Shown: in pieces, positions 1 through 64,000 of the stretch | Position numbering within the stretch: the first letter of the stretch is position 1 | How the letters are laid out: each line of letters begins with the position of its first letter | Source: a virus | Virus record (IMG/VR): IMGVR_UViG_3300035156_000198 | Coordinates: 9,513-73,512 of that record | Length of the DNA stretch: 64,000 nucleotides | Direction: 5' to 3' (one strand) | Notes under the pieces: generated by a model | What the model saw: only the letters and a program-made list of their open reading frames with translations | Databases searched by the model: none | Told to the model about the DNA's origin: nothing | Made by a program: the position numbers and the translations under genes

Positions 1-125
1 CGGTCGGCCTCGGCATCGGGTCGGGCGCCTCGGTCATCGTGTGGTGCCTCTCGTGGTGGTGGTGGCGGGGGAGGGTGCCGGCGGCCCCCGGGGGAGGGTG
101 CCGCCGGCCGAGGTGGTGCTCAGGC

Positions 126-1148
126 TCAGGCGTCGGTGAGCACCCGCGACAGGTTCCAGGCCGCGTCGCGCAACGGCTGGTCGCCACCGAGAATCGACCG
201 CTCGGCGCGCTTGATGGCCGCGGCCTCGGTCGACTCGGTGCCGCCCTGCACCGGCGCCATGTGGTCGAGGTACTCGGTGATGGCCTGCAGGCCGGCCCAC
301 GCGGTGCCCCGAATGTTGGCTTGCGTGTCGGCGTCGGCCCACAGCTGCACCAGCTTGTCGGTGCGCTTCTTGTGGCTGGTGACGGTGCGCTTCCCGGCGT
401 CGGGGTCGAGCTTGCCGAACACCCCGTCGATGATGCCGATGAACTCGGCCTCGGTCTGCGTCTGCTGGATCATCGCCTCGGCCTCGGCCTGGAACGTCGA
501 GAATCCGTCGATGGCCAGGCCCATCTGCTGCCGGGCCTTCTCCACCATGCCGGTCTGGCCGCTGGTGTGCCTGATGCTGGCGGCGCCGACGGCGCTGGCC
601 TCGCCGCGCCGCTGGGTGTTCTTGCACACCGTGCGGACCTCGGTGGCGTAGAACCGGGTCGAGCGGCTGCCGTCGTGCGAGGTCACCGCGGCGATGAACA
701 GGTCGAGCTGGTCGACGCCGCCAATCTTCATGCCCTCGGGCATCTTCGTGGTGACGAAGACCTCGCGGCCGCCGCGCATGCTGCCGGCCGTCTCGATGTT
801 GCCGTGCGTCTCGTGCACCAGGGCGTCGAGGAAGTCGGTCAGCTCCTCGTTGTGGAACGGCTGCCACTGCTCGCCGACGGCGCTGCCGATCAGCTGCTCG
901 GCGCCGGTGAAGGGGTTGTCGCGCACCACGGTGTACGACCCGGTGGGCACCAGCTCGCCGTTCAGCATGACCATGCTGGGCACCTTGCGCAGATTCCAGC
1001 CGGCCAGGTGTGCGTGCTTCAGGGCGACCTCGGCGGTGAGCGGGGTGCCGACCAGCTCGCGGGGGAGGTTGTTCAGGCGGTGCCAGGCGTCGTCGCGGGT
1101 GTCGACGAAAGCGACCTCGGTGCCGTGCTGCTCAAGTTCGTGTGCCAT
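126..1148 (-). CDS. DUF932 family (phage/plasmid-like) protein
   Basis: Recognisable motifs (AWHRL...LTAEVALKHAHLAGW, VGEQWQPFHNEE, IETAGSMRGGREVF, SHDGS, EVRTVCKNT, IRHT, GTAWAGLQAITEYLDH). Start moved to the ATG at 1148, behind a GAAAGG RBS. Confidence 0.85.
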   Translation of the reverse strand: MAHELEQHGTEVAFVDTRDDAWHRLNNLPRELVGTPLTAEVALKHAHLAGWNLRKVPSMVMLNGELVPTGSYTVVRDNPFTGAEQLIGSAVGEQWQPFHNEELTDFLDALVHETHGNIETAGSMRGGREVFVTTKMPEGMKIGGVDQLDLFIAAVTSHDGSRSTRFYATEVRTVCKNTQRRGEASAVGAASIRHTSGQTGMVEKARQQMGLAIDGFSTFQAEAEAMIQQTQTEAEFIGIIDGVFGKLDPDAGKRTVTSHKKRTDKLVQLWADADTQANIRGTAWAGLQAITEYLDHMAPVQGGTESTEAAAIKRAERSILGGDQPLRDAAWNLSRVLTDA

Positions 1149-1193
1149 GAGGGTGATGCCTTTCGGGTGGTGGTGAGTGGGTCGAACAATGCA

Positions 1194-1237
1194 AGCATAA
1201 CGCATGCCAGGTTAGACGCAAGCCCCTGTCTAGACCA
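1194..1237 (-). promoter_or_regulatory. SigA-type promoter TTGCGT-N16-TATGCT with upstream palindromic box
   Basis: -35 at 1221-1216 and -10 at 1199-1194 on the minus strand; CTGTCTAGACCA at 1226-1237. Confidence 0.6.
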
Positions 1238-1252
1238 GGGCTCGAGGATCGG

Positions 1253-1684
1253 TCAGAAGCCCCCCACGACGCGGCCGTCAAGCTCGCGGGCGATGGTGTC
1301 GAGCTGGGCCCGCTTCGGGCCGGTCACCGCCCAGTTCGTGCCGACCACCACGGGCGCGAAACCCTTGGCGATGTCGGCCCAGCTGTCGCGGGCCTCGGGC
1401 CCCTCGAACAGCCACATCTCCGCGGGGCCGCACGTCGCGCCGTCGCTGGTCAGCATCTCCAGCTCGCCGGCCGGCAGGTGCCGCGGCCGCCGGCCCTGGC
1501 AGGCGACCTCGGCCACCTGGTCGAGCGTGAGCAGCTCGGGCGCCGCCGCGCTGCTGCTGGCCACCGCCGAGGCCGACTCGGCGGCCTGGTCGACCGAGGG
1601 CCCAGCACCGCCGCCGCAGCTGGTGAGGGTCACGGCGGCCAGGAGGGCGGCCGCCGAGCGGGTGAGAGTGGTTCTGCGTGCCAT
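1253..1684 (-). CDS. Putative lipoprotein
   Basis: MARRTTLTRSAAALLAAVTLTS-C: basic N-terminus, hydrophobic stretch, lipobox LTSC, Ala/Ser linker. GAAAGG RBS. Confidence 0.7.
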   Translation of the reverse strand: MARRTTLTRSAAALLAAVTLTSCGGGAGPSVDQAAESASAVASSSAAAPELLTLDQVAEVACQGRRPRHLPAGELEMLTSDGATCGPAEMWLFEGPEARDSWADIAKGFAPVVVGTNWAVTGPKRAQLDTIARELDGRVVGGF

Positions 1685-1716
1685 GAGCTTGCCTTTCAGG
1701 TGAGCGGCCATCTGCC

Positions 1717-1733
1717 GTCAATGGGTAGTTGAC
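1717..1733. promoter_or_regulatory. GTCAA-N7-TTGAC palindromic operator, copy 1 of 5
   Basis: GTCAAtgggtagTTGAC, intergenic. Confidence 0.55.
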
Positions 1734-1751
1734 ACCAGAGAGCCGACGGTG

Positions 1752-1781
1752 AGGGGCCCCGAGCGGTTGCCCGGGGCCCCT
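1752..1781. terminator. GC-rich hairpin, probable terminator
   Basis: aggggccccg / cggggcccct inverted repeat just past the stop of the 1784 gene. Confidence 0.45.
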
Positions 1782-1783
1782 GG

Positions 1784-2209
1784 TCAGGGCCCGGAGACAG
1801 AAGCCTCCGGGTCGGTGTGATGGTCGGGGTCGGGGCACGTCGCCGGGTGACAGTGACGCGCGCACGCCTTGTTCTCGATGTGGCAGCGGCCGCACTCCGG
1901 CCGCGGCACGCCCGGGCCGACCAGGTGGGCGAGCAGCTCGCCGGTCACGGCCAGCATCGGCGACGAGAGACGTTGCGGCGGCCCAGCTGGGCGCACCCCT
2001 TCGTCGCCGGCGCCGGCCAGGCGGTAGTAGGTGATCACGAACGGCTCGGGCTGCAGCTCGGGCACGTGCCCGATGGTCCAGGTGCCGGTGTCGCCGGTGA
2101 CGATGACCAGGCCGGCGTCGAACCCGTGCCCGACGCCGGCGGCGTCGAGGGCCTCGACCACCGGGCCGAGCCCGAGCACGTCGGCCGGGGTCAGCTCGCC
2201 GGCGGTCAC
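1784..2209 (-). CDS. Hypothetical protein with C-terminal Cys/His cluster
   Basis: GTG start overlaps the upstream stop (GTGA); CGRCH...CARHCHPATC. Confidence 0.6.
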   Translation of the reverse strand: MTAGELTPADVLGLGPVVEALDAAGVGHGFDAGLVIVTGDTGTWTIGHVPELQPEPFVITYYRLAGAGDEGVRPAGPPQRLSSPMLAVTGELLAHLVGPGVPRPECGRCHIENKACARHCHPATCPDPDHHTDPEASVSGP

Positions 2210-2595
2210 CAGGTCACCGCCGCGGTCAGGTCGCGCCGGGCGATGAGGTCGAGGTCCTCGGTGTCCAGCTCGCGCGCGTGGTGGGCGCACAGCTGCACCG
2301 TGACGTGCCCCCACTTGTCGCGGCCCGGGTCGTCGCCGGGGTCATTGTCGGGCCCGTCGTGCAGGCACGCCGCCCGGTAGGCCTCCCATGCGGTGGCCTG
2401 GTCGACCCCGAGCGCGGTCATCTGCCCGTCGACCATCATGGCCACGTACGACGCGGCCTGGCCGTCGTCGTAGGTCAGCTCGACGGTGGCCCGGTCGCTG
2501 CACGGCATCGAGTCGCGGCTGCCGTCGAAGTCGGTGAAGTGGTCCTCACCCTCGCATCGGTCGGCGTCGGTGACGCGGGTGGTGTTCAGATTCAT
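2206..2595 (-). CDS. Hypothetical protein
   Basis: ATG at 2595 overlaps the upstream stop (ATGA); RBS GAAAGG. Confidence 0.6.
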   Translation of the reverse strand: MNLNTTRVTDADRCEGEDHFTDFDGSRDSMPCSDRATVELTYDDGQAASYVAMMVDGQMTALGVDQATAWEAYRAACLHDGPDNDPGDDPGRDKWGHVTVQLCAHHARELDTEDLDLIARRDLTAAVTW

Positions 2596-2885
2596 CGGGT
2601 GCTGCCTTTCGTGGTGGTGGTGGTGCGGTTGGCTTCGTGGTGCTCGGTGAGCCACGCGAGGGTGCCCTTCATGGTCTGGGCCTGCGCCGACTGGTGGTTC
2701 AGTCGGGCGCCGTCGGCGTCGAGCTGGCGGGCGATGGCCTCACGGGTGGCCTGGTCCTCGCCGGCGAGGTTGTCGGCTGCCCACTGGTAGCCCAGCCGGC
2801 GGTACTTGTCGCCGCGGCGGTGCTCGGCGTCGGCCGAGGCGTAGTCGCGGCCCTTGTGGTCGGTGCCGCGTGCCACGCCGGTCAC
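2592..2885 (-). CDS. Hypothetical protein
   Basis: 97 aa; 4-bp stop/start overlaps at both ends. Confidence 0.6.
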   Translation of the reverse strand: MTGVARGTDHKGRDYASADAEHRRGDKYRRLGYQWAADNLAGEDQATREAIARQLDADGARLNHQSAQAQTMKGTLAWLTEHHEANRTTTTTKGSTR

Positions 2886-3178
2886 TTGCCGAACTTCTGC
2901 TGGGCGGCCTGGCGGGTCATGCCCAGCTCGCGGCCGACCTCGGTCCAGCTGTAGCCGAACTCGCCGTCGTGCAGGCCCTTGGCCGCGGCGACCATGGCGG
3001 CGTCGATGTCGGCGCGGGCCTGTGCCAGCGCGGAGAGGGCCTCAAGGTCGCCGGCCTCGGCGCGGCGGGCCATGCCTCGGGCGACGCGGCCGATCATGGC
3101 GGCCATGTCGGGGGCCTCGTAGGACTTCTTGGCGCGCTTGGCGGTGGTGCGGGTGGCGGTGGTGGTCGTCGTCGTCAT
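2882..3178 (-). CDS. Helix-turn-helix DNA-binding protein
   Basis: C-terminal YSWTEVGRELGMTRQAAQQKFG is an HTH signature. Leaderless ATG 6 nt after a -10 box. Confidence 0.8.
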   Translation of the reverse strand: MTTTTTTATRTTAKRAKKSYEAPDMAAMIGRVARGMARRAEAGDLEALSALAQARADIDAAMVAAAKGLHDGEFGYSWTEVGRELGMTRQAAQQKFGK

Positions 3179-3184
3179 GTGTCT

Positions 3185-3249
3185 ATCTTGAGCCCTGGAG
3201 CTCGGAAACACAAGCCCTAGGCCCCATTAGTTTCTAGTGGCCTAGACCA
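3185..3249 (-). promoter_or_regulatory. Leaderless promoter TTGTGT-N17-CAAGAT plus TGGCCTAGACCA box
   Basis: Near-duplicate of the promoter at 37661-37701; box at 3238-3249. Confidence 0.65.
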
Positions 3250-3325
3250 CCCCCCGACCGTCTACCCTGGTGGGGGCCCCACACCCCCTACCACCAGGCA
3301 CGGGGCCCACGACGGAGGCACCACG

Positions 3326-3787
3326 ATGGGAAAGCGCGGACCCGCCAAGAAGCCAACGAACCTCGCCCTGCTCCACGGCGACCGACCCTCACGGGTCAAC
3401 CTCGACGCACCCCCCGGCCCCGACGGCCACGCCGAGCCACCCCCCGACATGCCCGCCGACGTGCGCGCCGTCTGGGACTACACCGTGCAGCAGCTCGACG
3501 TGATGCGGCTGGCCTCACCAGCTGACCGCGACGCCCTGGCCTGCTACTGCGAAGCGGTCGTGACCCACCGGAAAGCCTCGGCCCTGGTCGCCAAGGCCGG
3601 CGTCCTGGTGAGCCCCTCACGCGGCACCGTCCCGGTCAGGAACCCCGCCCTGGCCGCCCAACGCGACGCCGCCATCCTGGTGCGCGTGTACGCCCGCGAG
3701 TTCGGCCTGACCCCCTCGGCCCGGTCCGAGCTGACCGCCGGCGACCGCCGCGACACCGCCGGCAGTGCCGCCCGACTCCTGTCCTAG
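3326..3787 (+). CDS. terS: Terminase small subunit (P27 family)
   Basis: MGKRGPAKKPTNLALLHGD...PPPDMPADVRAVW...LACYC...RNPAL...EFGLTPSARSEL; directly precedes terL. Confidence 0.92.
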   Translation: MGKRGPAKKPTNLALLHGDRPSRVNLDAPPGPDGHAEPPPDMPADVRAVWDYTVQQLDVMRLASPADRDALACYCEAVVTHRKASALVAKAGVLVSPSRGTVPVRNPALAAQRDAAILVRVYAREFGLTPSARSELTAGDRRDTAGSAARLLS

Positions 3788-3789
3788 CC

Positions 3790-5478
3790 GTGACCGTCGA
3801 GGCCCCCCCGAGGCCGACCCGGCGCCCATCCGGCCGCCGGCCGCCGACCAAGCTGCCCCGGTGCGGGTTCACCATGGACGGCCGTACCTGCCGCCGGCGC
3901 GGCGACCACCTGTGCAAGCCGCGCGCCGACCACGTGAGCGCGTTTTTCGGCGAGCTGCTGGTGCACACGAAAGGCCGATGGGCCAGGCACCCGTTCCTGC
4001 TCGAACAGTGGCAGGCCGACGACATCGTGCGGCCGGTGTTCGGCACGGTCATCTACGACGCCACCGAGGCCCGCTACGTGCGGCGCTACAACATCGTGTG
4101 GATCGAGGTCGCCCGCAAGAACGGGAAGTCCGAGCTGCTCGCCGGCATCGCCCTGTACCTGCTGGTCGCCGACCACGAGGAAGGCGCCGAAATCTACGGG
4201 TGCGCCAAGGACCGCGACCAGGCCCGCAAGGTGTTCGACGTGGCGCAACGCATGGTCGAGCTGTCGCCGGTGCTGTCAGCTCGGCTCGACGTGAAGGCCC
4301 AAGCCAAGCGCATCGTGGACCAGGAAACCGGGTCGTTCTACGAGGTCGTCGCCGCCGACGCCGCCGGCAACCTCGGCCACAACCCGCACGGCATCGCGTT
4401 CGATGAAGTGCTCACCCAACCGAACGGCGACCTGTGGGAAGCGATGAAAACCGGCATGGGCACCAGGTCGCAGCCGATGCTGGTGGCCGCCACGACCGCC
4501 GGGAACGACCCGGCATCGTTCGCCAAGAGCGAGCACGACGAGATGATGCGCATTCTCGAGGACCCGTCCCGGTCGCCGCGCACGTTCGTCTACATCAGGA
4601 ACGTGCACAAGGACGCCGACCCGTGGGACGAGAGCTTGTGGCCGCAAGGGAACCCCGGCCTCGGGTCGTTCCTGAAGTGGGAGACGTTGCGCAGCGAGGC
4701 CGTCGAGGCCCGGTCGAACAAGCGCAAGGAGAACAGCTTCCGGCAGTTCCGGCTGAACCAGTGGGTGCAGCAGACCACCCGCTACATCAGCCTCGACCAG
4801 TGGGACGCCAACTGCCGCGAGGTCGCCGCGACACCTGACTGGCTCCGCGAGCGGTACGCAGGCGAGAAGTGCTGGGCCGGCCTGGACCTGTCATCGAAGC
4901 TCGACATGACCGCCTGGACGCTCCTGTTCGGCGACGGCACGATCATGTGGCGGTTTTGGATGCCCGAGTCGGTCGTGCCGATGCTCGACAAGCACACCGA
5001 CGGCCAGGTCGGCCGGTGGGTCGAGGACGGGTGGATCGTGGCCACCGAGGGCGACGTGATCGACTACGAGGCCATCTACACCGCCGTCGAGGCCGACGCC
5101 GAGCACTTCGCCATCGCCTCGGTCGACTACGACAAGTGGAGCGGCGAGCCGGTGCGGCAAGCCATCGAGGCCCGCACCGGCCTGGACGTGATGCACGAGT
5201 CGTCCACCACCTACGAGCGCATGACCCAACCGATGAAAGAGCTGATGAGGGCGCTCAAGGCCGGCGAGCTGAACCATGCCGGCAACCCCGTGGCCCGCTG
5301 GATGGCAGACTGTCTGGAGGCGAAGAGCCCCTCAGATGACCCCGACCGGGTAAGACCGGTCAAGCCTGACCGGGGTCAAAGCGGCAAGAGGATCGACGGC
5401 ATGGTCACACTGCTACTAGCACTTGACGGCCGGCTGACTGTCGACGCCGACGAGCTGCCGGCGGCCGACATCTTCTAA
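3790..5478 (+). CDS. terL: Terminase large subunit
   Basis: Walker A region EVARKNGKS, Walker B GIAFDE, coupling motif ATTAG, nuclease acidic residues GLDLSSKLD, DYDKW, KRIDG. Confidence 0.96.
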   Translation: MTVEAPPRPTRRPSGRRPPTKLPRCGFTMDGRTCRRRGDHLCKPRADHVSAFFGELLVHTKGRWARHPFLLEQWQADDIVRPVFGTVIYDATEARYVRRYNIVWIEVARKNGKSELLAGIALYLLVADHEEGAEIYGCAKDRDQARKVFDVAQRMVELSPVLSARLDVKAQAKRIVDQETGSFYEVVAADAAGNLGHNPHGIAFDEVLTQPNGDLWEAMKTGMGTRSQPMLVAATTAGNDPASFAKSEHDEMMRILEDPSRSPRTFVYIRNVHKDADPWDESLWPQGNPGLGSFLKWETLRSEAVEARSNKRKENSFRQFRLNQWVQQTTRYISLDQWDANCREVAATPDWLRERYAGEKCWAGLDLSSKLDMTAWTLLFGDGTIMWRFWMPESVVPMLDKHTDGQVGRWVEDGWIVATEGDVIDYEAIYTAVEADAEHFAIASVDYDKWSGEPVRQAIEARTGLDVMHESSTTYERMTQPMKELMRALKAGELNHAGNPVARWMADCLEAKSPSDDPDRVRPVKPDRGQSGKRIDGMVTLLLALDGRLTVDADELPAADIF

Positions 5479-5498
5479 GCGCGAGGGAGCACCCCGAA

Positions 5499-5837
5499 AT
5501 GCCACGTCTGGACATGCCCGTCACCACGATCACCCGCGCCGGCGTCGCACCCCCGGCCGAGGTCGTCGGTGACCCGGCGAACAACCACCAGTTCGCCAAC
5601 GATGGCGAGACGTTCCTGATCGTCCGCAACGCCGGCGCCACCGTCGCCCGGGTGGTGTCGGTGGTGTTCTCCCGGTCCGTCGACGGGTTCGTGCCGGCGC
5701 CGCGCACCGTGTCGGTGCCCGTCGGCGCGACCCGCTACCTCGGCACGTATCCACCGGTCGATTACGGCTCGACCGTCGCGGTGAACGTCGACAACGCCGA
5801 GCTTCGCCTGACCGCCCTGTCCACTCAGGGCGCCTAG
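5499..5837 (+). CDS. Hypothetical protein, possibly virion-associated
   Basis: 112 aa, beta-rich, RBS GGGAG, between terL and portal. Confidence 0.6.
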   Translation: MPRLDMPVTTITRAGVAPPAEVVGDPANNHQFANDGETFLIVRNAGATVARVVSVVFSRSVDGFVPAPRTVSVPVGATRYLGTYPPVDYGSTVAVNVDNAELRLTALSTQGA

Positions 5838-5884
5838 CACCCCTGCCGGCCCCCGCAACCGACCGACCGAGAGAGGCGCCCACC

Positions 5885-6076
5885 ATGGCACCAGCACCCC
5901 GCAACTTCGATGAGGACACATCGAGCCCGACGTTCGGCCCAGCCATCGCCAACGTGACCGGCACGCCGGCCGCGACCTACGGGGCCCCCGAGCAGACCAT
6001 GCTCGCCGACCTCATCGCACGGGTGAACGCGATGAACGCCGTGCTCAAGGCCGCCGGGCTCACCGAGCAGGACTAG
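5885..6076 (+). CDS. Small protein resembling head decoration/fibre proteins
   Basis: 63 aa, RBS GAGAGG; C-terminal LADLIARVNAMNAVLKAAGL helix. Confidence 0.5.
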   Translation: MAPAPRNFDEDTSSPTFGPAIANVTGTPAATYGAPEQTMLADLIARVNAMNAVLKAAGLTEQD

Positions 6077-6081
6077 GGCCC

Positions 6082-6324
6082 GTGTCGGATGACTCGGGCG
6101 CCACCAGCCGCATCGACACCCGCGGAGGCCTCCCCCGACGCCGCGTGTGGGCCGCTGACGCCCTCGGCCGTGTCGTGAACCGCCGGCTGCTGGCCGTCAT
6201 GCTGCTGGTCGCCGGCCTGATCGTGGTCACCATCGGCGCGGACATTCTGTGGGGCGACGGGTGGGCGCTGCTCACCCTCGGCGGCATGCTGGTCGCCGCG
6301 TCGCTGCTGATCGGCTGGGAGTAA
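6082..6324 (+). CDS. Small two-TM membrane protein
   Basis: Two hydrophobic segments; directly upstream of portal. Confidence 0.65.
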   Translation: MSDDSGATSRIDTRGGLPRRRVWAADALGRVVNRRLLAVMLLVAGLIVVTIGADILWGDGWALLTLGGMLVAASLLIGWE

Positions 6325-6327
6325 CCG

Positions 6328-8355
6328 ATGGCATGGCTCAGACCGTCGACCAAGGCGAGCATCCCGCCGTTCCCGCCTGGCGCCGGCCAGGTCGGCGGCG
6401 GCACCGCGCCGGTCGCCGGCGGCGCGTTCCTCGACTGGATCGGCCCCAACCCCAACGCGCTGTATCCCGAGCCTGACTTCCTCACTGCCGCCGATGTCGG
6501 GTTCACCCGCAACGAGCTGGTCTACGCATGCATCATGGAGAAGGCCACCAGCCTGCCCGACGCATCGTTCCGGGTGTACGGCGCCGACGGCCAGGGCGAG
6601 GCCCGCGAGAGCCACCCGCTACGCCGGCTGATGGCCACCCCGAACCCCTCGATGACCGAGTTCGAGCTGCTGGAGCTGACCAGCATCTACATGGACCTCG
6701 CCGGCATCGCGTTCTGGGAAGTGGTGCTCGACCGGCTCGACCAGCCGGCCGAGCTGTGGCCGCTCAGGCCCGACAACGTGCGCATCTGGCCGCAACGCAA
6801 CGGGCGCACCACCTACGGGTACGTCATCGGCGGCGGCCGCGTGGTGCCGCTGGGGGAGAACGTGCTGGCGTTCAAGTACCCGAACCCGACGACGCCGGCG
6901 CTCGGCCAGGCCCCCATGCGCGGCGCGAACCGGGCCGTCGCGCTGGACAATGAGGCCACCGACTTCGTGAAGGCGCTCCTGCAGAACCGGGCGGTGCCGG
7001 GCACCGTCATCGAGACAGAGCAGCGGATAGACGAGGACCTGACCGACCGGCTGACCGCCAAGTGGCTCGACCGGTTCGGCAGGCAGAACCGTGGCGCGCC
7101 GGCGTTCCTGCAGAAAGGCATGAAGGTCCACAGCCTCGGCCTCGACCTCGGGCAACTTGAGTTCCCCGACCTCCGCACCATCAGCGAGTCACGTATTTGC
7201 ATGAGCTTCGGGGTGCCGCCGATCCTGGTGGGCGCGAAGGTCGGCCTCGACCGGTCGACGTTCGCCAACTACGCCGAGGCCCGCCGGTCGCTGTGGGAAG
7301 AGACGTTGCTGCCCCTGCAGAAGCGCATCCAGCAGGTCGTCGTCGCCAAGCTGATGCCGATGGTCGAGACAGGCCCCCGGCCGCGGCGGTCGACGGCACG
7401 GTTCGACAACTCCGAGGTTCTCGCGTTGCGCGAGAGCGAGGCCAACCGGTGGGAGAAGGGCACCAACGCCCTCCGCGCCGGCGGCCTGACCCTCAACCAG
7501 TTCTACCGGTACGTCGGCATGCCCACCATCGGCGCCCAGGGCGACGTGTACCTACGGCCGGCCGGCATCGTGCCCACCGACGCCATCGGCAACGTGCTGG
7601 CCGAGCGTCCGGTGACCAGCTTGACCGCCGGCCCGGCACCAGCTGCAGCCGCGGGAGGCGGAACCACAGGAACGACCAGGGGCATCGAGGCCGCGCCGGC
7701 ACGAAAGCTCGAGCCCCTGCCGGCAGCCAAGGCCGCGGTCCGGGTGATGACCCGGGCCATCGGCGAGGCCGCCGCCCGGCAGGCCGGGGTCGTGCTCGAC
7801 CAGGTGGACGACGCCCTGGCGCTGCTGACCGTCGCCCCCGAGAAGTGGGACGTCCAACGCGACCGCCTGTGGGACACCAAACGGTGGGAGGTCGACCTGA
7901 TGACCGTCATGGAGCCGCACATGCGTCAGGCCGCGGTCGCTGCAGCTCGGTCGGTCGGTGACGCGCCGGTCGGGCCCCTGATGGGCTACATCAGCGCGGC
8001 CGCGCAGAACGAGGCGACCAGGTGGACCGCCACCACCCGCACCGAGCTGGACGCCGCCCTGGTGCTCGGCGGCCCCGACGTGCGAGACAACGTGGAAGCG
8101 GTGTTCGAGCGCGCCAAGGGCGGCCGCGCCGAGCAGCTCGCCCGCGGCGTGGTCACCGAAATGGTCGGGTTCGCCAAGGTCGACACCGCCAAGCGGCTCG
8201 GGTTCGCCCGCAAGACGTGGGCCGCCGACGCCGAAAGCGACGACCATGCCCCCCTCGACGGTGAGACAGTCCCCGTAGGCGAGGCGTTCAGCAACGGCGA
8301 GAAGTGGCCGCGCGGCGCGACGTGCACGTGCGATGTACGAATCACGGAAGGCTGA
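6328..8355 (+). CDS. HK97-type portal protein fused to a MuF-like (minor head) C-terminal domain
   Basis: Portal motifs (VYACI, PNPSMT, GIAFW, LWPLRPD, ICMSFGVPPILVG), then a Pro/Ala linker and RKTW...DDHAPLDGETVPVGEAFSNGEKWP...CTC. Confidence 0.88.
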   Translation: MAWLRPSTKASIPPFPPGAGQVGGGTAPVAGGAFLDWIGPNPNALYPEPDFLTAADVGFTRNELVYACIMEKATSLPDASFRVYGADGQGEARESHPLRRLMATPNPSMTEFELLELTSIYMDLAGIAFWEVVLDRLDQPAELWPLRPDNVRIWPQRNGRTTYGYVIGGGRVVPLGENVLAFKYPNPTTPALGQAPMRGANRAVALDNEATDFVKALLQNRAVPGTVIETEQRIDEDLTDRLTAKWLDRFGRQNRGAPAFLQKGMKVHSLGLDLGQLEFPDLRTISESRICMSFGVPPILVGAKVGLDRSTFANYAEARRSLWEETLLPLQKRIQQVVVAKLMPMVETGPRPRRSTARFDNSEVLALRESEANRWEKGTNALRAGGLTLNQFYRYVGMPTIGAQGDVYLRPAGIVPTDAIGNVLAERPVTSLTAGPAPAAAAGGGTTGTTRGIEAAPARKLEPLPAAKAAVRVMTRAIGEAAARQAGVVLDQVDDALALLTVAPEKWDVQRDRLWDTKRWEVDLMTVMEPHMRQAAVAAARSVGDAPVGPLMGYISAAAQNEATRWTATTRTELDAALVLGGPDVRDNVEAVFERAKGGRAEQLARGVVTEMVGFAKVDTAKRLGFARKTWAADAESDDHAPLDGETVPVGEAFSNGEKWPRGATCTCDVRITEG

Positions 8356-8359
8356 CCCG

Positions 8360-9235
8360 ATGACACTGCAAACCCTGGTCGTACCGATCGAGTGGAAGGC
8401 CGACGACAAGGACGCCGGCGTCATGGTCGGCTACGCCTCGACGTTCGGAAACGTCGACCTCGGCGGCGACGTGGTGATGCCCGGCGCGTTCGACAAGAGC
8501 ATCGCCGACATCAAGGCCGACGGCATCCCGCTGCTCGCCGACCACCTGGCCGCCACGTCGCACGTGCTCGGCACCATCTACGACGCCCTCGCCGACGACA
8601 AGGGCCTGAAAATCTGGGCCAGGTTGAGCAAGGCACCGTCCGCGGTCGACACCACCACGAAGATGCGCGAGGGGCACCTAGGCAAGCTGTCCATCGGCTA
8701 CGAGACGATGGATGACAGCTTCGAGGACCGCGACGGCATGCGGGTGCGGCTGCTCAACGATGTGAAGCTGTGGGAGACCTCGGTGGTGGTGTTCCCCATG
8801 AACCCGAAGGCGGCCATCACCGGCGTGAAGTCGCTGCTCGGCGCCATGGTCGCCGGCGGTGTCGGCACCCCCGAAGAGTTCGCCGCCGAGGCCAAGGCCG
8901 AGCACGTCAAGGCCGCCGCCGGCGGCGAGGGCCTGTCGACCCTCGACGCCTGGCGCATTGAATACGCGGTGGAGACGAAGACCGGCGTACCCTCATCGCA
9001 GCCGGCTCCCGCAGAGCCGGGTCGGGCCTCCGCAGGGCCCACCAGCACGGAGGCCCCGCCCTCGGGTGAGGTCAAGAGCACGCCCACCGACGCCGGCGAC
9101 CAGCCGACGAAGTGGGATCGGCTCAAGAGCGAGGCGCTCCTGGCCGACCGCCCGACCGGCGAAATCGACGCCACCACTCGGGCCGCCCTGAAAACCTCTC
9201 TGGAGCTGGCCGAGAGCCAGCTGCCCCGCGACTAG
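8360..9235 (+). CDS. Prohead protease (HK97 family)
   Basis: GYASTFGNVDLGGDVVMPGAF, LLADH, LSIGY, LWETSVVVFPMNPKA; long C-terminal extension. Confidence 0.92.
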   Translation: MTLQTLVVPIEWKADDKDAGVMVGYASTFGNVDLGGDVVMPGAFDKSIADIKADGIPLLADHLAATSHVLGTIYDALADDKGLKIWARLSKAPSAVDTTTKMREGHLGKLSIGYETMDDSFEDRDGMRVRLLNDVKLWETSVVVFPMNPKAAITGVKSLLGAMVAGGVGTPEEFAAEAKAEHVKAAAGGEGLSTLDAWRIEYAVETKTGVPSSQPAPAEPGRASAGPTSTEAPPSGEVKSTPTDAGDQPTKWDRLKSEALLADRPTGEIDATTRAALKTSLELAESQLPRD

Positions 9236-9247
9236 GAGACACCCCCC

Positions 9248-10600
9248 ATGGATCACACCGTTCACCCTCGCCTCGACCCGGCCGCTCAGGCATGGCTCGA
9301 CGCGACCATCGCCCGCAACGCGGCACGGTTCGGCGGCTACCGCATGGCTCACCCGCTGCTGGAGAAGGCCGCCCAGCACACCGCGCAGGCCCGCGCGATC
9401 AATGACGAGTTCGAGGGCAAGTCGATGCCGGCCGAGGCCGCGCATCAGATGAAGGCCCACCTCGACGCCGCCCGGGAGTACCGCAGCCGCGTCGGCCTGG
9501 AAGCGTCACTGACCGACGTGGAGAGCTGGATCAAGGAGCCGCAGCACAAGCACGACATGAGCGGCGGCCAGGCCGACTACTCCGCGGCCTCGGGCGGCGA
9601 GTTCAAGGGCGGCTCGATCCCGTCGGCGTTCGGCAACGGCGCCGAGGTCTACGAGCAGCAGCGGCAGGCGAGCAAGAACCACAGCTTCTTCGAGTACGTC
9701 CGCAAGGGCCTCGACGGGGTGACGATGGAGCAGAAGGCCGACCTTGTGGAGAACGCCACCGGTCAGAACCTGGTGCCCACCGACTACGCCGGCACGATCA
9801 TCAAGCAGCTGCCGCGCGAGGGTGTCATCCGTGACCTGGCGTTCGTGCGGCCCACGAACCGCAACGTGGTCGACATCGGCAACGTGGTGATCAACACCGC
9901 CGGATGGGGGAAGCTCGAAACCGGCACCACCCCGACCGACGGCATGGGCACCGCCGGGAAGGACACCATCACGGTGTACGACCTGAACGCCCTGGTCAAG
10001 CTCGGCAACGACGAGCTGGAGGACACCGACGAGAACCTCGCGGAGATCATCCGGGTGGCGCTGGTGGCCAAGCTCGCCGAGCTCGAAGACGACGCGTTCG
10101 CGGCCGGCACCGGCACCGGCATGCCGTGGGGCATCACCCACAACGTCACCCAGAACGTCACCGCGGCGGCGAACAACACCGTCACGAGCGACGACTTGAA
10201 GCGGCTGCCGTTCCAGGTGCCGGCCCAGTTCCGTCGGGCTGGTCGGGCGTGCTTCCTCGGGCACACGCTGGTCACTCAGGCCATCGCGCTGCTCAAGGAC
10301 ACCACCGGGGCGTACATGCTGCAGCAGTCCGCGGCCCTCGGTGAGCCGGACACCCTGTTCGGGTACCGGTACTACACCGTCGACGGGCTCGCCGCGCCGA
10401 CCACGACGGGCACCGCCACCGACGCCTCCCTGGTGTTCGGTGACATCAACGCCGGCTACATGATTGCCGACCGGCGTCGGTTCACGGTGACCCGCCTGAA
10501 CGAGCTGTACGCCGCCGAGGGCAAGGTCGGCCTGTTGTTCACCCACCGCGTCGGCGGTGACGTGATCCGGCCGCAGGCCCTCGCCACGTACCGCCTGTGA
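9248..10600 (+). CDS. Major capsid protein (HK97 fold)
   Basis: N-terminal coiled delta-like domain, GQNLVPTDY, AFAAGTGTGMPWGI, PDTLFGYRY, LVFGDINAGYMIADR, GKVGLLFTHRVGGDV. Confidence 0.95.
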   Translation: MDHTVHPRLDPAAQAWLDATIARNAARFGGYRMAHPLLEKAAQHTAQARAINDEFEGKSMPAEAAHQMKAHLDAAREYRSRVGLEASLTDVESWIKEPQHKHDMSGGQADYSAASGGEFKGGSIPSAFGNGAEVYEQQRQASKNHSFFEYVRKGLDGVTMEQKADLVENATGQNLVPTDYAGTIIKQLPREGVIRDLAFVRPTNRNVVDIGNVVINTAGWGKLETGTTPTDGMGTAGKDTITVYDLNALVKLGNDELEDTDENLAEIIRVALVAKLAELEDDAFAAGTGTGMPWGITHNVTQNVTAAANNTVTSDDLKRLPFQVPAQFRRAGRACFLGHTLVTQAIALLKDTTGAYMLQQSAALGEPDTLFGYRYYTVDGLAAPTTTGTATDASLVFGDINAGYMIADRRRFTVTRLNELYAAEGKVGLLFTHRVGGDVIRPQALATYRL

Positions 10601-10603
10601 TCC

Positions 10604-10645
10604 GGTGAGGGGGCCGGCCGGCCTGGAGCGGCCGGCCCCCTCACC
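10604..10645 (+). terminator. Hairpin after the capsid gene
   Basis: 17-bp stem ggtgagggggccggccg / cggccggccccctcacc. Confidence 0.6.
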
Positions 10646-10685
10646 CTGGCCCCTCTCGCCGCCACGACCAGCAAAGGAACCCCCG

Positions 10686-11579
10686 ATGACCACCGTCGCA
10701 CCGACTCAGAACTTCGTGACCTACGTCAAGGGCCAGGCGGTGTCGGCGACCCCTGACACGCCCGTCGAGCTGCCCGACGACATCGCCCGGCAGCTGGTCG
10801 ACGCCGGCATGGCCCAGTCGGTCGCCGACGCGAGCAAGGCGAAGGCCGACCTCGGCGACGCCTACCAGGCGACCGCCGCGGTGGACGCCACCGTCGCCGA
10901 GCGGCGCCGGCGCACCACCGACTCAACCTCGGGGAAGCTGGTCACCGGCCCGCCGGCCGAGCTGGACGAGAAGAGCGTCCAGGGTGACCGGGCCGCCGAC
11001 ATCATCAAGGCCACCACCGAGGGCACCACGTTCACCGACGGGCCGGCGTACATCCCGGCCGACGTCGACGTGAACGTGGTCAAGGGTGACCGGGCCGCCG
11101 ACATCATCAAGGAGACGACGAAGGACGTGCGAACCAACCCCGGGGCCGATGACGCGGCCACCTACAGCCGGCCCGCCGAGGTCGATACCAACACCATCGA
11201 GGGCGACCGGGCCGCCCAGGTCATCAAGGACACCGCCCGCACCGAGCCCGACGACGACGACCAGCCGGACGGCGCCGACGCCGAGGCCAAGCCGAAGCCG
11301 ACCGGCAAGCCGAAGGGCCGGCAGGCCAAGCCCGCCAAGGCTGGCGCCAACCCCGTCGCCAAGCCGAAGCCCGGCCCCAAGGACACCCCCAACACGCGGC
11401 CCGAGCTGCCCGGTGACGGGCCCGACCAGACCGCCGAGGCATCAGGGGTCGGCATCGGCGCCACGCTGGCGGAGAACACCGAGAACACCATCGAAGAGCA
11501 GACCGAGAACACCCTGTCCGAGCAGACACCAGCCGAGCACCAGGCGCCCGGCGCGACCGACACGCCCGACGCCCAGTAG
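10686..11579 (+). CDS. Low-complexity protein with three GDRAA(D/Q)(I/V)IK repeats
   Basis: RBS AAAGGA; acidic and Pro/Ala-rich; internal DNA repeats near 10982 and 11084. Confidence 0.7.
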   Translation: MTTVAPTQNFVTYVKGQAVSATPDTPVELPDDIARQLVDAGMAQSVADASKAKADLGDAYQATAAVDATVAERRRRTTDSTSGKLVTGPPAELDEKSVQGDRAADIIKATTEGTTFTDGPAYIPADVDVNVVKGDRAADIIKETTKDVRTNPGADDAATYSRPAEVDTNTIEGDRAAQVIKDTARTEPDDDDQPDGADAEAKPKPTGKPKGRQAKPAKAGANPVAKPKPGPKDTPNTRPELPGDGPDQTAEASGVGIGATLAENTENTIEEQTENTLSEQTPAEHQAPGATDTPDAQ

Positions 11580-11649
11580 AGCCCGCCGACCATCGCACCG
11601 GTGAGCGCGGCCCTGGTCCCCTCACCGGTGCCCGGCTGGAAGGGCCGCC

Positions 11650-12186
11650 ATGACCCCGTTCGCCACCCCGGCCGACCTCCGCACCCTGATGCCCGGGCTC
11701 GAGGATGGGCCCGCCCGCCTGGCCCTAGAGCTGGTCAGCGGCGCCATCAGGGACAGCATCGGGTGGAACGTGGACGAGACCGTCGGCGCCGTCTACGAGC
11801 GCGTGGTGCCGCCACGTCGCGGCGGCGCCGCGGTTGAGACCGTCGTGCTGCCCGCCCAGCACATCACCGCGGTGGGCCCCGTGGTGGTCGACGGCCGCAC
11901 CCTGGCCATGTCGCAGTACGACGTGACCGAGAGCGGAATCGTGTACCTGTACGTGCCGGCCCGCCGGCGGGTGCACATCACCTACACCGCCGGGTGGCGC
12001 CGGGCCCCGGTCGACGCCGCCCCGGCAGTGTTCCGCACCGTGGCGCTGGACCTCGCCGCCCGCCTGGCCGACAACCCGACCAGCACCAACAGCTACCGCA
12101 TGGGCCTGGTCAGCGAGGACCTCACCCCGGCCCGTGACGCCGCCGACACCGACGGCCGCCTGGACGCCTACCGGGTGAACCTGTGA
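11650..12186 (+). CDS. Head-to-tail adaptor
   Basis: FATPADL...ALELVSGAIRD...ITYTAGW...NP motif; position after capsid genes. Confidence 0.75.
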   Translation: MTPFATPADLRTLMPGLEDGPARLALELVSGAIRDSIGWNVDETVGAVYERVVPPRRGGAAVETVVLPAQHITAVGPVVVDGRTLAMSQYDVTESGIVYLYVPARRRVHITYTAGWRRAPVDAAPAVFRTVALDLAARLADNPTSTNSYRMGLVSEDLTPARDAADTDGRLDAYRVNL

Positions 12187-12551
12187 GCATCGCCGGCAAG
12201 ATCACCGGGCCCGGGGTGCTGCACCGGCACACCGCCGGCGGCCGCAACGCATCAGGGGACTACGACGCGCCGACGTTCACCGACGAGCCGGTGTACGTCG
12301 AGGCCCAACAGCTCGCCCGAGCTGAGGACCGCGGCGGCGCGGTCACCACCGTGGGCACATGGGTGGCCCTGCTCCGGCCCGACGTTGCCGACCTCACCGG
12401 CGACGATGAGGTCACCGTAGGCGGCCGCCTGGTCGACGGTGAGACTGTCGGCGGCACCAGGTACGCATTCCAGGGCGACCCGTGGCACGTGCGCCACCCT
12501 CGCACCGGCCGGGCGACCCACTGGGAAGCGACCTTGCGGGTGGTGTCGTGA
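12183..12551 (+). CDS. Head-to-tail stopper
   Basis: Position, size, and C-terminal YAFQGDPW...HWEATLRVVS. Confidence 0.7.
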   Translation: MSIAGKITGPGVLHRHTAGGRNASGDYDAPTFTDEPVYVEAQQLARAEDRGGAVTTVGTWVALLRPDVADLTGDDEVTVGGRLVDGETVGGTRYAFQGDPWHVRHPRTGRATHWEATLRVVS

Positions 12552-12874
12552 GCTTCACACCCAACGCCGGCGCGGGCCGCGAGCTGCTGTCGACACCGGA
12601 GGCGATGGCCGCGGTGAAGGCCGACGCCGACACCGTGGCGCAACGCGCCGCCGACATCATGGCCGGCATCGGCGAGGGCACCGAGGCCGCCTACTACTAC
12701 GCCGGCGACCCCTACATCGACCCGGCCACCGGCACCGCCCGATGCGACGCCGGCAGCACGTCGAGCATCTGGCACATCATCGAGTACGGGTCGGTGAACA
12801 ACCCCGCCTACCGGCCGCTGACGACCGCCGTGGAGAGCCTCGGCATCGAGTACGACCCCGAGGCCGCCCCGTGA
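12548..12874 (+). CDS. Neck/tail completion protein (HK97 gp10-like)
   Basis: GTGA overlap; WHIIEYGSVNNPAYRPL motif. Confidence 0.6.
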   Translation: MSFTPNAGAGRELLSTPEAMAAVKADADTVAQRAADIMAGIGEGTEAAYYYAGDPYIDPATGTARCDAGSTSSIWHIIEYGSVNNPAYRPLTTAVESLGIEYDPEAAP

Positions 12875-13098
12875 CCTCGCCGACGATGATTGCCACCGAG
12901 GCCGACGTAGCCGCCCTGTGGCTGCACATGCTCGACGCGCACGGCGTCGGGTCGACCATGACGCACGGCGACCCGGTGCTGATGCACGGCGCGCTGAACG
13001 CCTTCCACCTGTGCGACCAGGTGTACCGCTACGCCCCCGAGGCCCCCGACTTCCGCGCCGGCCACGGGTCACGCCTGCCACCAGGGGCCGCCCGATGA
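12871..13098 (+). CDS. Hypothetical protein
   Basis: 75 aa, coupled by 4-bp overlaps on both sides. Confidence 0.45.
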   Translation: MTSPTMIATEADVAALWLHMLDAHGVGSTMTHGDPVLMHGALNAFHLCDQVYRYAPEAPDFRAGHGSRLPPGAAR

Positions 13099-13547
13099 CG
13101 ACCATGCCGCTGATGAGGCTGCCGAACGCCGAAATGCTGCTGTCGCAGTTCTACCGGGCCGACCCCGACGTGCTGGCCATCCAGGGCGACGACACCTACA
13201 CCGAGCTGCCGTCGAGGTTCACCGGCTGGCCGGCCACCAAGATCACCCGGGTGGGTGGTGCGCCGCCGTTCACCGACCCGCTGGTCATCGACCGGCCACT
13301 GATGCAAGTGGAGGTCTACGGCGGCCCGAAGTCGCTGGCCGCCGATGTCGCCGAGACACAACGGGCGGCGCTGGTGGCCGTCGGGCGGCTGCCGTTCGTG
13401 GCCCTCGGCGTCGGTGAGCTGTCCACGGTGGTCAGGTTCGGGACGTTGCGCTACGTGCCGGACCCGACATGGGACCCCGCGAGGCCCAGGTACATCTACG
13501 ACCTGGTGCTGCAGACCCGCGCGCTCCCTGGCCCTCCTACGGCCTGA
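13095..13547 (+). CDS. Tail terminator protein
   Basis: ITRVGG...DRPLMQVEVYGG...PRY; position before the major tail gene. Confidence 0.75.
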   Translation: MTTMPLMRLPNAEMLLSQFYRADPDVLAIQGDDTYTELPSRFTGWPATKITRVGGAPPFTDPLVIDRPLMQVEVYGGPKSLAADVAETQRAALVAVGRLPFVALGVGELSTVVRFGTLRYVPDPTWDPARPRYIYDLVLQTRALPGPPTA

Positions 13548-13598
13548 CCGGCCCCCGACGGCACCAGCACCCGGGGCACGTCCCCGCCGTAGGCCACT

Positions 13599-13615
13599 GT
13601 CAACGATCCGTTGAC
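13599..13615. promoter_or_regulatory. GTCAA-N7-TTGAC palindromic operator, copy 2 of 5
   Basis: GTCAAcgatccgTTGAC upstream of the major tail gene. Confidence 0.55.
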
Positions 13616-13706
13616 GCCCTCCTACGCGGCGGCGCTCGGGCCGGCCGATCACCCACAAAAGATGTCCGCGGCCGTCTCCGGGCATTCTCCGGCCATCGAC
13701 GGCCGA

Positions 13707-13726
13707 CCCGTGCGTACCCTGACCGC
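13707..13726 (+). promoter_or_regulatory. Putative late promoter element CCCGTGCGTACCCTGACCGC
   Basis: Identical 20-mer at 24469-24488; contains the -10-like TACCCT. Confidence 0.55.
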
Positions 13727-13789
13727 GCCGGCAAGCCCGCCGACGCTGCACCAGCTGCACCCCCCTTTCAAGCCCGGAAGGTCACAGAC

Positions 13790-14338
13790 ATGCCACAGGA
13801 CGCAACTAGGGTTCGCGTAGCCCTCACCGGCACGGTATGGAACAGCGACATCGGCGCGGTCGTGCCCGCCGACATCACTGTCACCCCGGCCGCCACGTGG
13901 GCCGACGCCGGCTACACCACCGAGGACGGGGTCACCTTCTCCGTCGAGCAGAACACCGAGGACCTGCCGGCCTGGCAGTCCAACGAGGCGCTCCGCACCA
14001 TCGTCACCAGCGAGCCCAAGAGCTTCAACTTCACCCTTCGGCAGCTTGAGCGGCAGTCGTTCCTGCTGGCGTTCGGTGGCACCGTGACCACCATCGGCGC
14101 CAACAACTACCGGTGGACGCCGCCGACGGCCGGCGCGCAGCTGGCCAAGCAGTGGATCATCGAGTTCCTCGACGGGGCCCTGAAATACCGGTTCGTCTAC
14201 CGCAACTGTGTGCAGCAGGGCGCCCGCGAGCTGAACTTCGTGCGCTCCAACGCCGTCAACATTCCCCTGTCGTACAAGGTGCTCGCCGCGTCTCCCCAGA
14301 CGTGGGAGCTGCAGACCAACGACCCGGCGTTCGCCTGA
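13790..14338 (+). CDS. Major tail protein
   Basis: WADAGYTTEDGVT...AWQS...FNFTLRQ; typical actinophage tail tube sequence. Confidence 0.88.
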   Translation: MPQDATRVRVALTGTVWNSDIGAVVPADITVTPAATWADAGYTTEDGVTFSVEQNTEDLPAWQSNEALRTIVTSEPKSFNFTLRQLERQSFLLAFGGTVTTIGANNYRWTPPTAGAQLAKQWIIEFLDGALKYRFVYRNCVQQGARELNFVRSNAVNIPLSYKVLAASPQTWELQTNDPAFA

Positions 14339-14652
14339 TGGGCGCCGTGAAGCCGTTGCGTGACGGCGACGAGCAGCCGGCCATCCCTCGCCCGGAGGAC
14401 TTGCGCGAGGGCCAGGCTCGCATCGTGGTGCACTACGACGACGGGCGCCGGGCGGTGTTCAACCCGAACCGGCCTCGGCTGCTGCTGAACATGGAGGCCA
14501 AGTGGGGCGTCCAGCAGCCTGACAAGCATGAGCAGATCGCATGGCTGGCCCACCACGCCGTCGCCCCGGGCGAGCCGTACGAGGACTGGGTAGACACCGT
14601 GGACGAGTTCGAGTCCATCGAGGGCACCGGCCCAAAAGCCGACCCGTCCTAG
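14338..14652 (+). CDS. Tail assembly chaperone (short form)
   Basis: Between the major tail and tape measure genes; ends just after the slippery heptamer. Confidence 0.8.
   Translation: MGAVKPLRDGDEQPAIPRPEDLREGQARIVVHYDDGRRAVFNPNRPRLLLNMEAKWGVQQPDKHEQIAWLAHHAVAPGEPYEDWVDTVDEFESIEGTGPKADPS
14631..14637 (+). other. -1 programmed frameshift site C CCA AAA
   Basis: X XXY YYZ heptamer in the correct phase; the -1 frame (PKSRPVLDAL...) is open to 15023. Confidence 0.75.
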
Positions 14653-15023
14653 ACGCCCTCTGCAGCGTCGCCGTAGCCGCCGGCATGCGGCCGCGCGACG
14701 TGGCCGAGCTTGACGAGGACGAGTACGGCGCCGTAGTCGAGGCGCTGCAGGACAAGGACAGGGCCGAGCAGTGGGCCAACCTGCACGAGCTGCAGGCCGC
14801 CACCGTCGAGGCGCTGTGGGCCATCCTGTCGCGGCTCGACGCCGGCGTCGTCACCGTCGCAGCGAACCAGACCAAGGCGCCCAAGGACCGCGGCCGCTAC
14901 CCCCGGCCGCAGTGGGTCACCGACGACGACCCCGAGGGCGACGACGAGGGCGACGTGATCGTGGTGCACCACGTCGCCGACGCGGTGCACATGATGCGCA
15001 AGGGGGTGTCCCATGGCGACTGA
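14631..15023 (+). CDS. Tail assembly chaperone, frameshifted C-terminal extension
   Basis: -1 frame ORF fills the gap up to the tape measure gene. Confidence 0.7.
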   Translation, partial: PKSRPVLDALCSVAVAAGMRPRDVAELDEDEYGAVVEALQDKDRAEQWANLHELQAATVEALWAILSRLDAGVVTVAANQTKAPKDRGRYPRPQWVTDDDPEGDDEGDVIVVHHVADAVHMMRKGVSHGD

Positions 15024-18000
15024 GATAGGCCGCGGCGTCATCCCGGTTGGGCTCGATGACTCCCGGCTGAACCGTGACCTGTCTCGGGTCGGCGCCAACG
15101 TCAACAGCCACTTCGACAAGGTGGGCCGGCAGGCCGGCGGCGTCGGCGGCCGGCAGTTCGGCAGCGAGTTCTCACGCAACAGCAGCGGCGCGCTACGCGG
15201 GTCGACCAGGGCCATCGAGGCCGACGCCGACGACACCGGCCGCCGAGCTGGGCGGCGCATGGGCGGCTCGTTCTCAGGTGCCGTCGGTGGCCTCGCCGCG
15301 CGAGCTGGCGGCGCGCTCGGTGTGACCGTCGGGGTGGCCGCCGTCGGTGGGTTCGTGAAGCAAGCCGTCACCCTCGAAGCCGAGTTCGGCAAGACCATGA
15401 ACCTCATCCAAGCGACCACCGGGCTGCCGGCCGCCGGCATGAGGTCGCTGTCGGACCTGGCCCTGAAGATGGGCCGCGACACCGTGTTCTCCGCGTCCGA
15501 CGCGAGCGCGGCGATGCTTGAGCTGGCCCGCGGCGGCATGACCGCGGCGACCATCAAGGGCGGCGCGCTGCAGGGCACCCTGACGCTGGCCGCAGCTGGC
15601 GGCCTCGACATGGCCACCGCGGCGAACGTCGCGGTCAAGGCGATGGGCGCCTTCAACCTGCAGGGCCGCGACATGGACTCAGTGGCCGCCGCCCTGGCCG
15701 GCGCCGCGAACGCCTCGGCCGCGTCGGTCGGGGACTTGTCCATCGCGCTGTCTCAGACCGGCCTCGCCGCCAACGCTGTCGGGTTCTCCGTGCAGGAGAC
15801 GACCGGCATCCTGGCGGCGTTCAGCAACGCCGGCCTGAACGGGTCAGACGCCGGCACGTCACTGAAAACGATGCTGTCGAGCCTCACCCCGAGCACCAAG
15901 AGCGCGACCGAGGCGTTCCGCACGCTGGGCATCATCACCGAGGACGGCCGCAACCGGTTCATCAACGCCAACGGCACCTACAAGAGCGCGGCGCAGATAG
16001 CCGAGATTCTCAGGCAAGGCACCGTCAAGCTCACCGACGCGCAACGTAACCAGGCCATCAGGCAAGGTTTCGGCTCAGACGCCCAGCGGGCCGCGAATAT
16101 CCTGGCCAATGAGGGCGCCCGCGGGATCAACCGCATGGTCAAGGCCACCAGCGACCAGGGCGCCGCGCAGCGCACCGCCCAGGCCGCCATGAAGGGCACC
16201 GCCGGCGCCATCGAGTCGCTGAAAGGGTCCCTGGAGACCGCCACCCTCCGGTTCGGTCAGCTGATCCAACCGGCCGTCATCGGCGGGCTACGCCTGGCCA
16301 CCCGGGCCATCAACGGCATCGAGCCGGCCATCGGTCGGGTCGCCTCGGCGTTCCGCTCCGGGGAGGCCTCGACCGGCCAGTACGGCGCGATCATCAGGAA
16401 CACCGGCCGCGCCATCGGTGACTTCGTGGCCTCGGTGCTGCCCACTCTGCGCCGGGTCGGCCGCGAAATCGCCGGCACCGTCGGCCCGGCCCTACGCGAT
16501 ATCGGCCGCATGGTGATGACCGACCTGCTGCCGGCGTTTCAGCGGGTGCTGCCGATCATCGCGCCGGTGGCCAGGTTCATCATCCGGGTCATCGGCGGCG
16601 CCATCGTGGGGGCCATCAAGGGCGCTGTCCAGGTCATCAAGGGCATCGTGAACGTCATCGCCGGCGTGTTCAAGCTGGTGTCTGCCCTGGTGCGAGGCGA
16701 GTGGGGTGGCGCGTGGCGGGCCCTGGTGCAGATTATGAAGGGCGTCCTGCAGATCGTCGTCGGCGCGATCCGCGTGTGGTTCAACGTGGGCATCCTCGGC
16801 ATCTTCAAGGGCGGCGTCGTCCGGCTGCTGACCAGCTGGCGGGGCCTGTGGACCGGCGCCCGGCAAGTCGGGTCGAGGGCCATGGCGCTGCTCGGGCGCA
16901 TCATCGACGCCGGGTTCCGCGCCGTCGGCGCCATCTTCCGCGGCGCAGCTCGCATCATCGGCGGCATCTTCCGGGGCATGTTCACGCTGCTCGGGCGGCT
17001 GGCGACCGCCGGCTGGCGGGTGGTGTCGGGCATCTTCACCAGGTCGTTCACCGCGGTGCGAGGCATCGTGACCCGAGGGGTGACCGCGGTGACCGGGTTC
17101 TTCCGGGGCCTGTTCACCGCCATCGGCCGGCGCACATCTGACGGGTGGCGGAACCTGACTGGCCTGTTCCGCCGCGGCCTGGAAACCGTGCGCACCGTGA
17201 CCCGGCAGGTGCTCGACAAGGTGACCGGCATCTTCGCCGGCGCGTGGCGCAGCATCAAGGCCACCGGCGACCGGCTCCGGGGGCTGCTGACTGGCACCCT
17301 GCCGCGGGCGTTCCGCAGCGGCCGTGACGCCATCGGCCGCATCTGGGACGGCCTCAAGGGCGTAGCCAAGCGGCCTGTGCAGTTCATCGTGAACACCGTC
17401 TACATGAAGGGCATCTACCGCGTTGTCGCCGCCCTGCCGGGGAAGAACCCGCTGCCGCCGCTGCACTTCAAGCGCGGCGGGCCGGTGCCCGAGCACCTTG
17501 GCACCAAGGGCAAAGACTCGGTGCCGGCGCTGCTGATGCCGAACGAGCACGTGCTGACCGCCCGCGAGGTCGCCAAGGCCGGCGGCCACAAGGTCATCGA
17601 GGCATGGCGGCGGCGCATCATCGGCGGCAGCGGCTACCACCTGAAGGAAGCGCGGGCCGAGCGGCTCGCAGCTGGCGGCCCGGTGCAACGGTTCTGGCTC
17701 GGTGGTGGTGTCAAGCCCGCCGCCGGCTCGGTCAACCGGCACGGCGACTACTCGTTCGCCCGGTGGGCCGGCGACATCAACGAACCAGGGTCGGTCGACA
17801 TCGGGCACCCGGTGCGAGCCTGGAAGGCCGGCACGGTGTCGTTCGCCGGCTGGGGTGGCGGCGACTCGTACGGCAACTACATGAAGGTCAACCACGGCGA
17901 CGTGACGACCTACTACGCGCACCTGTCAGCGTTCGGGAAGCGACCCGGCACCCGAGTCAGGGCCGGCGAGCGCATCGGGTCCAAGGGCGGCACCGGCAAC

Positions 18001-18978
18001 GCCTCGGGGCCGCACCTTCACTTCGAGATCCGTGGCGGCGGGTCGGCGATCCAACGTGGCAGCAAGGGCGCCCGCGGCGGCATCGACTCAGGCAACGATG
18101 GCGGCGCGATCCGCACCCGTGTGAACACCTACGACGGCATGAGCATCGCCGACGCGGTGAGCCGGCTCAACCCCGCCAAGTGGGTCGCCGGGGTGCGCCG
18201 GTTCGGCGACTGGGGCCGGCTGATGGCCGGCGTGCCGAAGACGATGGCCGGGCAGGCGGTCAGCTACGCGAAGCGCACCATCACCCGGGCCATCGCCAAG
18301 GCATGGAAGTGGGTCACGTCGCATGTCGGTGGCGCGTTCGGTGGCGGCGCCGGCAAGACACTGAACCAGGTCACCGGCCGCCTGGTGCCGGCCATGCGCG
18401 CGGCGTACAAGTTCGCTCAGCAGACCCTCGGCATCCGCAACATCGGCGGCTACTCCTACCGGCCGAACACCGCCAACCCCTCGCAGCTGTCAGACCACGC
18501 CTACGGCAAGGCGCTAGACCTGATGGGCGCCAAACAGAACGTCGCCGACTACTTCGCGTTCGGGCCCGGCCGGCGCCGGTTCAACATCGAGAACGTCATC
18601 TACAACCGGCGAATCACCAACCCCGGGCGAGGCTGGAAGTGGGGCTACTACAGCGGCCCGAACCCGCACACCGACCACGTGCACATCGACACCTTCGACC
18701 GCGGCGGCCTGGCCCGCGGCATCGGGGTGCTGCCGAAGCGCACCATCAAGCCCGAGCGCATGCTGGACCCCCGCACCACCGTCGCGTTCGAGCGGCTGGT
18801 CGACGGGCTCACCCGGGCCCCGACGGCGGCCGCAGCCGGCGGCACCGCCCGCGCCGCCGGCGCCGCTGCCCTGACGATCACCAACTGGGAAGAGGGGCGC
18901 GGGTACATCAGGTTCCTGGCAGCTGATGAGGTCGGCGCCGACCGTGAGTTCCAAGCCGCCCGAGGAAGGGCCCGATGA
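15013..18978 (+). CDS. Tape measure protein with C-terminal M23 and M15-like peptidase domains
   Basis: 1321 aa; TP901-like core (LALKMGRDTVFSASDASAAMLELARGG, AGTSLKTML); YYAHL and HLHFE (M23); SDHAYGKALD...HTDHVHID. Confidence 0.93.
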   Translation: MATEIGRGVIPVGLDDSRLNRDLSRVGANVNSHFDKVGRQAGGVGGRQFGSEFSRNSSGALRGSTRAIEADADDTGRRAGRRMGGSFSGAVGGLAARAGGALGVTVGVAAVGGFVKQAVTLEAEFGKTMNLIQATTGLPAAGMRSLSDLALKMGRDTVFSASDASAAMLELARGGMTAATIKGGALQGTLTLAAAGGLDMATAANVAVKAMGAFNLQGRDMDSVAAALAGAANASAASVGDLSIALSQTGLAANAVGFSVQETTGILAAFSNAGLNGSDAGTSLKTMLSSLTPSTKSATEAFRTLGIITEDGRNRFINANGTYKSAAQIAEILRQGTVKLTDAQRNQAIRQGFGSDAQRAANILANEGARGINRMVKATSDQGAAQRTAQAAMKGTAGAIESLKGSLETATLRFGQLIQPAVIGGLRLATRAINGIEPAIGRVASAFRSGEASTGQYGAIIRNTGRAIGDFVASVLPTLRRVGREIAGTVGPALRDIGRMVMTDLLPAFQRVLPIIAPVARFIIRVIGGAIVGAIKGAVQVIKGIVNVIAGVFKLVSALVRGEWGGAWRALVQIMKGVLQIVVGAIRVWFNVGILGIFKGGVVRLLTSWRGLWTGARQVGSRAMALLGRIIDAGFRAVGAIFRGAARIIGGIFRGMFTLLGRLATAGWRVVSGIFTRSFTAVRGIVTRGVTAVTGFFRGLFTAIGRRTSDGWRNLTGLFRRGLETVRTVTRQVLDKVTGIFAGAWRSIKATGDRLRGLLTGTLPRAFRSGRDAIGRIWDGLKGVAKRPVQFIVNTVYMKGIYRVVAALPGKNPLPPLHFKRGGPVPEHLGTKGKDSVPALLMPNEHVLTAREVAKAGGHKVIEAWRRRIIGGSGYHLKEARAERLAAGGPVQRFWLGGGVKPAAGSVNRHGDYSFARWAGDINEPGSVDIGHPVRAWKAGTVSFAGWGGGDSYGNYMKVNHGDVTTYYAHLSAFGKRPGTRVRAGERIGSKGGTGNASGPHLHFEIRGGGSAIQRGSKGARGGIDSGNDGGAIRTRVNTYDGMSIADAVSRLNPAKWVAGVRRFGDWGRLMAGVPKTMAGQAVSYAKRTITRAIAKAWKWVTSHVGGAFGGGAGKTLNQVTGRLVPAMRAAYKFAQQTLGIRNIGGYSYRPNTANPSQLSDHAYGKALDLMGAKQNVADYFAFGPGRRRFNIENVIYNRRITNPGRGWKWGYYSGPNPHTDHVHIDTFDRGGLARGIGVLPKRTIKPERMLDPRTTVAFERLVDGLTRAPTAAAAGGTARAAGAAALTITNWEEGRGYIRFLAADEVGADREFQAARGRAR

Positions 18979-21263
18979 GCGCGACCCCTGTCACCCTGCA
19001 GAACGCCACCGACGCGACTGTCTTTCAACAGCGGCCGTCGACCAACTACGCCGACGCGCCGGGGCTCAGGTTGCGGGCCGGCTCCGGGGCCGAGGCCCGG
19101 TCGCTGATCTACTTCGCGCGGCCGTTCCCGCTGGGCGCCACCATCCTCGACGCGACACTTCGGCTGTACGCGACGGCCGCGTGGCCGGCCCAGTCCCGCC
19201 GGATCAACGCCTACCGGTGCACGCAACGGTGGGTCGCCCCGACCGTCACCTGGAACAACCAGCCGCCGCACACCACCAGCGCCGGCGCGTCGCTGACCAA
19301 GACGACCGCGGTGGCCGCCGACGAAGTGTGGGCCATCGACGTGACCGACCACATGCAGCTGGTCGCCGACGGTACCGCCTGGTTCGGCTGGAAGCTGACC
19401 ACCGACGACACGACTCTGCGCTACCTGCACTCCACGCAAGGGGAGATAAAGCCGACCCTGACGGTGACCTACGCGATGGTGCCGACCAAGCCGTCCACCC
19501 TGTCACCAGCTGGCGGGCGCGCCACCAGCCTCGCCGCGCCGCCGCTCCGGTTCGACTTCACCGACCAGGTGGCCTCCTCGAGTATCCAGGCCGCCCAGGT
19601 GCGCATCGGCACCGACGCGACGCTGACGACCGGCGTGTGGGACTCCGGGGTGGTGTACGTCGACGCTCCGCAGGTCGACCTCGCCGGGCTGATCCTGCCG
19701 AGGGTCGCCAACGGCGGTTTCGACACCGACCTGTCGGGGTGGGTCGGCGGCACGAACACCACCCTGGCCCGCACCACGAACACCGCCCTGACCAACGGTG
19801 GCAGCGCGGGCGCCGCCCAGCTGACCGCCGTCGCCGCCGGCGACATGCACCTGCAGACCAACGTCTACTACGACGTGGTGCCCGGTCAGTCGTACGCGCT
19901 GCTCGGGTCGGTCAGGACCGCCGCCACCGGTCGAACCGTCGAGGCGATAATCGACTGGCGCGACGCCGGCGGCACCATCATCAGCTCGACGGTCGGCACC
20001 GGGTCGACTGACACCACCAGCTACGCCGGCCGCACCGTGACCGGTGTCGCCCCCGTGGGCGCCGACACCGCCCGGCTCCGGTTCCGAGTCGCCGGCGCGG
20101 CCGCCGCCGAGGTCCACTACGTCGACTCGGTGAACTTCAAGAGCGGCAACCAAACGACCTTCAACGGGGTGCCGACCGGCACGACGTACTACTGGCAGGC
20201 GCGGGTGCAGGACCAGGCCGGCCTGTGGTCGCCGTACAGCGACATCGTGGCTTTCAGCCGGCAGACCAAGGCCACCACGACCATCACCAACCCGCCGGCC
20301 ACCGGCCTCATCACCGAGGCGACCCCGCCGATAGCGTGGACGTTCACCGGCCAGCAGCGGGCCTTTCAGGTCATCATCACCGACGCCGCCGGCAACACTG
20401 ACGCCAACAGCGGGGTCCAGGCGTCCACGGCGACCAGCTGGGCGGTGCCGGCCAAGGTGCTGCACGACGGCGAGACGTACACCGCCACGGTGCGCGTCTG
20501 GGACCAGCACGACCGAGAGAAGGTGCCCGGGGACACCCCTTGGGCCGCCGACTCTCAGACGTTCACCCTGTCTCAGTCGGCGACCGTCGCCGCGGTGACG
20601 GCGTTCACGTCGACCGACCTGTCACCGCAACCGGCCGCGCAGCTGGATTGGACCAGCGCGACGATGCCGGACTCCTACACCATCGTGCGCGACGGCCGCA
20701 CCATCGAGGCCGAGCTAGAGCCGTCGCTGCTGCTGGTGTCGGGCACCGCGTACCGCTACGTCGACTGGGGCGCGAGCCCACGCCGGTCGCACACCTGGAT
20801 CGTGCGGCGCGTGGTGAACGGTGTCACGTCGTCGGGCAACCCGTCGGCGGTGCGCACCCTGAACCCGCAAGGGGTATGGCTGATTGACGACGCCAACGAT
20901 GTCCAGGTGCAGATACTCGGGCAGGACCCCGGCAGCTGGGAGATGCCCGAGCAAGCCGCGAACTTCGACGTGCTCGGCGCCACCCGCACCATCCGCATCA
21001 CTCAAGGGTTGCAGGGGTTCCAGGGCGAGATAAGCGGCACCCTGGCCGCGTACGGCGGTCAGACGTTGGCGCAGATCGAGGCCGACTTCTACGCCATCAA
21101 GGGCCGGCCCGGGCGGCCGGTGCGGCTGGTCGTCGCCGACTTGAACCTGCCGGTCATCGTGTGGGGGCTGGTCAGCGCGCCGACGCCGGCGCCCGACCTG
21201 AACCGGGCCGTGAAGTTCAACTTCGCGCAGACCGGTGGGCTGCCTTTCAAGGTGACGCTGTGA
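18975..21263 (+). CDS. Minor tail protein with DNRLRE-like, carbohydrate-binding and Fn3-like segments
   Basis: DATVFQQRPSTNY, VANGGFDTDLSGW, YYWQARVQD; follows the tape measure gene. Confidence 0.75.
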   Translation: MSATPVTLQNATDATVFQQRPSTNYADAPGLRLRAGSGAEARSLIYFARPFPLGATILDATLRLYATAAWPAQSRRINAYRCTQRWVAPTVTWNNQPPHTTSAGASLTKTTAVAADEVWAIDVTDHMQLVADGTAWFGWKLTTDDTTLRYLHSTQGEIKPTLTVTYAMVPTKPSTLSPAGGRATSLAAPPLRFDFTDQVASSSIQAAQVRIGTDATLTTGVWDSGVVYVDAPQVDLAGLILPRVANGGFDTDLSGWVGGTNTTLARTTNTALTNGGSAGAAQLTAVAAGDMHLQTNVYYDVVPGQSYALLGSVRTAATGRTVEAIIDWRDAGGTIISSTVGTGSTDTTSYAGRTVTGVAPVGADTARLRFRVAGAAAAEVHYVDSVNFKSGNQTTFNGVPTGTTYYWQARVQDQAGLWSPYSDIVAFSRQTKATTTITNPPATGLITEATPPIAWTFTGQQRAFQVIITDAAGNTDANSGVQASTATSWAVPAKVLHDGETYTATVRVWDQHDREKVPGDTPWAADSQTFTLSQSATVAAVTAFTSTDLSPQPAAQLDWTSATMPDSYTIVRDGRTIEAELEPSLLLVSGTAYRYVDWGASPRRSHTWIVRRVVNGVTSSGNPSAVRTLNPQGVWLIDDANDVQVQILGQDPGSWEMPEQAANFDVLGATRTIRITQGLQGFQGEISGTLAAYGGQTLAQIEADFYAIKGRPGRPVRLVVADLNLPVIVWGLVSAPTPAPDLNRAVKFNFAQTGGLPFKVTL

Positions 21264-22426
21264 TCCCTCTGGGGCTCGACACCGCCGACCAGCGGGCCTA
21301 CCTGCAGACGGTGGTCGGCAGCCACTCAATGCGCACCCTGGTGCAGCTGACGAACATGGACGGTGACCGGCTCGGTGACCTGACCGGCATGCTGATCGAC
21401 GGCCAGGTCGACGTGAACCACGACTCATCGCCGACGCGCACGTGCTCCCTGTCGCTGATCGACGTGCACAACCGGCTGACGTTCGACTCCGACGCACCCG
21501 ACGAGGGCGCCATCTACATGGACCGGATGGTGCGGGTGCACCGGGGCGCGCTGGTGCCTGGTGTCGGGTGGGTCGACGTGCCGGTGTTCCTCGGCCCGGT
21601 GACCAAGATGGACCGCGACGGCGACGTGGTGAACATCGAGGCCGGCGGGAAAGAGCTGCTCGCCCAAGGGGCCATCTGGAAGCCCATGACCATCAGGCGC
21701 GGCCACCGCAAGACGTGGGCGGCCCAGCACATCCTGGCGCAAGGCGCCGGCGAGACACGTTTCAGCTTCCCCGAGTCGAACCTGAAGATGCCGCACAACC
21801 TGTCGCTGTCCCGTGAGTCGACACCTTGGGCGGCCGCGTCGGCCATCGCCAACGGCATGAACCGGCACCTGTTCTACGACGGCCGCGGTGTCTGCTGGAT
21901 GCGGCCGCGAGGCACGAACGTGGTGTGGACGTTCCGCGACGGTGACGGCGGCTCGGTGACCAGCACCCCGCAGATTAGCTACTCCACCGAGGACCTACGG
22001 AACATCGTGTGGGTCAAGGGCGGCGTCCCGACCGGCAAGAAGCAAGCCATCAGCGTGACCGCCACCGCCCCCCGGTCGCACCCGTTGTCGCCGTGGCGGC
22101 TCGGCCGGCACCTACGCGACGGCACCCTGGTGCCCCGGTGGCTGCTGGAAACCGTCGAGAACACCACGCTCCGCACCGCCGCCGAGGCCCGCGAGGTCGC
22201 CCGCAACAGGGTGGAGGCGTCCCTGCTGGAGTCGGTCGACGTGTCGTTCGACTCCCTGCCGCTGCCGTTTTTCGACCCGCTCGACCTGGCGCGGCTCGAC
22301 ACCACCGGCGCCGGCATGGTCTTCCGCATCCGGTCGTTCTCGATACCGCTGGGCGCCACCGAGGGCATGAGCGTCGGCGCGAACAAGCGGGTCAGTGTGC
22401 GGCCCCGTCGAGCTCGGAGGCCCTGA
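21260..22426 (+). CDS. Minor tail/baseplate hub protein (DUF5047-like)
   Basis: GQVDV...RTCSLSL...VHRG...VPVFLG; GTGA overlap. Confidence 0.7.
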   Translation: MIPLGLDTADQRAYLQTVVGSHSMRTLVQLTNMDGDRLGDLTGMLIDGQVDVNHDSSPTRTCSLSLIDVHNRLTFDSDAPDEGAIYMDRMVRVHRGALVPGVGWVDVPVFLGPVTKMDRDGDVVNIEAGGKELLAQGAIWKPMTIRRGHRKTWAAQHILAQGAGETRFSFPESNLKMPHNLSLSRESTPWAAASAIANGMNRHLFYDGRGVCWMRPRGTNVVWTFRDGDGGSVTSTPQISYSTEDLRNIVWVKGGVPTGKKQAISVTATAPRSHPLSPWRLGRHLRDGTLVPRWLLETVENTTLRTAAEAREVARNRVEASLLESVDVSFDSLPLPFFDPLDLARLDTTGAGMVFRIRSFSIPLGATEGMSVGANKRVSVRPRRARRP

Positions 22427-24084
22427 TGGCCAGGAACACCGACCAGGGGTTCATCCACTCGGTGACCAGCACCCCGCACGGCAGCCGCCTGGTCACCGCC
22501 GAGGCCGCCGGGTCGACGGTGCTGAACGTCAATGACGCCGGCGACTTCGCCGAGGACGGCGGCACCCTGGTGGTCAGCACCCCCGACACTGGCGACCTGA
22601 CCAAAGTGAACGAGACGGAGTACGACTACAGCACGGTCGACTACGACGCCGACACCGTGACGCTGACCAGTGGGCTAGTCGTCGCCGCCGAGGAAGGCGA
22701 CTGGGTAAAGGTGGTGCCGCAAGGGTTGAGCAAGGTGGCCACCGTGGTGATAGCTGACCGCGACGAAGCGGTGCTCGCCGCGGTGCCGGTCAGCTTGACC
22801 CGCGTGGTGCCTGACGGGGTGCGCACCGAGGGCGAGCACGAGCCGGTGGTCATCGCCCTACGCGACTACGAGTGGACGATCACCGACCTGCCTGGCCGGG
22901 CCGCGGCGCTCCGATCGGTGGACTACTCGGCGGGCACGACCGGGTGGGGCCTCGACGACGACGGCGCGCAGTTCGAGAACGCCAACGTCACCGGGTCACT
23001 CGGCGTCACCGACGTGACCACCGAGTCGCTCCGGCTGGGCGACCGTGACCTGGAAACCGACGTGCTCGGCCCGCTCGCCGGTGGAGTCGTCGCGTTCGCC
23101 AACGTGGCGACCGGCACCGGCACCGCGTCCATCGCCGCGACCGAGACGGCGATGTTCGAGTTCAACGCCGGCGACCTGCTCGACGGGCACGTCTACTACA
23201 TCGTCGTGCACGGGCACATGCCCGCCTCGACCGCTGGTGACGCCTTCGACTTCCGGTTGCGGTGGACCGGTGACAACACTGCCCCCGCCCTGACCTCGGG
23301 CATCATCGACGGCAGCCTGACCCGCGTGAACGTCCCCACCGTCACGTCAACCCACTTCGCCATCCACGGCATCTTCTACCTGCCGGCCGCGCCGTCGTAC
23401 CCCTCCCCGTTGCGGTTGCTGCTCACCCAACAGCGGGTCGCAGGGACCGGCACCGGTTCGATCTACATGGTGAGCGCCGACCGATCCCTGCAGTTCTGGG
23501 TTTTCGACATGGGGCTCCGCGAGGAGTTGCCCGGGTCGGTCATCCAACGGTCCGGCGGCGCCGGCACCGGCACCCCGACGGCGACCTACACCAAGTCGTG
23601 GAACTCCACCGACACGATGAGCTACGACTTCGACGGGCAGATCCGCGCCGACATGACCTACGACCTGTTCCAGGGGTACGGCGGGTCGTCCGAGCACGGC
23701 AACACGAGGTCGATGGCGATGTTCGATGACGCCGCGATCCGGGCGGCGCTGGCCGGCGCGACCATCACCAAGGTCACGTGCACGTTCCGGGTGAAGTACG
23801 CCCCCTACGGGCCCCTCGATGTCAGGATCAACCAGCACAACTCCGCGGGGCCGATTAGCCCCGACCTCTACACCGGCGGCCCGGTCATCGCCAACCGCGA
23901 CAACGGTGCTGTGGGCTCGACGTACACCGTGACGCTGCCGGTGTCGTTCGGCAACGCGCTGAAAGCTGGCACCGCGCGAGGGTTCGGGTTCTCAGCACCG
24001 ACCACCGAGCGGCGCTACCACGGGGCGATGTACGGGTCGGTGGCCACCGTCAAGCCGAAGCTGACCATCACCTACACGAAGTGA
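22426..24084 (+). CDS. Minor tail protein
   Basis: 552 aa, beta-rich; DYSAGTTGWGL; C-terminal KPKLTITYTK. Confidence 0.75.
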   Translation: MARNTDQGFIHSVTSTPHGSRLVTAEAAGSTVLNVNDAGDFAEDGGTLVVSTPDTGDLTKVNETEYDYSTVDYDADTVTLTSGLVVAAEEGDWVKVVPQGLSKVATVVIADRDEAVLAAVPVSLTRVVPDGVRTEGEHEPVVIALRDYEWTITDLPGRAAALRSVDYSAGTTGWGLDDDGAQFENANVTGSLGVTDVTTESLRLGDRDLETDVLGPLAGGVVAFANVATGTGTASIAATETAMFEFNAGDLLDGHVYYIVVHGHMPASTAGDAFDFRLRWTGDNTAPALTSGIIDGSLTRVNVPTVTSTHFAIHGIFYLPAAPSYPSPLRLLLTQQRVAGTGTGSIYMVSADRSLQFWVFDMGLREELPGSVIQRSGGAGTGTPTATYTKSWNSTDTMSYDFDGQIRADMTYDLFQGYGGSSEHGNTRSMAMFDDAAIRAALAGATITKVTCTFRVKYAPYGPLDVRINQHNSAGPISPDLYTGGPVIANRDNGAVGSTYTVTLPVSFGNALKAGTARGFGFSAPTTERRYHGAMYGSVATVKPKLTITYTK

Positions 24085-24120
24085 CCGCGGCCGCCCAGCT
24101 GGGCGGCTACCGTCGAGGGC

Positions 24121-24330
24121 ATGCGCGCCAAGGACGTCAAGCTGCTCGACGCGGTGATCGACCGCATCTCCAGCAGCATCACCGCCGCCGACATGCCAGG
24201 GGTGTCCATCTCCCAGGTGAACCTGGTCATGCCCGACGGGCTGCCGGTGGTGCTGCTGTGGGAGGCCGACCCACCCGCCGACGACGGGACGGCGGCCACG
24301 ACCGGCGACTGGCGCATTCAGGCGCAGTAG
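24121..24330 (+). CDS. Hypothetical protein
   Basis: 69 aa, RBS GAGGG. Confidence 0.5.
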   Translation: MRAKDVKLLDAVIDRISSSITAADMPGVSISQVNLVMPDGLPVVLLWEADPPADDGTAATTGDWRIQAQ

Positions 24331-24371
24331 CCGGGCCCTCACACCCGGCCCCCGGTAGCCGGCGAAACGCT

Positions 24372-24388
24372 GTCAATGGATGCTTGAC
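24372..24388. promoter_or_regulatory. GTCAA-N7-TTGAC palindromic operator, copy 3 of 5
   Basis: GTCAAtggatgcTTGAC upstream of the lysis cassette. Confidence 0.55.
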
Positions 24389-24468
24389 ACCCTCCTACGG
24401 CCCGGCGTGACGGTGGGCCCCGGGCCCGGCCGGCCCCTCCGAGGCCGTAGGACGGCACACCACGGCCA

Positions 24469-24488
24469 CCCGTGCGTACCCTGACCGC
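24469..24488 (+). promoter_or_regulatory. Putative late promoter element, second copy
   Basis: Identical to 13707-13726. Confidence 0.55.
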
Positions 24489-24510
24489 ACCGACTCTGGA
24501 GGGCGACACC

Positions 24511-24648
24511 GTGCCGACACCGATCCCCGAGCTTGACGCCTACGACGACATCGACCCCGATGTCGACTCACTGGTGGGCGAGCCGGCCGACGCCGACCAC
24601 GACCTCGACCCGGACACCTTCACCGAGGAAGAGGACGACACCCCGTGA
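24511..24648 (+). CDS. 45-aa very acidic peptide (not in ORF track)
   Basis: GGAGG RBS, GTG start, stop overlaps the endolysin start (GTGA); 18 D/E and no K/R. Confidence 0.6.
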   Translation: MPTPIPELDAYDDIDPDVDSLVGEPADADHDLDPDTFTEEEDDTP

Positions 24649-25367
24649 GTAGCTACTTCCTGGCGCCGGCGCTGCTGCAGCTCCGCGACGAAGTGAACAC
24701 CGCGTTTCCGCACCGCGACAAGTCATCGTGCGGCTGGATCGGTGACACGTCGCACGCCGCCCGGGTGAGCGACCATAACCCGTGCTGGTCGTGCTCGGGC
24801 CGCCTGGAAGGTGTCGTGCGGGCCCTGGACACCGACATAGACGACGGCGACCCCGGCCGCGACTTGCGCCGGCAGATTCTGAACGCCGCGGTCGGTGACC
24901 GGCGCGTGTGGTACGTCATCAGCAACGGCACCATCTACAGCCGCACCTACGGGTGGGCGGCCCGCCGCTACACCGGCAGCAACGGCCACTTCAAGCACGT
25001 GCACATCAGTCTCAGGCACGGGGTCGGGGAGTTCGACACGTCGCGCTGGTTCCCCGACATGAAGCGGCCCGGCCTGGCGCCGAGCTTGGCGCCGGCCGTC
25101 GACCTGTCGAACGTGCGCGAGCAGTTCCTTCGGGCGCTGGGCGTCGAGGCCGGCGAGGTCACCGCCCTGCCCGGGGTGGCCCGGGTGCAGCGGTCGCTGA
25201 ACCAGAAGTACGGCATGACGCTGACCGTGGACGGCTACGTCGGCGAGGGCACCCTGCACGGCTACGGGGTGCACGAGGCCGCCCGCGGCATCGAGGGCCG
25301 CCCCCGGGTGCCCGACGAGAAGACCCTGCCGCCGCTGATCGGCCCGACGTACCGCATGGTCGCCTGA
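24645..25367 (+). CDS. Endolysin (M15-like Zn peptidase plus C-terminal wall-binding region)
   Basis: GWIGDTSH...SDHNP...RALD...HFKHVHIS; C-terminal LTVDGYVGEGT. Confidence 0.82.
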   Translation: MSSYFLAPALLQLRDEVNTAFPHRDKSSCGWIGDTSHAARVSDHNPCWSCSGRLEGVVRALDTDIDDGDPGRDLRRQILNAAVGDRRVWYVISNGTIYSRTYGWAARRYTGSNGHFKHVHISLRHGVGEFDTSRWFPDMKRPGLAPSLAPAVDLSNVREQFLRALGVEAGEVTALPGVARVQRSLNQKYGMTLTVDGYVGEGTLHGYGVHEAARGIEGRPRVPDEKTLPPLIGPTYRMVA

Positions 25368-25645
25368 TGCCCGCGCACCGCTACGACCAGGGCGGCGACG
25401 GGCTGCCGCGGCCGTCGCCGGAGTCGACCAGCTCGGGCGCCGACGTGGTGGCCCGCGAGCCGGTGCGCACCTACCTGTACGCCGTCGGGGTCGCCTGCCT
25501 GCTGGTGCTCAACGGCTACGGCATCGTCGCCGACGAGCGAACCGCACTCTGGGGCAACCTGCTGGCCGTCGTGTTCGTCCCAGCCGTCGAGGCTGCACGC
25601 GCCCGCGTGACGCCTGTCCGTAAGCACAGAAGGAGCACCCCGTGA
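25367..25645 (+). CDS. Holin
   Basis: REPVRTYLYAVGVACLLVLNGYGIV...LWGNLLAVVF; two TM segments; coupled to the endolysin. Confidence 0.75.
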   Translation: MPAHRYDQGGDGLPRPSPESTSSGADVVAREPVRTYLYAVGVACLLVLNGYGIVADERTALWGNLLAVVFVPAVEAARARVTPVRKHRRSTP

Positions 25646-26472
25646 GAGTCGTCCTCGGCAACCGTGACGCCGCCATCCACCCGTCACCAGCTGACCCGGT
25701 GGAGGTCGAAGTGCAGCCGCGCGCCAAGCGCGCCACCGTGTTCGATGACAACCCCGACGACGGGCACACCCTCGGGCAGCTGTTCACGTCCATCACCCAC
25801 CCGACACAAGGTGTCTGGGCAAGCCACGCCGTCGAGGGGTCGAAGCCGGCATGGGTGGCCTCGGACAGCGAGGGCATGGCCGCGCTGCTCGCCGAGCACT
25901 ACGGCGGCATCGAGATTCGGGAGCTCGAGGACCCCTTCGCCGACCCGGCCGCCGGCATCAAGGGCACCGACGACTCGGTGCGCGACTCACGCCGACGCGG
26001 CGGCGGCGGCGCGGGAGGGGCCAAGGGTGCGGCGGCGCTGAACCTGATGCTGCTGGCCACGGTGGCGATGCTGGCCAAGGTCCAGCCGTGGCTGAAGACC
26101 AGCTACGGAAACGACTTCCAGGCCCGGCAGATGGCCGGCGCCGCGTCGGCCACCGCGGTCGCCCGGTTCGTGGGCCTGTCAGCGAACACGACCGCGCCGG
26201 CAGCTGGCGACACCACCCTGACGGGGGAGATCGTCACCGCCGGCCTCACCCGGCAGGGCGGCACGTACGCCCACACAACCGGCGTCGCGTCGTACACGAT
26301 CACCACGACGTTCACAGCTCAGGCCGCCGACGTGCCGGTGACGGTCGGCAAGCGGGGCACGTTCGAGGCGCTCGCCGGCGGCTCCCAGGTGTTCTCCACC
26401 CTCATCACGCCGACGGCGACCCTGTCCGCAGCCGGGGACACCCTGACGCTGACCGACACTGTGACGCTGTAG
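25642..26472 (+). CDS. Putative tail-fibre-associated structural protein
   Basis: Thr/Ala-rich C-terminal half (GLSANTTAPAAGDTTLTGEI...TLSAAGDTLTLT). Confidence 0.55.
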   Translation: MRVVLGNRDAAIHPSPADPVEVEVQPRAKRATVFDDNPDDGHTLGQLFTSITHPTQGVWASHAVEGSKPAWVASDSEGMAALLAEHYGGIEIRELEDPFADPAAGIKGTDDSVRDSRRRGGGGAGGAKGAAALNLMLLATVAMLAKVQPWLKTSYGNDFQARQMAGAASATAVARFVGLSANTTAPAAGDTTLTGEIVTAGLTRQGGTYAHTTGVASYTITTTFTAQAADVPVTVGKRGTFEALAGGSQVFSTLITPTATLSAAGDTLTLTDTVTL

Positions 26473-26473
26473 C

Positions 26474-26926
26474 GTGCGCGTCGCCCTGTCCGGTCGCAGC
26501 GCAGCGACGGCCGCGACCATCAACGCCGTCGGCGCCGCCCTGTGGAACCCGCACGCCTCGATCCGGCTCAGGGTCTACGAGATTTCGTGGGCCAAGACGG
26601 TGGCGACCGTCGACAACATGGCGCTGGTCCGCACCACCACCCGCGGCACGGTGACCACCATCGCATCGACCGTCGACAACGAAACCGACCGGGCCGCCGT
26701 CGCCCCGTCCGGTGCTGGCCTCGACGTGACGTACACCGCCCAGCCGACCATCGCATCAGCTGCCGCGCCGCTGGCCCGGTGGAACCTGCCGGCGGCCATC
26801 GGCGCGGGGTTCGTGTGGTCACTGCCCGAGGAGTGGGAGATACCGCCGGGCACGGGCCTGGCGATTATGACGCCGGTGGCGACGATCCTGCAGCCGGCCG
26901 ACGTGTCGTTCCGCTGGGCCGAGTAG
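26474..26926 (+). CDS. Hypothetical beta-rich protein, probably structural
   Basis: 150 aa within the second fibre module. Confidence 0.55.
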   Translation: MRVALSGRSAATAATINAVGAALWNPHASIRLRVYEISWAKTVATVDNMALVRTTTRGTVTTIASTVDNETDRAAVAPSGAGLDVTYTAQPTIASAAAPLARWNLPAAIGAGFVWSLPEEWEIPPGTGLAIMTPVATILQPADVSFRWAE

Positions 26927-26943
26927 CCCCGGGGGGCTAGGCC

Positions 26944-29900
26944 ATGCCCGTCATCCGGTACACCGACTACCTCGGCGTCACCCGCAACCGGCTGCCGACC
27001 TCGCCGACGGCGCTGCACTCACCGCGCACCGGCAGCCGCGAGATAGACGGCGGGCCGGGCAACCCGGTCCTGTTCGCTGACGACTTCAACCGGCCCGACC
27101 AGGCGCTGAACGCCAACGGCAACTGGATCAACGCCTCGGCCGGCACACCCATGTCCATCATCGGCGGCCAGCTGGTCGGCGGCACCACCGCGTCGCCGGC
27201 GTTCCGGTGGGCCGCCCCAACGGCCAGCGACGACCAGTTCTCCGAGGTCCAATGGCTCGGCGGCAGCTTCAACGGGCCGAACGTGCAGATGAGCAGCTAC
27301 GCCGCCAACGCCGGCGCGAGCACGGTGCCGCCGTTCTACGTGTTCCGGTGGAACTCCGCGACGAACGTCGGGCTGGGCTACAAGACCGCCGGCAGCTCGA
27401 CGTACACCGCCCTCACGTCGGCCACCTACACCCTGACCCCGGGCGACCTGATGCGCCTGGAGTACGTGGGCGGCATCCTGCGCTGCTACGTGAACGACGT
27501 GCTGCTGATCACCCACGACCCGGTGGCGCTCAGGATCACCGGTCAGCGGCACGTCGGCATCGGCGTGAACACCGGGTCGGCCTCGGGCCTGACCCTGTTC
27601 GACAACTGGCGCGGCGGTGACGCGGCCGCCTACGTGCCGGCGGTCCTGCCGACGGCGTACGTGGCGACCACCAGCGACGCGGCACCAGCTGCCGACACCG
27701 CGAGCGCAGCGGTCACCCCGGCGACCCCGCCGAGCACCGTGGTGTTCTTCGATGACTTCACCGGCCCGGCCGGCACCGCCCCGTCGGCGGCGTCCTGGTC
27801 GTACGACATCGGCGACCTCGGGGTGAACAACGAGCTGCAGACCTACACCAGCTCGGCGGCCAACGTGGCCACCGACGGCGCCGGGAACCTGGCCATCGTC
27901 GCCCGCTCGGACGGCGCCGGCGGCTACACCAGCGGCCGCATCCACGCCATCGGCAAGGTCGCCCAGCAGTTCGGGCGCATCGAGGCCCGGATCAAGGTGC
28001 CCAAGGGCACGGGGCTGTGGCCGGCGTTCTGGGCGATGAGCGACCCGGCGGTGTACGGCGCGTGGCCCCGCAACGGCGAAATCGACATCCTCGAATCGGT
28101 GAACGCGATGCTCACCGACACCACATCGCTGCACGGGCCGATGACCGCCGCACCGGGCACACCCTGGCACCTGAACCGCACATGGACCCCCGGCCTGGAC
28201 CTCTCGGCTGACTTCCACGTGTACGCCGTCGAGTGGCAAACCAACCTCATCGCGTTCTACCTCGACGGGGGCCTGGCGCACGTGCTGACGCCGGCGGACA
28301 TGCCGGCGGGGGCGACGTGGCCTTTCAACGACAAGCCGTTCTCCCCGATCCTGAACCTCGCCGTCGGTGGCGACTTCCCCGGGCAGACCGTCGACCCGGC
28401 GGCGCTGCCGGCGACCATGCTTGTCGACTACGTGCGGATCACCACCCCGCCGACTGGTGGGTTCACCGCCGCCCGCCCCAAGGTGTCGACGCTGGTTACC
28501 GCGTTCACCGACCAACGCGAGTTCGAGGGCTGGTGGGCCGCGGCCGCCCTCGCCGGCGGCGCCCTGGTGCTGCAGGTCAACAATCAGTACGGCGGCATCC
28601 TGCGCTCCGAGCGACGCTTCGACCTCACCAGCTCGCAGATGTCCGCGCAGCTGGTCGCCCCGCCCAACGTCGGCGCCGGCACCACCGAGACGCAATTCCA
28701 GGCGCTGGCCAACCCGAGCAACTACGTGGACTTCGGGTGGGTGAACGGCACCCTCTACTGCCGCGAAGTGGTCAACGGGGCCTCCGACGCGACGTACCCG
28801 GGCTACACCCCGGCGCAAGACAAGTTCCTCCGCATGCGCCACGACGGCACGAACCTCATCTGGGAGACCTCACCTGACGGCGTGACCGGGTGGGTGACGC
28901 GCCGGTCGAAGGTGCCCGTCGTGCCGCTGACGAACCTCGGGGTGCAGCTGGTCGCCGGCTACTACGGCACCGAGACGGCGCCGGGCACCGCGACGTGGGA
29001 CGACCTGAACACCACCGCCGCCGCGCCGGCGCAGCTCGCCCGAGCTGCAGCTGACACCGCCTCTGCAGCTGACGCCACGACCAGGGCGACCACCCGGACC
29101 AGGGCGACCGGCGACGCGGCCGCCGCCGCCGACCAGCTGACCCGTGCGGCGACCCGGGCCAGGGCGACCCTAGACACCGCACCAGCTGCCGACACCGTGG
29201 CCACCAGCGCGGTGCCGGCCCTGGCGCAGCTGACCCGCTCGACCACCGACACCGCGGCCGCGAGCGACGCCCTGACGGCCGCACGAGACGCGGCCAGGGC
29301 GACGGTCGACACCGCAACAGCTGCCGACACCGCCACCGCCGAGGTCACCCCGGCGGCCACTGGGCCAGCGATCACCGCCGGCAACGGGTTCGAGGGCCTC
29401 GCCGACGGCACCACGATCACCCCGGCCAACAGCGGCGGCGCGTCGGGCACCGCGTTCGACGCCGCCACCATCCCGTCGTCTGGGCAGACCATCGCCGTGT
29501 CGGCGGCCAGGGCCGCGCACGGCACCCGGTCGCTGCAGATCGGCACCGGCGCGACCGCGACGACCTCGAACCTGTCATGGATGGCCGCCGTCGGTGCGCG
29601 CACCACGTTCTACCTCCGGTGGTACGCCTACTTCACGGCGCTGCCGGCGTCGTCCTCGACGTTGTGGCGGGGGCTGCTCGGCGGCACAACCGGCATGGGC
29701 ATCAACCTGTCATCGGCCGGCGCGCTTCGGGCCCAGGACGCCGCCGGCGCATCATCGACGGCGACGACCGTCCCGGGCTCGATCCCGCTGAATCAGTGGT
29801 TCCGGGTCGAGGCTCGGGTCGTAGCCGGCACCGGCGGCACCGGCACCATCGAGATCCGCCGCTACGACACCGCAGACGCACCGGTCGGGTCACCGTCGGC

Positions 29901-31926
29901 GAGCATCACCGCCACCGGCCTGACCCTCACCGCGTCGTTCGACACGTACCGATTCGGCCTGATGACCTCCCTGGCCAACTGGGGGCCGGTGTGGATTGAC
30001 GACCTCGGGGTGAACCTCACCGACTGGTGCGGCCCGGCGGTCGCCACCGGCCCGCCGGGCCCGGTGACAGTCGACGCTGACATCACCGACCTGGCACCGG
30101 CCGCCGACACCACCGCCGCGGCGGTCACGACGGCGCGAGCTGCAGCTGACACCGCGCCGGCTGCCGACACCACCGCGGCCGCGGTGACCCGCGTCCTGGC
30201 CGCGACGGTCGCCGACCCCGCTCCCGCCGTGGACGCTGCCACCCGGGTCACCACCCGAGCAAGGGCCGCCACCGACGCCACAGGAGGCGCTGACAGCGTC
30301 GCAGCGGCGTCGGCGAGGGTCAGGGCGGTCAGCGACTCCGCGGCCGGGAGCGACGCGCTGGTGGCTTCCAGTGGCCGCACACGCGCCGCCGGCGACACCG
30401 CACCGGCCGTCGACCAGCTCACCCGCGCCGAGACCCGGGCCCGCGCCGCGGTCGACACCGCGGCCGCCGCTGACCAGCTGACCCGGGCCCGGGCTGGAGC
30501 TCGGGCGGTCACCGACGCGGCCGCCGCCGGCGACGCCCTCACCACCAGGTCGGCGCGAGCCCGTACCCTCACCGACGCGGCGGGCGCCGGCGACACCACC
30601 GCATCGTCGTCGGCGCACGTCCTGACCGCGGCCGCAGCTGACACCGCGCCGGCAGCTGACACCACGACCGCCCGAGCGGCCCGCGTGCGAGCTGCAGCCG
30701 ACACCGCCGCCGCTGCCGACACCACCACCAGGGGCACGACCCGGGCCCGAGCTGCCGGCGACACCGCGCCGGCGGCTGACTCGGCCACCAGGGGAGCGGC
30801 CGCCGCCCGCCCGACCACCGACACCGCCCCGACCGTCGACACCCTGACGACCAGGGCCACCCGGGCCCGGGCCCTCACCGACACCGCGCCGGCGGGCGAC
30901 ATCACCGCCGCCGGCGCGGCCCACCAGCTCGCCGCCACGACCACCGACACCGCGGCCGCCGTCGACCAGCTGGCCCGCACCGTGGCACGGACCCGGACGG
31001 CAGGCGACACCGCCCCGACCGTCGACACCACCGCGCGGGCCGGTTCTCGAGCCCGGGCCTCCATCGACGCCGCGCCGGCAGCTGATGCCGCCGCGCAGAC
31101 CTCTACGCACGTCCTGGCCCGGGCGGCCAGCGATACCGCCGCCGCCGTCGACCAGCCGGCCAGGGCGACCAGCTCGGCGCGAGCTGCAGCCGACACGGCG
31201 CCGGCGGGCGACCAGACGGCCAGGGCGACGACCCGCGCGCGAGCCGTGGGCGACACCGCGCCGGCAGCTGACACGACCGCCCAAACCTCCGCGCACGTCC
31301 TCACCAGGGCCACCAGCGACGCCGCGGCGGCCGCCGATGCCACCGCCCGGGCCACCAGCCGCGCGCGAGCTGTCACCGACGTATCGGCTGTGACCGATAC
31401 GCCGACCAGGGCCACCACCCGCGGCCGCGCGACCCTCGACGCCGCTGCAGCTGCCGACCAGCTGGCCGTCGCCGTCGCGCAGGCGCTGGCCGCGGCCGCC
31501 GCCGACACGGCACCGGCGACCGATGTCACCAGCCGCCGGGTCATGCGGGCCCGCACACCGACCGACACCGCACCAGCGGTCGACGTGACGACCAGGGCCA
31601 CCACCGCCGGCAGCCTGGTCACCGACGCCGCACCGCTGGCCGACCTGGTGACGCGAGCCGCGGCGACCGCACGGGCCCAGCTCGACACCGCCCTGGCCGT
31701 CGACCTGGCCGGCGCCGTGGTCGAGGTCTACGTGCCGCCGGTGTTCATCGTCACCCGGCCTGGCCTGACCGTGACCGCGCGAGCTGGCGGCCTGACCGTC
31801 ACCGCCCGAGCTGGCGGGCTGCAGCTGGTCGGCAACGGCGCCGGCCTGGTCATCGAGCAACCGGCGGCCGGCCTGGCCGTCACCGGCCACCGCACCGACG
31901 CGGGCATGGTGCCCGCCGACGCCTGA
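26944..31926 (+). CDS. Giant fibre/adhesin with GH16 glycoside hydrolase, lectin-like domains and ~20-aa repeats
   Basis: GH16 motifs FFDDF, NNELQTY, YTSGRI, GLWPAFW, catalytic EIDILE, DFHVYAVEW, ILNLAVGG; long RxRxxxDxAxAxD repeat tract. Confidence 0.85.
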   Translation: MPVIRYTDYLGVTRNRLPTSPTALHSPRTGSREIDGGPGNPVLFADDFNRPDQALNANGNWINASAGTPMSIIGGQLVGGTTASPAFRWAAPTASDDQFSEVQWLGGSFNGPNVQMSSYAANAGASTVPPFYVFRWNSATNVGLGYKTAGSSTYTALTSATYTLTPGDLMRLEYVGGILRCYVNDVLLITHDPVALRITGQRHVGIGVNTGSASGLTLFDNWRGGDAAAYVPAVLPTAYVATTSDAAPAADTASAAVTPATPPSTVVFFDDFTGPAGTAPSAASWSYDIGDLGVNNELQTYTSSAANVATDGAGNLAIVARSDGAGGYTSGRIHAIGKVAQQFGRIEARIKVPKGTGLWPAFWAMSDPAVYGAWPRNGEIDILESVNAMLTDTTSLHGPMTAAPGTPWHLNRTWTPGLDLSADFHVYAVEWQTNLIAFYLDGGLAHVLTPADMPAGATWPFNDKPFSPILNLAVGGDFPGQTVDPAALPATMLVDYVRITTPPTGGFTAARPKVSTLVTAFTDQREFEGWWAAAALAGGALVLQVNNQYGGILRSERRFDLTSSQMSAQLVAPPNVGAGTTETQFQALANPSNYVDFGWVNGTLYCREVVNGASDATYPGYTPAQDKFLRMRHDGTNLIWETSPDGVTGWVTRRSKVPVVPLTNLGVQLVAGYYGTETAPGTATWDDLNTTAAAPAQLARAAADTASAADATTRATTRTRATGDAAAAADQLTRAATRARATLDTAPAADTVATSAVPALAQLTRSTTDTAAASDALTAARDAARATVDTATAADTATAEVTPAATGPAITAGNGFEGLADGTTITPANSGGASGTAFDAATIPSSGQTIAVSAARAAHGTRSLQIGTGATATTSNLSWMAAVGARTTFYLRWYAYFTALPASSSTLWRGLLGGTTGMGINLSSAGALRAQDAAGASSTATTVPGSIPLNQWFRVEARVVAGTGGTGTIEIRRYDTADAPVGSPSASITATGLTLTASFDTYRFGLMTSLANWGPVWIDDLGVNLTDWCGPAVATGPPGPVTVDADITDLAPAADTTAAAVTTARAAADTAPAADTTAAAVTRVLAATVADPAPAVDAATRVTTRARAATDATGGADSVAAASARVRAVSDSAAGSDALVASSGRTRAAGDTAPAVDQLTRAETRARAAVDTAAAADQLTRARAGARAVTDAAAAGDALTTRSARARTLTDAAGAGDTTASSSAHVLTAAAADTAPAADTTTARAARVRAAADTAAAADTTTRGTTRARAAGDTAPAADSATRGAAAARPTTDTAPTVDTLTTRATRARALTDTAPAGDITAAGAAHQLAATTTDTAAAVDQLARTVARTRTAGDTAPTVDTTARAGSRARASIDAAPAADAAAQTSTHVLARAASDTAAAVDQPARATSSARAAADTAPAGDQTARATTRARAVGDTAPAADTTAQTSAHVLTRATSDAAAAADATARATSRARAVTDVSAVTDTPTRATTRGRATLDAAAAADQLAVAVAQALAAAAADTAPATDVTSRRVMRARTPTDTAPAVDVTTRATTAGSLVTDAAPLADLVTRAAATARAQLDTALAVDLAGAVVEVYVPPVFIVTRPGLTVTARAGGLTVTARAGGLQLVGNGAGLVIEQPAAGLAVTGHRTDAGMVPADA

Positions 31927-31943
31927 CGCGAGAGGATCACACC

Positions 31944-32252
31944 ATGCTGGAGATGAAGCGGGGCGACCTGATGCCGCCACTGACCGGTGTCATCACCGAC
32001 AACGGCGAGCCGGTGAACGGGTCGACGGCGGTCCTTGCCCGGGTCATCGCCTGGCGCAACGGCGCGGCCCTGTTCAAGCGGCCGGTGGCCATCGGCGCCG
32101 ACGGGGCCTGGACGATGCCGTGGGTCGAGGGTGACACCGACCAGGTGGGCGACCTGCTGGTGGAGGTCGAGGTCACCTGGCCGGGCACCCGGCCGCAGAC
32201 GTTCCCCGGTGACGGCTACGAGACGGTGCGGGTGCACCAGGACCTCGGCTAG
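31944..32252 (+). CDS. BppU-like baseplate upper protein N-terminal domain
   Basis: MKRGDLMPPL...W..GDT...VEVEVTWP...QTFPGDGY. Confidence 0.7.
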   Translation: MLEMKRGDLMPPLTGVITDNGEPVNGSTAVLARVIAWRNGAALFKRPVAIGADGAWTMPWVEGDTDQVGDLLVEVEVTWPGTRPQTFPGDGYETVRVHQDLG

Positions 32253-32353
32253 TACGTGCCTGTGAGGGCCTTGGCCAGCAGCCACACCGACCAGATGATG
32301 AAGTAGACGACCAGCGCGGCCAGGATGCACGACACCCACGCTTTCGGGGTCAC
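32249..32353 (-). CDS. 34-aa single-TM peptide
   Basis: WVSCILAALVVYFIIWSVWLLAK; GTG start next to the upstream stop. Confidence 0.5.
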   Translation of the reverse strand: MTPKAWVSCILAALVVYFIIWSVWLLAKALTGTY

Positions 32354-32652
32354 GATGGCACCGGCTGCTCGGTGACGATGCCGAGCCGCTCGGCGGCCTG
32401 CAGCAGCGGCACCTGGTGGCGGTAGCTGTCCCAGAAACCGCGGCAGATGGCCCGCGGCTGCTCGGCTGACATTAGGGTGGCATGGCAGGTCAGGCCGGCG
32501 CCGGCGGCGACGTTGCGCCGCACCAGGTCGGCGAGCCGCCCGGGCTGCAGGTCCATCCGGTTGCCCGGGTGGAACACGCACGTCGGGCACTTCTCGGTGA
32601 GCACGTGCACCCGGCCGTCGCGGTACACCGGGCGAGCTGCTCGGCGGGTCAC
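32350..32652 (-). CDS. Hypothetical Cys-containing protein
   Basis: KCPTCVF...TCH...CRGF; GTGA coupling. Confidence 0.6.
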   Translation of the reverse strand: MTRRAARPVYRDGRVHVLTEKCPTCVFHPGNRMDLQPGRLADLVRRNVAAGAGLTCHATLMSAEQPRAICRGFWDSYRHQVPLLQAAERLGIVTEQPVPS

Positions 32653-32963
32653 GTGACGGGCCGTAGCGGGATGACCGGTGCCGGCTCGACCGGGGTGGTG
32701 TCGAGCGACTGGACGACCGGGGACACGACATGCTGCCAAGCGGCGTCGTTCCCCTCGGCCTCGGTGAGCCCGTCGAAGCTGAACACGATGACGCGGCGAC
32801 CGAACATGGCGACCTCTCGCCGGTAGTACAGCGCGTGCGGCGGCGCCACCCGCTCGGTGTCGTGCACCGGCGGCAACGGTTCGGCGACCTCGACGGCGAC
32901 CACTCCGGGGTCCACGTCGAACACCTGGCCGTCGGCGGGGCCGCCGAGGAACAGGGCCCTCAC
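32649..32963 (-). CDS. Hypothetical protein
   Basis: LFLGGPADG start motif common in actinophage small proteins; coupled. Confidence 0.6.
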   Translation of the reverse strand: MRALFLGGPADGQVFDVDPGVVAVEVAEPLPPVHDTERVAPPHALYYRREVAMFGRRVIVFSFDGLTEAEGNDAAWQHVVSPVVQSLDTTPVEPAPVIPLRPVT

Positions 32964-33781
32964 GCGCCGGCCCCCGTGACCCCGGCGGCGAAGGCGCCGG
33001 CGACGATGCCCAGCGTGCGAATGACGCCGGCGGCGAACGTGGCCAGGCCGGCCGGGTCGAGCACACCCCACACCGTCAAGGCCATGACCGGCAGCCACCG
33101 CAGCGTGAACGACGCGAACATCAGCACGTCGTCGCCGTCGAGGCCGCTGGCGGCCCACTTGCGGCGCACGCCGCGCACCATGGCGGCGACGCCCTTGGCG
33201 ACGACCCACAGCAGCGTCACCGGGAAGATGAGCACGGCCGGCAGGCGTAGGTCGCCGATCCGGTCGAGCCGCCCGCGCCGGTTGTAGCCGCTCACCGGGG
33301 CCGGCCCCAACCATGCCGGCCGACCGCCCGGCTCGGCGGTGCGGTCGATGCTGTGCGCGCCCGGCACGTACGCGCCGCGGTACAGCAGCCGCCCGTCGGC
33401 GTCGCGCAGCTCGTACTCGGCGCGCGGCGTCGAGCCGCCGTGGTCGATGACCTGGCGCTCGCTGATCGTGTAGCCGTCGGGCAGCTTGCGGGTCAGCGGC
33501 ACGGGCCGGTGCGGCGCCATCGACGCCGGCGGCTCGAAGTCGGCTGGCAGCTGGGCCGAGCACTCGGGGTTCAGGCACAAGTGCGCGACGACCTCGCCGG
33601 CGGGGACCGCCGCGGTCGGCCTCACGCGCACCGGGTCGACCTTGGTGTGCTCACATTGGACCCTCTGGACCGGCGTCACCTTGCGGCGGGTGAAGCGGTA
33701 CAGCGGCGGGGCCGCGAGCATCATGCCGCAGCCGAGCAACGCCGCGGCGGCGTACAGGACGAGCTGCAGGTACTCAGTCAT
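32960..33781 (-). CDS. Membrane protein
   Basis: N-terminal and C-terminal hydrophobic segments; RBS GAAAGG. Confidence 0.65.
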   Translation of the reverse strand: MTEYLQLVLYAAAALLGCGMMLAAPPLYRFTRRKVTPVQRVQCEHTKVDPVRVRPTAAVPAGEVVAHLCLNPECSAQLPADFEPPASMAPHRPVPLTRKLPDGYTISERQVIDHGGSTPRAEYELRDADGRLLYRGAYVPGAHSIDRTAEPGGRPAWLGPAPVSGYNRRGRLDRIGDLRLPAVLIFPVTLLWVVAKGVAAMVRGVRRKWAASGLDGDDVLMFASFTLRWLPVMALTVWGVLDPAGLATFAAGVIRTLGIVAGAFAAGVTGAGA

Positions 33782-33826
33782 CGGGGGCCTTTCGGGTGGG
33801 TGGTGGTGGTGGTGGTGAGGCCATTG

Positions 33827-34030
33827 TCAGGGTCGGGGCCCTCGATTCAGGATCAACAGGCTGGCGCCGGCCGCGGCGAACGTGAACCCGACGACCTCGA
33901 CCAGCAACCCGACGCCGACCAGCACGAACACGTGGTCGTCGCGGTCGCTGGCGACGCCGGCCCAGTACGCGCCGGCGCTGCCGACGACCAGGCCCACCAG
34001 GGCGACGACCGCGCCGACCAGCCGGTTCAC
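33827..34030 (-). CDS. Small two-TM membrane protein
   Basis: Two hydrophobic helices; GTGA coupling. Confidence 0.6.
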   Translation of the reverse strand: MNRLVGAVVALVGLVVGSAGAYWAGVASDRDDHVFVLVGVGLLVEVVGFTFAAAGASLLILNRGPRP

Positions 34031-34344
34031 GGCTGCCGCCCGCACAACGGGCACGAGTCGCCGTCGGGCACGGTGACGGTGCCCATGCCCGGGCAATCGT
34101 GGGCGACGTGCGGCCCGTTGCAGATCGACGCCGGGCACCCGTCGGGGTCGCACCAGTCGAGCAGCTCGGCGGTCAGCGCGATGGCGCCGTCGGGCTGCAG
34201 CTCGGCGGCGACAACCTCGGCGGCGACCGGCCCCGGCGCACCGGGCACCGTCATGGTCGGGGTCTGCCCCACCAGGCCGGCGGCCGCCGACGGCGCGAAC
34301 ACGTCGCCTGGTGTCTCGGGGTACATCCTGAACTCAACCCGCAT
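34027..34344 (-). CDS. Hypothetical protein
   Basis: 105 aa with RBS GAAGGGAG; Cys-rich C-terminus. Confidence 0.55.
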   Translation of the reverse strand: MRVEFRMYPETPGDVFAPSAAAGLVGQTPTMTVPGAPGPVAAEVVAAELQPDGAIALTAELLDWCDPDGCPASICNGPHVAHDCPGMGTVTVPDGDSCPLCGRQP

Positions 34345-35023
34345 CCCGGGCTCCCTTCGTGGTGGTGGCCGTGGCGCGGTGCTCGACGGCGCGCACCGTC
34401 GCCGCGTACCACTTCCGGCCGCCCTGCCCGGTCGGCACGGCGCCGGCGTTCAGATCGTTGGCGATGGCCTGGTATGACTTCCCGGCGGCGCGGGCCTCGA
34501 TGATGCCGGCGCGCACCGTCTCCGGGACGGTGATCGACCGGCCCAGCGCGACGCCCTGTTTCTGCAGCTCGCCGAGGGCGGCCTTCGTGCGCTCGCCGAT
34601 GATGCGCCGCTCCCATTGGGCGAACACCGCCATGACGCCGGCGAGCACTTCCCCGGCGGGGCTGGTCAGGTCCACGCCCAGGTCGAGGGCCACCAGGTTC
34701 CACCCGCCCTCCCTGGCCTCGGCGGTGATCGTGGCGAAGTCCAGCAGCGACCGGGAGAGCCGGTCGAGCTTGGCGACCATCAGGGTGCCGGCGTCGCCGT
34801 CGCGCACCAGGTCGAGCGCGTCGGCGAGCTGGGGCCGGCGGGCCCGAGACTTCCCCGACGCGACATCGACACGCACGGGCTCGAGAAGCCGCCAACCGCG
34901 GCGGTCGCACTCGGCCCGGATGGTGGCCTCCTGCGCGGCGAGCCCTAGCCCGCGTTCGCCTTGTTCGTCGGTGCTGACCCTGATGTACCCGACGACGACC
35001 TCGGGGCCGACGCGGCCGGTCAC
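34334..35023 (-). CDS. Small serine recombinase (resolvase/invertase family)
   Basis: GYIRVSTDEQ (catalytic Ser), SGKSRARRPQL, VAKLDRLSRS, AQWERRIIGERTKAAL, then a short HTH-like region; about 229 aa. Confidence 0.9.
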   Translation of the reverse strand: MTGRVGPEVVVGYIRVSTDEQGERGLGLAAQEATIRAECDRRGWRLLEPVRVDVASGKSRARRPQLADALDLVRDGDAGTLMVAKLDRLSRSLLDFATITAEAREGGWNLVALDLGVDLTSPAGEVLAGVMAVFAQWERRIIGERTKAALGELQKQGVALGRSITVPETVRAGIIEARAAGKSYQAIANDLNAGAVPTGQGGRKWYAATVRAVEHRATATTTKGARDAG

Positions 35024-35235
35024 AGTCGGACCTCGTAGACCTCGGCCACGGCGCCGTCGTCGCGGACCTCGAACCGGCCCGACGGCACGGCGACGGCCCC
35101 GTCGAGCGGGATCGGCTCGCCGGGCCGAATGGTTGTGAGGTCGTACCACCGGCCCTCGACCTCGGGGGGCAGGAAATCGGCGGGCAGGTCAGCGGCCGCC
35201 CGAATCACCGCGTGGTCGGCGTGATCGGCGGTCAC
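35020..35235 (-). CDS. Hypothetical protein
   Basis: Coupled 4-bp overlaps. Confidence 0.55.
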   Translation of the reverse strand: MTADHADHAVIRAAADLPADFLPPEVEGRWYDLTTIRPGEPIPLDGAVAVPSGRFEVRDDGAVAEVYEVRL

Positions 35236-35444
35236 GGCCGCCGCCACACTCTGACGCACGCGCACGGCCGAGCGACCACGACCGTCGGCGGCCGGTGCCA
35301 CTCGGTGCAAGGCCCGAGCGGGTGCCACGGGTGACCGCAACCGCAGACCGCCGGGGCCTTCGGGTCGACCACGTAGACGATGACGCCCGGCGCGCGGCCG
35401 GCCCGGGCGATGGCCCGCCATAGCTCGACCTGGCGCGGCGTCAC
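35232..35444 (-). CDS. Hypothetical Cys/His-rich protein
   Basis: CGCGHPWH...C...CAC; coupled. Confidence 0.5.
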   Translation of the reverse strand: MTPRQVELWRAIARAGRAPGVIVYVVDPKAPAVCGCGHPWHPLGPCTEWHRPPTVVVARPCACVRVWRRP

Positions 35445-35683
35445 TGGTCGACCGCCGGGTTCTCGCCCTGGTCGACCCGGCCGATGTCGGTGCGCGACCG
35501 CAACGCGCGCAGCTCCATGTCGCGGCTCACCTTGTCGGCGTGCACGGTGGCGATGGCGAGGTCCCCTTCCAGCTCACCGGGCCGACCTCGGTTCGGCAGG
35601 CCGGGCCGCGACGCGCGACCGCCGGGCCCGTAGTACGCCTCGACCCAGTACGGCCGGGTCCGGTCGGGCACCCGGCGGCTCAC
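35441..35683 (-). CDS. Hypothetical protein
   Basis: GTG start overlapping the upstream stop. Confidence 0.5.
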   Translation of the reverse strand: MSRRVPDRTRPYWVEAYYGPGGRASRPGLPNRGRPGELEGDLAIATVHADKVSRDMELRALRSRTDIGRVDQGENPAVDQ

Positions 35684-35880
35684 CGTCGCACCCCCCGGGC
35701 CCGCAACAGCTCGGTCTGGTCGAACATGCCGTGCACGACGGTCCACCCGGTGATGCGTGCACCGTCACGCTCGGCCCAGTGGCGAACCTCGGCCATCCTT
35801 CGCCGGCACACGGCGAGCCGCATGGCCAGGGGCGCGGTGTCAGGGGCGAGGAACGCCTGACCTGTCCACTGATCGGTCAC
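35680..35880 (-). CDS. Hypothetical protein
   Basis: 66 aa, coupled. Confidence 0.5.
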   Translation of the reverse strand: MTDQWTGQAFLAPDTAPLAMRLAVCRRRMAEVRHWAERDGARITGWTVVHGMFDQTELLRARGVRR

Positions 35881-36242
35881 GGCCGAAGCTCGGAGAGGGT
35901 GAGGGTGACCAACCCGTCGACCGGCTCGGCCTCGATGACGCGGAACACGCCGGCGCCGTACACCGTGACGGCCTCATCGCCTGGCACGGCGACCAGCCGC
36001 ACGATGTCGCCCACGTCGGGCGCCGCCGACACATCCCGACGCGGCGGGGTCCAGTGGTCGTCGGTGGGCGAGTCGAGCAGCGGGCCCTTCTTGCCGCCGG
36101 CGAAGTCGGACCCGCGGAAATCGTGCGGGGTCGCCGAGAAGTGCCGCAGCTTGGCGCGCTCGGCGGGTGACAAGTCAGGCGCCGGCAGACGCTTGTCGGT
36201 GCGGCGGTCGGTGAACGGCACGAACGGGTCGGTGGTGGTCAC
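35877..36242 (-). CDS. Hypothetical protein
   Basis: RBS GAAAGGA; coupled. Confidence 0.55.
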   Translation of the reverse strand: MTTTDPFVPFTDRRTDKRLPAPDLSPAERAKLRHFSATPHDFRGSDFAGGKKGPLLDSPTDDHWTPPRRDVSAAPDVGDIVRLVAVPGDEAVTVYGAGVFRVIEAEPVDGLVTLTLSELRP

Positions 36243-36397
36243 AGTGGGTCCTTTCGGCAGCGGCGGCAGTAGCGGTGCGAAGCGGTGACACGGAACGCGA
36301 GCGACCCGGCGATGGTGCTGCCACCGAAGGGCTCGACGGCATCGAACACGAGCACCGGGCGGTGACCGCGCACCCGGCACACCAGCCGGCGGATCAC
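36239..36397 (-). CDS. Small Cys/His protein
   Basis: LVCRVRGH...YCRRC; coupled. Confidence 0.5.
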   Translation of the reverse strand: MIRRLVCRVRGHRPVLVFDAVEPFGGSTIAGSLAFRVTASHRYCRRCRKDPL

Positions 36398-37161
36398 CAC
36401 GGGCTCGGGTCGCGCGGCTCGACGGTGAGGGCCGGCACGACCAGCTGGTGCTGGTCGTCCACGTCGTCGGTGTGCCGGTAGCCGCCCTCGTAGCGGTGGC
36501 GGCCGCACTGGCGGCAGCTCGGCTCGGCGCCGTAGCCAACGGGGTCGACCTGGAAGGTGTGCGGCTCATCGTCGGCGGCGGCGTCGTCCGGCTGGGCGCC
36601 GAGGTCATCGCCGAGCGCGGCGCGCAGCACCGGGGTCGGGACAGCTGACGCCCATTCGGGTGTCTCGACCAGCGCGCGCACCCGGGCGAGTTGGGCGGCC
36701 GGCGAGGTTGGGTCGGCCGGCCCGGCGACATGGCCGGGCCACCCGGGGGCATCGACCCGGAACGACCCGACCAGGTGGCCGTGGCATGGCGGGTCGGTGT
36801 CGGGGTCATGGGCCCGCTCGCACGTCACGGCGGCGCCGTCGGCGTCGAGCCACTGCCGGCCACACAGGACCTCGGCGTCGGGGTCGGCGGCGACCTCGGC
36901 GAGCCGGCGGCATAGGGCCTCGACCACCCGGGCGAGGCCCATGGTGTTCGCGTCGGCCTCGGCGAGCCACCGGGCCAGGTTGGGGCCGGTGACCGGCTGA
37001 CCCTCTCGGGTGTCGGTGTCCCATCGGGCACTCTCGGCGACCAGCGCGGCGCGGCTTTCCAGGTCGGCGAGTGAGGCACCGTCGAAGGGGGCCTCTGACG
37101 GGCCCTCTCCGGGCCTGTCGAGGGTTGGGGGTTCTGATCGGCTGACGGGCTCCATCGGCAT
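36394..37161 (-). CDS. Hypothetical protein (first gene of the leftward accessory operon)
   Basis: 255 aa; RBS AAGGA. Confidence 0.6.
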   Translation of the reverse strand: MPMEPVSRSEPPTLDRPGEGPSEAPFDGASLADLESRAALVAESARWDTDTREGQPVTGPNLARWLAEADANTMGLARVVEALCRRLAEVAADPDAEVLCGRQWLDADGAAVTCERAHDPDTDPPCHGHLVGSFRVDAPGWPGHVAGPADPTSPAAQLARVRALVETPEWASAVPTPVLRAALGDDLGAQPDDAAADDEPHTFQVDPVGYGAEPSCRQCGRHRYEGGYRHTDDVDDQHQLVVPALTVEPRDPSPW

Positions 37162-37276
37162 CCTTGCAGGTCAGGAGGGGGTTTGCTATATGTGGGCCCC
37201 ACGTTACACCCGCATAAACCTGACGCACAACAGCTATATGAAACCCGGCGTGTCGCCCCTCACGTAACCTCTCGGC

Positions 37277-37408
37277 ATGGCACACGACCCCGAGCCGCGC
37301 CGGTTGAGCTGGGACGAGCCGGCGCCGAGCGACCTGTTCGATGACCTCATCGCCGGCGCCGAGGCTGACGAGGCTGCCGAGCTGGCCGAGCCCGAGCCCG
37401 ACCAGTAG
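37277..37408 (+). CDS. 43-aa acidic peptide, probably leaderless
   Basis: -10-like TAACCT at 37265-37270, ATG 6 nt later. Confidence 0.4.
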   Translation: MAHDPEPRRLSWDEPAPSDLFDDLIAGAEADEAAELAEPEPDQ

Positions 37409-37628
37409 GGTGCCGGGCACATCGCCGTCGGCTCCCGTGACTTACGCAGCTCCGGGGGTCGGCGGCCCCTGGTGTGACATCGCCGGGAATGTTATTCGGC
37501 TCGATGCCACAGGGGCACCGTGCCATTGACGTATCTGTCCGTACGGGTGCACACTGATCGAGTGTCGGCCCCGGCCAGGGTTTCCTCCCCCGGCCTCCCT
37601 GCTGTCGGGGTCGACGCCTGTCAGGTGG

Positions 37629-37698
37629 TGGTCTAGCCCACCTAAACTATCGGGGCGCTGGGCTTGTGTTTCAGGGCTCCGAGGCTGACAATAGACAC
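37629..37698 (+). promoter_or_regulatory. TGGTCTAGCCCA box plus leaderless promoter TTGTGT-N17-GACAAT
   Basis: Near-duplicate of 3178-3249 on the opposite strand. Confidence 0.65.
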
Positions 37699-37947
37699 AT
37701 GCACACCACCACCGCCCAGAACAAGGCACACCGCACCGACATCGCCTGGCACAAGAGCGCGGGCCGCAAGTTCCAGGCCGCCGGCGAGCACTTCACCAGC
37801 GAGTACCTCAACCCCTTCACCGGCCAGGCGATCCGCAAGAGCTGGCGCATGACCGGCCGCGACTGGTTCATCTTCGACGCCGCCGGCCAGGTCATCGGCC
37901 GCGCGCACTCCCTCACGTGGGCCAAGCTCGACGCGGCGGCCGCGTGA
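37699..37947 (+). CDS. Hypothetical early protein, leaderless
   Basis: ATG 6 nt after the -10 box. Confidence 0.65.
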   Translation: MHTTTAQNKAHRTDIAWHKSAGRKFQAAGEHFTSEYLNPFTGQAIRKSWRMTGRDWFIFDAAGQVIGRAHSLTWAKLDAAAA

Positions 37948-38060
37948 TGGCCGTGCGCGTGTACGCCGACGACCGCGACGAGTCCGACACCTGCCAGGCC
38001 GGCACCGCCGGCTGCTGCATCGACCACGCCGCCGACCGCGGCAGCTGCGAGGGCTGGTGA
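37947..38060 (+). CDS. 37-aa Cys-rich peptide
   Basis: TGATG coupling on both sides; TCQAGTAGCCIDH...SCEGW. Confidence 0.55.
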   Translation: MAVRVYADDRDESDTCQAGTAGCCIDHAADRGSCEGW

Positions 38061-38338
38061 TGGCGCGCTCCACGCAAGTCATCGCCCGCCGCGGCGAAGA
38101 GAGCTGCCGCCACTGCGGCGACCGGCCCGAGGTCACCGTCACCGGGCCGACCCCGGCCGGCGAGCTGACGATCCGCACGTGCGCGATCCACGCCGGCACC
38201 TACCTGCGCGACGACCGCCTGACCGTCACCCCCGACCCTGACCGGCGCCTCGCCGTGTGCGCCTGCCGGCAGCTGGTCGGCCACAACGGCCGCGCCGCCC
38301 ACCGCTGCCCGGCGGCGCTCGACCACCACCCCACCTGA
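38060..38338 (+). CDS. Hypothetical Zn-binding protein
   Basis: CRHC, CAIH, CAC...HRC motifs. Confidence 0.55.
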   Translation: MARSTQVIARRGEESCRHCGDRPEVTVTGPTPAGELTIRTCAIHAGTYLRDDRLTVTPDPDRRLAVCACRQLVGHNGRAAHRCPAALDHHPT

Positions 38339-38350
38339 AAGGGCTCGACC

Positions 38351-38638
38351 ATGACCACCGCCACCGCCACCACCGCCGTCGCCGCCACGATTGAGCGCGA
38401 GATTCGCGCGGCCGCCTCGGGCATCATCGCCGCGGTCACCAACCGCCGCCACCACCCGACGTTCGGCTACACCAAGGCGAGCATCCGCACCCGCCTCGAC
38501 CAGCTCGACGGCATGGCGTTCCTGTACGGCGTGCTCACCGACCAGGGCCTGAACCCGCTGCCCGGCCTGGTGGAGTACGCCGACCCGGCCACCACCGAGC
38601 GCGTCGCCGCGGCCCGAGCTGCCGTCGCCGGCATGTGA
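38351..38638 (+). CDS. Hypothetical protein
   Basis: RBS GAAAGGG; 95 aa. Confidence 0.6.
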   Translation: MTTATATTAVAATIEREIRAAASGIIAAVTNRRHHPTFGYTKASIRTRLDQLDGMAFLYGVLTDQGLNPLPGLVEYADPATTERVAAARAAVAGM

Positions 38639-38650
38639 TCAGCTCGACCG

Positions 38651-38680
38651 AGGGCCCCGCCGACCCGGCGGGGGCCCTTC
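38651..38680 (+). terminator. Hairpin terminator
   Basis: agggccccgccg / cggcgggggccct followed by TTC. Confidence 0.55.
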
Positions 38681-38761
38681 GTCGTCGTAACGCAAGGTGC
38701 CCCCGTCGCCGCGGCCGATAGCCGCTGCTTGTGTGCGGCCACTGGGCGGACAGTGGCCCCC

Positions 38762-39325
38762 ATGCCCGCCGTCGAGGTCACCGAGAAGCACGTCGACCAG
38801 GTGACCGCCATCGCGCGCCGGGTCGGCGAGCTGCCCGCCTGCCGACTGGCCGGCGGGGTCGATGAAGCGATCTCCCAGGCCTACGTCGTGCTGTGGGACC
38901 TCGCCCTGAGCTGGGACCCCGACCGTGGTGTCCCGTTCGAGGTCTACGTGTCCATGCACACCCGGCACCGGCTGCTGGACTGGGTGCGCCGCGAGGTCGG
39001 CCGCGCCGGCACCCCCCGGTTGAAGATCATCGCCGAGTCGGCGTGGTTCGAGGCCGTCGACCCCTACGACCCGGAGCGGGACATCGAGCTGGGCGCCGGC
39101 CCGGAGATGACCGCGTTCGCCCGCGAGACTCTCGCCGAGGTCGTCGGCGCCGCGAACGGCAACCTCTCGCGCCGGCAACGCGACGTACTGTTCGCCGAGC
39201 TGGAAGCCGCCGGCGGCATCGCCGAGGTCGCCGACGACTGGGGCATGTCGACGGCCACGGCGATGACTCACCGCTCCCAGGCCCGCCGGCGGCTACGTGA
39301 GGCCCTCACCCGCGGCCCACCCTGA
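38762..39325 (+). CDS. Phage-encoded sigma-70 family sigma factor (regions 2 and 4)
   Basis: DEAISQAYVVLWDLALSWDPDRGVPFEVYVSMHTRHRLLDWVRRE (region 2); LSRRQRDVL...IAEVADDWGMSTATAMTHRSQARRRLREAL (region 4). Start uncertain (38729 or 38762). Confidence 0.75.
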   Translation: MPAVEVTEKHVDQVTAIARRVGELPACRLAGGVDEAISQAYVVLWDLALSWDPDRGVPFEVYVSMHTRHRLLDWVRREVGRAGTPRLKIIAESAWFEAVDPYDPERDIELGAGPEMTAFARETLAEVVGAANGNLSRRQRDVLFAELEAAGGIAEVADDWGMSTATAMTHRSQARRRLREALTRGPP

Positions 39326-39338
39326 CCGGCGAAACGGT

Positions 39339-39355
39339 GTCAACGGAGCGTTGAC
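39339..39355. promoter_or_regulatory. GTCAA-N7-TTGAC palindromic operator, copy 4 of 5
   Basis: GTCAAcggagcgTTGAC between convergent genes. Confidence 0.55.
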
Positions 39356-39388
39356 AGCGGATCGGCGGTCACCGGTGAGCCCGGGCGA

Positions 39389-39634
39389 TCACCCGTCCGT
39401 GACCGGTGAGGCCGTAGGAGGGGCGATAGACGAACGTGCAACCATCGCCGCGTGCCGGGCCTGATGCTCGGCCAGCGCGATGTCGTCGGGCTTGGCGTTC
39501 CAGTCATCGAGGAACGCGCGCAACACCTCCGAGAGCCCGTCGGCGATGCGCAACCGCTGCGCCTTGTCGATGGCCGGCGACCATAGGTAGCCCTCCGCGC
39601 GGAACTGGCGGTGCCTGGTGCCGGTCTGACTCAT
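39389..39634 (-). CDS. Putative ribbon-helix-helix DNA-binding protein
   Basis: TRHRQFRAEGYLWSPAIDKA...LSEVLRAFLDDW (beta-helix-helix pattern). Confidence 0.55.
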   Translation of the reverse strand: MSQTGTRHRQFRAEGYLWSPAIDKAQRLRIADGLSEVLRAFLDDWNAKPDDIALAEHQARHAAMVARSSIAPPTASPVTDG

Positions 39635-42027
39635 GGCCGGAATCCTCCCATGATCGTGTCGTCGGCGGCGGCTGCACGAGTCACGACGATGGGATGGTCG
39701 GTGGCGGCGTCGACCTGGCGGCTGTCATCGACCACCGTCCTCGAGAAACGGGTGCCCGGCGAGCCGGTGATCCAGTCGATACCGCGGTACGCCCAGCTGG
39801 TCGCCGACACCATGCCGGCAGCTCGGGCGCGGCGGCCGAACTCGGCCTTCTCGTTCATGTCGCCGACCAGGTACACCGGGTCGCCGTAGCCGGCGAGCTG
39901 ACGCACCGCCCGGAGCTCGATGGCCAGGGCCTCACGCCGCCACCGGTCCTGGTTCCCTCGGTGGGTTTTGCTCGACGGGTTGTGCACCGAGAGGAACCAC
40001 GACGCCCGGCCTGCCCGGTCGACCAGCCGCACCGCCGGCATGTCGCGGCCGTGCCCACCGAAGTACGGCACCCGCACCAGCCTGGTCGCCACCCCGTCGG
40101 CGAGGGTGAACGCCGCCCGTCGCCACGCGACCTGATTGTCACCGCTCCCCCACCTGGCGAACGCGCCGCCGGTGAGCTTGTCGAACGCCCGCACCTGGCG
40201 GCCTTGCGCTTCCTGCAGGCCGATCACGTCGACCCGGTGCCGGGCGATCACGTCGACGGCGTGCACGATGCGCCGGTCAGCTGACGCCGCGCCGGTGTGC
40301 GAGGCGCCGCGAATGTTGAAGGTGGCCAGGGCGAACGAGTCGCCGCCGGCGATGGTCGACCACGACGCCGGCAACGTGCCGACGCTGCTGGCGCGGCCGA
40401 CCTTGCGGGCGAGCCACCTGGTCGGGTCCACCCCGTCGGCGTAGATGCTGCCGTTGCGCGGGTGAACCTCGAAGTGCAGATGGCACCCGGTGGCGTTCCC
40501 CTCGGCGCCGACCTCGCCGAGCTGCTGCCCGGCGCGCACCGTCTGCCCGTCGGTCACGTCGAGGGCTTGCATGTGGGCGTACCACGTGGTCAGCGACGCC
40601 GGCCCTGTCTCGACCTTCACCAGCCACCGGCCCGCCCAGCTCGCCGACGTGTCGACCCGCACGGTGCCGGCCGTGGCGGCGACCACCGGGGTGCCGCATG
40701 ACGCCGAGAAGTCGGTGCCGGTGTGCTCACGTGCCCACCGTGACCCCGACCGGCCGTAGTTGCGTCGGTCGGTGGCAGCCACCGGCGCGACCACCGAGAG
40801 CGACCCGCCGCTGCTGCAGCTGGGCGCCGGCGCCGCGGCGCGCGGCGCCTGGTCGTGGAAGTCGATGTGCACGTGGTCGTAGTGCGGTGACCCGCCGGGC
40901 GGCACGTCGTAGTCGTGCAGGCCGCGGCCGCGGTTGAAGATCCGCATGCTGTAGATCACGTTGTCGGCGCCGCTGGTGGTGTAGCCCGGCCCCGCGAAGT
41001 AGTCGAAGATGGCGCGGCCCTGGTCGGCGTCGGTGGGGAACACGTCGATGGCGAGCCCGTCGGCATGCTTGGACCGGCGGCCGGTGCTGCCGATGTTCCG
41101 GTCGGCGTACCCGTCGATGCGCACGTCGCCCCAACGTGACCGCACCAGGTCAGCGGCGGCGGCCGCCACAGGCCGGAGGCCGTTCGGTGTCGAGCTGGTC
41201 GCCGACGCCGGGGTGACGGTGCCGGCGGGGTCGCCGGCGACGGTGAGCCGGTCGATGGCTGCGCGGGCCTCGGCTAGATGCGCCCGGTAGTCACCGTTGC
41301 GCCATGTCGTCCACGGGTCCCAACCCTCGGCGGTCCAGAGCTTGTGCGCGGCGGCCGCGTTGTCGCCCAGGTCGTCCCACCTGGTGCCAGGTGGGAACAG
41401 GCCGGCGTGCATCGGCAGCATCATCTGCATCAGGCCCGACGCGCCGGATGGGTTGCGGGCCCGACGCTTGTAGCGGGACTCCGCGCCGCCGATGGCCAGG
41501 GCGGTCACCGCGTCATCGCCGGCCCACCCGGCCCGGAGGATGGCGCGAGCTGCCGGGTCGATGCCGTCGGCGTCGGCGGCAGCTGCAGCGGGCAAGACCG
41601 TGGTCGGGCACGGGTCGCACGCGCCGGCCGGCAGCACACCAGGCGCCGGGTCGGGCTCGGGCTCGACCGGTGCGGCGGCACCCTTCGCTGCAGCGGTGAA
41701 CACCCCGACCAGGCGGCCGGCCTCGCGGTAGCCGTCGTTCACCGCGCGGGTCACCCCGGCCACCGACGGCGGCCCAGCCTCAAGGTCACGGAACACCGCG
41801 CCGGCCTTCGCCGCGACACCGGTGGCGCCGCCGGCCGGCTTCCCGTCGGGTGCAGCCTGAGACACCCCGCCGGCGCTGCAGCTGATGAACGGCACCCCGT
41901 CGAGGTCGCCGTCGTAGAACTGCGGCAGCACCATCAGCAGCATCCCGCCGGCGATGAGCAGCCGAGCCCACATCGGTGTGCTGGTCTTGCGCACCACGAT
42001 GGTGCGCGTCACCACCCGGTCAGGCAT
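39631..42027 (-). CDS. Membrane-anchored multidomain wall hydrolase: SLT + M15-like + M23 + EEP domain
   Basis: N-terminal TM; AIGGAESRY...GASGLMQM (SLT); SKHADGLAID...HYDHVHID; HTGTDF, WYAHM, HLHFEV (M23); TFNIRG, IGLQE, GDMNE, IDWI, TDHPIV (EEP). Start placed at 42027. Confidence 0.82.
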   Translation of the reverse strand: MPDRVVTRTIVVRKTSTPMWARLLIAGGMLLMVLPQFYDGDLDGVPFISCSAGGVSQAAPDGKPAGGATGVAAKAGAVFRDLEAGPPSVAGVTRAVNDGYREAGRLVGVFTAAAKGAAAPVEPEPDPAPGVLPAGACDPCPTTVLPAAAAADADGIDPAARAILRAGWAGDDAVTALAIGGAESRYKRRARNPSGASGLMQMMLPMHAGLFPPGTRWDDLGDNAAAAHKLWTAEGWDPWTTWRNGDYRAHLAEARAAIDRLTVAGDPAGTVTPASATSSTPNGLRPVAAAAADLVRSRWGDVRIDGYADRNIGSTGRRSKHADGLAIDVFPTDADQGRAIFDYFAGPGYTTSGADNVIYSMRIFNRGRGLHDYDVPPGGSPHYDHVHIDFHDQAPRAAAPAPSCSSGGSLSVVAPVAATDRRNYGRSGSRWAREHTGTDFSASCGTPVVAATAGTVRVDTSASWAGRWLVKVETGPASLTTWYAHMQALDVTDGQTVRAGQQLGEVGAEGNATGCHLHFEVHPRNGSIYADGVDPTRWLARKVGRASSVGTLPASWSTIAGGDSFALATFNIRGASHTGAASADRRIVHAVDVIARHRVDVIGLQEAQGRQVRAFDKLTGGAFARWGSGDNQVAWRRAAFTLADGVATRLVRVPYFGGHGRDMPAVRLVDRAGRASWFLSVHNPSSKTHRGNQDRWRREALAIELRAVRQLAGYGDPVYLVGDMNEKAEFGRRARAAGMVSATSWAYRGIDWITGSPGTRFSRTVVDDSRQVDAATDHPIVVTRAAAADDTIMGGFRP

Positions 42028-43852
42028 CGAGCTTCTCGCGGGACTCCTCGGCCTCGGCCTGCCGGCGGCGGCGAGCTGCCGGCAGCTCGATGCGCCGGTG
42101 GGCGTTGCGGCCGTTGTGGACCTTGTTGTAGATCGGGTTCTCCGTCTCGATGGCCCGCTTCTCGGCGGCCTCGGCGAGCTTGCGGGTGTCGAACCATTCG
42201 ACGGTGCGCTGCACGTCGCCCTCCATGAACTCGCGGAGCGCGGCGGTGTGCTGGGACTCGCGGCGCAGAATGTCGAAGCTGATGCCGATGTAGCCCGGCC
42301 GGTCGACCTCGGGGTTCGCGTCGGCGTGGAACCAGCGGTACAGGGCGGTGCGCCTCGGCGCGGTGTCACGCACGGCCCGCTCGGAGCGGGCGTCGGTGGC
42401 TTCCTGGTGTGCGCGCTCGACGTTGCGCGGCAGCTCGCCGCGGGCGATGAGCTTCACTTCGGCGTCGGTGACCTCCGCGGCCCGGAACTTCGCCGGCCGG
42501 CGCTCACCCTCGGCGTCTGACCAGCCGACGCCGGGCTCCTGGACCTCTGAGCACAGGGCGCCCTTGGATTCGGCGTACCCGCCGAGCACCGCGTCGGTGG
42601 TCTGCGGCGCGTCGGTCGCCACGCAAATGCGCTGCGGGATGAACGACCTGACCCGGCCGAGCACGTCGAGCTGGGCGGCCTGAGTGTTCATCCACACCAC
42701 GTACCAAGCCGCGGCGCCCATGTAGGCGATGCGGCCCAGCGGGCTGTCCTGGCCCTTGGTCAAGATGGCCTGGAGCGCGACGGTCTCATCGAGCAGCACC
42801 ACCACGAGCGGGTACTTCTCCGAGGCCTTCTCGAGCTTGCGCACCCCGTCGAGCTTCATGTGATGCTTGCGGGCCTTCATCGCCTTCTCGGCGTGGCCGA
42901 TCATCTCGATGGTGGCCGCCACCGTCGGCGCGTACTCCCGAACCGTGATGAGCCGGTGCAGCGGCAGGACGTTGCCCTTGGCCGCCTCGGCCTCACGCAT
43001 CGCCCGCTCGAACTCCTGCAGCTCCAACCCTTCCTTGGGGTCGCTGACGTAAATCTCGACGGGCAACCCCTGCCGGATGCAATCGGCGAGCAGGGCCCAG
43101 CAGATGTTCGACTTCCCCATGCGGGTCAGGCCGCCGATCAGCACCGACTGGTTCGCGATGATGGTGGCCGGTGTGCCGTCCTGCCTGATGCCGTAGGCCA
43201 GGCGCGTGTCGCCCCTGGACCCGAGCGACGCCGGCGGCATGGCGGCCAGCGGCAGCACCCGTCCGATCGGGTCACGGAAGTGGAACGCGAACCTCCCGAC
43301 GCCCGAGCCCGTCGGCGTGACGGTGACCTCGGCGCACCCGATGACTTCCTTCAGGAACTCGGTCTTGGCCTGGAACTTGAATACCGGGACGCCGACCTCG
43401 CCGCACCTGACCTCGGCCGTGAATGACCCGTGGCCGTTCCCTCGCAACCGGCGCAACGCGGGAGGGCCGGTCCGCTTGGCTGTCAGCTCGGCCGCCTCGC
43501 ATGCCAGCGGCCACTGAGCCCGGATCACGTGCTTCTGCTGGGCGTCTTCCCATAGCTCCCGCGGGGTGGGCGCGGCGCCTTCGGCGCCGCGACACCGCCA
43601 CGCTACCCATGCTGTCAACCCCATGACCACCAGAACCGCGGCCCGGATGACCGCCCCCTGAAAGCCGAACCGGCTCCACGCCCACAGGAACGCGACCGTC
43701 ACCGCGGTCACCCGGTAGTGACGGATGCACCACCGGGCCAGGCGGCCGGTGTGGTACATCCCGAACGGCATCGGGAACTCATCTACCAGGCGTGTGCCCG
43801 AGCCGAAGGTTCGGTGCCTGATGTTCCTCACGGTGTCAGGTCGACGGGACAT
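42020..43852 (-). CDS. FtsK/SpoIIIE (TraB-like) DNA translocase fused to a GIY-YIG nuclease domain
   Basis: N-terminal TM segments; Walker A VLIGGLTRMGKSN; Walker B VVLLDET; FIPQRIC; C-terminal TALYRWF...GYIGIS...RRESQH...AEAAEKRAIETENPIYN. Confidence 0.82.
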   Translation of the reverse strand: MSRRPDTVRNIRHRTFGSGTRLVDEFPMPFGMYHTGRLARWCIRHYRVTAVTVAFLWAWSRFGFQGAVIRAAVLVVMGLTAWVAWRCRGAEGAAPTPRELWEDAQQKHVIRAQWPLACEAAELTAKRTGPPALRRLRGNGHGSFTAEVRCGEVGVPVFKFQAKTEFLKEVIGCAEVTVTPTGSGVGRFAFHFRDPIGRVLPLAAMPPASLGSRGDTRLAYGIRQDGTPATIIANQSVLIGGLTRMGKSNICWALLADCIRQGLPVEIYVSDPKEGLELQEFERAMREAEAAKGNVLPLHRLITVREYAPTVAATIEMIGHAEKAMKARKHHMKLDGVRKLEKASEKYPLVVVLLDETVALQAILTKGQDSPLGRIAYMGAAAWYVVWMNTQAAQLDVLGRVRSFIPQRICVATDAPQTTDAVLGGYAESKGALCSEVQEPGVGWSDAEGERRPAKFRAAEVTDAEVKLIARGELPRNVERAHQEATDARSERAVRDTAPRRTALYRWFHADANPEVDRPGYIGISFDILRRESQHTAALREFMEGDVQRTVEWFDTRKLAEAAEKRAIETENPIYNKVHNGRNAHRRIELPAARRRRQAEAEESREKLDA

Positions 43853-43918
43853 GCGCGCTCACCTTCGGGGCTGGGACGGTCGGGTGGGGGGTGTGGGGGG
43901 AGGGGTCGAGCCGGCCGG

Positions 43919-44050
43919 TCATCGCTGGCAGCCGTGGCCCCATGCGCACAGGTAGCGGCGCCGGAAGATGCCTTGCACGGTGTTCGTGGTGCGGCGCTTG
44001 CACGCCCAGCAGTAGCCGCGGCGGGTGCGCTTGGTGGTGGTAGTGGCCAT
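43919..44050 (-). CDS. 43-aa Zn-ribbon peptide
   Basis: YCWACKRRT...YLCAWGH. Confidence 0.5.
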   Translation of the reverse strand: MATTTTKRTRRGYCWACKRRTTNTVQGIFRRRYLCAWGHGCQR

Positions 44051-44055
44051 GCCGG

Positions 44056-44433
44056 TCAGGCCCAGCCGCCGAGGCTGTAGGTGGGCGCCTTCTTCTTCGC
44101 CGGTGCGCGCTTGGCGGCCGGCTTCCTGGTGGTCGGCTTCCTGGCGGCGGGCGGCTTCTTGCCCTTGCGGGCCCGGTCGGCGGCGATGCGCGCGGCGTGG
44201 GCCTTGGTGACGGTGCCCTTCGGTGTGCGGCACGGCTGGTAGGGCCGAGCGTGGCACGTGGTGCACCGGTTGGGTCGGCGGCTGTCAAGCCCGAGCTTGA
44301 ACGCCTTGCCGCCGGCTCGGGCCTTGCGTGCGCCGGCGCGGGCCTTGCGTGCGCCCTTGGCTGCGCCGAACAGCGGCGAGGTCACCAGGCCGCGTTTCCC
44401 GAACAGGGTGAACGTCTGGCCCTTGCGTGCCAT
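44056..44433 (-). CDS. Basic protein with zinc finger and K/A/P-rich tail
   Basis: CTTCHARPYQPCRT...AHAARI; KKPPAARKPTTRKPAAKRAPAKK. Confidence 0.65.
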   Translation of the reverse strand: MARKGQTFTLFGKRGLVTSPLFGAAKGARKARAGARKARAGGKAFKLGLDSRRPNRCTTCHARPYQPCRTPKGTVTKAHAARIAADRARKGKKPPAARKPTTRKPAAKRAPAKKKAPTYSLGGWA

Positions 44434-44762
44434 CAGCGGCCGCCGGCGATCACGCCGCCGCGGGGTGCGGCCTGGCGCTGCTGGCTCCGGGGTGCCGGCC
44501 TGGCCGCCGCCCCCCGGTTGGAGCCGCCGCCTCGGTTGGCGGTCGGCTTCTGCGCCATGCCGCTGCGGTCGGCGGCGGTGCGGGCTGCCTGGAACCCGCT
44601 GGTGGCCTCATCGAACCCGCCGAGCACGGCGCCGGCGGTGATGCCGATGGTGCCCATGCTGTTCCCTGCGATCCTGGCGGCCGCCGGGGCCCCCGCGACG
44701 AGGCCGACGGCGGCCACGATCCCGAGTAGCCACGTGACGACGACCGCTGCTGCGTGCTGCAT
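44433..44762 (-). CDS. Small membrane protein (Spd-like position)
   Basis: Hydrophobic N-terminus; first gene of the FtsK operon; RBS GGGAG. Confidence 0.6.
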   Translation of the reverse strand: MQHAAAVVVTWLLGIVAAVGLVAGAPAAARIAGNSMGTIGITAGAVLGGFDEATSGFQAARTAADRSGMAQKPTANRGGGSNRGAAARPAPRSQQRQAAPRGGVIAGGR

Positions 44763-44796
44763 TCGCGTCTCCCTGGAGTGGTGTCGAGCGCACGGG

Positions 44797-44886
44797 CTGT
44801 CCGTACGCCTGTCCGCACGGTAGCACCGGTCTAGGCCACCTGTCCGTGGGTCGATGGTTGCGGGGGCTGGACAAAGGGGCTACGTT
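44797..44886. promoter_or_regulatory. Divergent control region: CTGTCCG direct repeats, CGGTCTAGGCCA box, TTGCGG-N17-TACGTT promoter
   Basis: Repeats at 44797, 44809 and 44840; box at 44827-44838; -35 at 44858, -10 at 44881. Confidence 0.55.
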
Positions 44887-44935
44887 TGGGCACCATGAGG
44901 CACCAGGAGCAACCAACAGGCATCAGGAGGAACCA

Positions 44936-45181
44936 GTGACGGCCACAGATGACACGCCCGACGCCGGCGGCGATGGCGCCATGATGACCAGCACCCAAGC
45001 CGCCGAGCAGCTCGGCGTGTCGGTGATGACGCTGCGCCGGTACGTCGAGGCCGGCGAGCTGCGCGCGTCACGCATCGGCCCGAAGAAGCTGATCCGCATC
45101 CGGCCGGCCGACCTGGCCGCCTACGTCGAGGCGAACCAGACCCCGACACCGGCCGCGCCGGCCTCGCCGGCCTCGGCCTGA
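44936..45181 (+). CDS. Excisionase-like (MerR-type) HTH protein
   Basis: MMTSTQAAEQLGVSVMTLRRYVEAGELRASRIGPKKLIRIRPADL; AGGAGG RBS before the GTG at 44936. Confidence 0.85.
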   Translation: MTATDDTPDAGGDGAMMTSTQAAEQLGVSVMTLRRYVEAGELRASRIGPKKLIRIRPADLAAYVEANQTPTPAAPASPASA

Positions 45182-45223
45182 CCCCCGTCGACCACGACCA
45201 CCACCACCCGCGAAGAGGCGACG

Positions 45224-45679
45224 ATGACCACCACGAGCACCACCACCCGCGGCCTGTTCGGCCTCGGCATGTACCCACACACCCACCAGCTGAAAGCCGT
45301 GCCGGTGCCCGCCGACGCGACGCTGACGTTCGACTCGGCGAGCCCGTGGGAGTACCGGATCACCACGACCGCCGCACCGGGCCGCGTGTGGCCCGCCGAG
45401 CGGTCACTGATGAAAGCCGCCCTGGCCGCCACCGGTCGAGCGTGGGGCGCCGGCGACGTGCGCATGGCTTGCATGCCCGGCTCGGCGCACGTGTGGATGC
45501 GGCTGGCCACCGACCCCGGCCGCCCCGATGAGGCCACCGACGGCTACCTGACGATCAAGCGTGCCGCGGTCGTGGCGTTCATCCAGGCGGTCGACGCGCT
45601 GCACGGCACCACCCCGGTGTACGACGTGGGTCCCGACATCGAGCAGCTGCGCGACACCGCCTCGGCGGGTGCGCGATGA
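45224..45679 (+). CDS. SsgA-like (SALP) cell division/sporulation protein
   Basis: Matches the SALP pattern: ATLTFDSASPWEYRI...VWPAERSLMKAAL...GAGDVRM...VWMRL...IKRAAVVAFIQAVDAL. Confidence 0.65.
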   Translation: MTTTSTTTRGLFGLGMYPHTHQLKAVPVPADATLTFDSASPWEYRITTTAAPGRVWPAERSLMKAALAATGRAWGAGDVRMACMPGSAHVWMRLATDPGRPDEATDGYLTIKRAAVVAFIQAVDALHGTTPVYDVGPDIEQLRDTASAGAR

Positions 45680-46761
45680 CCGACGACGTGCTGACCGAGC
45701 CGCTGCCGCTGGGCCCGGAGTTCGAGCCGCCGACCGAGGTCACCCGGCGCATCAGCGACGCCGCCGTCGAGGTCGTCACCGCCGAGTACCGCACCGATGC
45801 GTGGTACGCCGCCCGGCGGGCGTCGGTGTCAGCGTCGGAGGTCGCCGCCATCTGCAACGTGCCGGGCGCCTACGACTCGGCGTTCAACCTGTGGTGGTCC
45901 AAGCGCACCGGCGAGGGCGGCAGCGACGACACCAAGGAAACCCGCCGCGGCCGCCGCGTCGAGCCGTTGGTGCTGGAGGACTTCGCCGACGACTACCCGG
46001 GCCTGACGTTGCGGTCGGGGCTGGGCCTGGTGCGCAACGTCGACCAGCCGTGGATGGTCGCCACCCCCGACGCCATCGCCTACGACGGGTTCACCGGCGG
46101 CCGTCGAGCCGGCGAGGGGTACGCCGTCGGCGCCGACGACTGGGCGGCGAGCCTCGACCCGGTGGCGACCATCGAGGCCAAGACCGCCGGCGGCCCCGAG
46201 GGTTGGGGCGAGCGCGGCACCGACGCGATCCCGGTGCACTACCGAGCACAGGCCCTCTGGCAGATGGCCGTGCTCGGTGTCGACCTGGCCTACGTGCCGG
46301 TGTGGATCGGGTTCGACTATCGGCTGTACGTCATCGAGCGCGACACCGACGCCCAGCTGGACATCGAGTGGATGGCCGAGCGGGCCGCGGCGTTCCTCGA
46401 CACCCTCGACGCTGGCCTGCCGCCCGACCTCGACGGGCACGACGCGACGACGCGCCGGCTGCGGCAGCTGCACGAGAAGCTAGACGACACCACCGCCGAG
46501 CTGGACCCGCACGTGGTCGCCCAGTTCCAGGCCGCCCGCCGGTTGCGCGACGCGGCCAGCGACCGCATGGACCTGGCCCTGAACCGGATGCGCGCCGACC
46601 TCGGCCGCGCCGCCATCGGCAACGTCGGCGGCCGCAAGGTGGTGTCCCGGTCGGTGTACGACGTGCCGGCCCGCACCCAAGAGGTCAAGGCGTTCACCGT
46701 CGACAAGCTCAACGTTTCCAAGCCCCGCACCACCACCACTAGGAAGAGGGTTCGCCCATGA
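45676..46761 (+). CDS. YqaJ-like viral recombinase exonuclease
   Basis: WYAARRASVSASEVAAI, WMVATPDA, IEAKT, YRAQALWQMAV. Confidence 0.9.
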   Translation: MTDDVLTEPLPLGPEFEPPTEVTRRISDAAVEVVTAEYRTDAWYAARRASVSASEVAAICNVPGAYDSAFNLWWSKRTGEGGSDDTKETRRGRRVEPLVLEDFADDYPGLTLRSGLGLVRNVDQPWMVATPDAIAYDGFTGGRRAGEGYAVGADDWAASLDPVATIEAKTAGGPEGWGERGTDAIPVHYRAQALWQMAVLGVDLAYVPVWIGFDYRLYVIERDTDAQLDIEWMAERAAAFLDTLDAGLPPDLDGHDATTRRLRQLHEKLDDTTAELDPHVVAQFQAARRLRDAASDRMDLALNRMRADLGRAAIGNVGGRKVVSRSVYDVPARTQEVKAFTVDKLNVSKPRTTTTRKRVRP

Positions 46762-47687
46762 GCAACACCACCACCAGGCCCGGCCGCGACAACGTGCGAG
46801 GGTCGGCCCCGGCCGGCTCGGTCCGCGGCGAGGTCGCCAAGCGGGAGACCGATTACCAGTCGGTCGTCGTGGCCCGGCAGTATCAGGCCAAGTTCGCCGA
46901 GGTCCTGCCCGAGCACATCGCCGCGCCGGCGTTCGTCGGTGCCGCCATCGGCGCGCTACGCAAGGACCCCGACTTGCTGCAGGCCGCCGAGAACTCGCCG
47001 GCGGCGCTGGTCGTGGCGATGATGCACTGCGCGTCGCTGGGGCACGTGCCCGGCGGCAAGGACTACTACCTGACCCCCCGGTGGAACGGCAAGACCAAGC
47101 GGCTCGAAATCGTGGGGATGGAGGGCTACCAGGGTGTCATCGAGCGCATGTACCGCTCGGGTGCGGTCGCCGCGGTCAAGGTGCGCGAGGTCTGCGTCGG
47201 CGACAAGTTCCGGTTCGTTGAGGGCGAAATGAGCCGGCCGGTGCACGAGGTCGACTGGTTCGCCGACGACGACCGGCACTCCCCCGACGCGATCATCGGG
47301 GTGTATGCCTACGCGGAGCTCACCACCGGCGCCACGTCGCGGGTGGTGGTGCTCAACCGCCGCGACATCGAGCGGGCGAAGCAGCAGTCCGACCTCGGCA
47401 AGCAAGACAAGGGCCCGTGGCGGGACAACTACCGGGCCATGGTGCTCAAGACAGGCGCGCACCGGCTGGAGCCGTGGGTGCCGACCAGCGCGGAGTACCG
47501 CCGCGAGCAGCTGCGCGCCGAGGCCGCGGCCGCCGAGGCTGTGCCCGAGGCGCCGGCAGCTGGCGGGTCGGTCGACCAGGCGCCGGCCGGCCCACCGCCC
47601 GGGGTCGACCCGGGCACCGGCGAGGTCACCGGCGACGATGGTGTCATCGACGGCGTGGTCGTGTCCGACACGGCGGTGAACCAGTGA
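46758..47687 (+). CDS. recT: RecT-family single-strand annealing protein
   Basis: LGHVPG..YYLTP, GYQGVIERMYRSG, PWRDNYRAMVLKT, WVPTSAE; adjacent to YqaJ. Confidence 0.9.
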   Translation: MSNTTTRPGRDNVRGSAPAGSVRGEVAKRETDYQSVVVARQYQAKFAEVLPEHIAAPAFVGAAIGALRKDPDLLQAAENSPAALVVAMMHCASLGHVPGGKDYYLTPRWNGKTKRLEIVGMEGYQGVIERMYRSGAVAAVKVREVCVGDKFRFVEGEMSRPVHEVDWFADDDRHSPDAIIGVYAYAELTTGATSRVVVLNRRDIERAKQQSDLGKQDKGPWRDNYRAMVLKTGAHRLEPWVPTSAEYRREQLRAEAAAAEAVPEAPAAGGSVDQAPAGPPPGVDPGTGEVTGDDGVIDGVVVSDTAVNQ

Positions 47688-48040
47688 CGACCGCCAAGGG
47701 CAAGGGCCCCGACGACCGGGGCGAGGCGACCACGCCGGCGCCGACGCCGGTGCCTGACCCGGGGCCCGGCCGCGCGCTGATGGTGTGCAAGGTGTGCCAG
47801 CGCGACGAGAACCAGGTGCCCGGCACGTGGGTCGATGCCGACCTGTGCGGCGAGTGTGGGGCCCCGCCGGCCCCACCGAACCGGTCGGTGACCCGGGCCC
47901 ACATTGACGACCACCCCGAGCCCGGCCGCGAGGCCCGGGTGCGGGTGTCGTGCCCGACGTGCGGCCAGACCAACGTCGTGCGGGTGGTCATCCCCGCCGA
48001 CCAGCTGCAGGCGCCGGCGCCGGGGTCGCTGCTCGAATGA
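47684..48040 (+). CDS. Hypothetical Zn-binding protein
   Basis: CKVC, CGEC, CPTC motifs; coupled. Confidence 0.6.
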   Translation: MTTAKGKGPDDRGEATTPAPTPVPDPGPGRALMVCKVCQRDENQVPGTWVDADLCGECGAPPAPPNRSVTRAHIDDHPEPGREARVRVSCPTCGQTNVVRVVIPADQLQAPAPGSLLE

Positions 48041-48399
48041 CCCCCGTCGAGCTGGCCGACTGGAACGCGCGCAACCCGCGCGGCACCGTCGTGGTCGCCT
48101 GGCCCGGCGGCCGCCTCGACGGTGCGGCGCTGCACACCCGCACCAGGTCGGCGGCGTGGATCGACCTGGACACGGTGCCGCGGGTGGCGGTCAAGGGTTA
48201 CCCCGGTGGTGTGCCCCTGGCCGATGTCGACGTGCTCGACGGCGATGTCGACGTGCTGAACGGGGTACGCCGGCACGTCGTGCCGGCCGGGTACGCCGGC
48301 GGCGACAGTGGCACGGTCGTCGTGGTTCGGCTCGATGACGTCCGGGCCGCCCTGCAGCGACTGATGGGCGACGACGACACCGGGCCGCCGAGAGGGTGA
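48037..48399 (+). CDS. Hypothetical protein
   Basis: ADWNARNPRGT...HTRTRSAAW; ATGA coupling. Confidence 0.6.
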   Translation: MTPVELADWNARNPRGTVVVAWPGGRLDGAALHTRTRSAAWIDLDTVPRVAVKGYPGGVPLADVDVLDGDVDVLNGVRRHVVPAGYAGGDSGTVVVVRLDDVRAALQRLMGDDDTGPPRG

Positions 48400-48403
48400 T
48401 GCC

Positions 48404-48736
48404 GTGGCGAAGCGGGAGCCACCCGACGACGCCGACACGAGGCCGATCCCTCGACCTGACCAGTACCTCCAAGGGCCCGACCTCCGCTCGATGCGGTTGA
48501 AGGTGTGCGAGTGGGCAAGGCCGGCCGACGCCGGCCGAGGCGACCCGGGCTACCCGGCCCGGGTCGCCGACGCCGCCGAGCTGCTCGACCAGCTGGGGCT
48601 GCACGGCACACCACCACCGCCTGACCCCCGGACCCGCGATGCGTGGGGCCGGGCCCGATCACTGGAAGCCAAACGCAACACAAGCCGCACCGCGGCGGCC
48701 CGCAAACGGCGGGTCACCGACGACAAGGAGGTATGA
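48404..48736 (+). CDS. Hypothetical protein
   Basis: RBS GAGGG; 110 aa. Confidence 0.55.
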   Translation: MAKREPPDDADTRPIPRPDQYLQGPDLRSMRLKVCEWARPADAGRGDPGYPARVADAAELLDQLGLHGTPPPPDPRTRDAWGRARSLEAKRNTSRTAAARKRRVTDDKEV

Positions 48737-48739
48737 GCT

Positions 48740-48889
48740 GTGGGAGACATCGGAACACCACGCCGCACCATCGAGGCCCCCGAGCCGGTGATCGAACCGG
48801 TGACCGAGCCGACCAGACGCGAGGACGCACCCGAGAGGCTCGAGCCCGCCCTGGACCCGCAACGGCCTGTCCCGGCGCCGGCGCCATGA
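48740..48889 (+). CDS. 49-aa Pro/Glu-rich peptide (not in ORF track)
   Basis: AGGAGG RBS; MGDIGTPRRTIEAPEP...; stop overlaps the next ATG. Confidence 0.5.
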   Translation: MGDIGTPRRTIEAPEPVIEPVTEPTRREDAPERLEPALDPQRPVPAPAP

Positions 48890-49728
48890 CCGGGCCGCAC
48901 CCGCCGATCCGGCCGGCGCTGCACGCTGAGTTCTCCAAGGCGACGGCCTACGAGCCGGTGGCCGCGGCGCTGGTGGGGTTCCGCGCGTTCCTCATCGGCA
49001 CCGACCCCGACGTGCCGGCCGAGCCGCTCGGCGCGGTCACGCCGGTGCATGCGTTGCGCGGCACCGCCGGCCCCGAGGGTGTGCTGCACGGCATCCACCA
49101 GTCGGCCTACCGGTGGGGCCCGGGCGCGAACGAGGCCATCTGCTTCGCCCGGCCGCTCGGCCTACCCGGCCCGGTGACGCCGCACGCCGACGTGATGCCG
49201 GTGGACTGTGGGTGCGGCCTGTGGGCCTACACCGGCGGTGATCACGTCATGTCGGTGCAGTGGCCGACGGTGCTCGGGGTGGTCGTCGGGTGGGGCCGCA
49301 TGGTCGTCGGCCCGTCGGGGTTCCGGGCCCAGTACGCGCGGATCGTGGGGTTGGCGTTCCCCGACGCCGGCGTGCCCGTCGTCGGTGACCGGCTGACCCT
49401 CGACACCAACGCCGGCCGGTTGGCCGACGCGACCGAGGCGATGCGCCGCGGCCTGGCGGTGGCCGCGCACGGCATCGGTGTGCAGCTGGGCAACGTCGGC
49501 CGGGCGATGCGTCACGAGCCGCTGCTGCCGGTCCCCAAGCCGGCTCCGCCGGCGCCGCCGGTGCGAGCTGCCCGAGCTTGGGAAGCGGTGCCCGAGCACC
49601 TGCAGCAACGGGTCGCCGAGCTGTACCCCGAGGTCGACGTGTTCGGCACCGTGGCCGAGCTGCAGACCGCCTACCCCCTGACCGACCTGACCCCCTACCT
49701 GACAGGCGACGACGATGCCGAACAGTGA
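48886..49728 (+). CDS. Hypothetical protein
   Basis: VGFRAF...W...DCGCGLWA...VLGVVVGWGRMVVG..GFRAQYARI, a pattern common in actinophages. Confidence 0.65.
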   Translation: MTGPHPPIRPALHAEFSKATAYEPVAAALVGFRAFLIGTDPDVPAEPLGAVTPVHALRGTAGPEGVLHGIHQSAYRWGPGANEAICFARPLGLPGPVTPHADVMPVDCGCGLWAYTGGDHVMSVQWPTVLGVVVGWGRMVVGPSGFRAQYARIVGLAFPDAGVPVVGDRLTLDTNAGRLADATEAMRRGLAVAAHGIGVQLGNVGRAMRHEPLLPVPKPAPPAPPVRAARAWEAVPEHLQQRVAELYPEVDVFGTVAELQTAYPLTDLTPYLTGDDDAEQ

Positions 49729-49945
49729 CGACTACGACGACGACATGCCCGAGCGCGAGCTGCTCACCGACGAGCCGACGCCGGCGTGGATGCGCACCAG
49801 CGGCGAGCGCGACCCCGGCCCGTACGACTTCGCCCGCGAGCGGCGCGAGGCCCTCGAAGCCGACGAGCCCTACCAGCTGGTGAAGATCGGCGGCCAGCTG
49901 TACGACGCCAACGATGTGCCCGACCGCTCGGACCTCCTGTGGTGA
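49715..49945 (+). CDS. Hypothetical acidic protein
   Basis: 76 aa. Confidence 0.5.
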   Translation: MPNSDDYDDDMPERELLTDEPTPAWMRTSGERDPGPYDFARERREALEADEPYQLVKIGGQLYDANDVPDRSDLLW

Positions 49946-50172
49946 CCGCGGGCGGCTACGGCTGGGCCGACGTGGTGTCCGCCGTCGCCGACATCAGCAT
50001 CGACCACGTGCACGACTGGCGGCCGCCGCCCGAGTGGTCCGCGCGCGAGACTAGCTTCCGCGTCTGCACGAGCTGCCAGGCCACCGGGTTCGCCGAGTAC
50101 GTGCCGACGCGCCCGACCGTCGAAGCCTCACCAGGTGGTGACCCGACCGGTGCTAACGTCACGGGCGCTTGA
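49942..50172 (+). CDS. Hypothetical protein
   Basis: GTGA coupling; HVHDW...CTSC. Confidence 0.45.
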   Translation: MTAGGYGWADVVSAVADISIDHVHDWRPPPEWSARETSFRVCTSCQATGFAEYVPTRPTVEASPGGDPTGANVTGA

Positions 50173-50324
50173 CTTGTTTGTACCAGGGGTCGACTCTGGG
50201 CCGAGTCAGACCAACGTAGACCGGGGTCGGTGGTTCGTTGTGGAGCTGCAGCGCGCGAGGGCAGGGCCCCCGCGCACCGTCGCCCATGCGACGCCCGCCT
50301 GCCCCCCCTCGGGAGGGGAGCGCC

Positions 50325-50855
50325 ATGGCCCGTGACCACAGTCGCATCTTCGTGTCCATCTGGACCGACCCTGCGTTCCTGGCCCTCGACCGCGACGCGC
50401 AACGCATGTACCTGGTGCTGCTGAGTCAACCCCGGTTGAGCTACTGCGGGGTGCTCGACTACGTGCCGGCGCGGCTGGCGCGGCTGGCCGCTGACGAGGA
50501 CGAGGCATCGGTCGACCATGCTGTCAAGCTGCTCGAACCTGACCGGTTCGTCGTGGTCGACCGGTCGACTCAAGAGCTGCTGATTCGGTCGTTCGTGCGC
50601 CGCGACGGCCTGCTGAAAACCCCGAACGTGACGAAAGCGATGGTCACCGCGCGGGCCCTGGTGATGAGTGAGCAGCTGCGCGATGTCATCGACGCCGAGC
50701 TGGCCCGGGCCTACCAGGAAGATCCGACGATGGCCGGGTGGGCCGGGTCGGGGTCGCAACCTGGTGGCCTGCTGGTCGCTGATGTCGAGCTGTACGCCAA
50801 GGTCATCGAGGGGTCGGCGAACGGCTCACTCAACGGTTCGGGGGCGACCGCATGA
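50325..50855 (+). CDS. Replication initiator (RepA/lambda O-like) N-terminal domain
   Basis: MARDHSRIFVSIWTDPAFLAL...AQRMYLVLLSQPRLSYCG...LLIRSFVRRDGLLKTPN; RBS GGGGAG. Confidence 0.75.
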   Translation: MARDHSRIFVSIWTDPAFLALDRDAQRMYLVLLSQPRLSYCGVLDYVPARLARLAADEDEASVDHAVKLLEPDRFVVVDRSTQELLIRSFVRRDGLLKTPNVTKAMVTARALVMSEQLRDVIDAELARAYQEDPTMAGWAGSGSQPGGLLVADVELYAKVIEGSANGSLNGSGATA

Positions 50856-51050
50856 GGGGTTACTTTAGGGGTTCGGCGAAGGGTTCCGGCAAGGGTTGCG
50901 CGAGCCCCTCGGGCAAGGGTCGGCGCAACCGTTCGGCGAACCCTAGGGCAACTCCTTACTCCTTACTCCTTACTCCTAACTCCTCTCTCCCTGTGGTTGC
51001 GTTAACCAATCCAATCAAGTCTGTAACGTGCGAGGTTTTTTTTGGATTGG
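50809..51050. other. Putative replication origin: iteron-like repeats, ACTCCTN heptamers, AT-rich tract
   Basis: GGGTTCGGCGAA-like repeats at 50809, 50867, 50881, 50917 and 50929; five heptamers at 50951-50985; T8 at 51036-51043; CCAATCCAA/TTGGATTGG inverted repeat. Confidence 0.6.
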
Positions 51051-51067
51051 AGACGACGAAATGCTGA
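50852..51067 (+). CDS. Rep linker-like ORF (possibly frameshifted part of the initiator)
   Basis: GSAKGSGKG repeats and PYSLLLTPNS resemble phage Rep linkers. Confidence 0.35.
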   Translation: MRGYFRGSAKGSGKGCASPSGKGRRNRSANPRATPYSLLLTPNSSLPVVALTNPIKSVTCEVFFGLETTKC

Positions 51068-51615
51068 CCGAAGTGCAAATCGCTCGGCTCGCCGCGGCCG
51101 TGTCGCACCTGCGACCCGAGTGGCCGCAAGCGTCGCTCCACTCGTTCATCAGCAGGAACCTCGCCGGCTACACGGTCCGCGACGCTGCGGTGATGCTCAC
51201 GTGGGTGGCCGTCGACCCCGACACCGAGACGCCGGCCCGGATGCTTGAGGCCGGCCCGTGGCGGCAGACCGCGACGCTGAACGCCGCCCCTGGCACCAGG
51301 TCGCCGCACGACCGGCAGCGCACGTGCTCGGTGTGCGCGCTCGCCGAGGTCGACTGCCGCTCGAAGTGGTCGACTGACCACCCGTTCGTGTCGGTGGCCG
51401 AGGCCCGCGCCGTCGCCCTGGCCGACCGCCGGCGAGCTGTCGACGCCGCGGCCGCTGCCCGAGCTGCGCTGCGACCGGTGCCGGCCGAGCTGTCCCCTGA
51501 GCCCGTCGGCGGCGGTGAGCCCGACGCCCCCGCGTGCGTACCCCCCGCCGCGGGCGAGCCCCCGTCGAGCCCCGCCGTCGGCGGCCCCGCCGAGCCCGCC
51601 GAGGCCGGCCGATGA
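51061..51615 (+). CDS. Hypothetical protein, replication-associated by position
   Basis: LAAAVSHLRPEW...TWVAVDPDTETPARMLEAGPW; CSVC. Confidence 0.65.
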   Translation: MLTEVQIARLAAAVSHLRPEWPQASLHSFISRNLAGYTVRDAAVMLTWVAVDPDTETPARMLEAGPWRQTATLNAAPGTRSPHDRQRTCSVCALAEVDCRSKWSTDHPFVSVAEARAVALADRRRAVDAAAAARAALRPVPAELSPEPVGGGEPDAPACVPPAAGEPPSSPAVGGPAEPAEAGR

Positions 51616-51875
51616 GCACCCGCCTGGAGCAGCTGTACGCCCTACGCCGCAAGGTGGCCCGGGCGATCATCGCCGAGGAAGCCAAGGAACGCCGCTACCG
51701 GCCGGCGCCAACCGTCACCGCCACCGACTCGGAGATTCGGGACTGGGCCCGAGCCGAGGGCATCGACGTGAACCCCCGCGGCCGGCTGCGCGAGGAAGTG
51801 CGCGCCGCCTACGTCGAGGCCCACCGCGACCCGCTGCTGGGGTTCGACGCGACCAGGCGGCAGGCCCATGGTTGA
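51612..51875 (+). CDS. Lsr2-like DNA-binding protein (C-terminal domain)
   Basis: SEIRDWARAEGIDVNPRGRLREEVRAAYVEAH; lacks the Lsr2 N-terminal dimerisation domain. Confidence 0.82.
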   Translation: MSTRLEQLYALRRKVARAIIAEEAKERRYRPAPTVTATDSEIRDWARAEGIDVNPRGRLREEVRAAYVEAHRDPLLGFDATRRQAHG

Positions 51876-52146
51876 CCCCCGGCACGTCACCGCCGCCGCG
51901 AACCACCACCCCGCGACGCCCGCCCGGGACACCGCCGGCCTGATCGACCAGCTGCAGCTGGTCGACGCCCAGCTGCGCGAGCTGGTCGCCGCCACGTTCG
52001 CCCGGTGGGACACCGCCGGGCCCGGCGCGGCCTACCACGCCCTCGATGTGAACGGCCGGCCGGTGCTCGCCGACATACTGGCCGCCCGAGCCACCACCCT
52101 CGCCGCCCTCGCCACCCTCACCACCACCGGAAGGAACCACCCGTGA
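51868..52146 (+). CDS. Hypothetical protein
   Basis: 92 aa. Confidence 0.5.
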   Translation: MVDPRHVTAAANHHPATPARDTAGLIDQLQLVDAQLRELVAATFARWDTAGPGAAYHALDVNGRPVLADILAARATTLAALATLTTTGRNHP

Positions 52147-52613
52147 CCGACCTACGCGACCAGCTGCGCGAGCCGTTGCACGCGGCCATCAGCAACGCCT
52201 ACTACGACGCCCGCAACAGCGGCCGCACCATGACCGACGCGGCCGACGCCGCCACCGACGCGGCGACCGACGTGGTGCTGGCCATCGTCGCCGCCGACGT
52301 ACCCCTGGACCTGGCCGCCGCCGCGAGGTCGTATCTCGAGGATGCCGACCCGGCCCGCTACCGGCCTAGCCCGCCTCGCCCGGTGCTGCTGCTCGGCGGC
52401 GCCGAGCGGGTGTGGGAAGCCCTGACCGGCATGACCGGCGACGCCGGCCGCGAACTGGCCGCCAAGATCGTCGCCCAGCAGGAAGCCGGAGGGTTCGCCC
52501 TCCCGGCCTCGGACAACGCCGGCGGGCCAGGTGTCGGGGCCGACCCGGCGCGGCTGGACGCTGCCAACGCCGCATTGACAGCAGAATCGCTCCCAGCTGA
52601 GGGCCCGGCATGA
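52143..52613 (+). CDS. Hypothetical protein
   Basis: RBS GAAGGA; GTGA coupling. Confidence 0.55.
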   Translation: MTDLRDQLREPLHAAISNAYYDARNSGRTMTDAADAATDAATDVVLAIVAADVPLDLAAAARSYLEDADPARYRPSPPRPVLLLGGAERVWEALTGMTGDAGRELAAKIVAQQEAGGFALPASDNAGGPGVGADPARLDAANAALTAESLPAEGPA

Positions 52614-52936
52614 GCCGCGAGCGGGTGTCTGTGTGCGCCACATGCCACGGCTCGATTACGTGGGGCCGCACCGTCCCCGGCGGCCGCCCGATGCCGCTGG
52701 ACCTGCCGGTGTACGCCCAGGACGACACCGCCGCGACGTGCGCGGTGTACGCCGATGCCACCGGCCGGCTGAACGTGCGCGTGCTCAAGGACGGCGAGCA
52801 ACCCGAGCCGTTCGAGCGGCGACGCATGACGCACTTCGCCACGTGCGCGGCCAGGGTCGAGGCCGCCAAGGCCCGCCGCGGTGAGGTCGAGAACGTCATC
52901 CCGTTCCCGACCCGGGCCGAGAGGGCGAAGCGATGA
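52610..52936 (+). CDS. Hypothetical Zn-binding protein
   Basis: CATCHGSITW...MPLD...THFATC, common in actinophages. Confidence 0.7.
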   Translation: MSRERVSVCATCHGSITWGRTVPGGRPMPLDLPVYAQDDTAATCAVYADATGRLNVRVLKDGEQPEPFERRRMTHFATCAARVEAAKARRGEVENVIPFPTRAERAKR

Positions 52937-53118
52937 TGTGCAAACACTGCGGGATCGAGGTCGCGCCGATGCCGGCGCCGGGGTCGTGGAAGCATGTCGC
53001 CACGAACCTCGGTCGATGCCAGGACCCGGCCGTCGAGTACGGCCACCTGGCCGAGCCGGTCGGTGTGCCGTGCCGGGCCGACGGGCCGAACCCGTGCCTC
53101 GGGTCGGTGGTGAGCTGA
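52933..53118 (+). CDS. Small Cys-rich protein
   Basis: CKHCG...WKH...RC; coupled. Confidence 0.55.
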   Translation: MMCKHCGIEVAPMPAPGSWKHVATNLGRCQDPAVEYGHLAEPVGVPCRADGPNPCLGSVVS

Positions 53119-53360
53119 TGGCCACCGTGCTGCCGGCGTCGGTGCTCGCCGACATCGACCGGGCCCTAGCCTCACCGTCGCCACGGGCGGCCGTCGCCGC
53201 GACGCTGCAACGGCTCGCCGATGGCGCCTACGCCGACGGGGTGCGCGAGGGCGGCGAGCGCGCCGCGGCGGTCATCTACGACGCGCTGATGCCCGAGCAC
53301 CGGGCCGCGTTCGCGGCGGTCCAGGCGCACATGGCCCGCGTGCGGAACATCGCGCTGTGA
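53118..53360 (+). CDS. Hypothetical protein
   Basis: TGATG coupling. Confidence 0.55.
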   Translation: MATVLPASVLADIDRALASPSPRAAVAATLQRLADGAYADGVREGGERAAAVIYDALMPEHRAAFAAVQAHMARVRNIAL

Positions 53361-53641
53361 CCACCGCGCTGCTGATGGTCGCCGGCCTGGTCGCCGTCGT
53401 CGCCGCGTTCGCGCTGGTCGCCCCCTGGCAGCACCGGCACCGCGACGACGACTGGCAGGCCCGCGGCGCGTGGCGGTACGACGAGTGCAGCTGCGGCGCC
53501 CGCCGGGTGCGGCGCCTCTACAGCAACTTCATGTCCCCGGTCGAGGGTGACTGGCCGCGGCCGGTCGACCGGCACGGCATGCCGGTGCACGACACCGGCT
53601 GGCAGCGGCCGGCCGGCGACCACGACTGGCGACCGGTCTAG
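53357..53641 (+). CDS. Membrane-anchored protein
   Basis: N-terminal TM helix; HRH...CSCG. Confidence 0.55.
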   Translation: MTTALLMVAGLVAVVAAFALVAPWQHRHRDDDWQARGAWRYDECSCGARRVRRLYSNFMSPVEGDWPRPVDRHGMPVHDTGWQRPAGDHDWRPV

Positions 53642-53683
53642 ACCGCGGCACGCCGGAAACGTGAGGGGCGCTAGACTGGCGAT
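53634..53683 (+). promoter_or_regulatory. CGGTCTAGACCG box plus leaderless -10 TAGACT
   Basis: Box at 53634-53645; -10 at 53672-53677; ATG at 53684. Confidence 0.55.
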
Positions 53684-53959
53684 ATGACCACCACCAAGAG
53701 CACCGCCACCAGCACCCCGACCACCGCGACCCTCACCGCCGCCGAGGCGTTCGTCCAGGCATGCCGCGCCGGCGGCTACCAGGCCCGCATCGTCACCACC
53801 GCGGAGTTCCCCGAGTTCACCGAGCGGCCCGGCGCCCGCCGCACCGACGCCGGCGACGAGTACGTGCACACCTACGACGACGAGCCGTGCGACCTGCCCG
53901 GCGACCGCGCCGACGACGAGCACATCTGCGGCCACGGGTTCGGGGTGAGGCTGGCATGA
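53684..53959 (+). CDS. Hypothetical protein, leaderless
   Basis: 91 aa. Confidence 0.6.
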   Translation: MTTTKSTATSTPTTATLTAAEAFVQACRAGGYQARIVTTAEFPEFTERPGARRTDAGDEYVHTYDDEPCDLPGDRADDEHICGHGFGVRLA

Positions 53960-54189
53960 GCCGCCGCGCGCGGCCGACCCGCGCCGAGATAGCGGCCGCC
54001 TTCAACGCCCGGTGCACGTTCGGCTGCCCGAGCTGCAGCCGAGCGTGCACGTTCGCCGGCGGGTACAACCATCGGTTCGACTGCTGCGGCGAGGTCGTCG
54101 CCCACGTCATGGAGAACCTGGTGCGCCGCGTCTCGGGGGTGCCGGCGTACGCCGTCGGTGTCTCGACCACCACCAGGCCGCCGTCGTGA
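53956..54189 (+). CDS. Cys-rich hypothetical protein
   Basis: ATGA coupling; CTFGCPSC..AC; near-duplicated TGCACGTTCG segments. Confidence 0.5.
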   Translation: MSRRARPTRAEIAAAFNARCTFGCPSCSRACTFAGGYNHRFDCCGEVVAHVMENLVRRVSGVPAYAVGVSTTTRPPS

Positions 54190-54543
54190 GGGTCTGGGAC
54201 ATCGAGCGCGACTGTGGTCACACCACCCGGCACGACCACGTGCCGACGGTGCCTGACTACCCGTGCCCGTCCGGTTGCGTCGAGGACGAGCTGCCCGTGC
54301 AGCTGCTGGTTCAAGCCCGAGCCCGACCCCGACCCCGAGCCGGCACCGGAGCTGCCGGCCGTCGACCCCGAGCCGACGACGCCACCGCCGGCCAAGGTCG
54401 AGCGGGCCCCCGTGCGACCCGCGGCCCGCCGCCCGCCCCCGACACCGCCGCGCGGCCGCGCACCCGCCGGCCCGCTGACCCGAGTCGACCCCGAAGCCCT
54501 GGCGGCCTTCAACCGCGGCACCGAGCGAGCCCGCCGTGACTGA
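54186..54543 (+). CDS. Hypothetical protein, reading frame ambiguous
   Basis: The 54186 frame looks coding at the 5' end and the 54214 frame at the 3' end. Confidence 0.3.
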
Positions 54544-54707
54544 CACCACCGACCGGCCGGTGCACGTCATGGACTGGTGCCAACCCTGGCACGGGCCGGC
54601 GTCCCACGCCCGATGTCGCCGGTCGTGGGCCATCGCCGGCCGCACCGGCCGTTGCGGCTGCAGCTGTCACACCACCACCACCACCACCACCGAAGGGGCG
54701 GCACACC

Positions 54708-54986
54708 ATGAGGCGCTACGTCTCCGTCAAGCGCGCCGCGAGCGGCACGTTCACCACCGTCACCGTCTCCCTCATCGACGGCGACCTGAGCGCACGATGG
54801 TCGGTGAAGACCTACATCGGCAACGTCGGCGCCGCCACGGCCAACGCCGACACCTACGCCCGCCGCGCGCTAGAGGAAATCCGGGTGCAGCTCGACGCCG
54901 CCGAGGCCGCCGGCGACGACACCACCGAGGGCGACACGCCGGCGCCGGTGGTGCTCGCCGACGCCCGGCCACGTCTGGCAAAGTGA
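54708..54986 (+). CDS. Hypothetical protein
   Basis: RBS GAAGGGG after a CAC-rich leader. Confidence 0.6.
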   Translation: MRRYVSVKRAASGTFTTVTVSLIDGDLSARWSVKTYIGNVGAATANADTYARRALEEIRVQLDAAEAAGDDTTEGDTPAPVVLADARPRLAK

Positions 54987-55017
54987 AGCCAAGCCAGTAG
55001 CCGACCCCTACTAGCCC

Positions 55018-55060
55018 GCGAGCCCGGCCCCCCTCCCAGCGGGGCCGGGCTCGCTCCGTT
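55018..55060 (+). terminator. Hairpin terminator
   Basis: 14-bp stem gcgagcccggcccc / ggggccgggctcgc followed by TCCGTTT. Confidence 0.65.
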
Positions 55061-55076
55061 TCACAGGGAGGCGCGC

Positions 55077-55424
55077 GTGCCGCGACGGGCGAACCGGCGG
55101 TGCCCCATGTGCCGCACCGTGGTGCCCACCGGGCAAGGTTGCGCGACGTGCCGCGACCGCCGGGAGGCCCGGTCGCCGAGCTTCAACTACTCCACCGCCT
55201 ACTGGTCGCGCCGGTCACGGGCGTTCCTGGCCCGCCGACGCTGGTGCAAGGTCTGCGGGAAACGCGCCAAGGTCGCCGACCACTACCCGACCAGCCGCCG
55301 CGAGCTGGTGCGCCAAGGGGTGCCCGACCCCGACGCTGATGAGTTTCTGCGGCCGCTGTGCCTGGAGTGTCATAGTCGGGCGACGGCGGCCCGGCAAGGT
55401 GGCGGCTGGCATCACCCCGAGTAG
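55077..55424 (+). CDS. HNH endonuclease (terminase-associated type)
   Basis: CPMC..C..C, YW.RRSRAFL, CKVC...ADH...LRPLCLECHSRAT. Confidence 0.85.
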   Translation: MPRRANRRCPMCRTVVPTGQGCATCRDRREARSPSFNYSTAYWSRRSRAFLARRRWCKVCGKRAKVADHYPTSRRELVRQGVPDPDADEFLRPLCLECHSRATAARQGGGWHHPE

Positions 55425-55441
55425 GGCGGCGGGTCGGCTGC

Positions 55442-56026
55442 ATGTGCCAGGACTGCTACAAGCCACCACCGCGGCACTTCGCCCGCATGGTCGAGCCGCT
55501 GCGCGCGTGGCGGGTGCGCCGCAAGTTCGGGGACCGATCCCTGGACCTGCTGATGCTGGCCGTGGTGTGGCTGGTCGTCGGCTACATGATCACCGTCAAC
55601 GATCCCGAGCCCGACGTGAAGGTGCCGATCGAATACCTCGGCACCCCGGTGCGCATCGCCGTGTGGTGGATCGGCGCCGCCGCCGCCGCCATCGCGGCGT
55701 TCCGGGTGACCCGCTACGACCAGTGGGGGTTCGCTGCGCTGATGGTCGGGCCGCTGCTGCGCTGCCTGTCGTACACGTTCGCGTGGTTCACCGGCGTGGT
55801 CGCCGACCCGCTGCAACGGTGGTTCGGTGTCATGCCCGACGGGGACATCGGCATCTGGCCGGAGGCTGTCGTCTGGGCCGTCGTGTCCGGCATCGTCTAC
55901 CGCCTGGCCAAGCGGCCAGAGATCCCGTGCACCGATGAGCTGCGCGCCGGCCTCACCGCATCCCAGCTCGACACCCAACAGCTGACCCCGCGGCCGCCGT
56001 TGGGGCAACGTGACGGTGACCAATGA
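55442..56026 (+). CDS. Multi-pass membrane protein
   Basis: About four hydrophobic helices. Confidence 0.7.
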   Translation: MCQDCYKPPPRHFARMVEPLRAWRVRRKFGDRSLDLLMLAVVWLVVGYMITVNDPEPDVKVPIEYLGTPVRIAVWWIGAAAAAIAAFRVTRYDQWGFAALMVGPLLRCLSYTFAWFTGVVADPLQRWFGVMPDGDIGIWPEAVVWAVVSGIVYRLAKRPEIPCTDELRAGLTASQLDTQQLTPRPPLGQRDGDQ

Positions 56027-56457
56027 GTCCCGGCGACTGGGTAGAGGTCGTCGGCGGCATCCTGGTGGCCATCGGCGCCATCGGCGGCGCATGGGTCACC
56101 GCCCGCGCCGGCTCCCGAGCTGCTGACACCACCCGCGATGTCGGCCTGGCCACCGTCCAGGTCACCCGTGAGGGCGCCTTCATCGCCCAGCTGCAGGAAC
56201 GGCTGACCGCCGTGGAAACCGACGCGCTGGCCTGCGCCCAGCGCGTCGATGACATGCGCCGGGTGGTCTACAGCCTGCAGGACCGAAACGTCATTCTCGA
56301 GCGGGCCGAGCTCCGGTACCGCGAGCTGATCGGTCGGCTCCGCGACTTCGTGCGGCAGCTGCTCGCCGCCTGGCCCCGCGACGCGACACCACCGCCGCCG
56401 CCGCCGAGGGTGCCGGTCGGCCTGTTGGAGGACGCCGACCGCGACGCCGTGAAGTAA
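56023..56457 (+). CDS. Single-TM coiled-coil protein
   Basis: N-terminal TM, then a heptad-rich segment and a poly-Pro stretch. Confidence 0.7.
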   Translation: MSPGDWVEVVGGILVAIGAIGGAWVTARAGSRAADTTRDVGLATVQVTREGAFIAQLQERLTAVETDALACAQRVDDMRRVVYSLQDRNVILERAELRYRELIGRLRDFVRQLLAAWPRDATPPPPPPRVPVGLLEDADRDAVK

Positions 56458-56468
56458 CGTACGGACAC

Positions 56469-57014
56469 ATGACGCTGAACGCGCCGGCGCGCACGCTGGT
56501 CGGCCCCGGTGACGTGGTGTGCACCCGCAACCCGAAGGGGTGGCCGGCGAGGTTGATCCGGCTCGGCGCTGCGCTGAAGGACAAGCCGAACACCGTGAAC
56601 CACGTCATCGTCGTGCACCACCGCGACGACGCCGGCGTCATGTGGGGCATCGAGGGCCGGCCCGGTGGTGTCGGGTGGGTCGACATGCGCACCGCGATGG
56701 CCGGCGCGTACACCACCCACAACGCCGACCAGCCGAAGACCCCCGAGCAGCGCGTCCAGGTGTGCGAGGTCATCGCCGGCATGCTCGGCACCCCGTACGA
56801 CTGGGAAGGCATCGCCCTCATCGCCGCCGAGGCCGTCGGGGTTCAGCAGCTGTGGGCGTCGACCAGGTGGGGCACCGCGCCGCCGGCGCATGTGGTCTGC
56901 TCGGCGCTGGCCGACTGGGGCTACGAGCGTGTCGGGCTCCGGTCGCCGGCGCCGGACCGCACGTGCGCGCCGTGGGACTGGGACGCGTTCAATCGTGAGA
57001 GGCTTTGGGCATGA
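56469..57014 (+). CDS. Permuted papain-like NlpC/P60 (YiiX/YebB-like) hydrolase
   Basis: PGDVV, NHVIV (His), GTPYDW, VCSAL (Cys after His, the permuted order). Confidence 0.75.
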   Translation: MTLNAPARTLVGPGDVVCTRNPKGWPARLIRLGAALKDKPNTVNHVIVVHHRDDAGVMWGIEGRPGGVGWVDMRTAMAGAYTTHNADQPKTPEQRVQVCEVIAGMLGTPYDWEGIALIAAEAVGVQQLWASTRWGTAPPAHVVCSALADWGYERVGLRSPAPDRTCAPWDWDAFNRERLWA

Positions 57015-57397
57015 CCACCTATGCCGCGGTGCATCTGGCCTGTGACCAGGCCAAGGTGCGCCGGGCGGCCCGCCTGGTCGGCGACCAGCTGGAAGCCGAG
57101 CGGCTGGCGCGCATCGCCGCCCGCGACGCCGCCAAGCCGCCGGCAGCTGCAGCTCGGCCGCCGGCGGCTCGACCCGCCAAGCGTGAGCCCGTCACTGCCC
57201 GTAGCCCCCGACCGGTCGAGGACACCACCAGGTGCACGTTCCTCGGCTGCCCGGCCCCGCCGGTCAGCAAGGTGAAGCCGCACTACGGCCGACCCTGGTT
57301 CGGCTGCAAGGCCCACGCGCCGGCGATGGCTGACGCCCTGAGCATCGGTCAGTCGCCCGAGCGCGGCGCCAAGGTCGTCCCCCTGCCCACCGCGTAA
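57011..57397 (+). CDS. Hypothetical protein
   Basis: ATGA coupling; C-terminal CTFLGC...C.AH. Confidence 0.55.
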   Translation: MTTYAAVHLACDQAKVRRAARLVGDQLEAERLARIAARDAAKPPAAAARPPAARPAKREPVTARSPRPVEDTTRCTFLGCPAPPVSKVKPHYGRPWFGCKAHAPAMADALSIGQSPERGAKVVPLPTA

Positions 57398-57425
57398 CCC
57401 AACCCACCACCAGGAAGGCACCAGC

Positions 57426-57839
57426 ATGGCCAAGGACCCGAGCAAGGAAACCCCCGAGGGCGCCGAGCAGCCGCCCAGCGCGAACGACGGGCCAGCCGCC
57501 CGCGACGAGTCACCCACCGAGGGCGGCAAGCCTGACGCGGCCGCGGCCAAGGGCGCGGTGTACCTGCCGACGCTGCCCGACGGGTGGAGCTACGCGCTGC
57601 GCGTGCAGGGCGACGGCAAGGAGGTGTCCGGGGAGGTCGTCATCGGCGGCGACGGTCGGTTCGTGGCTCGGTTCGACACCCCCGACGGGCGCCGCGAGCA
57701 GCCGCACCCGTCGTTCGGTGACGCGGCGAAGTCGCTGGCCGAGGGCATCAAGGCGCTGGACAAGGTGCAGCGCGACGAGGCCAAGCTGATCGAGGCCCGG
57801 GAGACGGCGCTGGCCCGGCTTGGCCCGGCCGGCCGCTGA
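57426..57839 (+). CDS. Hypothetical protein
   Basis: RBS GGAAGG. Confidence 0.6.
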   Translation: MAKDPSKETPEGAEQPPSANDGPAARDESPTEGGKPDAAAAKGAVYLPTLPDGWSYALRVQGDGKEVSGEVVIGGDGRFVARFDTPDGRREQPHPSFGDAAKSLAEGIKALDKVQRDEAKLIEARETALARLGPAGR

Positions 57840-57841
57840 CG

Positions 57842-57988
57842 GTGCTGCACGTGGTCGTGTCCTGGTCGTGTGTCTCCCAGTGCGGTGAGCACGGCCAGGG
57901 CCCGACCGCCGACAAGGACGCCGAGCGGCACACCACCAAGGTCGGCCACGCGACTGTCACCAGCGCGACGCCGGCTCCGCGGCCGTGA
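57842..57988 (+). CDS. 48-aa putative zinc-binding peptide (not in ORF track)
   Basis: WSCVSQCGEHG...AERHTTKVGH. Confidence 0.4.
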   Translation: MLHVVVSWSCVSQCGEHGQGPTADKDAERHTTKVGHATVTSATPAPRP

Positions 57989-58150
57989 CCGACCCGGCCT
58001 GGCGGGCGAGGGTGCGGCGGGCGGCGCTATGGGGGCCGTGGGCCTGGCAGGCCACGGTGCGGCATGGCCGCGTCGAGCTGGGGCATGTGTCGGCCTGGTC
58101 GCTGGCCGGCGTGGCGCGCAAGGCCCGCCGGGTGCCGCGTCACCGCCGCC

Positions 58151-58200
58151 CGGTCTAGACCAGAACTTGCGTGGCCTAGGGCCCCTGATATAGTAGCGGC
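58151..58200 (+). promoter_or_regulatory. CGGTCTAGACCA box plus leaderless promoter TTGCGT-N16-TATAGT
   Basis: Box at 58151-58162; -35 at 58167; -10 at 58189; ATG at 58201. Confidence 0.7.
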
Positions 58201-58572
58201 ATGACGACGACCACCACCGCCCCCCGCACCCTGACCATCGGCTGGACCATGAGCGACCGGGCCACCGGCTACAGCTCGTTCAGCGACGGCTACCGGCCCG
58301 GCGCCCAGCAGCACACCGAGACAGTCACCGTCGAGGCCCCCGCCGACTGGTCGCTGGCCCAGCTCGCCGAGGCCGTCTACGTGGCCACCAACGCCCCCGA
58401 CGCCTCGATGATGAGCGGGGTCGCCCTGGCCATCAACGCCGCGATTGACGACAACGGCTACTACGGCCGCGAGGCCGGCCACTACAGCCTGTCGGTCGGC
58501 GACACCGTGACCCTCGACGGCGACACCGTGGCCGTCGACCGCCTCGGCTGGAAGCCCGTCACCATCTGCTGA
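58201..58572 (+). CDS. Hypothetical early protein, leaderless
   Basis: 123 aa; C-terminal SLSVGDTV.LDG...AVDRLGW. Confidence 0.7.
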   Translation: MTTTTTAPRTLTIGWTMSDRATGYSSFSDGYRPGAQQHTETVTVEAPADWSLAQLAEAVYVATNAPDASMMSGVALAINAAIDDNGYYGREAGHYSLSVGDTVTLDGDTVAVDRLGWKPVTIC

Positions 58573-58596
58573 CCCACCGACCACCGCACCGCTCGC

Positions 58597-58631
58597 AAAG
58601 GGCCCCGCACCGACCAGGTGCGGGGCCCTTT
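58597..58631. terminator. Bidirectional-type hairpin terminator
   Basis: 15-bp perfect stem aaagggccccgcacc / ggtgcggggcccttt. Confidence 0.75.
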
Positions 58632-58662
58632 GGCATGCCCGGCCGGCGCGCGCTGGGCCTTG

Positions 58663-58686
58663 CATGTTTGTGCATGCACAAACATG
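58663..58686. repeat. Perfect 24-bp palindrome CATGTTTGTGCATGCACAAACATG
   Basis: Exact reverse-complement symmetry with no loop. Confidence 0.85.
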
Positions 58687-58788
58687 AGGGGCACAAAGTC
58701 CCCCGTTTGCCTGACGGGAAGTAAAAACGTCTTTAGCGTTGCGGTTGATCGAGCGACCCCCGCTCGACCGACACAACAGGAGACACAC

Positions 58789-59319
58789 GTGCCCATCACC
58801 ACCACCATGCGCCGGCTCGCCGGCGTCGCCACCGTCGTCGCCCTCGGCGCCGGCGTCACCACCGGCGCGGCCGCCGCGGCCCCGACCGTCGACCGGCCCA
58901 CCGTCACCGAGCGCACCGCCGCCGCGGCGATCCCGCCGCCCGGCGACGGGCCCACCAAGGTGCGCAAGGTCGTGCGCTACGACCGGGTGAACCTCAAGGG
59001 CCCCGACGGGCCGCGCATCAAGTTCACGACGTACTACCGGCCAGCCGCCGGCCGCACCGGCGTCCGGGTGATCCGCGAGACGATCAGCGGCCCATGCGCC
59101 AAGCTGCACCGGTTCGCGTTCGAGGGCATCCGGGTGCACATGCCCGCCGGTGTCGTCGGTCACCGCCTGGCCCGCATCACCTACGGCGATTGCTTCACCA
59201 CCAAGGCCGTGAACCTGCGGAGCAAGCGCAACGCCGTGCGCGTCACCGCCCAGACCTCCGCCACCACCAAGGGCATGCGCACCGGCGTGGCCCGGGTGGC
59301 CATGACTCTGCGCCGGTGA
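58789..59319 (+). CDS. Secreted protein with signal peptide
   Basis: MRRLAGVATVVALGAGVTTGAAAA-AP; basic, beta-rich mature part with two Cys; RBS AGGAG. Confidence 0.7.
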   Translation: MPITTTMRRLAGVATVVALGAGVTTGAAAAAPTVDRPTVTERTAAAAIPPPGDGPTKVRKVVRYDRVNLKGPDGPRIKFTTYYRPAAGRTGVRVIRETISGPCAKLHRFAFEGIRVHMPAGVVGHRLARITYGDCFTTKAVNLRSKRNAVRVTAQTSATTKGMRTGVARVAMTLRR

Positions 59320-59351
59320 CCTGAGTGTCGGCCCTGACCGGCTGACGCATC

Positions 59352-59393
59352 GAGGGCCCCCGCCACGCCGACCAGGCGCGACGGGGGCCCTTC
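59352..59393 (+). terminator. Hairpin terminator
   Basis: gagggcccccg / cgggggcccttc. Confidence 0.55.
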
Positions 59394-59499
59394 TGGCGCC
59401 CGGGGCCGATAGCCTCGCCGGCGTGGTGGTGGCGGCTACGCCAACGGCGACTCCCCTGGCCGCTGCCGCCACCTGACCACCACCCACGGAGGCACCCCC

Positions 59500-59661
59500 A
59501 TGGCCACCAGCAAGCGGTACACCATCGACGTGGACGGTGAGCCCGCCACCGCGACGTTCGACCATGACCCGACCGACGAGGACATCGAGGCTTTCTGCAA
59601 CCTCATCCGCAAGCTGCGCCGCAAGGGCAACGACATCACCGGCCCGGCCACCCGCGGCTGA
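59500..59661 (+). CDS. 53-aa hypothetical protein (not in ORF track)
   Basis: GGAGG RBS after a CAC-rich leader. Confidence 0.55.
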   Translation: MATSKRYTIDVDGEPATATFDHDPTDEDIEAFCNLIRKLRRKGNDITGPATRG

Positions 59662-59740
59662 CCCCGGAGGGTTCGATCTCCGGGCTCGAGGATGCCCGGC
59701 CAGCCCGTCGCACCGGCGGCCACCTGGTCGACGGGAGGCC

Positions 59741-59757
59741 GTCAACGATCCATTGAC
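59741..59757. promoter_or_regulatory. GTCAA-N7-TTGAC palindromic operator, copy 5 of 5
   Basis: GTCAAcgatccaTTGAC upstream of the ParB-TET cluster. Confidence 0.55.
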
Positions 59758-59859
59758 AGCCGCCCGCCGCGGACTCGACGCCCGGGCCGACGCACCGGCG
59801 GCACCGGCCGCGAACGTCTCCGGGGCGCACGACGGCTCGGCGCGGGTATCGTCCCCCGT

Positions 59860-60609
59860 GTGAAAACCGTCGCCCAGACCTACGCCACCGTCCCCGTCGA
59901 CAACCTCACCCCTCACCCCGACAACCCCCGCACCGGGAACGTCGAGGTCATCACCGAGTCAGTCGACGCCAACGGCTTCTACGGTGCGGTGCTGGTGCAG
60001 AAGTCCAGCTCGATGATCGTGGCCGGCGCCCACCGGTGGCAGGCCGCCAAGGCCGCCGGCGCCGCCGAGCTGCCGGTGATCCTGCTGGACGTGGACGACG
60101 CCACCGCCCGGCGCATCGTGCTCGCCGACAACCGCACCAGCGACCTCGCCGGCTACGACTCCAAGGCGCTGACCGAGTGGCTGGCCACCGTCGCCGACGA
60201 CGCCGGCGGCCTGGCCGGCACCGGGTTCAGCGACGACGACTTCGCCGACATGCGCGCCGAGCTCGAAAAGGCATCGTTCGACCCGAGCAAGTACGCCGAC
60301 ACCGAGCCGACCGCCGAGGACCGCGCCGCGGTCGCCGCTGCAGCTGCAGCCGAGGGTGACGACGTGGACCCCGCCGCGAAAGCCGAGCTGGCCCGGTGGA
60401 CCAAGGACGCCGAACGGCTCGACGCGACCCGCCGGCTGCTGGTCATCGACCTGCCCGTGGATCGGTTCGTGTGGGCCGTCGACCAGCTGCGCATCGTGTG
60501 CGAGCGCGAGGGCCTCGCCACGAACGCCGACGCCGTGCTGGCCCTCATCGCCGACTACACCGACACCCCGATCCCGCGGGACCCGACCAAGCGCGGCGCC
60601 GGTGGCTGA
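59860..60609 (+). CDS. ParB/Srx N-terminal domain protein
   Basis: VPVDNLTPHPDNPR...SVDANGFYGAVLV...IVAGAHRWQAAK...LADNRTSDLA. -10 TATCGT 7 nt before the GTG. Confidence 0.85.
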   Translation: MKTVAQTYATVPVDNLTPHPDNPRTGNVEVITESVDANGFYGAVLVQKSSSMIVAGAHRWQAAKAAGAAELPVILLDVDDATARRIVLADNRTSDLAGYDSKALTEWLATVADDAGGLAGTGFSDDDFADMRAELEKASFDPSKYADTEPTAEDRAAVAAAAAAEGDDVDPAAKAELARWTKDAERLDATRRLLVIDLPVDRFVWAVDQLRIVCEREGLATNADAVLALIADYTDTPIPRDPTKRGAGG

Positions 60610-61000
60610 CGTGTTCACGCCGCCGGGCCTGGCCGAGCTGGTCGACCAGGTGACCTACAAGCCTCGGTGGCTGGTCGCCCTGGTCGACGCCGGCGAGCCC
60701 GACGGGTCGGGCGGTCTGGCGCTGCAAATCGTCTCCGACACCGAGGACTCGATGCAGCCCGGGCAACGCACCCGGGTGCGGCACCGGTTCCTGGTGCCGC
60801 CGGCGACCTACAACCGCGACACGTGGGCGGCGTGGCTGTTCGACCGGTTCCGCGATGTCGAGTCCCACGAGGCCGCCGAGTTCTTCCGCATCGACGGCCT
60901 ACGCGAGTTCGCGCCGCACCACTCCAACGGCGAGGACCCCTACCGCGTGTGGCACGTCGGCGACTACGCGACGGCCAGGAAGCGCGCCGGCGATGACTGA
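60602..61000 (+). CDS. Hypothetical protein
   Basis: VTYKPRW...WLFDRFRDVESHEAAEFF...FAPHH. Confidence 0.65.
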   Translation: MADVFTPPGLAELVDQVTYKPRWLVALVDAGEPDGSGGLALQIVSDTEDSMQPGQRTRVRHRFLVPPATYNRDTWAAWLFDRFRDVESHEAAEFFRIDGLREFAPHHSNGEDPYRVWHVGDYATARKRAGDD

Positions 61001-61169
61001 GCACCCGGCCGTAACGCTGCACGGCTCCCTCGACCACGCCGAGGCCGCCGCCTGGTGGTACGAGCGTGCGATGGAGTCGGCCCGCGAGGCCAACGCGCTG
61101 CGCGCCGAGCTGGCAGCGGCACAACGCCGGCGAGGCCTCCGCGGCCTGGTGGGTCGACGCCGCCGATGA
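60993..61169 (+). CDS. Hypothetical coiled-coil peptide
   Basis: 58 aa; overlaps both neighbours. Confidence 0.5.
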   Translation: MTEHPAVTLHGSLDHAEAAAWWYERAMESAREANALRAELAAAQRRRGLRGLVGRRRR

Positions 61170-62038
61170 CCGAGCACGTGCACCACGCACCCCGCGCGCT
61201 GCCACCTGACGACGCTTCGCTGCTGGTCGGCACCCTGGTCGACCGACCCATGGACCCGTCGTTCAAGTCACCCCGCGACGGCGACCACGTGCGCGTGCTC
61301 GACGGCCGAGGGCAGACCCTCGCCCTGGTCACCCGCCTGACACCCGAGCACCGGGCCCGGCTGCGCGACCTGGTGACCGGCATGCGGTTCGGTCAAGACG
61401 TGGGCCGCATCGGCCGCGGCATGTCTCAGGTCGGCGCCGTGTTCGGGTACTCACCGCCGAAGGTCATGGCCCGCCTGGAAGGGTGCCGGTCCACCACGTT
61501 CGGCCGTGACCACCCCGAGGGTCAGCAGCTGCTGACCGAGATAGCCGACCAGCTCGCCGCCGACTTCGCCGAGCTGATGCCCGACCAGGCCGCCCACGAC
61601 CACGACACCATCGACGCCTCGGTGCTCACCGACTGGCGCATGGGCGAGTCCAGCTGGACCAGCGGTGTCATCAACCAGGCCAACCTGTTGCCCTACCACC
61701 GCGACGGGAACAACCTCGATACCTGGTCGGCGATGCCGACCATCAGGCTCGGCATGGACGGCGGCCGGCTGCACCTGCCCGAGTACGACCTAGTGCTGCC
61801 GTGCGGCGACGGCGACGTGACCTGGTTCTACGGCAAGGGCCTGGTCCACGGGGTGACCCCGATGACCCGCCGCCGCCCTGACGCCTACCGCTACAGCCTG
61901 GTGTTCTACGCGCTCAAGGGGATGGTGAACTGCGCGACGTACGCCGAGGAAACCAAGCGCGCGCACGCCCGCCGCACCGCCCGCGAACGCGCCGAGACTG
62001 ACCGCATCCGAGACAAGCTGGCGCTCCCGCCGGCATGA
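61166..62038 (+). CDS. TET/JBP-family 2-oxoglutarate/Fe(II) dioxygenase
   Basis: WTSGVINQANLLPYHRDGNN (HxD), GGRLHLPEY, LVHGVTPM (distal His), RYSLVFY (2OG-binding Arg). Confidence 0.88.
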   Translation: MTEHVHHAPRALPPDDASLLVGTLVDRPMDPSFKSPRDGDHVRVLDGRGQTLALVTRLTPEHRARLRDLVTGMRFGQDVGRIGRGMSQVGAVFGYSPPKVMARLEGCRSTTFGRDHPEGQQLLTEIADQLAADFAELMPDQAAHDHDTIDASVLTDWRMGESSWTSGVINQANLLPYHRDGNNLDTWSAMPTIRLGMDGGRLHLPEYDLVLPCGDGDVTWFYGKGLVHGVTPMTRRRPDAYRYSLVFYALKGMVNCATYAEETKRAHARRTARERAETDRIRDKLALPPA

Positions 62039-62045
62039 TGGCGCC

Positions 62046-62267
62046 ATGACCGCCACCCCCGACACCACCGCCCCAACCCGGCCCGAGGGCGTCGAGCTGC
62101 ACCACGCCGACGGCACCGTCACCCTGTGCGAGCTGGCCTACGTCGGTGTCCGCGACGGCTCGCACATCTGGTCGGTGCTGGCCGTGGCCCGCGCCGGCGA
62201 CCAGCTGCACATCGCGGTGCTGCCCGGGCACACCGGCCTGACCTTCAACGCCGCGCTGCTCGACTGA
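62046..62267 (+). CDS. Hypothetical protein
   Basis: 73 aa. Confidence 0.55.
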   Translation: MTATPDTTAPTRPEGVELHHADGTVTLCELAYVGVRDGSHIWSVLAVARAGDQLHIAVLPGHTGLTFNAALLD

Positions 62268-62298
62268 CCACAACCTCGCATGCGCTAGGCTTGCGTGC

Positions 62299-62565
62299 AT
62301 GGCCACCGTTGCGAACACCCGCCGCCCCCGACGCGACCCCGACTGGACGATCAACCGCCCCACCGACGGCGAGCTGGTCGAGGTCTGGACCTACACCCGC
62401 TCCCGCCGGTCCCGTGATCGAGTCATCGACGGCACCCCCGTCTACGGCACCATCGCCGCCGTCGCCGGCGCCATCACCCACGTGTCGCCCTGCTCGGCGC
62501 GCACACCCGACGCCGCCCTGAACGCCGTCAAGCGCATGTTCGGCGAGGCACCCGCGACCAGCTGA
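62299..62565 (+). CDS. Hypothetical protein, leaderless
   Basis: -10 TAGGCT at 62286-62291, ATG 7 nt later. Confidence 0.55.
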   Translation: MATVANTRRPRRDPDWTINRPTDGELVEVWTYTRSRRSRDRVIDGTPVYGTIAAVAGAITHVSPCSARTPDAALNAVKRMFGEAPATS

Positions 62566-62574
62566 CCCTGTACC

Positions 62575-63366
62575 GTGCGGACCGTGGCCCGTCCGTACAC
62601 CATCGCTGTCCCGTCGAGCAACCGCGCCACCACGTTCCGCGACAAGACCCTGGCCGTACTCATCGCCGGCGGTGTCGACCCCGCCCGCGTCACCGTGTGG
62701 GTGCCCGACCACGACCAGGCCGAGCACTACGACAAGGTGCTCGGCGGCACCGTGCACATCAGGGCCGGCCACGGCCGCGGCGTGCGCCAAGCCCGCAACG
62801 CGATTGCCACCGGCTACCCCACCGGCACCGACCTGGTGTGCCTCGATGACGACATCGCCGGCTTCTACCAGTGCATTGATCGCGAGCAACCCATCGTCCC
62901 GATGACCGACCTCCACGGCTTCATAACCCGCGCAATCGACACCGCCGACGGACACCTGTGGTGCGTCTACCCCGTGGCGAACGCCTACTTCATGCACCCG
63001 ACCCGGGTGCGACGCGGCGGCCTGTGGTACGCCGAGGGCGCCGTCATGGGATGGCGCGTCACCCGCGACTACGACCGCGAGCTGGTCACCCTGGACGACA
63101 AAGAGGACTTCGAGCGGTCATGCCGGTTCTACCTCACCGACGGCGAGGTCGTGCGCTTCGACAGCATCACGTTCAAGAGCCGGTTCTACAAGGAACCCGG
63201 CGGGATGCAGGACTACCGCACCGCCGAGTCGGTCAAGGTCGGCGCGCTGCGCCTGGCCGCGATGTACCCCGACCTGGCCACCGCCTACCGGGCCCGATCC
63301 GGCTGGTGGGAAGTCAGGTTGCGCGACCGCCGCCGCACCCGCCGCCCAGCTCGGGCCACGACATGA
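62575..63366 (+). CDS. GT-A fold glycosyltransferase (TET-associated, TAGT/GREB1-like)
   Basis: IAVPSSNRA, RQARNAI, LVCLDDDI (DxD), DKEDFERS, VVRFD, EPGGMQ. The true start may be the GTG at 62584. Confidence 0.8.
   Translation: MRTVARPYTIAVPSSNRATTFRDKTLAVLIAGGVDPARVTVWVPDHDQAEHYDKVLGGTVHIRAGHGRGVRQARNAIATGYPTGTDLVCLDDDIAGFYQCIDREQPIVPMTDLHGFITRAIDTADGHLWCVYPVANAYFMHPTRVRRGGLWYAEGAVMGWRVTRDYDRELVTLDDKEDFERSCRFYLTDGEVVRFDSITFKSRFYKEPGGMQDYRTAESVKVGALRLAAMYPDLATAYRARSGWWEVRLRDRRRTRRPARATT

Positions 63367-64000: not shown

Follow-up and report, generated by a model that had tools for sequence, protein, structure and literature searches.

The early promoters of phiC31 have conserved inverted repeats that its repressor recognises, and cluster A mycobacteriophages carry stoperators; in these systems one short operator occurs in many copies over the early regions, beside similar promoters, and the phage repressor gene is known. 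In phage phi29, several sites for the host regulator Spo0A lie beside the early promoters, a classical repressor is absent and infection is tied to host physiology; the Spo0A boxes are 7-bp, non-palindromic sequences, and both their binding and their effect were shown experimentally (PMC2731898). In Streptomyces plasmids, TraB is always paired with a GntR-type TraR, which is encoded next to traB and takes part in TraR/KorA kil-kor control through sites made of 12-14-bp repeats (PMC4447253). The dre element, site of the GntR/HutC regulators DasR of Streptomyces and NagR of Bacillus, is likewise promoter-proximal, and in the NagR-DNA structure Arg38 and Arg48 contact G-5 and G-4 (PMC4333415). 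In M. tuberculosis, promoters have a TANNNT -10 element and 26% of the genes are leaderless (PMC3898074).

Here we describe an array of palindromes in a high-GC, uncultured actinobacterial phage that is known from metagenomes only. The window, the whole stretch of DNA that was analysed (64,000 nucleotides), covers bases 9513-73512 of the 74,174-bp virus record; positions are those of the window unless marked as genome positions. A second, independent assembly of 74,570 bp stops at the base where the record does, and the phage genome appears complete. An earlier note on this DNA had reported six DasR (dre)-like palindromes at gene boundaries next to early promoters. All six were recovered where they had been placed, as matches to TGGTCTAGACCA with at most two mismatches, at 1226 (10/12), 3238 (11/12), 37629 (11/12), 44827 (10/12), 53634 (10/12) and 58151 (11/12). 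At this threshold the window holds seven matches where 1.06 are expected; no count from 100 shuffles reached seven. The extra match, at 16136, was counted as a chance occurrence because it lacks CTAG and lies within a large gene. Two perfect-core palindromes lie a short way before the window's first base, at genome 6308 and genome 7252 (the latter a perfect 16-bp palindrome), and raise the count for the full 74,174-bp genome to eight.

The 10-bp core GGTCTAGACC is intact (10/10) in four of the eight sites and matches at 9/10 in the other four. The exact core occurs in four copies against 0.025-0.055 expected, roughly 70-160 times above expectation, and nine copies with at most one mismatch compare with 1.5-2.8 expected; across 201 Actinomycetota genomes, each genome holds only 0-5 exact copies. 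Under a matrix derived from the eight sites, these score 17.2-20.9 bits; the next best sequence reaches 11.8, and almost all runners-up lie inside genes. The placement at gene boundaries holds for all eight sites, each of which is intergenic or overlaps the stop codon that ends the preceding ORF (the genome is about 14% non-coding by rough gene calls), and all are confined to non-structural (early-type) regions. CTAG is scarce in this genome (49 observed versus 188 expected from base composition), therefore its remaining copies tend toward non-coding DNA, and this rarity would favour a chance clustering of a word containing CTAG. The four exact 10-mers against about 0.03-0.06 expected, and the fixed spacing from palindrome to start codons described below, argue against it. 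The earlier note had allowed that the motif might be no commoner than chance; no shuffle or simulation matched the observed counts, by which chance clustering, its probability practically nil, is already refuted. The palindrome is almost certainly a docking site for a putative regulator.

On the left side of the window, palindrome TGGTCTAGACAG (1226-1237, given in the sense of the leftward DUF932 gene; phage-derived matrix score 18.6 bits) is followed after 4 nt by a promoter-like element on the minus strand (1194-1221), with TTGCGT at 1216-1221, a 16-nt spacer and TATGCT at 1194-1199. For the DUF932 gene (126-1148, minus strand, Pfam), the mRNA would be leadered, its 5' region being rich in ACC, with GAAAGG as the ribosome-binding site ahead of the gene. 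Palindrome TGGCCTAGACCA (3238-3249) lies in a divergent region that has a leftward early operon on one side and the terminase-small gene (3326-3787) on the other. Its minus-strand cassette (3179-3237) consists of a GGGGCCTAGGGC block (3214-3225), TTGTGT (3208-3213) and CAAGAT (3185-3190), and six nt past CAAGAT follows ATG 3178 without a ribosome-binding site, 59 nt after the palindrome (centre about -65.5). This ATG opens the first gene of the operon (2882-3178, minus strand), which encodes a 98-aa HTH protein starting with MTTTTTTA (phrog_686, 'HTH DNA binding protein'). The plus-strand counterpart is headed by TGGTCTAGCCCA (37629-37640), with a cassette at 37641-37701 that contains GGGGCGCTGGGC (37652-37663), TTGTGT (37664-37669) and GACAAT (37687-37692); the palindrome precedes the putatively leaderless ATG 37699 by 58 nt (centre about -64.5). 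The rightward operon that it heads includes, downstream of the cassette, a gene for a sigma-70-family factor (38753-39325, plus strand; Pfam Sigma70_r2, E 5.5e-7, above the cut-off).

Palindrome CGGTCTAGGCCA (44827-44838), with CTGTCCGYACGG repeats on its flanks, separates a leftward membrane/FtsK-TraB-like operon from a rightward Xis-like/RecET operon. A promoter-like element on the plus strand (TTGCGG, 17-nt spacer, TACGTT; 44858-44886) begins 19 nt past this palindrome (centre about -60.5), and downstream lies a leadered Xis/MerR-type HTH gene (GTG 44936 to 45181, plus strand; HTH_17, E 3.5e-13). In the two remaining window sites, the TAG of the palindrome serves the upstream ORF as stop codon. 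The perfect 12-mer CGGTCTAGACCG (53634-53645) stands exactly 38 nt before ATG 53684, and the putative plus-strand promoter region between them (53646-53686), without a TTG-type -35, has TAGACT (53672-53677) six nt before that apparently leaderless ATG. Palindrome CGGTCTAGACCA (58151-58162; centre -44.5) likewise precedes the presumably leaderless ATG 58201 by 38 nt, in a plus-strand cassette (58163-58203) with TTGCGT (58167-58172), a 16-nt spacer and TATAGT (58189-58194).

As the earlier note had it, at 1226 and 58151 the palindrome centre precedes TTGCGT by 10.5 bp; its spacing of about 30 bp before TTGTGT amounts to 30.5 bp at 3238 and 29.5 bp at 37629. In five of the eight, 10.5 bp separate the palindrome centre (about -44.5) from a -35-like hexamer downstream, and the remaining three lie 16-21 bp farther upstream (20-21 bp in two). 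The 20-21 bp phasing of these two distal sites suits an activator as well as a repressor. The ATG follows the palindrome after exactly 38 nt at four sites and after 58 or 59 nt at two. In six genes, the ATG stands 6 nt after an NANNNT hexamer (CAAGAT three times, GACAAT, TAGACT and TATAGT, of which only the last two are full TANNNT) and has no ribosome-binding site; their mRNAs are therefore probably leaderless. Other phage genes carry GAAAGG or GAGAGG ribosome-binding sites. The six putative promoters agree with the actinobacterial leaderless pattern, in which a TANNNT-type -10 stops some 6-7 nt ahead of a start codon that doubles as transcription start and a Shine-Dalgarno sequence is absent. 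Promoters had been claimed beside the palindromes, and promoter-like hexamers do stand there in register; they are weak by the E. coli consensus, however, and a scan with that consensus called no promoter at the palindromes.

Outside the palindrome, the cassettes are partly homologous: identity is 76% and 70% in two pairs, the latter formed by the 3238 and 37629 cassettes (palindrome excluded), and 64-66% for a third, and an ACC-rich initial transcribed region is common to them. Together with the phage's own sigma factor, this would fit a palindrome that needs no dedicated regulator and is intrinsic to a duplicated promoter cassette, either as an upstream element that RNA polymerase (alpha-CTD) or the sigma factor of the phage reads, or as a DNA-shape element. 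We consider this improbable: an UP or sigma-read element would not be expected to show perfect dyad symmetry across 10-12 bp, the palindrome occupies two registers relative to the -35, and an ECF-type GTCTA -10 needs a shared -35-like motif 16-17 nt on either side, of which none was found. Moreover, the palindrome is much better conserved than the remaining cassette. The 53634 cassette resembles the others no better than shuffled sequence does, yet it keeps the 38 nt from palindrome to ATG, so the position is constrained and not merely copied. The GGGGCSCTRGGC block, a presumed second, weaker operator, gained no support from the phage-derived matrix.

Serine-recombinase sites are 26-30 bp long with spaced half-sites. 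The phage encodes a small serine recombinase of the resolvase type (34334-35023) as well as a ParB_N protein whose gene adjoins that of a Tet/JBP dioxygenase (Pfam), the 3238 and 37629 cassettes form inverted repeats about 34 kb apart, and site 3238 adjoins the terminase genes. The recombinase, a ParB-like/5mYOX system for thymine modification, or proteins that package or replicate the DNA could accordingly target the palindrome. This is highly improbable, as the contiguous 12-mer is unlike serine-recombinase sites and the strict register with the -35/-10 hexamers and start codons indicates transcription.

The array resembles the phiC31 and stoperator systems in having many copies of one short operator, here eight, in fixed registers near similar early promoters over non-structural regions. 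Unlike those phages, this one has neither a recognisable repressor nor a recognisable integrase of normal length. The whole 74,174-bp record, searched in six frames with PF00392 (GntR) and PF07702 (UTRA), gave no hit at E <= 1, Pfam scans of 60 called phage proteins found no GntR/UTRA domain, and six-frame searches for HTH_3, HTH_31 and RHH_1 domains found none in the phage; neither a Cro/CI nor an RHH protein was thus recognised. Three small HTH proteins are recognisable, two of AlpA/Xis type and the third being the 2882-3178 protein, and comparison with relatives links none of them to the motif. The 2882-3178 protein had been put forward in the earlier note as an alternative binder. Its recognition helix is near-invariant in homologues from contigs without the palindrome array, and the motif is absent from relatives with a 55-68% identical copy of the gene, for which reason it is a poor candidate. 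Its AlphaFold model (pLDDT 89.7) has four helices with the HTH C-terminal, and its structural matches are only weak and sigma-region-4/Fis-like. At the equivalent place, relatives carry other palindromes, a single GTCTAGAC, TGGTGCTAGCACCA or GTAAAC-N5-GTTTAC; such replacement amounts to a quick turnover, as expected for phage-specific operator-regulator pairs. That the recognisable phage proteins include no candidate binder speaks against a phage-specified one.

Since the phage itself lacks a GntR/UTRA gene, a HutC-type binder from the host stays in play. The binder would then be host DasR, or another GntR/HutC regulator of the host or of a resident element (e.g. a TraR/KorA-type repressor of a plasmid or AICE), and early transcription would, hypothetically, track host GlcN-6P/GlcNAc-6P or a related signal. 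The 10-bp phage core is identical to the core of the dre consensus (PMC4398421), and this exact match would be a coincidence if a phage protein were the binder. The two guanines per half-site match those read by NagR (PMC4333415): the sites retain the TGGTCTAGACCA core with G-5 in 15 of the 16 half-sites and G-4 in all 16 (31 of 32 positions together). Conservation is contiguous across the dyad over the whole 12 bp, like that of GntR-type operators. The absence of a GntR/UTRA protein or classical repressor, although the genome appears complete, also favours a host regulator, and phi29 with its use of the host master regulator Spo0A at early promoters is a precedent (PMC2731898). The likeness to phi29 holds for the DasR reading, with the differences that the present phage is known from sequence and that its fit to the host-factor motif is imperfect. 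As in the Streptomyces plasmids, an FtsK/TraB-like translocase operon of the phage is preceded by a candidate operator of GntR style (44827), and the phage TraB-like gene comes without a TraR; the plasmid repeats differ in sequence (PMC4447253), and seven of the eight phage sites are unrelated to the traB-like operon.

Beyond the core, the sites depart from dre. The 16-bp dre consensus A(G/C)TGGTCTAGACCA(G/C)T, with T/A at -6 and A/T-rich outer flanks, does not describe the phage sites, whose flanks are G+C-rich. Position -6 is C in eight, T in eight and A in none of the 16 phage half-sites, compared with T in 28, A in 13, G in one and C in none of the 42 validated dre half-sites, and A/T at position -8 is found in 4/16 versus 34/42. 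Positions +/-2 and the CTAG centre are invariant in the phage and variable in dre; dre sites lie at variable positions whereas the phage sites keep fixed registers upstream of the -35, and sites are about 100 times as dense in the phage as in bacterial genomes. On a matrix of 21 EMSA-validated S. coelicolor dre sites (PMC4398421 Table 1), the phage sites score 8.8-15.5 with one below 8, and validated sites score 13.1-23.2 in leave-one-out (median 20.6). Only 3238 (15.5, the top score among the eight) and 58151 (14.7) fall inside the validated range; the other six, at 12.1 or less, are below the weakest validated dre, and the genome 7252 site stays below 8 despite its perfect 16-bp palindrome. 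The matrix scan proposed in the earlier note gave a weak enrichment of dre matches over simulated sequence, and of its DasR reading the core and the guanines stand while the flanks, position -6 and matrix scores misfit.

The lack of the motif in relatives also counts against a host regulator, and bulky thymine modifications of virion DNA, predicted from the Pfam ParB_N and Tet_JBP domains, may hinder a host factor. A regulator from the host or a resident element is therefore possible but, in our judgement, doubtful. That this tailed phage has set eight dre-core operators in fixed register on its presumably leaderless early promoters, and so lets host DasR, a GlcNAc-sensing master regulator, or a sister HutC protein decide whether infection proceeds is rather unlikely; if true, it would be the actinomycete counterpart of Spo0A use by phi29 and may couple to the amino-sugar demand of the phage for the predicted thymine hypermodification.

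We tentatively prefer, at somewhat less than even confidence, a phage-specified binder that is not recognisable by sequence. The bases preferred in the flanks are not those of dre sites, which is why a phage protein seems likelier than canonical DasR. The eight YGGTCTAGACCR palindromes would be operators, the conserved upstream module of each promoter, and host RNA polymerase would most likely read these promoters to give mRNA that is early and usually leaderless. A symmetric dimeric DNA-binding protein could sit at about -50 to -39 and touch the -35 hexamer at five promoters, and at the other three about 1.5-2 helical turns farther upstream (16-21 bp). The bound protein would gate all non-structural transcription units jointly; we judge repression likelier than activation, as early shut-off or maintenance, by hindering contacts of sigma region 4 and alpha-CTD. 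The phage motif also resembles the YGGCCTAGGCCR palindrome, both being 12-bp, CTAG-centred sequences with Y at -6 and R at +6; they differ at +/-3, C/G there versus T/A here.

The earlier note had reported six palindromes resembling the DasR-responsive element (dre) of actinomycetes, and all six (1226, 3238, 37629, 44827, 53634 and 58151) were recovered at those positions with 10-11/12 matches each. A seventh match, at 16136, lacks CTAG, lies within a tape-measure-sized gene and was taken as chance. Just outside the window, at positions 6308 and 7252 of the full record (hereafter genome positions), are two additional copies whose 10-bp core is perfect. Exact GGTCTAGACC was observed 4 times against 0.025-0.055 expected from first- and third-order Markov simulation, and 9 times against 1.5-2.8 expected when up to one mismatch was allowed. 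On a matrix derived from the eight sites, these score 17.2-20.9 bits and the next best genome window 11.8 bits; the eight sites are therefore a discrete family, with consensus S-Y-GGTCTAGACC-R-S. The runners-up on this matrix are almost all within genes. The same core occurs in 0-5 copies per genome in 201 sampled Actinomycetota genomes, even at 8-9 Mb, and its density in the phage is ~100x that of these genomes. For orientation, jumbo Streptomyces phages that encode their own GntR are reported to carry operators of the style YGGCCTAGGCCR.

The window covers bases 9513-73512 of an IMG/VR virus record that comprises 74,174 bp with 72% G+C. The genome is probably complete, because coordinate arithmetic places its end at the same base as that of a 74,570-bp ENA assembly obtained independently, with 99.98-100% identity across 20 kb of comparison. 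This second assembly carries a ~380-bp insertion in the leftward small-gene arm (its positions 17028-17408, against genome 5661-5677). On rough, GC3-based gene calls, the structural block occupies 3326-32252 (+), the early arm runs leftward from 3178 (-) and past the start of the window, and additional non-structural blocks follow from 32249 onwards to the end. The cargo includes a sigma factor of the phage's own, a TraB-like translocase and genes for predicted thymine hypermodification. No close DNA relatives emerged from a megablast search of 50,697 phage records, and the best terminase match, in Streptomyces phage Chymera, has 52% identity. In IMG/VR, protein searches with the terminase and the DUF932 protein led only back to this phage or to distant contigs; GTDB genomes yielded nothing of use. 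Near-identical assemblies (99.7-100% identity) contain too few SNPs for a constraint test, with 0 in the palindromes.

Each palindrome was examined as part of a cassette, consisting of the palindrome, the predicted promoter and the start of the downstream gene. The end of the 12-mer is separated from the ATG by exactly 38 nt at genome 6308, genome 7252, 53634 and 58151, by 59 nt at 3238 (leftward) and by 58 nt at 37629 (rightward). A NANNNT hexamer (CAAGAT three times, GACAAT, TAGACT and TATAGT) lies 6 nt ahead of all six ATGs, and all six lack the purine-rich ribosome-binding site that is present as GAAAGG/GAGAGG in most other phage genes. In M. tuberculosis, three in four mapped starts have TANNNT, and leaderless genes make up 26% of the total (PMC3898074). 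Judged by sequence, the six cassette starts have this actinobacterial leaderless arrangement, with putative promoters in which a TTG-type hexamer lies 16-17 nt upstream of the -10 in five of six cases and is absent at 53634. The assignments follow the actinobacterial pattern; a scan with the E. coli consensus called no promoter at any site.

With the A of the ATG numbered +1, the palindrome occupies -50 to -39 (centre -44.5) in four promoters and is centred at -65.5 at 3238 and -64.5 at 37629. Site 1226 falls in the same -44.5 register by hexamer logic and has a leadered DUF932 mRNA downstream, and the palindrome at 44827 is centred near -60.5, upstream of TTGCGG-17-TACGTT and a gene for an Xis-like HTH protein. 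Relative to the proximal register, the distal sites are offset by 20-21 bp (two helical turns) at 3238 and 37629 and by ~16 bp at 44827. It is improbable that the palindrome is itself an intrinsic promoter element. One form of that reading, an ECF-type -10 element (GTCTA), was rejected because no shared -35 is found at the correct distance. A terminator hairpin was also rejected, the stem being merely 3-4 bp.

Cassette comparisons outside the palindrome gave 76% identity between genome 6308 and genome 7252, 70% between 3238 and 37629, and 64-66% between 58151 and the genome 6308/7252 pair, the last exceeding every shuffle. The similarity of the 53634 cassette to the others is at the level of shuffled sequence, yet its palindrome is perfect and keeps the 38-nt spacing. 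Because 53634 retains both without cassette similarity, the palindrome and its position are, on this comparison, under their own constraint, which is the main argument for a bound protein. Use of the palindromes in other DNA transactions is very unlikely. We regard them as a real and well-defined family of promoter-associated, putative operators in a new phage lineage, ordinary in kind. A shared GGGGCSCTRGGC block 20-24 bp downstream was considered as a weaker second operator and rejected, as the phage matrix leaves it unscored except for 3.4 bits at 58151.

The identity of the binder was assessed by comparison with dre, the site of the actinomycete GntR/HutC regulator DasR, whose consensus is A(G/C)TGGTCTAGACCA(G/C)T (PMC4398421). 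The phage core equals the dre core, and in the structure of NagR, the Bacillus counterpart, bound to DNA, specific contacts are made at G-5 and G-4, with a wing contact at -7 (PMC4333415); G-5/G-4 are retained in 31 of 32 phage positions. The flanks differ from those of 21 EMSA-validated S. coelicolor sites, i.e. 42 half-sites (PMC4398421 Table 1). At position -6 the 16 phage half-sites have C 8, T 8 and A 0, whereas the 42 dre half-sites have T 28, A 13, G 1 and C 0; at -8, A/T is found in 4/16 phage half-sites versus 34/42 validated ones. The NagR-DNA structure suggests that base -6 is not read directly, so DasR binding is possible. In the largest, Streptomyces-sized bacterial genomes -6 is mostly T/A, a matter of flank usage that is uninformative for individual genera. 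On a dre matrix built from these 21 sites, validated sites score 13.1-23.2 leave-one-out (median 20.6) and the phage sites 15.5, 14.7, 12.1, 11.8, 9.5, 9.1, 8.8 and, in one case, below 8. Enrichment over simulated sequence was weak in a scan with this matrix (4 versus 1.0 at 12 bits, 12 versus 5.9 at 8 bits). The DasR reading of the earlier note thus stands for the core, which is dre-like, and falls short in flanks and scores, where the features marking real DasR sites in a G+C-rich genome are absent.

A host DasR/HutC-type factor is a possible though doubtful binder. Without it the exact dre core would be a coincidence, and the phage lacks a regulator of the GntR/HutC family or of the classical repressor families; GntR and UTRA domains were absent from every reading frame, and HTH_3, HTH_31 and RHH_1 domains were not found in the phage. 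There is also precedent in phi29, where host Spo0A boxes lie on early promoters (PMC2731898). In Streptomyces plasmids traB is always paired with a GntR-type TraR (PMC4447253), whereas the phage has a TraB-like gene without TraR, and site 44827 lies upstream of the TraB-like operon. This context raises the interest of the host reading, of which it is no test.

We tentatively favour a phage protein, since repeated phage operators as a rule have such a binder, the flanks depart from dre and the motif is lineage-specific. A scan of viral contigs for the palindrome with the leaderless-start pattern, and for two cassette words, matched the present phage only. Among 60 called proteins, those that Pfam and PHROG scans marked as nucleic-acid-related are a 98-aa HTH protein (2882-3178), an AlpA-like HTH protein (genome 7589-7900), the Xis/MerR HTH_17 protein (44936-45181), a sigma-70-family factor (38753-39325, +), a small protein with an Lsr2 DNA-binding domain (51612-51875, +) and a ParB_N protein (59860-60609). 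The earlier note had proposed the 98-aa protein as an alternative binder. Its recognition helix is nearly unchanged across 18 homologues (36-68% identity), two of them on contigs syntenic with the phage, and the palindrome array is absent from the homologue contigs examined, including those of homologues at 55-68% that share the helix. The equivalent upstream place in relatives holds a single GTCTAGAC, a single TGGTGCTAGCACCA or GTAAAC-N5-GTTTAC. A nearly invariant helix in array-less relatives therefore argues against this protein as the binder. Its structural model (pLDDT 89.7) gave weak sigma-region-4/Fis-like matches (E > 1). The ParB-like protein was discarded as a binder as its clade, the 5mYOX-associated ParBs, lacks a DNA-binding domain (PMC13229309). 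A regex search for GntR-like or generic HTH motifs matched the Xis-like protein only, and among cassette first genes inspected as hidden DNA binders, one product looks Sm/Hfq-like and another had no match. The former, directly behind the genome 7252 cassette (genome 6800-7213, -), resembles an Sm/Hfq-like or ROF/DUF3247-like beta-barrel in language-model features and an Atlas model, at scores low enough to make it a lead at best. The sigma factor (Sigma70_r2), whose operon starts with the 37629 cassette, is probably a middle/late switch, and the Lsr2-like protein is a phage xenogeneic-silencer mimic.

Repeated operators are the means by which phages switch whole gene sets together. A dimer bound from about -52 to -37 would lie directly against the -35 hexamer, where it could impede sigma region 4 and the alpha-CTD and so cause repression, e.g. 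early shut-off. An activator contacting RNA polymerase would be an equally good fit to the missing -35 at 53634 and to two of the three distal sites, which are phased at 20-21 bp. We infer repression with a slight preference over activation. In this lineage of uncultured actinophages with unusual cargo, the palindrome would mark out the early regulon. A phage binder would represent a new operator-regulator pair and provide compact, co-regulated leaderless promoters, possibly useful in high-GC hosts. If the binder is DasR, this would be the first Streptomyces-type phage sensing host amino-sugar and cell-wall status, its development tied to a nutrient signal governing sporulation and antibiotic production.

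Several other elements were noted. ACC-repeat tracts flank translation starts genome-wide, e.g. at 3158-3178 (-), 37699-37720, 53684-53705 and 58201-58222, and further at 1150-1190 (-), 33782-33826 (-) and 54660-54707. All six leaderless genes start MT/H-T-T-T (ATG ACS ACS ACC ACC GCC), although the proteins are unrelated, and CACCACCACC stands immediately upstream of the ribosome-binding site in many leadered genes, including the 1226 leader. The tracts may serve as an enhancer or as a translation-initiation region that is poor in G and unstructured. A second motif, CTGTCCGYACGG, is confined to the two principal divergent control regions, where it adjoins the 37629 and 44827 palindromes (37535-37546, 44797-44808 and 44809-44820, and incompletely at 44839-44850). 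It is a candidate operator for a further regulator, perhaps the Xis-like HTH protein encoded alongside. Six exact GTCAA-N7-TTGAC palindromes mark module boundaries (1717, 13599, 24372, 39339, 59741 and genome 7273). The last is 9 nt upstream of the genome 7252 palindrome, which suggests the order terminator or second site, operator, promoter.

The ~1-kb gap at 50085-51099 lacks a convincing ORF. An A/T-rich stretch and, just ahead of the gene at 51100, a T-run hairpin (CCAATC...TTTTTTTTGGATTGG) lie in it, and its role could be that of an origin, non-coding RNA or terminator. Upstream of the window (genome 2631-4318, +), a caspase-family peptidase C14 gene directly precedes a GH25 lysozyme gene, an unusual endolysin neighbour. 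ARAGORN called a tRNA-Pro(CGG) at 54319-54403 (-), in a 518-bp gap of a rightward operon and opposite to the surrounding genes. An 8-bp inverted repeat with a 17-nt loop, CCTGGTGG...CCACCAGG at 3270-3305, is situated on the stretch from the 3238 palindrome to the start of the terminase-small gene and could be a packaging or late-promoter signal.

Follow-up and report, generated by a model that had tools for sequence, protein, structure and literature searches.

The minus strand of the window (the whole 64,000-nucleotide stretch analysed here, positions 9,513 to 73,512 of IMG/VR record IMGVR_UViG_3300035156_000198) carries a translationally coupled operon at 39389-44762, divergent from an HTH_17 gene. 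Stop and start codons overlap by 1 nt between genes A and B, by 8 nt between C and D, where the start of D lies over the stop of the ATPase gene, and by 4 nt between D and E, which argues for one operon. The preliminary description had drawn the same leftward arrangement, and all the genes it named were found on the minus strand at the positions below, in agreement with the GC3 frame analysis.

39306..39388, no strand: imperfect 40-nt inverted repeat, 70% complementary, 3-nt loop
39389..39634, minus strand: gene E, 81 aa, coupled to D by an ATGA overlap
39631..42027, minus strand: gene D, 798 aa, TM helix at aa 18-37 and four enzyme domains (SLT, LAS/M15-like, M23, EEP)
39694..40326, minus strand: D aa 568-778, EEP (endonuclease/exonuclease/phosphatase) domain, by Pfam
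40453..40728, minus strand: D aa 434-525, M23 (LytM-type) endopeptidase, HxxxD and HxH present
40849..41157, minus strand: D aa ~291-393, LAS/M15-like metallopeptidase region, Hx6D ... HxH motifs in the translation
41305..41538, minus strand: D aa 164-241, SLT/SLT_3 lytic transglycosylase with 'ES' catalytic motif, by Pfam
42020..43852, minus strand: gene C, 610 aa, membrane-anchored FtsK/Tra-like ATPase with C-terminal GIY-YIG nuclease
42098..42361, minus strand: ATPase aa ~498-585, GIY-YIG nuclease domain (GIY Y505, YIG Y521/G523, R531, H535, E564 and N576 conserved)
42383..43555, minus strand: ATPase aa ~100-490, FtsK-type motor (pre-motor domain and RecA-like core)
43592..43717, minus strand: ATPase aa 46-87, membrane anchor formed by a long hairpin of hydrophobic helix, with hydropathy peaks over aa 62-87 and a modelled helix H46-87
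43919..44050, minus strand: possible 43-aa mini-ORF between B and the ATPase gene, CxxC...Cx5C (Cys4), GC3 0.86-0.90 in the matching phase
44056..44433, minus strand: gene B, 125 aa, 35 K+R against 2 D+E, possible zinc-binding motif
44433..44762, minus strand: gene A, 109 aa, first gene of the operon, N-terminal TM helix at aa 4-22 and a Gly-rich segment
44763..44935, no strand: intergenic region separating the divergent gene A and HTH_17 gene, ~10-nt repeat GGCAYCAGGA at 44889-44936
44936..45181, plus strand: HTH_17 gene, MerR/excisionase-type (PF12728, E 1.4e-12; phrog_66)

The source contig was a siphovirus with a 74 kb record, which encoded TerS, TerL, portal, protease, MCP, tape measure, tail genes and a holin; its host is putatively a high-GC actinomycete. 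The element had been called a complete tailed phage, which is close to correct; the record is a linear sequence with no terminal repeats and a CheckV completeness of 86%. In many related uncultured actinophage contigs, the module lay at the junction of the late (tail/lysis) and early (HTH/recombination) blocks.

The inverted repeat is situated where the operon and a sigma-like gene converge, and probably acts as a bidirectional terminator. At the other end of the operon, the divergent intergenic region showed no sigma-70 consensus promoter. The HTH_17 gene, earlier described as Xis-like, does belong to the MerR/excisionase type, but its start is uncertain (44846, 44936 or 44981), most likely the GTG at 44936 behind AGGAGG. 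This gene is syntenic with that of locus L002 and opens a rightward block that runs on into the YqaJ-like exonuclease and RecT genes. Within the operon, gene A, small and with one TM helix, matches the membrane protein noted before. It had no Pfam or PHROG match, its sequence relatives immediately preceded the ATPase gene in L002, L004, L005, L011, L012 and L014, and its nearest TrbL/TraJ (VirB6-type) fragments were reached by language-model features alone, at a score (0.91) that chance attains in 4-10% of cases. Gene B, the supposed basic Zn-finger protein, is strongly basic, but its match to Phage_zn_bind_8 (E 4.5e-5, 23.5 bits) fell just below the cut-off of 24; tblastn gave no match in the related loci, so it is not conserved in the related modules. 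Gene E had no relative in these loci and no Pfam or PHROG match even at E<=1, which leaves its former RHH reading without any such match. The conserved core of the module is three genes, A, C and D.

Gene C encodes a hexameric-type FtsK/Tra-like dsDNA motor that is membrane-anchored. It matched phrog_1358 (1e-18), and PF01580 was detected in 20/20 and PF01541 in 18/20 members of its family. The motor has Walker A GKS at 246-248 and Walker B DE at 355-356. Foldseek matches of the AF2 model (pLDDT 81) suggested a common fold with TcpA of pCW3, the FtsK motor, TraSA of pSAM2 (TM by hit 0.63) and Tra of pIJ101. Together with the hydrophobic helices, these matches bear out the preliminary assignment of an FtsK/SpoIIIE-type ATPase with N-terminal TM segments. 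TcpA of Clostridium perfringens pCW3, an FtsK-like coupling protein, was the top PDB match (6o1w, E 2e-16) and was also matched in sequence by the family profile (E 3e-5), but shares only 13-14% identity, lacks a nuclease and is one part of a multi-protein Tcp apparatus.

The GIY-YIG domain, which had not been mentioned earlier, was also recognized by endonuclease PHROGs on aa 504-587. It occurred in 158/174 family proteins, and all Tra and FtsK references lacked it. Across 55 diverse members with 25-56% identity to the window ATPase, G246, K247, D355, E356, Q391, R402, Y505, Y521, G523, R531, H535 and N576 were invariant. The nuclease thus appears to be catalytically active, as judged from its conserved residues.

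The ATPase family is large (409 representatives at E<=1e-30), phage-borne and almost wholly metagenomic; no close relative was found in an isolate genome or a cultured phage. Plasmid matches were restricted to actinomycete FtsK/SpoIIIE proteins. The best of these (25-28% identity) included Tra of pMR2 from Micromonospora rosaria, the top match, whose plasmid carries int, xis, rep and tra, and a protein on an M. avium plasmid that adjoins a replication initiator and a recombinase. The actinomycete plasmid Tra proteins (pMR2, TraSA of pSAM2, and those of Gordonia, M. avium, Pseudonocardia and Streptosporangium plasmids) have the same N-terminal membrane region, pre-motor and FtsK-type motor, and TraSA is covered end to end by the ATPase model. 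They differ in ending after the motor or with a DNA-reading tail, never with a GIY-YIG domain, and in their neighbours, which are rep, int, xis, DUF2637 and regulators where the phage module has a wall hydrolase. The motor profile scored 82-134 bits on these proteins, compared with 25-65 bits on FtsK. In the motor-domain tree, which was run without EccC and in which two Streptomyces TraB references fell on long branches elsewhere, the phage family formed one separate clade (98/98) of phage-like contigs only, sister with moderate support (92/87) to the AICE/plasmid Tra clade of the pMR2 type, and FtsK stood apart (100/99). These results support the view that, compared with chromosomal FtsK, the FtsK-like Tra proteins of integrative/conjugative plasmids from actinomycetes are nearer to the ATPase.

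Gene D agrees with the membrane-anchored wall hydrolase of the preliminary description. Its four-domain make-up had not been described. Pfam detected M23 (2e-24), Exo_endo_phos (1.5e-14), SLT_3 and SLT, and matches to the LAS/M15-like region were all sub-threshold (Extensin-like_C 0.004, Peptidase_M15_4 0.03, VanY 0.19); a relative lacking the GIY-YIG domain, L039, has SLT and VanY at the position of D. A domain homologous to the SLT of D occurred in 10 of 19 downstream proteins, and EEP was joined to wall-hydrolase domains in L005, L012 and L029 as well. Residues 284-788 shared 35-37% identity with hydrolases of T4SS clusters on Nocardioides pCHL and Pimelobacter plasmids. The pCHL protein combines EEP with M23, and that of the conjugative plasmid pTC1 of Paenarthrobacter combines EEP with SLT and CHAP. 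Matches in the phage database covered the M23 domain alone. These multi-domain relatives in actinobacterial plasmid T4SS clusters support the assignment of D as probably conjugation-type, not endolysin-type. Like D, the T4SS-cluster proteins are large and encoded beside DNA-transfer ATPases, but those are VirB4-like and VirD4/TraG-like and accompanied by a VirB6-like protein, whereas the partner of D is a Tra/FtsK-like pump-nuclease. Functional analogues of the actinobacterial cluster hydrolases in Firmicutes are PrgK, CwlT and TcpG.

The pairing of ATPase and hydrolase is conserved. A peptidoglycan hydrolase lay directly downstream of the ATPase in 13 of 18 related loci (the other 5 had none adjacent), and the downstream enzymes belonged to non-homologous catalytic types (SLT, NlpC/P60, VanY). 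The two were fused once, in the single 973-aa ORF of P0040, which consists of motor, GIY-YIG, a TM helix at 595-615 and then SLT/VldE.

Similar layouts occur in actinomycete conjugation. In Streptomyces lividans SLP2, the co-transcribed genes SLP2.19-23, which are required for transfer (PMC2782261), share the order of membrane protein (spdB2-like), FtsK-like ATPase (TraB-like) and lytic transglycosylase plus peptidase (C40). SLP2 is however a plasmid and not a phage, it has no GIY-YIG, pairwise similarity of ATPase and hydrolase was insignificant, and direct similarity of its TraB to the ATPase was confined to the P-loop. The TraB-clt-Spd system of Streptomyces plasmids such as pSVH1 likewise relies on one FtsK-like dsDNA pump, membrane-associated and accompanied by small membrane proteins, and TraB and the Spd proteins bind peptidoglycan (PMC4447253), so that both systems involve the wall. 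Compared with it, the phage module is without SpdB2, GntR TraR and the clt-recognizing C-terminal domain, in whose place the ATPase has GIY-YIG, and no clt-like 8-bp repeat array was found near the operon; a nuclease and an enzymatic hydrolase are added. The wHTH/clt pair, an AICE hallmark, was thus absent, and the operon held no Spd/DUF2637, GntR Kor, VirB4, VirD4 or relaxase gene. Family searches found no replication initiator, Spd/DUF2637, GntR Kor-type regulator or Nudix protein, and the 74-kb record showed no integrase, only a 229-aa serine recombinase. What remains of the "AICE-like transfer module" proposed earlier is the Tra-type ATPase, the plasmid conjugation-type hydrolase and their conserved pairing, and not the Rep, Spd/DUF2637, GntR Kor and integrase of an AICE.

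At a probability of about 0.42, we favour a module of conjugative ancestry, carried by the phage and translocating DNA through the envelope, over an inserted AICE. Its identity as a transfer module of such ancestry is supported by the comparisons above, and actual cell-to-cell transfer is a tentative step beyond, held at somewhat less than even odds. D would open the wall locally, and A and the TM hairpin of C would make or support a membrane passage, through which the motor may pump dsDNA in a TraB-like manner. The cargo would most likely be the phage's own genome, delivered to an adjacent cell or compartment of the hypha. The GIY-YIG domain, in place of the clt-reading winged helix of TraB, would cut or nick the substrate, giving an entry end or releasing a unit length, and the YqaJ/RecT pair of the phage could re-circularise the DNA in the recipient. 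If true, the element is a phage-conjugative hybrid. An experimental precedent is the Streptomyces plasmid-phage pZL12/phiZL12 (relative pSLE1), a tailed-phage genome with a tra gene, in which tra and adjacent genes are needed for conjugal transfer (PMC3583192, PMC4487206). No similarity to it was detected, as searches of phage and plasmid records gave no close ATPase match.

Against delivery, an invariant nuclease on a DNA pump would fit DNA destruction at least equally well. The module might therefore be an exclusion or competition device, a membrane pump-nuclease that catches foreign dsDNA at the envelope and shreds it, serving prophage defence or as a weapon against rivals; its targets would be incoming or resident dsDNA of a superinfecting phage, plasmid or conjugating element. 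The invariant catalytic residues suggest that cutting is central to function, and lysogeny and moron genes of temperate actinophages are kept in the region that the module occupies. A tyrosine integrase belongs to the same leftward operon as the module in L002 and L022, and the HTH_17 early gene is divergent from this operon. Nuclease-paired HerA/FtsK-superfamily ATPases are known in defence, and SIR2-HerA and HerA-NurA were among the weaker fold matches. PADLOC, however, gave no family match beyond P-loop level (mad8, E 4e-4), and a cytoplasmic DNA-destroying defence would not be expected to have a wall hydrolase that faces outward, is conserved and is at times fused to it. This partner is kept in GIY-less members, and the nearest relatives of C and D alike are conjugation proteins. 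We regard exclusion as possible but unlikely.

The three catalytically plausible wall-hydrolase domains of D, with an M23 that matches actinophage endolysins, raise the alternative of a lysis or host-takeover accessory. D would be a signal-anchored (SAR-type) or auxiliary endolysin, the ATPase-nuclease would degrade or clear the host chromosome in lytic growth, and the adjacency of C and D would reflect expression timing with no shared channel. No Pfam-recognisable endolysin lies beside the holin within the window, and a GH25 endolysin is encoded in the late operon of the most distant relative that lacks an adjacent hydrolase. However, the operon runs opposite to the holin and late genes, 14 kb away. 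The holin (25367-25645) is preceded by a 240-aa protein that overlaps its start and has features like those of PG_binding_1/M15_4 viral proteins, a GH25 gene lies elsewhere in the record, and related phages carry Amidase_2, GH25, VldE or PG_binding_1 genes in addition to the module, indicating that lysis genes are separate from it. EEP combined with hydrolase domains is the architecture seen in plasmid conjugation clusters, no phage record matched it beyond M23, and this reading would not explain why an enzyme that degrades host DNA is anchored in the membrane. A lysis or takeover role is accordingly a poor candidate.

Another possibility is segregation, in which an FtsK/SpoIIIE-like pump clears or delivers a prophage genome, which may be extrachromosomal, through septa that are closing at division or sporulation, while the hydrolase remodels the septal wall. 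FtsK/SpoIIIE and the predicted motor share the same fold, the finding of a serine recombinase but no integrase makes a plasmid-like prophage conceivable, and a role in host development is commonly assumed for ftsK-like genes of actinophages (PMC10117723, PMC13587820). Yet the FtsK gamma/wHTH domain is missing, the motor groups with Tra proteins away from FtsK, and a nuclease fused to the pump would endanger its cargo. Neither ParA/ParB nor a replication initiator was present among the genes scanned, and the same module occurs in relatives with integrases. Segregation is thus quite improbable.

An artefact, either a chimeric assembly or an AICE/plasmid fragment inserted by chance in one phage contig, is hardly credible, even for a metagenome assembly without terminal repeats: GC content and GC3 were even across the module junctions, no Rep, Int or Spd genes accompanied the module, 18 phage-like loci from different samples carried it, and homologues of both flanks adjoined it in independent assemblies (RecT, YqaJ, the 151-aa gene and HTH_17 in L002; the 82-aa flank gene in L005), so that a chimeric join is very unlikely.

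The leftward operon reported in the preliminary description was confirmed: five genes, A to E, run consecutively on the minus strand and diverge from the Xis-like HTH gene, which Pfam assigned to HTH_17. Stop and start codons overlapped at A/B, C/D and D/E. The features were as follows.

Features of the A-E operon (window positions)
44433-44762, minus strand: gene A, 109 aa, one N-terminal TM helix
44056-44433, minus strand: gene B, 125 aa, extremely basic, with a phage zinc-finger match below threshold
between B and C, minus strand: possible 43-aa Cys4 ORF with good GC3
42020-43852, minus strand: gene C, 610 aa, FtsK-like, with a hydrophobic helical hairpin (aa 46-87)
39631-42027, minus strand: gene D, 798 aa, TM anchor (aa 18-37), followed by SLT, M23 and endonuclease/exonuclease/phosphatase (EEP) domains, with a LAS/M15-like region below threshold between SLT and M23
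39389-39634, minus strand: gene E, 81 aa, without family match

The RHH identity once proposed for E received no HMM support in Pfam and PHROG scans. Neither B nor E was conserved across the related loci compared, and B showed no similarity to the 'RRQRL zinc-binding protein' encoded upstream of a Streptomyces plasmid TraB. The divergent control region contained, at 44889-44936 and immediately before the HTH_17 gene, about five imperfect copies of the 10-nt GGCAYCAGGA, which may be operator or leader repeats.

The motor of C was of the FtsK/SpoIIIE type with Walker A and Walker B motifs; PF01580 was present in 20/20 family members, and FtsK in the PDB was matched at E 1e-9. The helices at aa 46-87 provide the N-terminal membrane association. 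The C-terminus, overlooked in the preliminary description, was a GIY-YIG domain (aa ~498-585) followed by a short helix; this region matched PHROG endonuclease families, and PF01541 was found in 18/20 relatives (best E 4e-9). Conservation was examined in 55 members that were only 25-56% identical to the window protein. Results showed that GKS of Walker A and DE of Walker B (G246, K247, D355, E356) were invariant, as were Y505, Y521, G523, R531, H535 and N576 of the GIY-YIG domain, with E564 kept in at least 90%. The invariance of both sets of active-site residues indicates that motor and nuclease are both under strong selection.

A word-indexed search returned 27 relatives of C, and an exhaustive profile search returned 409 representatives at E<=1e-30, the best 150 of which were all below 1e-70. 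Clustering at 50% identity gave at least 150 family clusters, almost entirely metagenomic; every member looked up came from a metagenome, with contigs reaching 84 kb. A C-terminal GIY-YIG domain was present in 158 of 174 family proteins examined, whereas the plasmid Tra and FtsK references all lacked it. No close relative was found in sequenced phages (INPHARED, tblastn), and the only match among GTDB representative genomes was marginal, spanning 54 residues. Pattern scans of IMG/VR found nothing. A diverse family alignment proved too variable for scans of this kind. In the literature searched, no description was found of an FtsK-GIY-YIG phage protein, nor of the present family or architecture; actinophage ftsK-like genes are described only as possible manipulators of host development (PMC10117723, PMC13587820).

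The ancestry of the motor was traced with profiles, a tree and a structural model. Plasmid matches of C were exclusively FtsK/SpoIIIE proteins of actinomycete elements, the best being on pMR2, a Micromonospora plasmid with int, xis, rep and tra; a further one is encoded on a plasmid of M. avium, beside genes for a recombinase and a replication initiator. With the motor-domain profile of the family, Tra proteins of actinomycete elements scored 82-134 bits, FtsK 25-65 bits, and two TraB-like proteins from Streptomyces plasmids 18-65 bits. A maximum-likelihood tree was built from 31 motor domains and rooted arbitrarily; in it the phage family formed one clade (98/98) whose sister was the AICE/plasmid Tra clade (92/87; the Tra clade itself 99/96), and FtsK formed a separate clade (100/99). 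The proposed comparison with Tra and chromosomal FtsK thus placed C with Tra, in a tree that left out EccC and held the two Streptomyces TraB rows on long branches. The AlphaFold model of C (pLDDT 81) matched TcpA of pCW3, the FtsK motor, Tra of pIJ101 and, over its full length, TraSA of pSAM2; EccC/EssC were poorer Foldseek matches than these.

TraB of Streptomyces plasmids and AICEs shares with C the FtsK/SpoIIIE-type motor and the N-terminal membrane association. However, TraB carries a C-terminal winged-helix domain that reads clt (PMC4447253), and C instead ends in GIY-YIG. The 39-46 kb region held no convincing 8-bp direct-repeat array resembling clt; the sole 8-mer cluster in the vicinity was TCGCCGAG, present four times at 39030-39226. 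These four copies lie within 190 bp inside the 3' part of the sigma-like gene and follow a repeated Ala-Glu codon pattern. AICEs are typified by an integrase/excisionase and a RepSA/RepAM-type replication initiator adjoining tra (PMC2440964). No replication initiator was found by Pfam among the scanned neighbours of the operon, and Spd/DUF2637, GntR Kor and Nudix Pif gave no Pfam matches in the operon or its flanks. A tyrosine integrase (PF00589) was likewise without match across the whole 74-kb record. As a whole, the AICE-like label of the preliminary description was not supported. Nor did Pfam find VirB4-like or VirD4-like ATPases or a relaxase in the operon; compared with the actinobacterial T4SS apparatus, only D, and weakly A, resembled components of T4SS clusters.

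The hydrolase partner was counted in 18 related loci where the region following the ATPase was readable. A peptidoglycan hydrolase was the adjacent downstream gene in 13, mostly with an overlap of the ATPase stop. Downstream domains were SLT_3/SLT (eleven loci), M23 and EEP (four loci each), NlpC/P60 (three) and VanY (one). The occupation of this position by non-homologous catalytic types speaks for a functional requirement rather than inheritance alone. L039, a phage locus whose family member lacks GIY-YIG, retained a partner (SLT and VanY) and is among the eleven. In another phage contig, L022, ATPase and hydrolase formed a single 973-aa ORF composed of motor, GIY-YIG, TM (595-615) and SLT/VldE; this is one assembly, and a frameshift error is possible. 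The fused ORF has the topology expected of a pump inside and a hydrolase outside. The L022 coordinates noted are 8001-10922 and 12617-14257; a Ro60/TROVE-vWA protein and an Lsr2-like protein are further products of this contig.

Over residues 284-788, D was 35-37% identical to proteins encoded on Nocardioides pCHL and on Pimelobacter plasmids. The pCHL relative, a 1039-aa ORF (10477-13596 of the plasmid sequence), contains M23 and two EEP stretches and belongs to a T4SS cluster; it is flanked by genes for a VirB4-like ATPase and SCO6880-family proteins on one side and by a TraM-recognition (VirD4-type) gene on the other. The pCHL gene table lists only the last 170 codons of this ORF as a gene. 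On the conjugative plasmid pTC1, an 879-aa protein with EEP, SLT and CHAP adjoins traG. Matches of D in the phage database covered the M23 domain only and were endolysins.

In six loci a sequence relative of A immediately preceded the ATPase gene, and other loci had comparable TM/Gly-rich proteins; judged by these comparisons, A belongs to the module alongside C and D. In language-model features its nearest neighbours were TrbL/TraJ (VirB6-type) fragments (score 0.91), which is a lead only. The conserved phage module thus consists of a small membrane protein, a Tra-related dsDNA motor-nuclease fusion and an outward-facing conjugative-type hydrolase. We infer that it moves DNA through membrane and wall. 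The reading we favour, at a probability of about 0.4, is that the DNA moved would be the phage genome, from cell to cell or across cross-walls; this reading gives all three parts of the module a use. It also agrees with two precedents, the SLP2 transfer genes and the plasmid-phage pZL12. SLP2 encodes side by side, as the module does, a membrane protein, a TraB-like ATPase and a transglycosylase/peptidase, and its co-transcribed genes SLP2.19-23 are needed for transfer (PMC2782261); we take these to include the three adjacent genes. Pairwise similarity of D to the SLP2 transglycosylase/C40 protein, and of C to SLP2 TraB, was insignificant beyond the SLT motif and the P-loop, so the parallel is one of gene order and function only. 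For pZL12 of Streptomyces, conjugal transfer is reported to require a tra gene (PMC3583192, PMC4487206).

The phage-conjugative hybrid as an idea is already known, pZL12 being the one studied Streptomyces example of phage-plasmid hybrids that both package and conjugate. The candidate transfer genes here make up a separate family that is widespread and has not been described before, with a new architecture of Tra-like motor, GIY-YIG nuclease and conjugation-type wall hydrolase. The nuclease could create the DNA end for translocation. Plasmid TraB systems are not known to depend on such an end. A bolder version, which we regard as doubtful, is that the genomes of a large clade of uncultured actinophages would pass between cells, or through the cross-walls of hyphae, independently of virions. 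Three proteins would suffice as the apparatus, the Tra-like pump making the DNA end with a GIY-YIG nuclease of its own; this would amount to a nuclease-primed dsDNA conjugation native to phages. Movement of phage DNA between cells by the module would make it a minimal dsDNA transfer apparatus and would revise the view of actinophage spread and host range in soil mycelia.

The same nuclease could make the device an exclusion weapon; a module that destroyed incoming DNA would be a new membrane-based exclusion system. We consider this unlikely. PADLOC 2.0 recognised no known anti-phage defence system: it returned only mad8 (E 4e-4) over the P-loop region of C, and nothing for A, B, D or E.

A part in lysis or takeover would draw on the hydrolase domains of D, but D lies in the wrong operon, its architecture is of the plasmid type and the phage has other lysin candidates, which leaves this reading quite improbable. 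As the main reading, D as the phage endolysin was rejected on these grounds: its gene is coupled to the ATPase and lies on the strand opposite to the holin, 14 kb distant; from its sequence it is best regarded as a conjugation-type hydrolase, not the lysin. The other candidates are a holin-adjacent gene and a GH25 gene. The former (24645-25367, plus strand; 240 aa) has a stop overlapping the holin start and was without Pfam match even at E<=1; language-model features placed its product with viral PG_binding_1/M15_4/VldE proteins, and it is likely an unrecognised endolysin type. The GH25 muramidase gene lies outside the window, directly after a caspase-like Peptidase_C14 gene; the pair is at 2631-4318 of the full record. 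Related module-bearing phages also keep Amidase_2, GH25, VldE or PG_binding_1 genes. To segregation, as a further role of the module, we give just as little credence, and some probability was assigned to none of the readings.

The full IMG/VR record, of which the window spans bases 9513-73512, is 74,174 bp, linear, rated 86% complete and without terminal repeats, with a GC of ~72% over the whole window. Genes were called from third-position GC (GC3) and scanned against PHROG and Pfam, which revealed a full siphovirus late block on the plus strand.

Landmarks of the phage genome (window positions; plus-strand features from the PHROG/Pfam scans)
3326, plus strand: TerS
3790, plus strand: TerL
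6328, plus strand: portal
8360, plus strand: protease
9248, plus strand: major head protein
15013, plus strand: tape measure, 1321 aa, with M23 domain
up to 24084, plus strand: tail proteins
25367-25645, plus strand: holin
32350-36942, minus strand: leftward block including a serine recombinase

A short rightward block ending in a sigma-70-region-2 gene precedes the operon, and to its right a long rightward early block opens with HTH_17, a YqaJ-like exonuclease and RecT. TerL was closest to Streptomyces phage Chymera (52%) and then to cluster-E-like mycobacteriophages (47%), which points to an actinomycete host. In all loci the module separated the last of the late genes from the early HTH/recombination genes. 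It shared one leftward operon with a tyrosine integrase in two phage contigs (L002 and L022) and was co-directional with its neighbours in L039. Homologues of genes from both flanks of the window operon accompanied the module in independent assemblies, and GC and GC3 were unchanged at the operon borders; a chimeric join is thus very unlikely, and an artefact is scarcely credible as an explanation of the module.

The sole recombinase found, 7 kb from the operon, was a 229-aa serine recombinase (34334-35023, minus strand) with a resolvase domain and a mere fragment of a Recombinase domain. A frameshift-broken large serine integrase was considered and rejected: only a 39-position fragment of the Recombinase domain trailed the resolvase domain, and further pieces were not found. 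The sigma-70 region-2 protein (38729-39325, plus strand; 198 aa) has a region-4-like C-terminus, and its gene is convergent with the operon. Downstream of the holin, a 1660-aa protein (26944-31926, plus strand) with a GH16 (glucanase/lectin-like) domain and short internal repeats is probably a tail fibre or depolymerase. A 290-aa protein (61166-62038, plus strand) resembled Tet/JBP 2OG-Fe dioxygenases below the threshold, a hint of DNA base modification. A tRNA-Pro(CGG) was located at 54319-54403 on the minus strand, opposite to the neighbouring early genes. At the left end of the window (126-1148, minus strand) lies a gene for a DUF932 protein (E 8e-52), and DUF932 was also encoded near the module in two related loci, L012 and L021.
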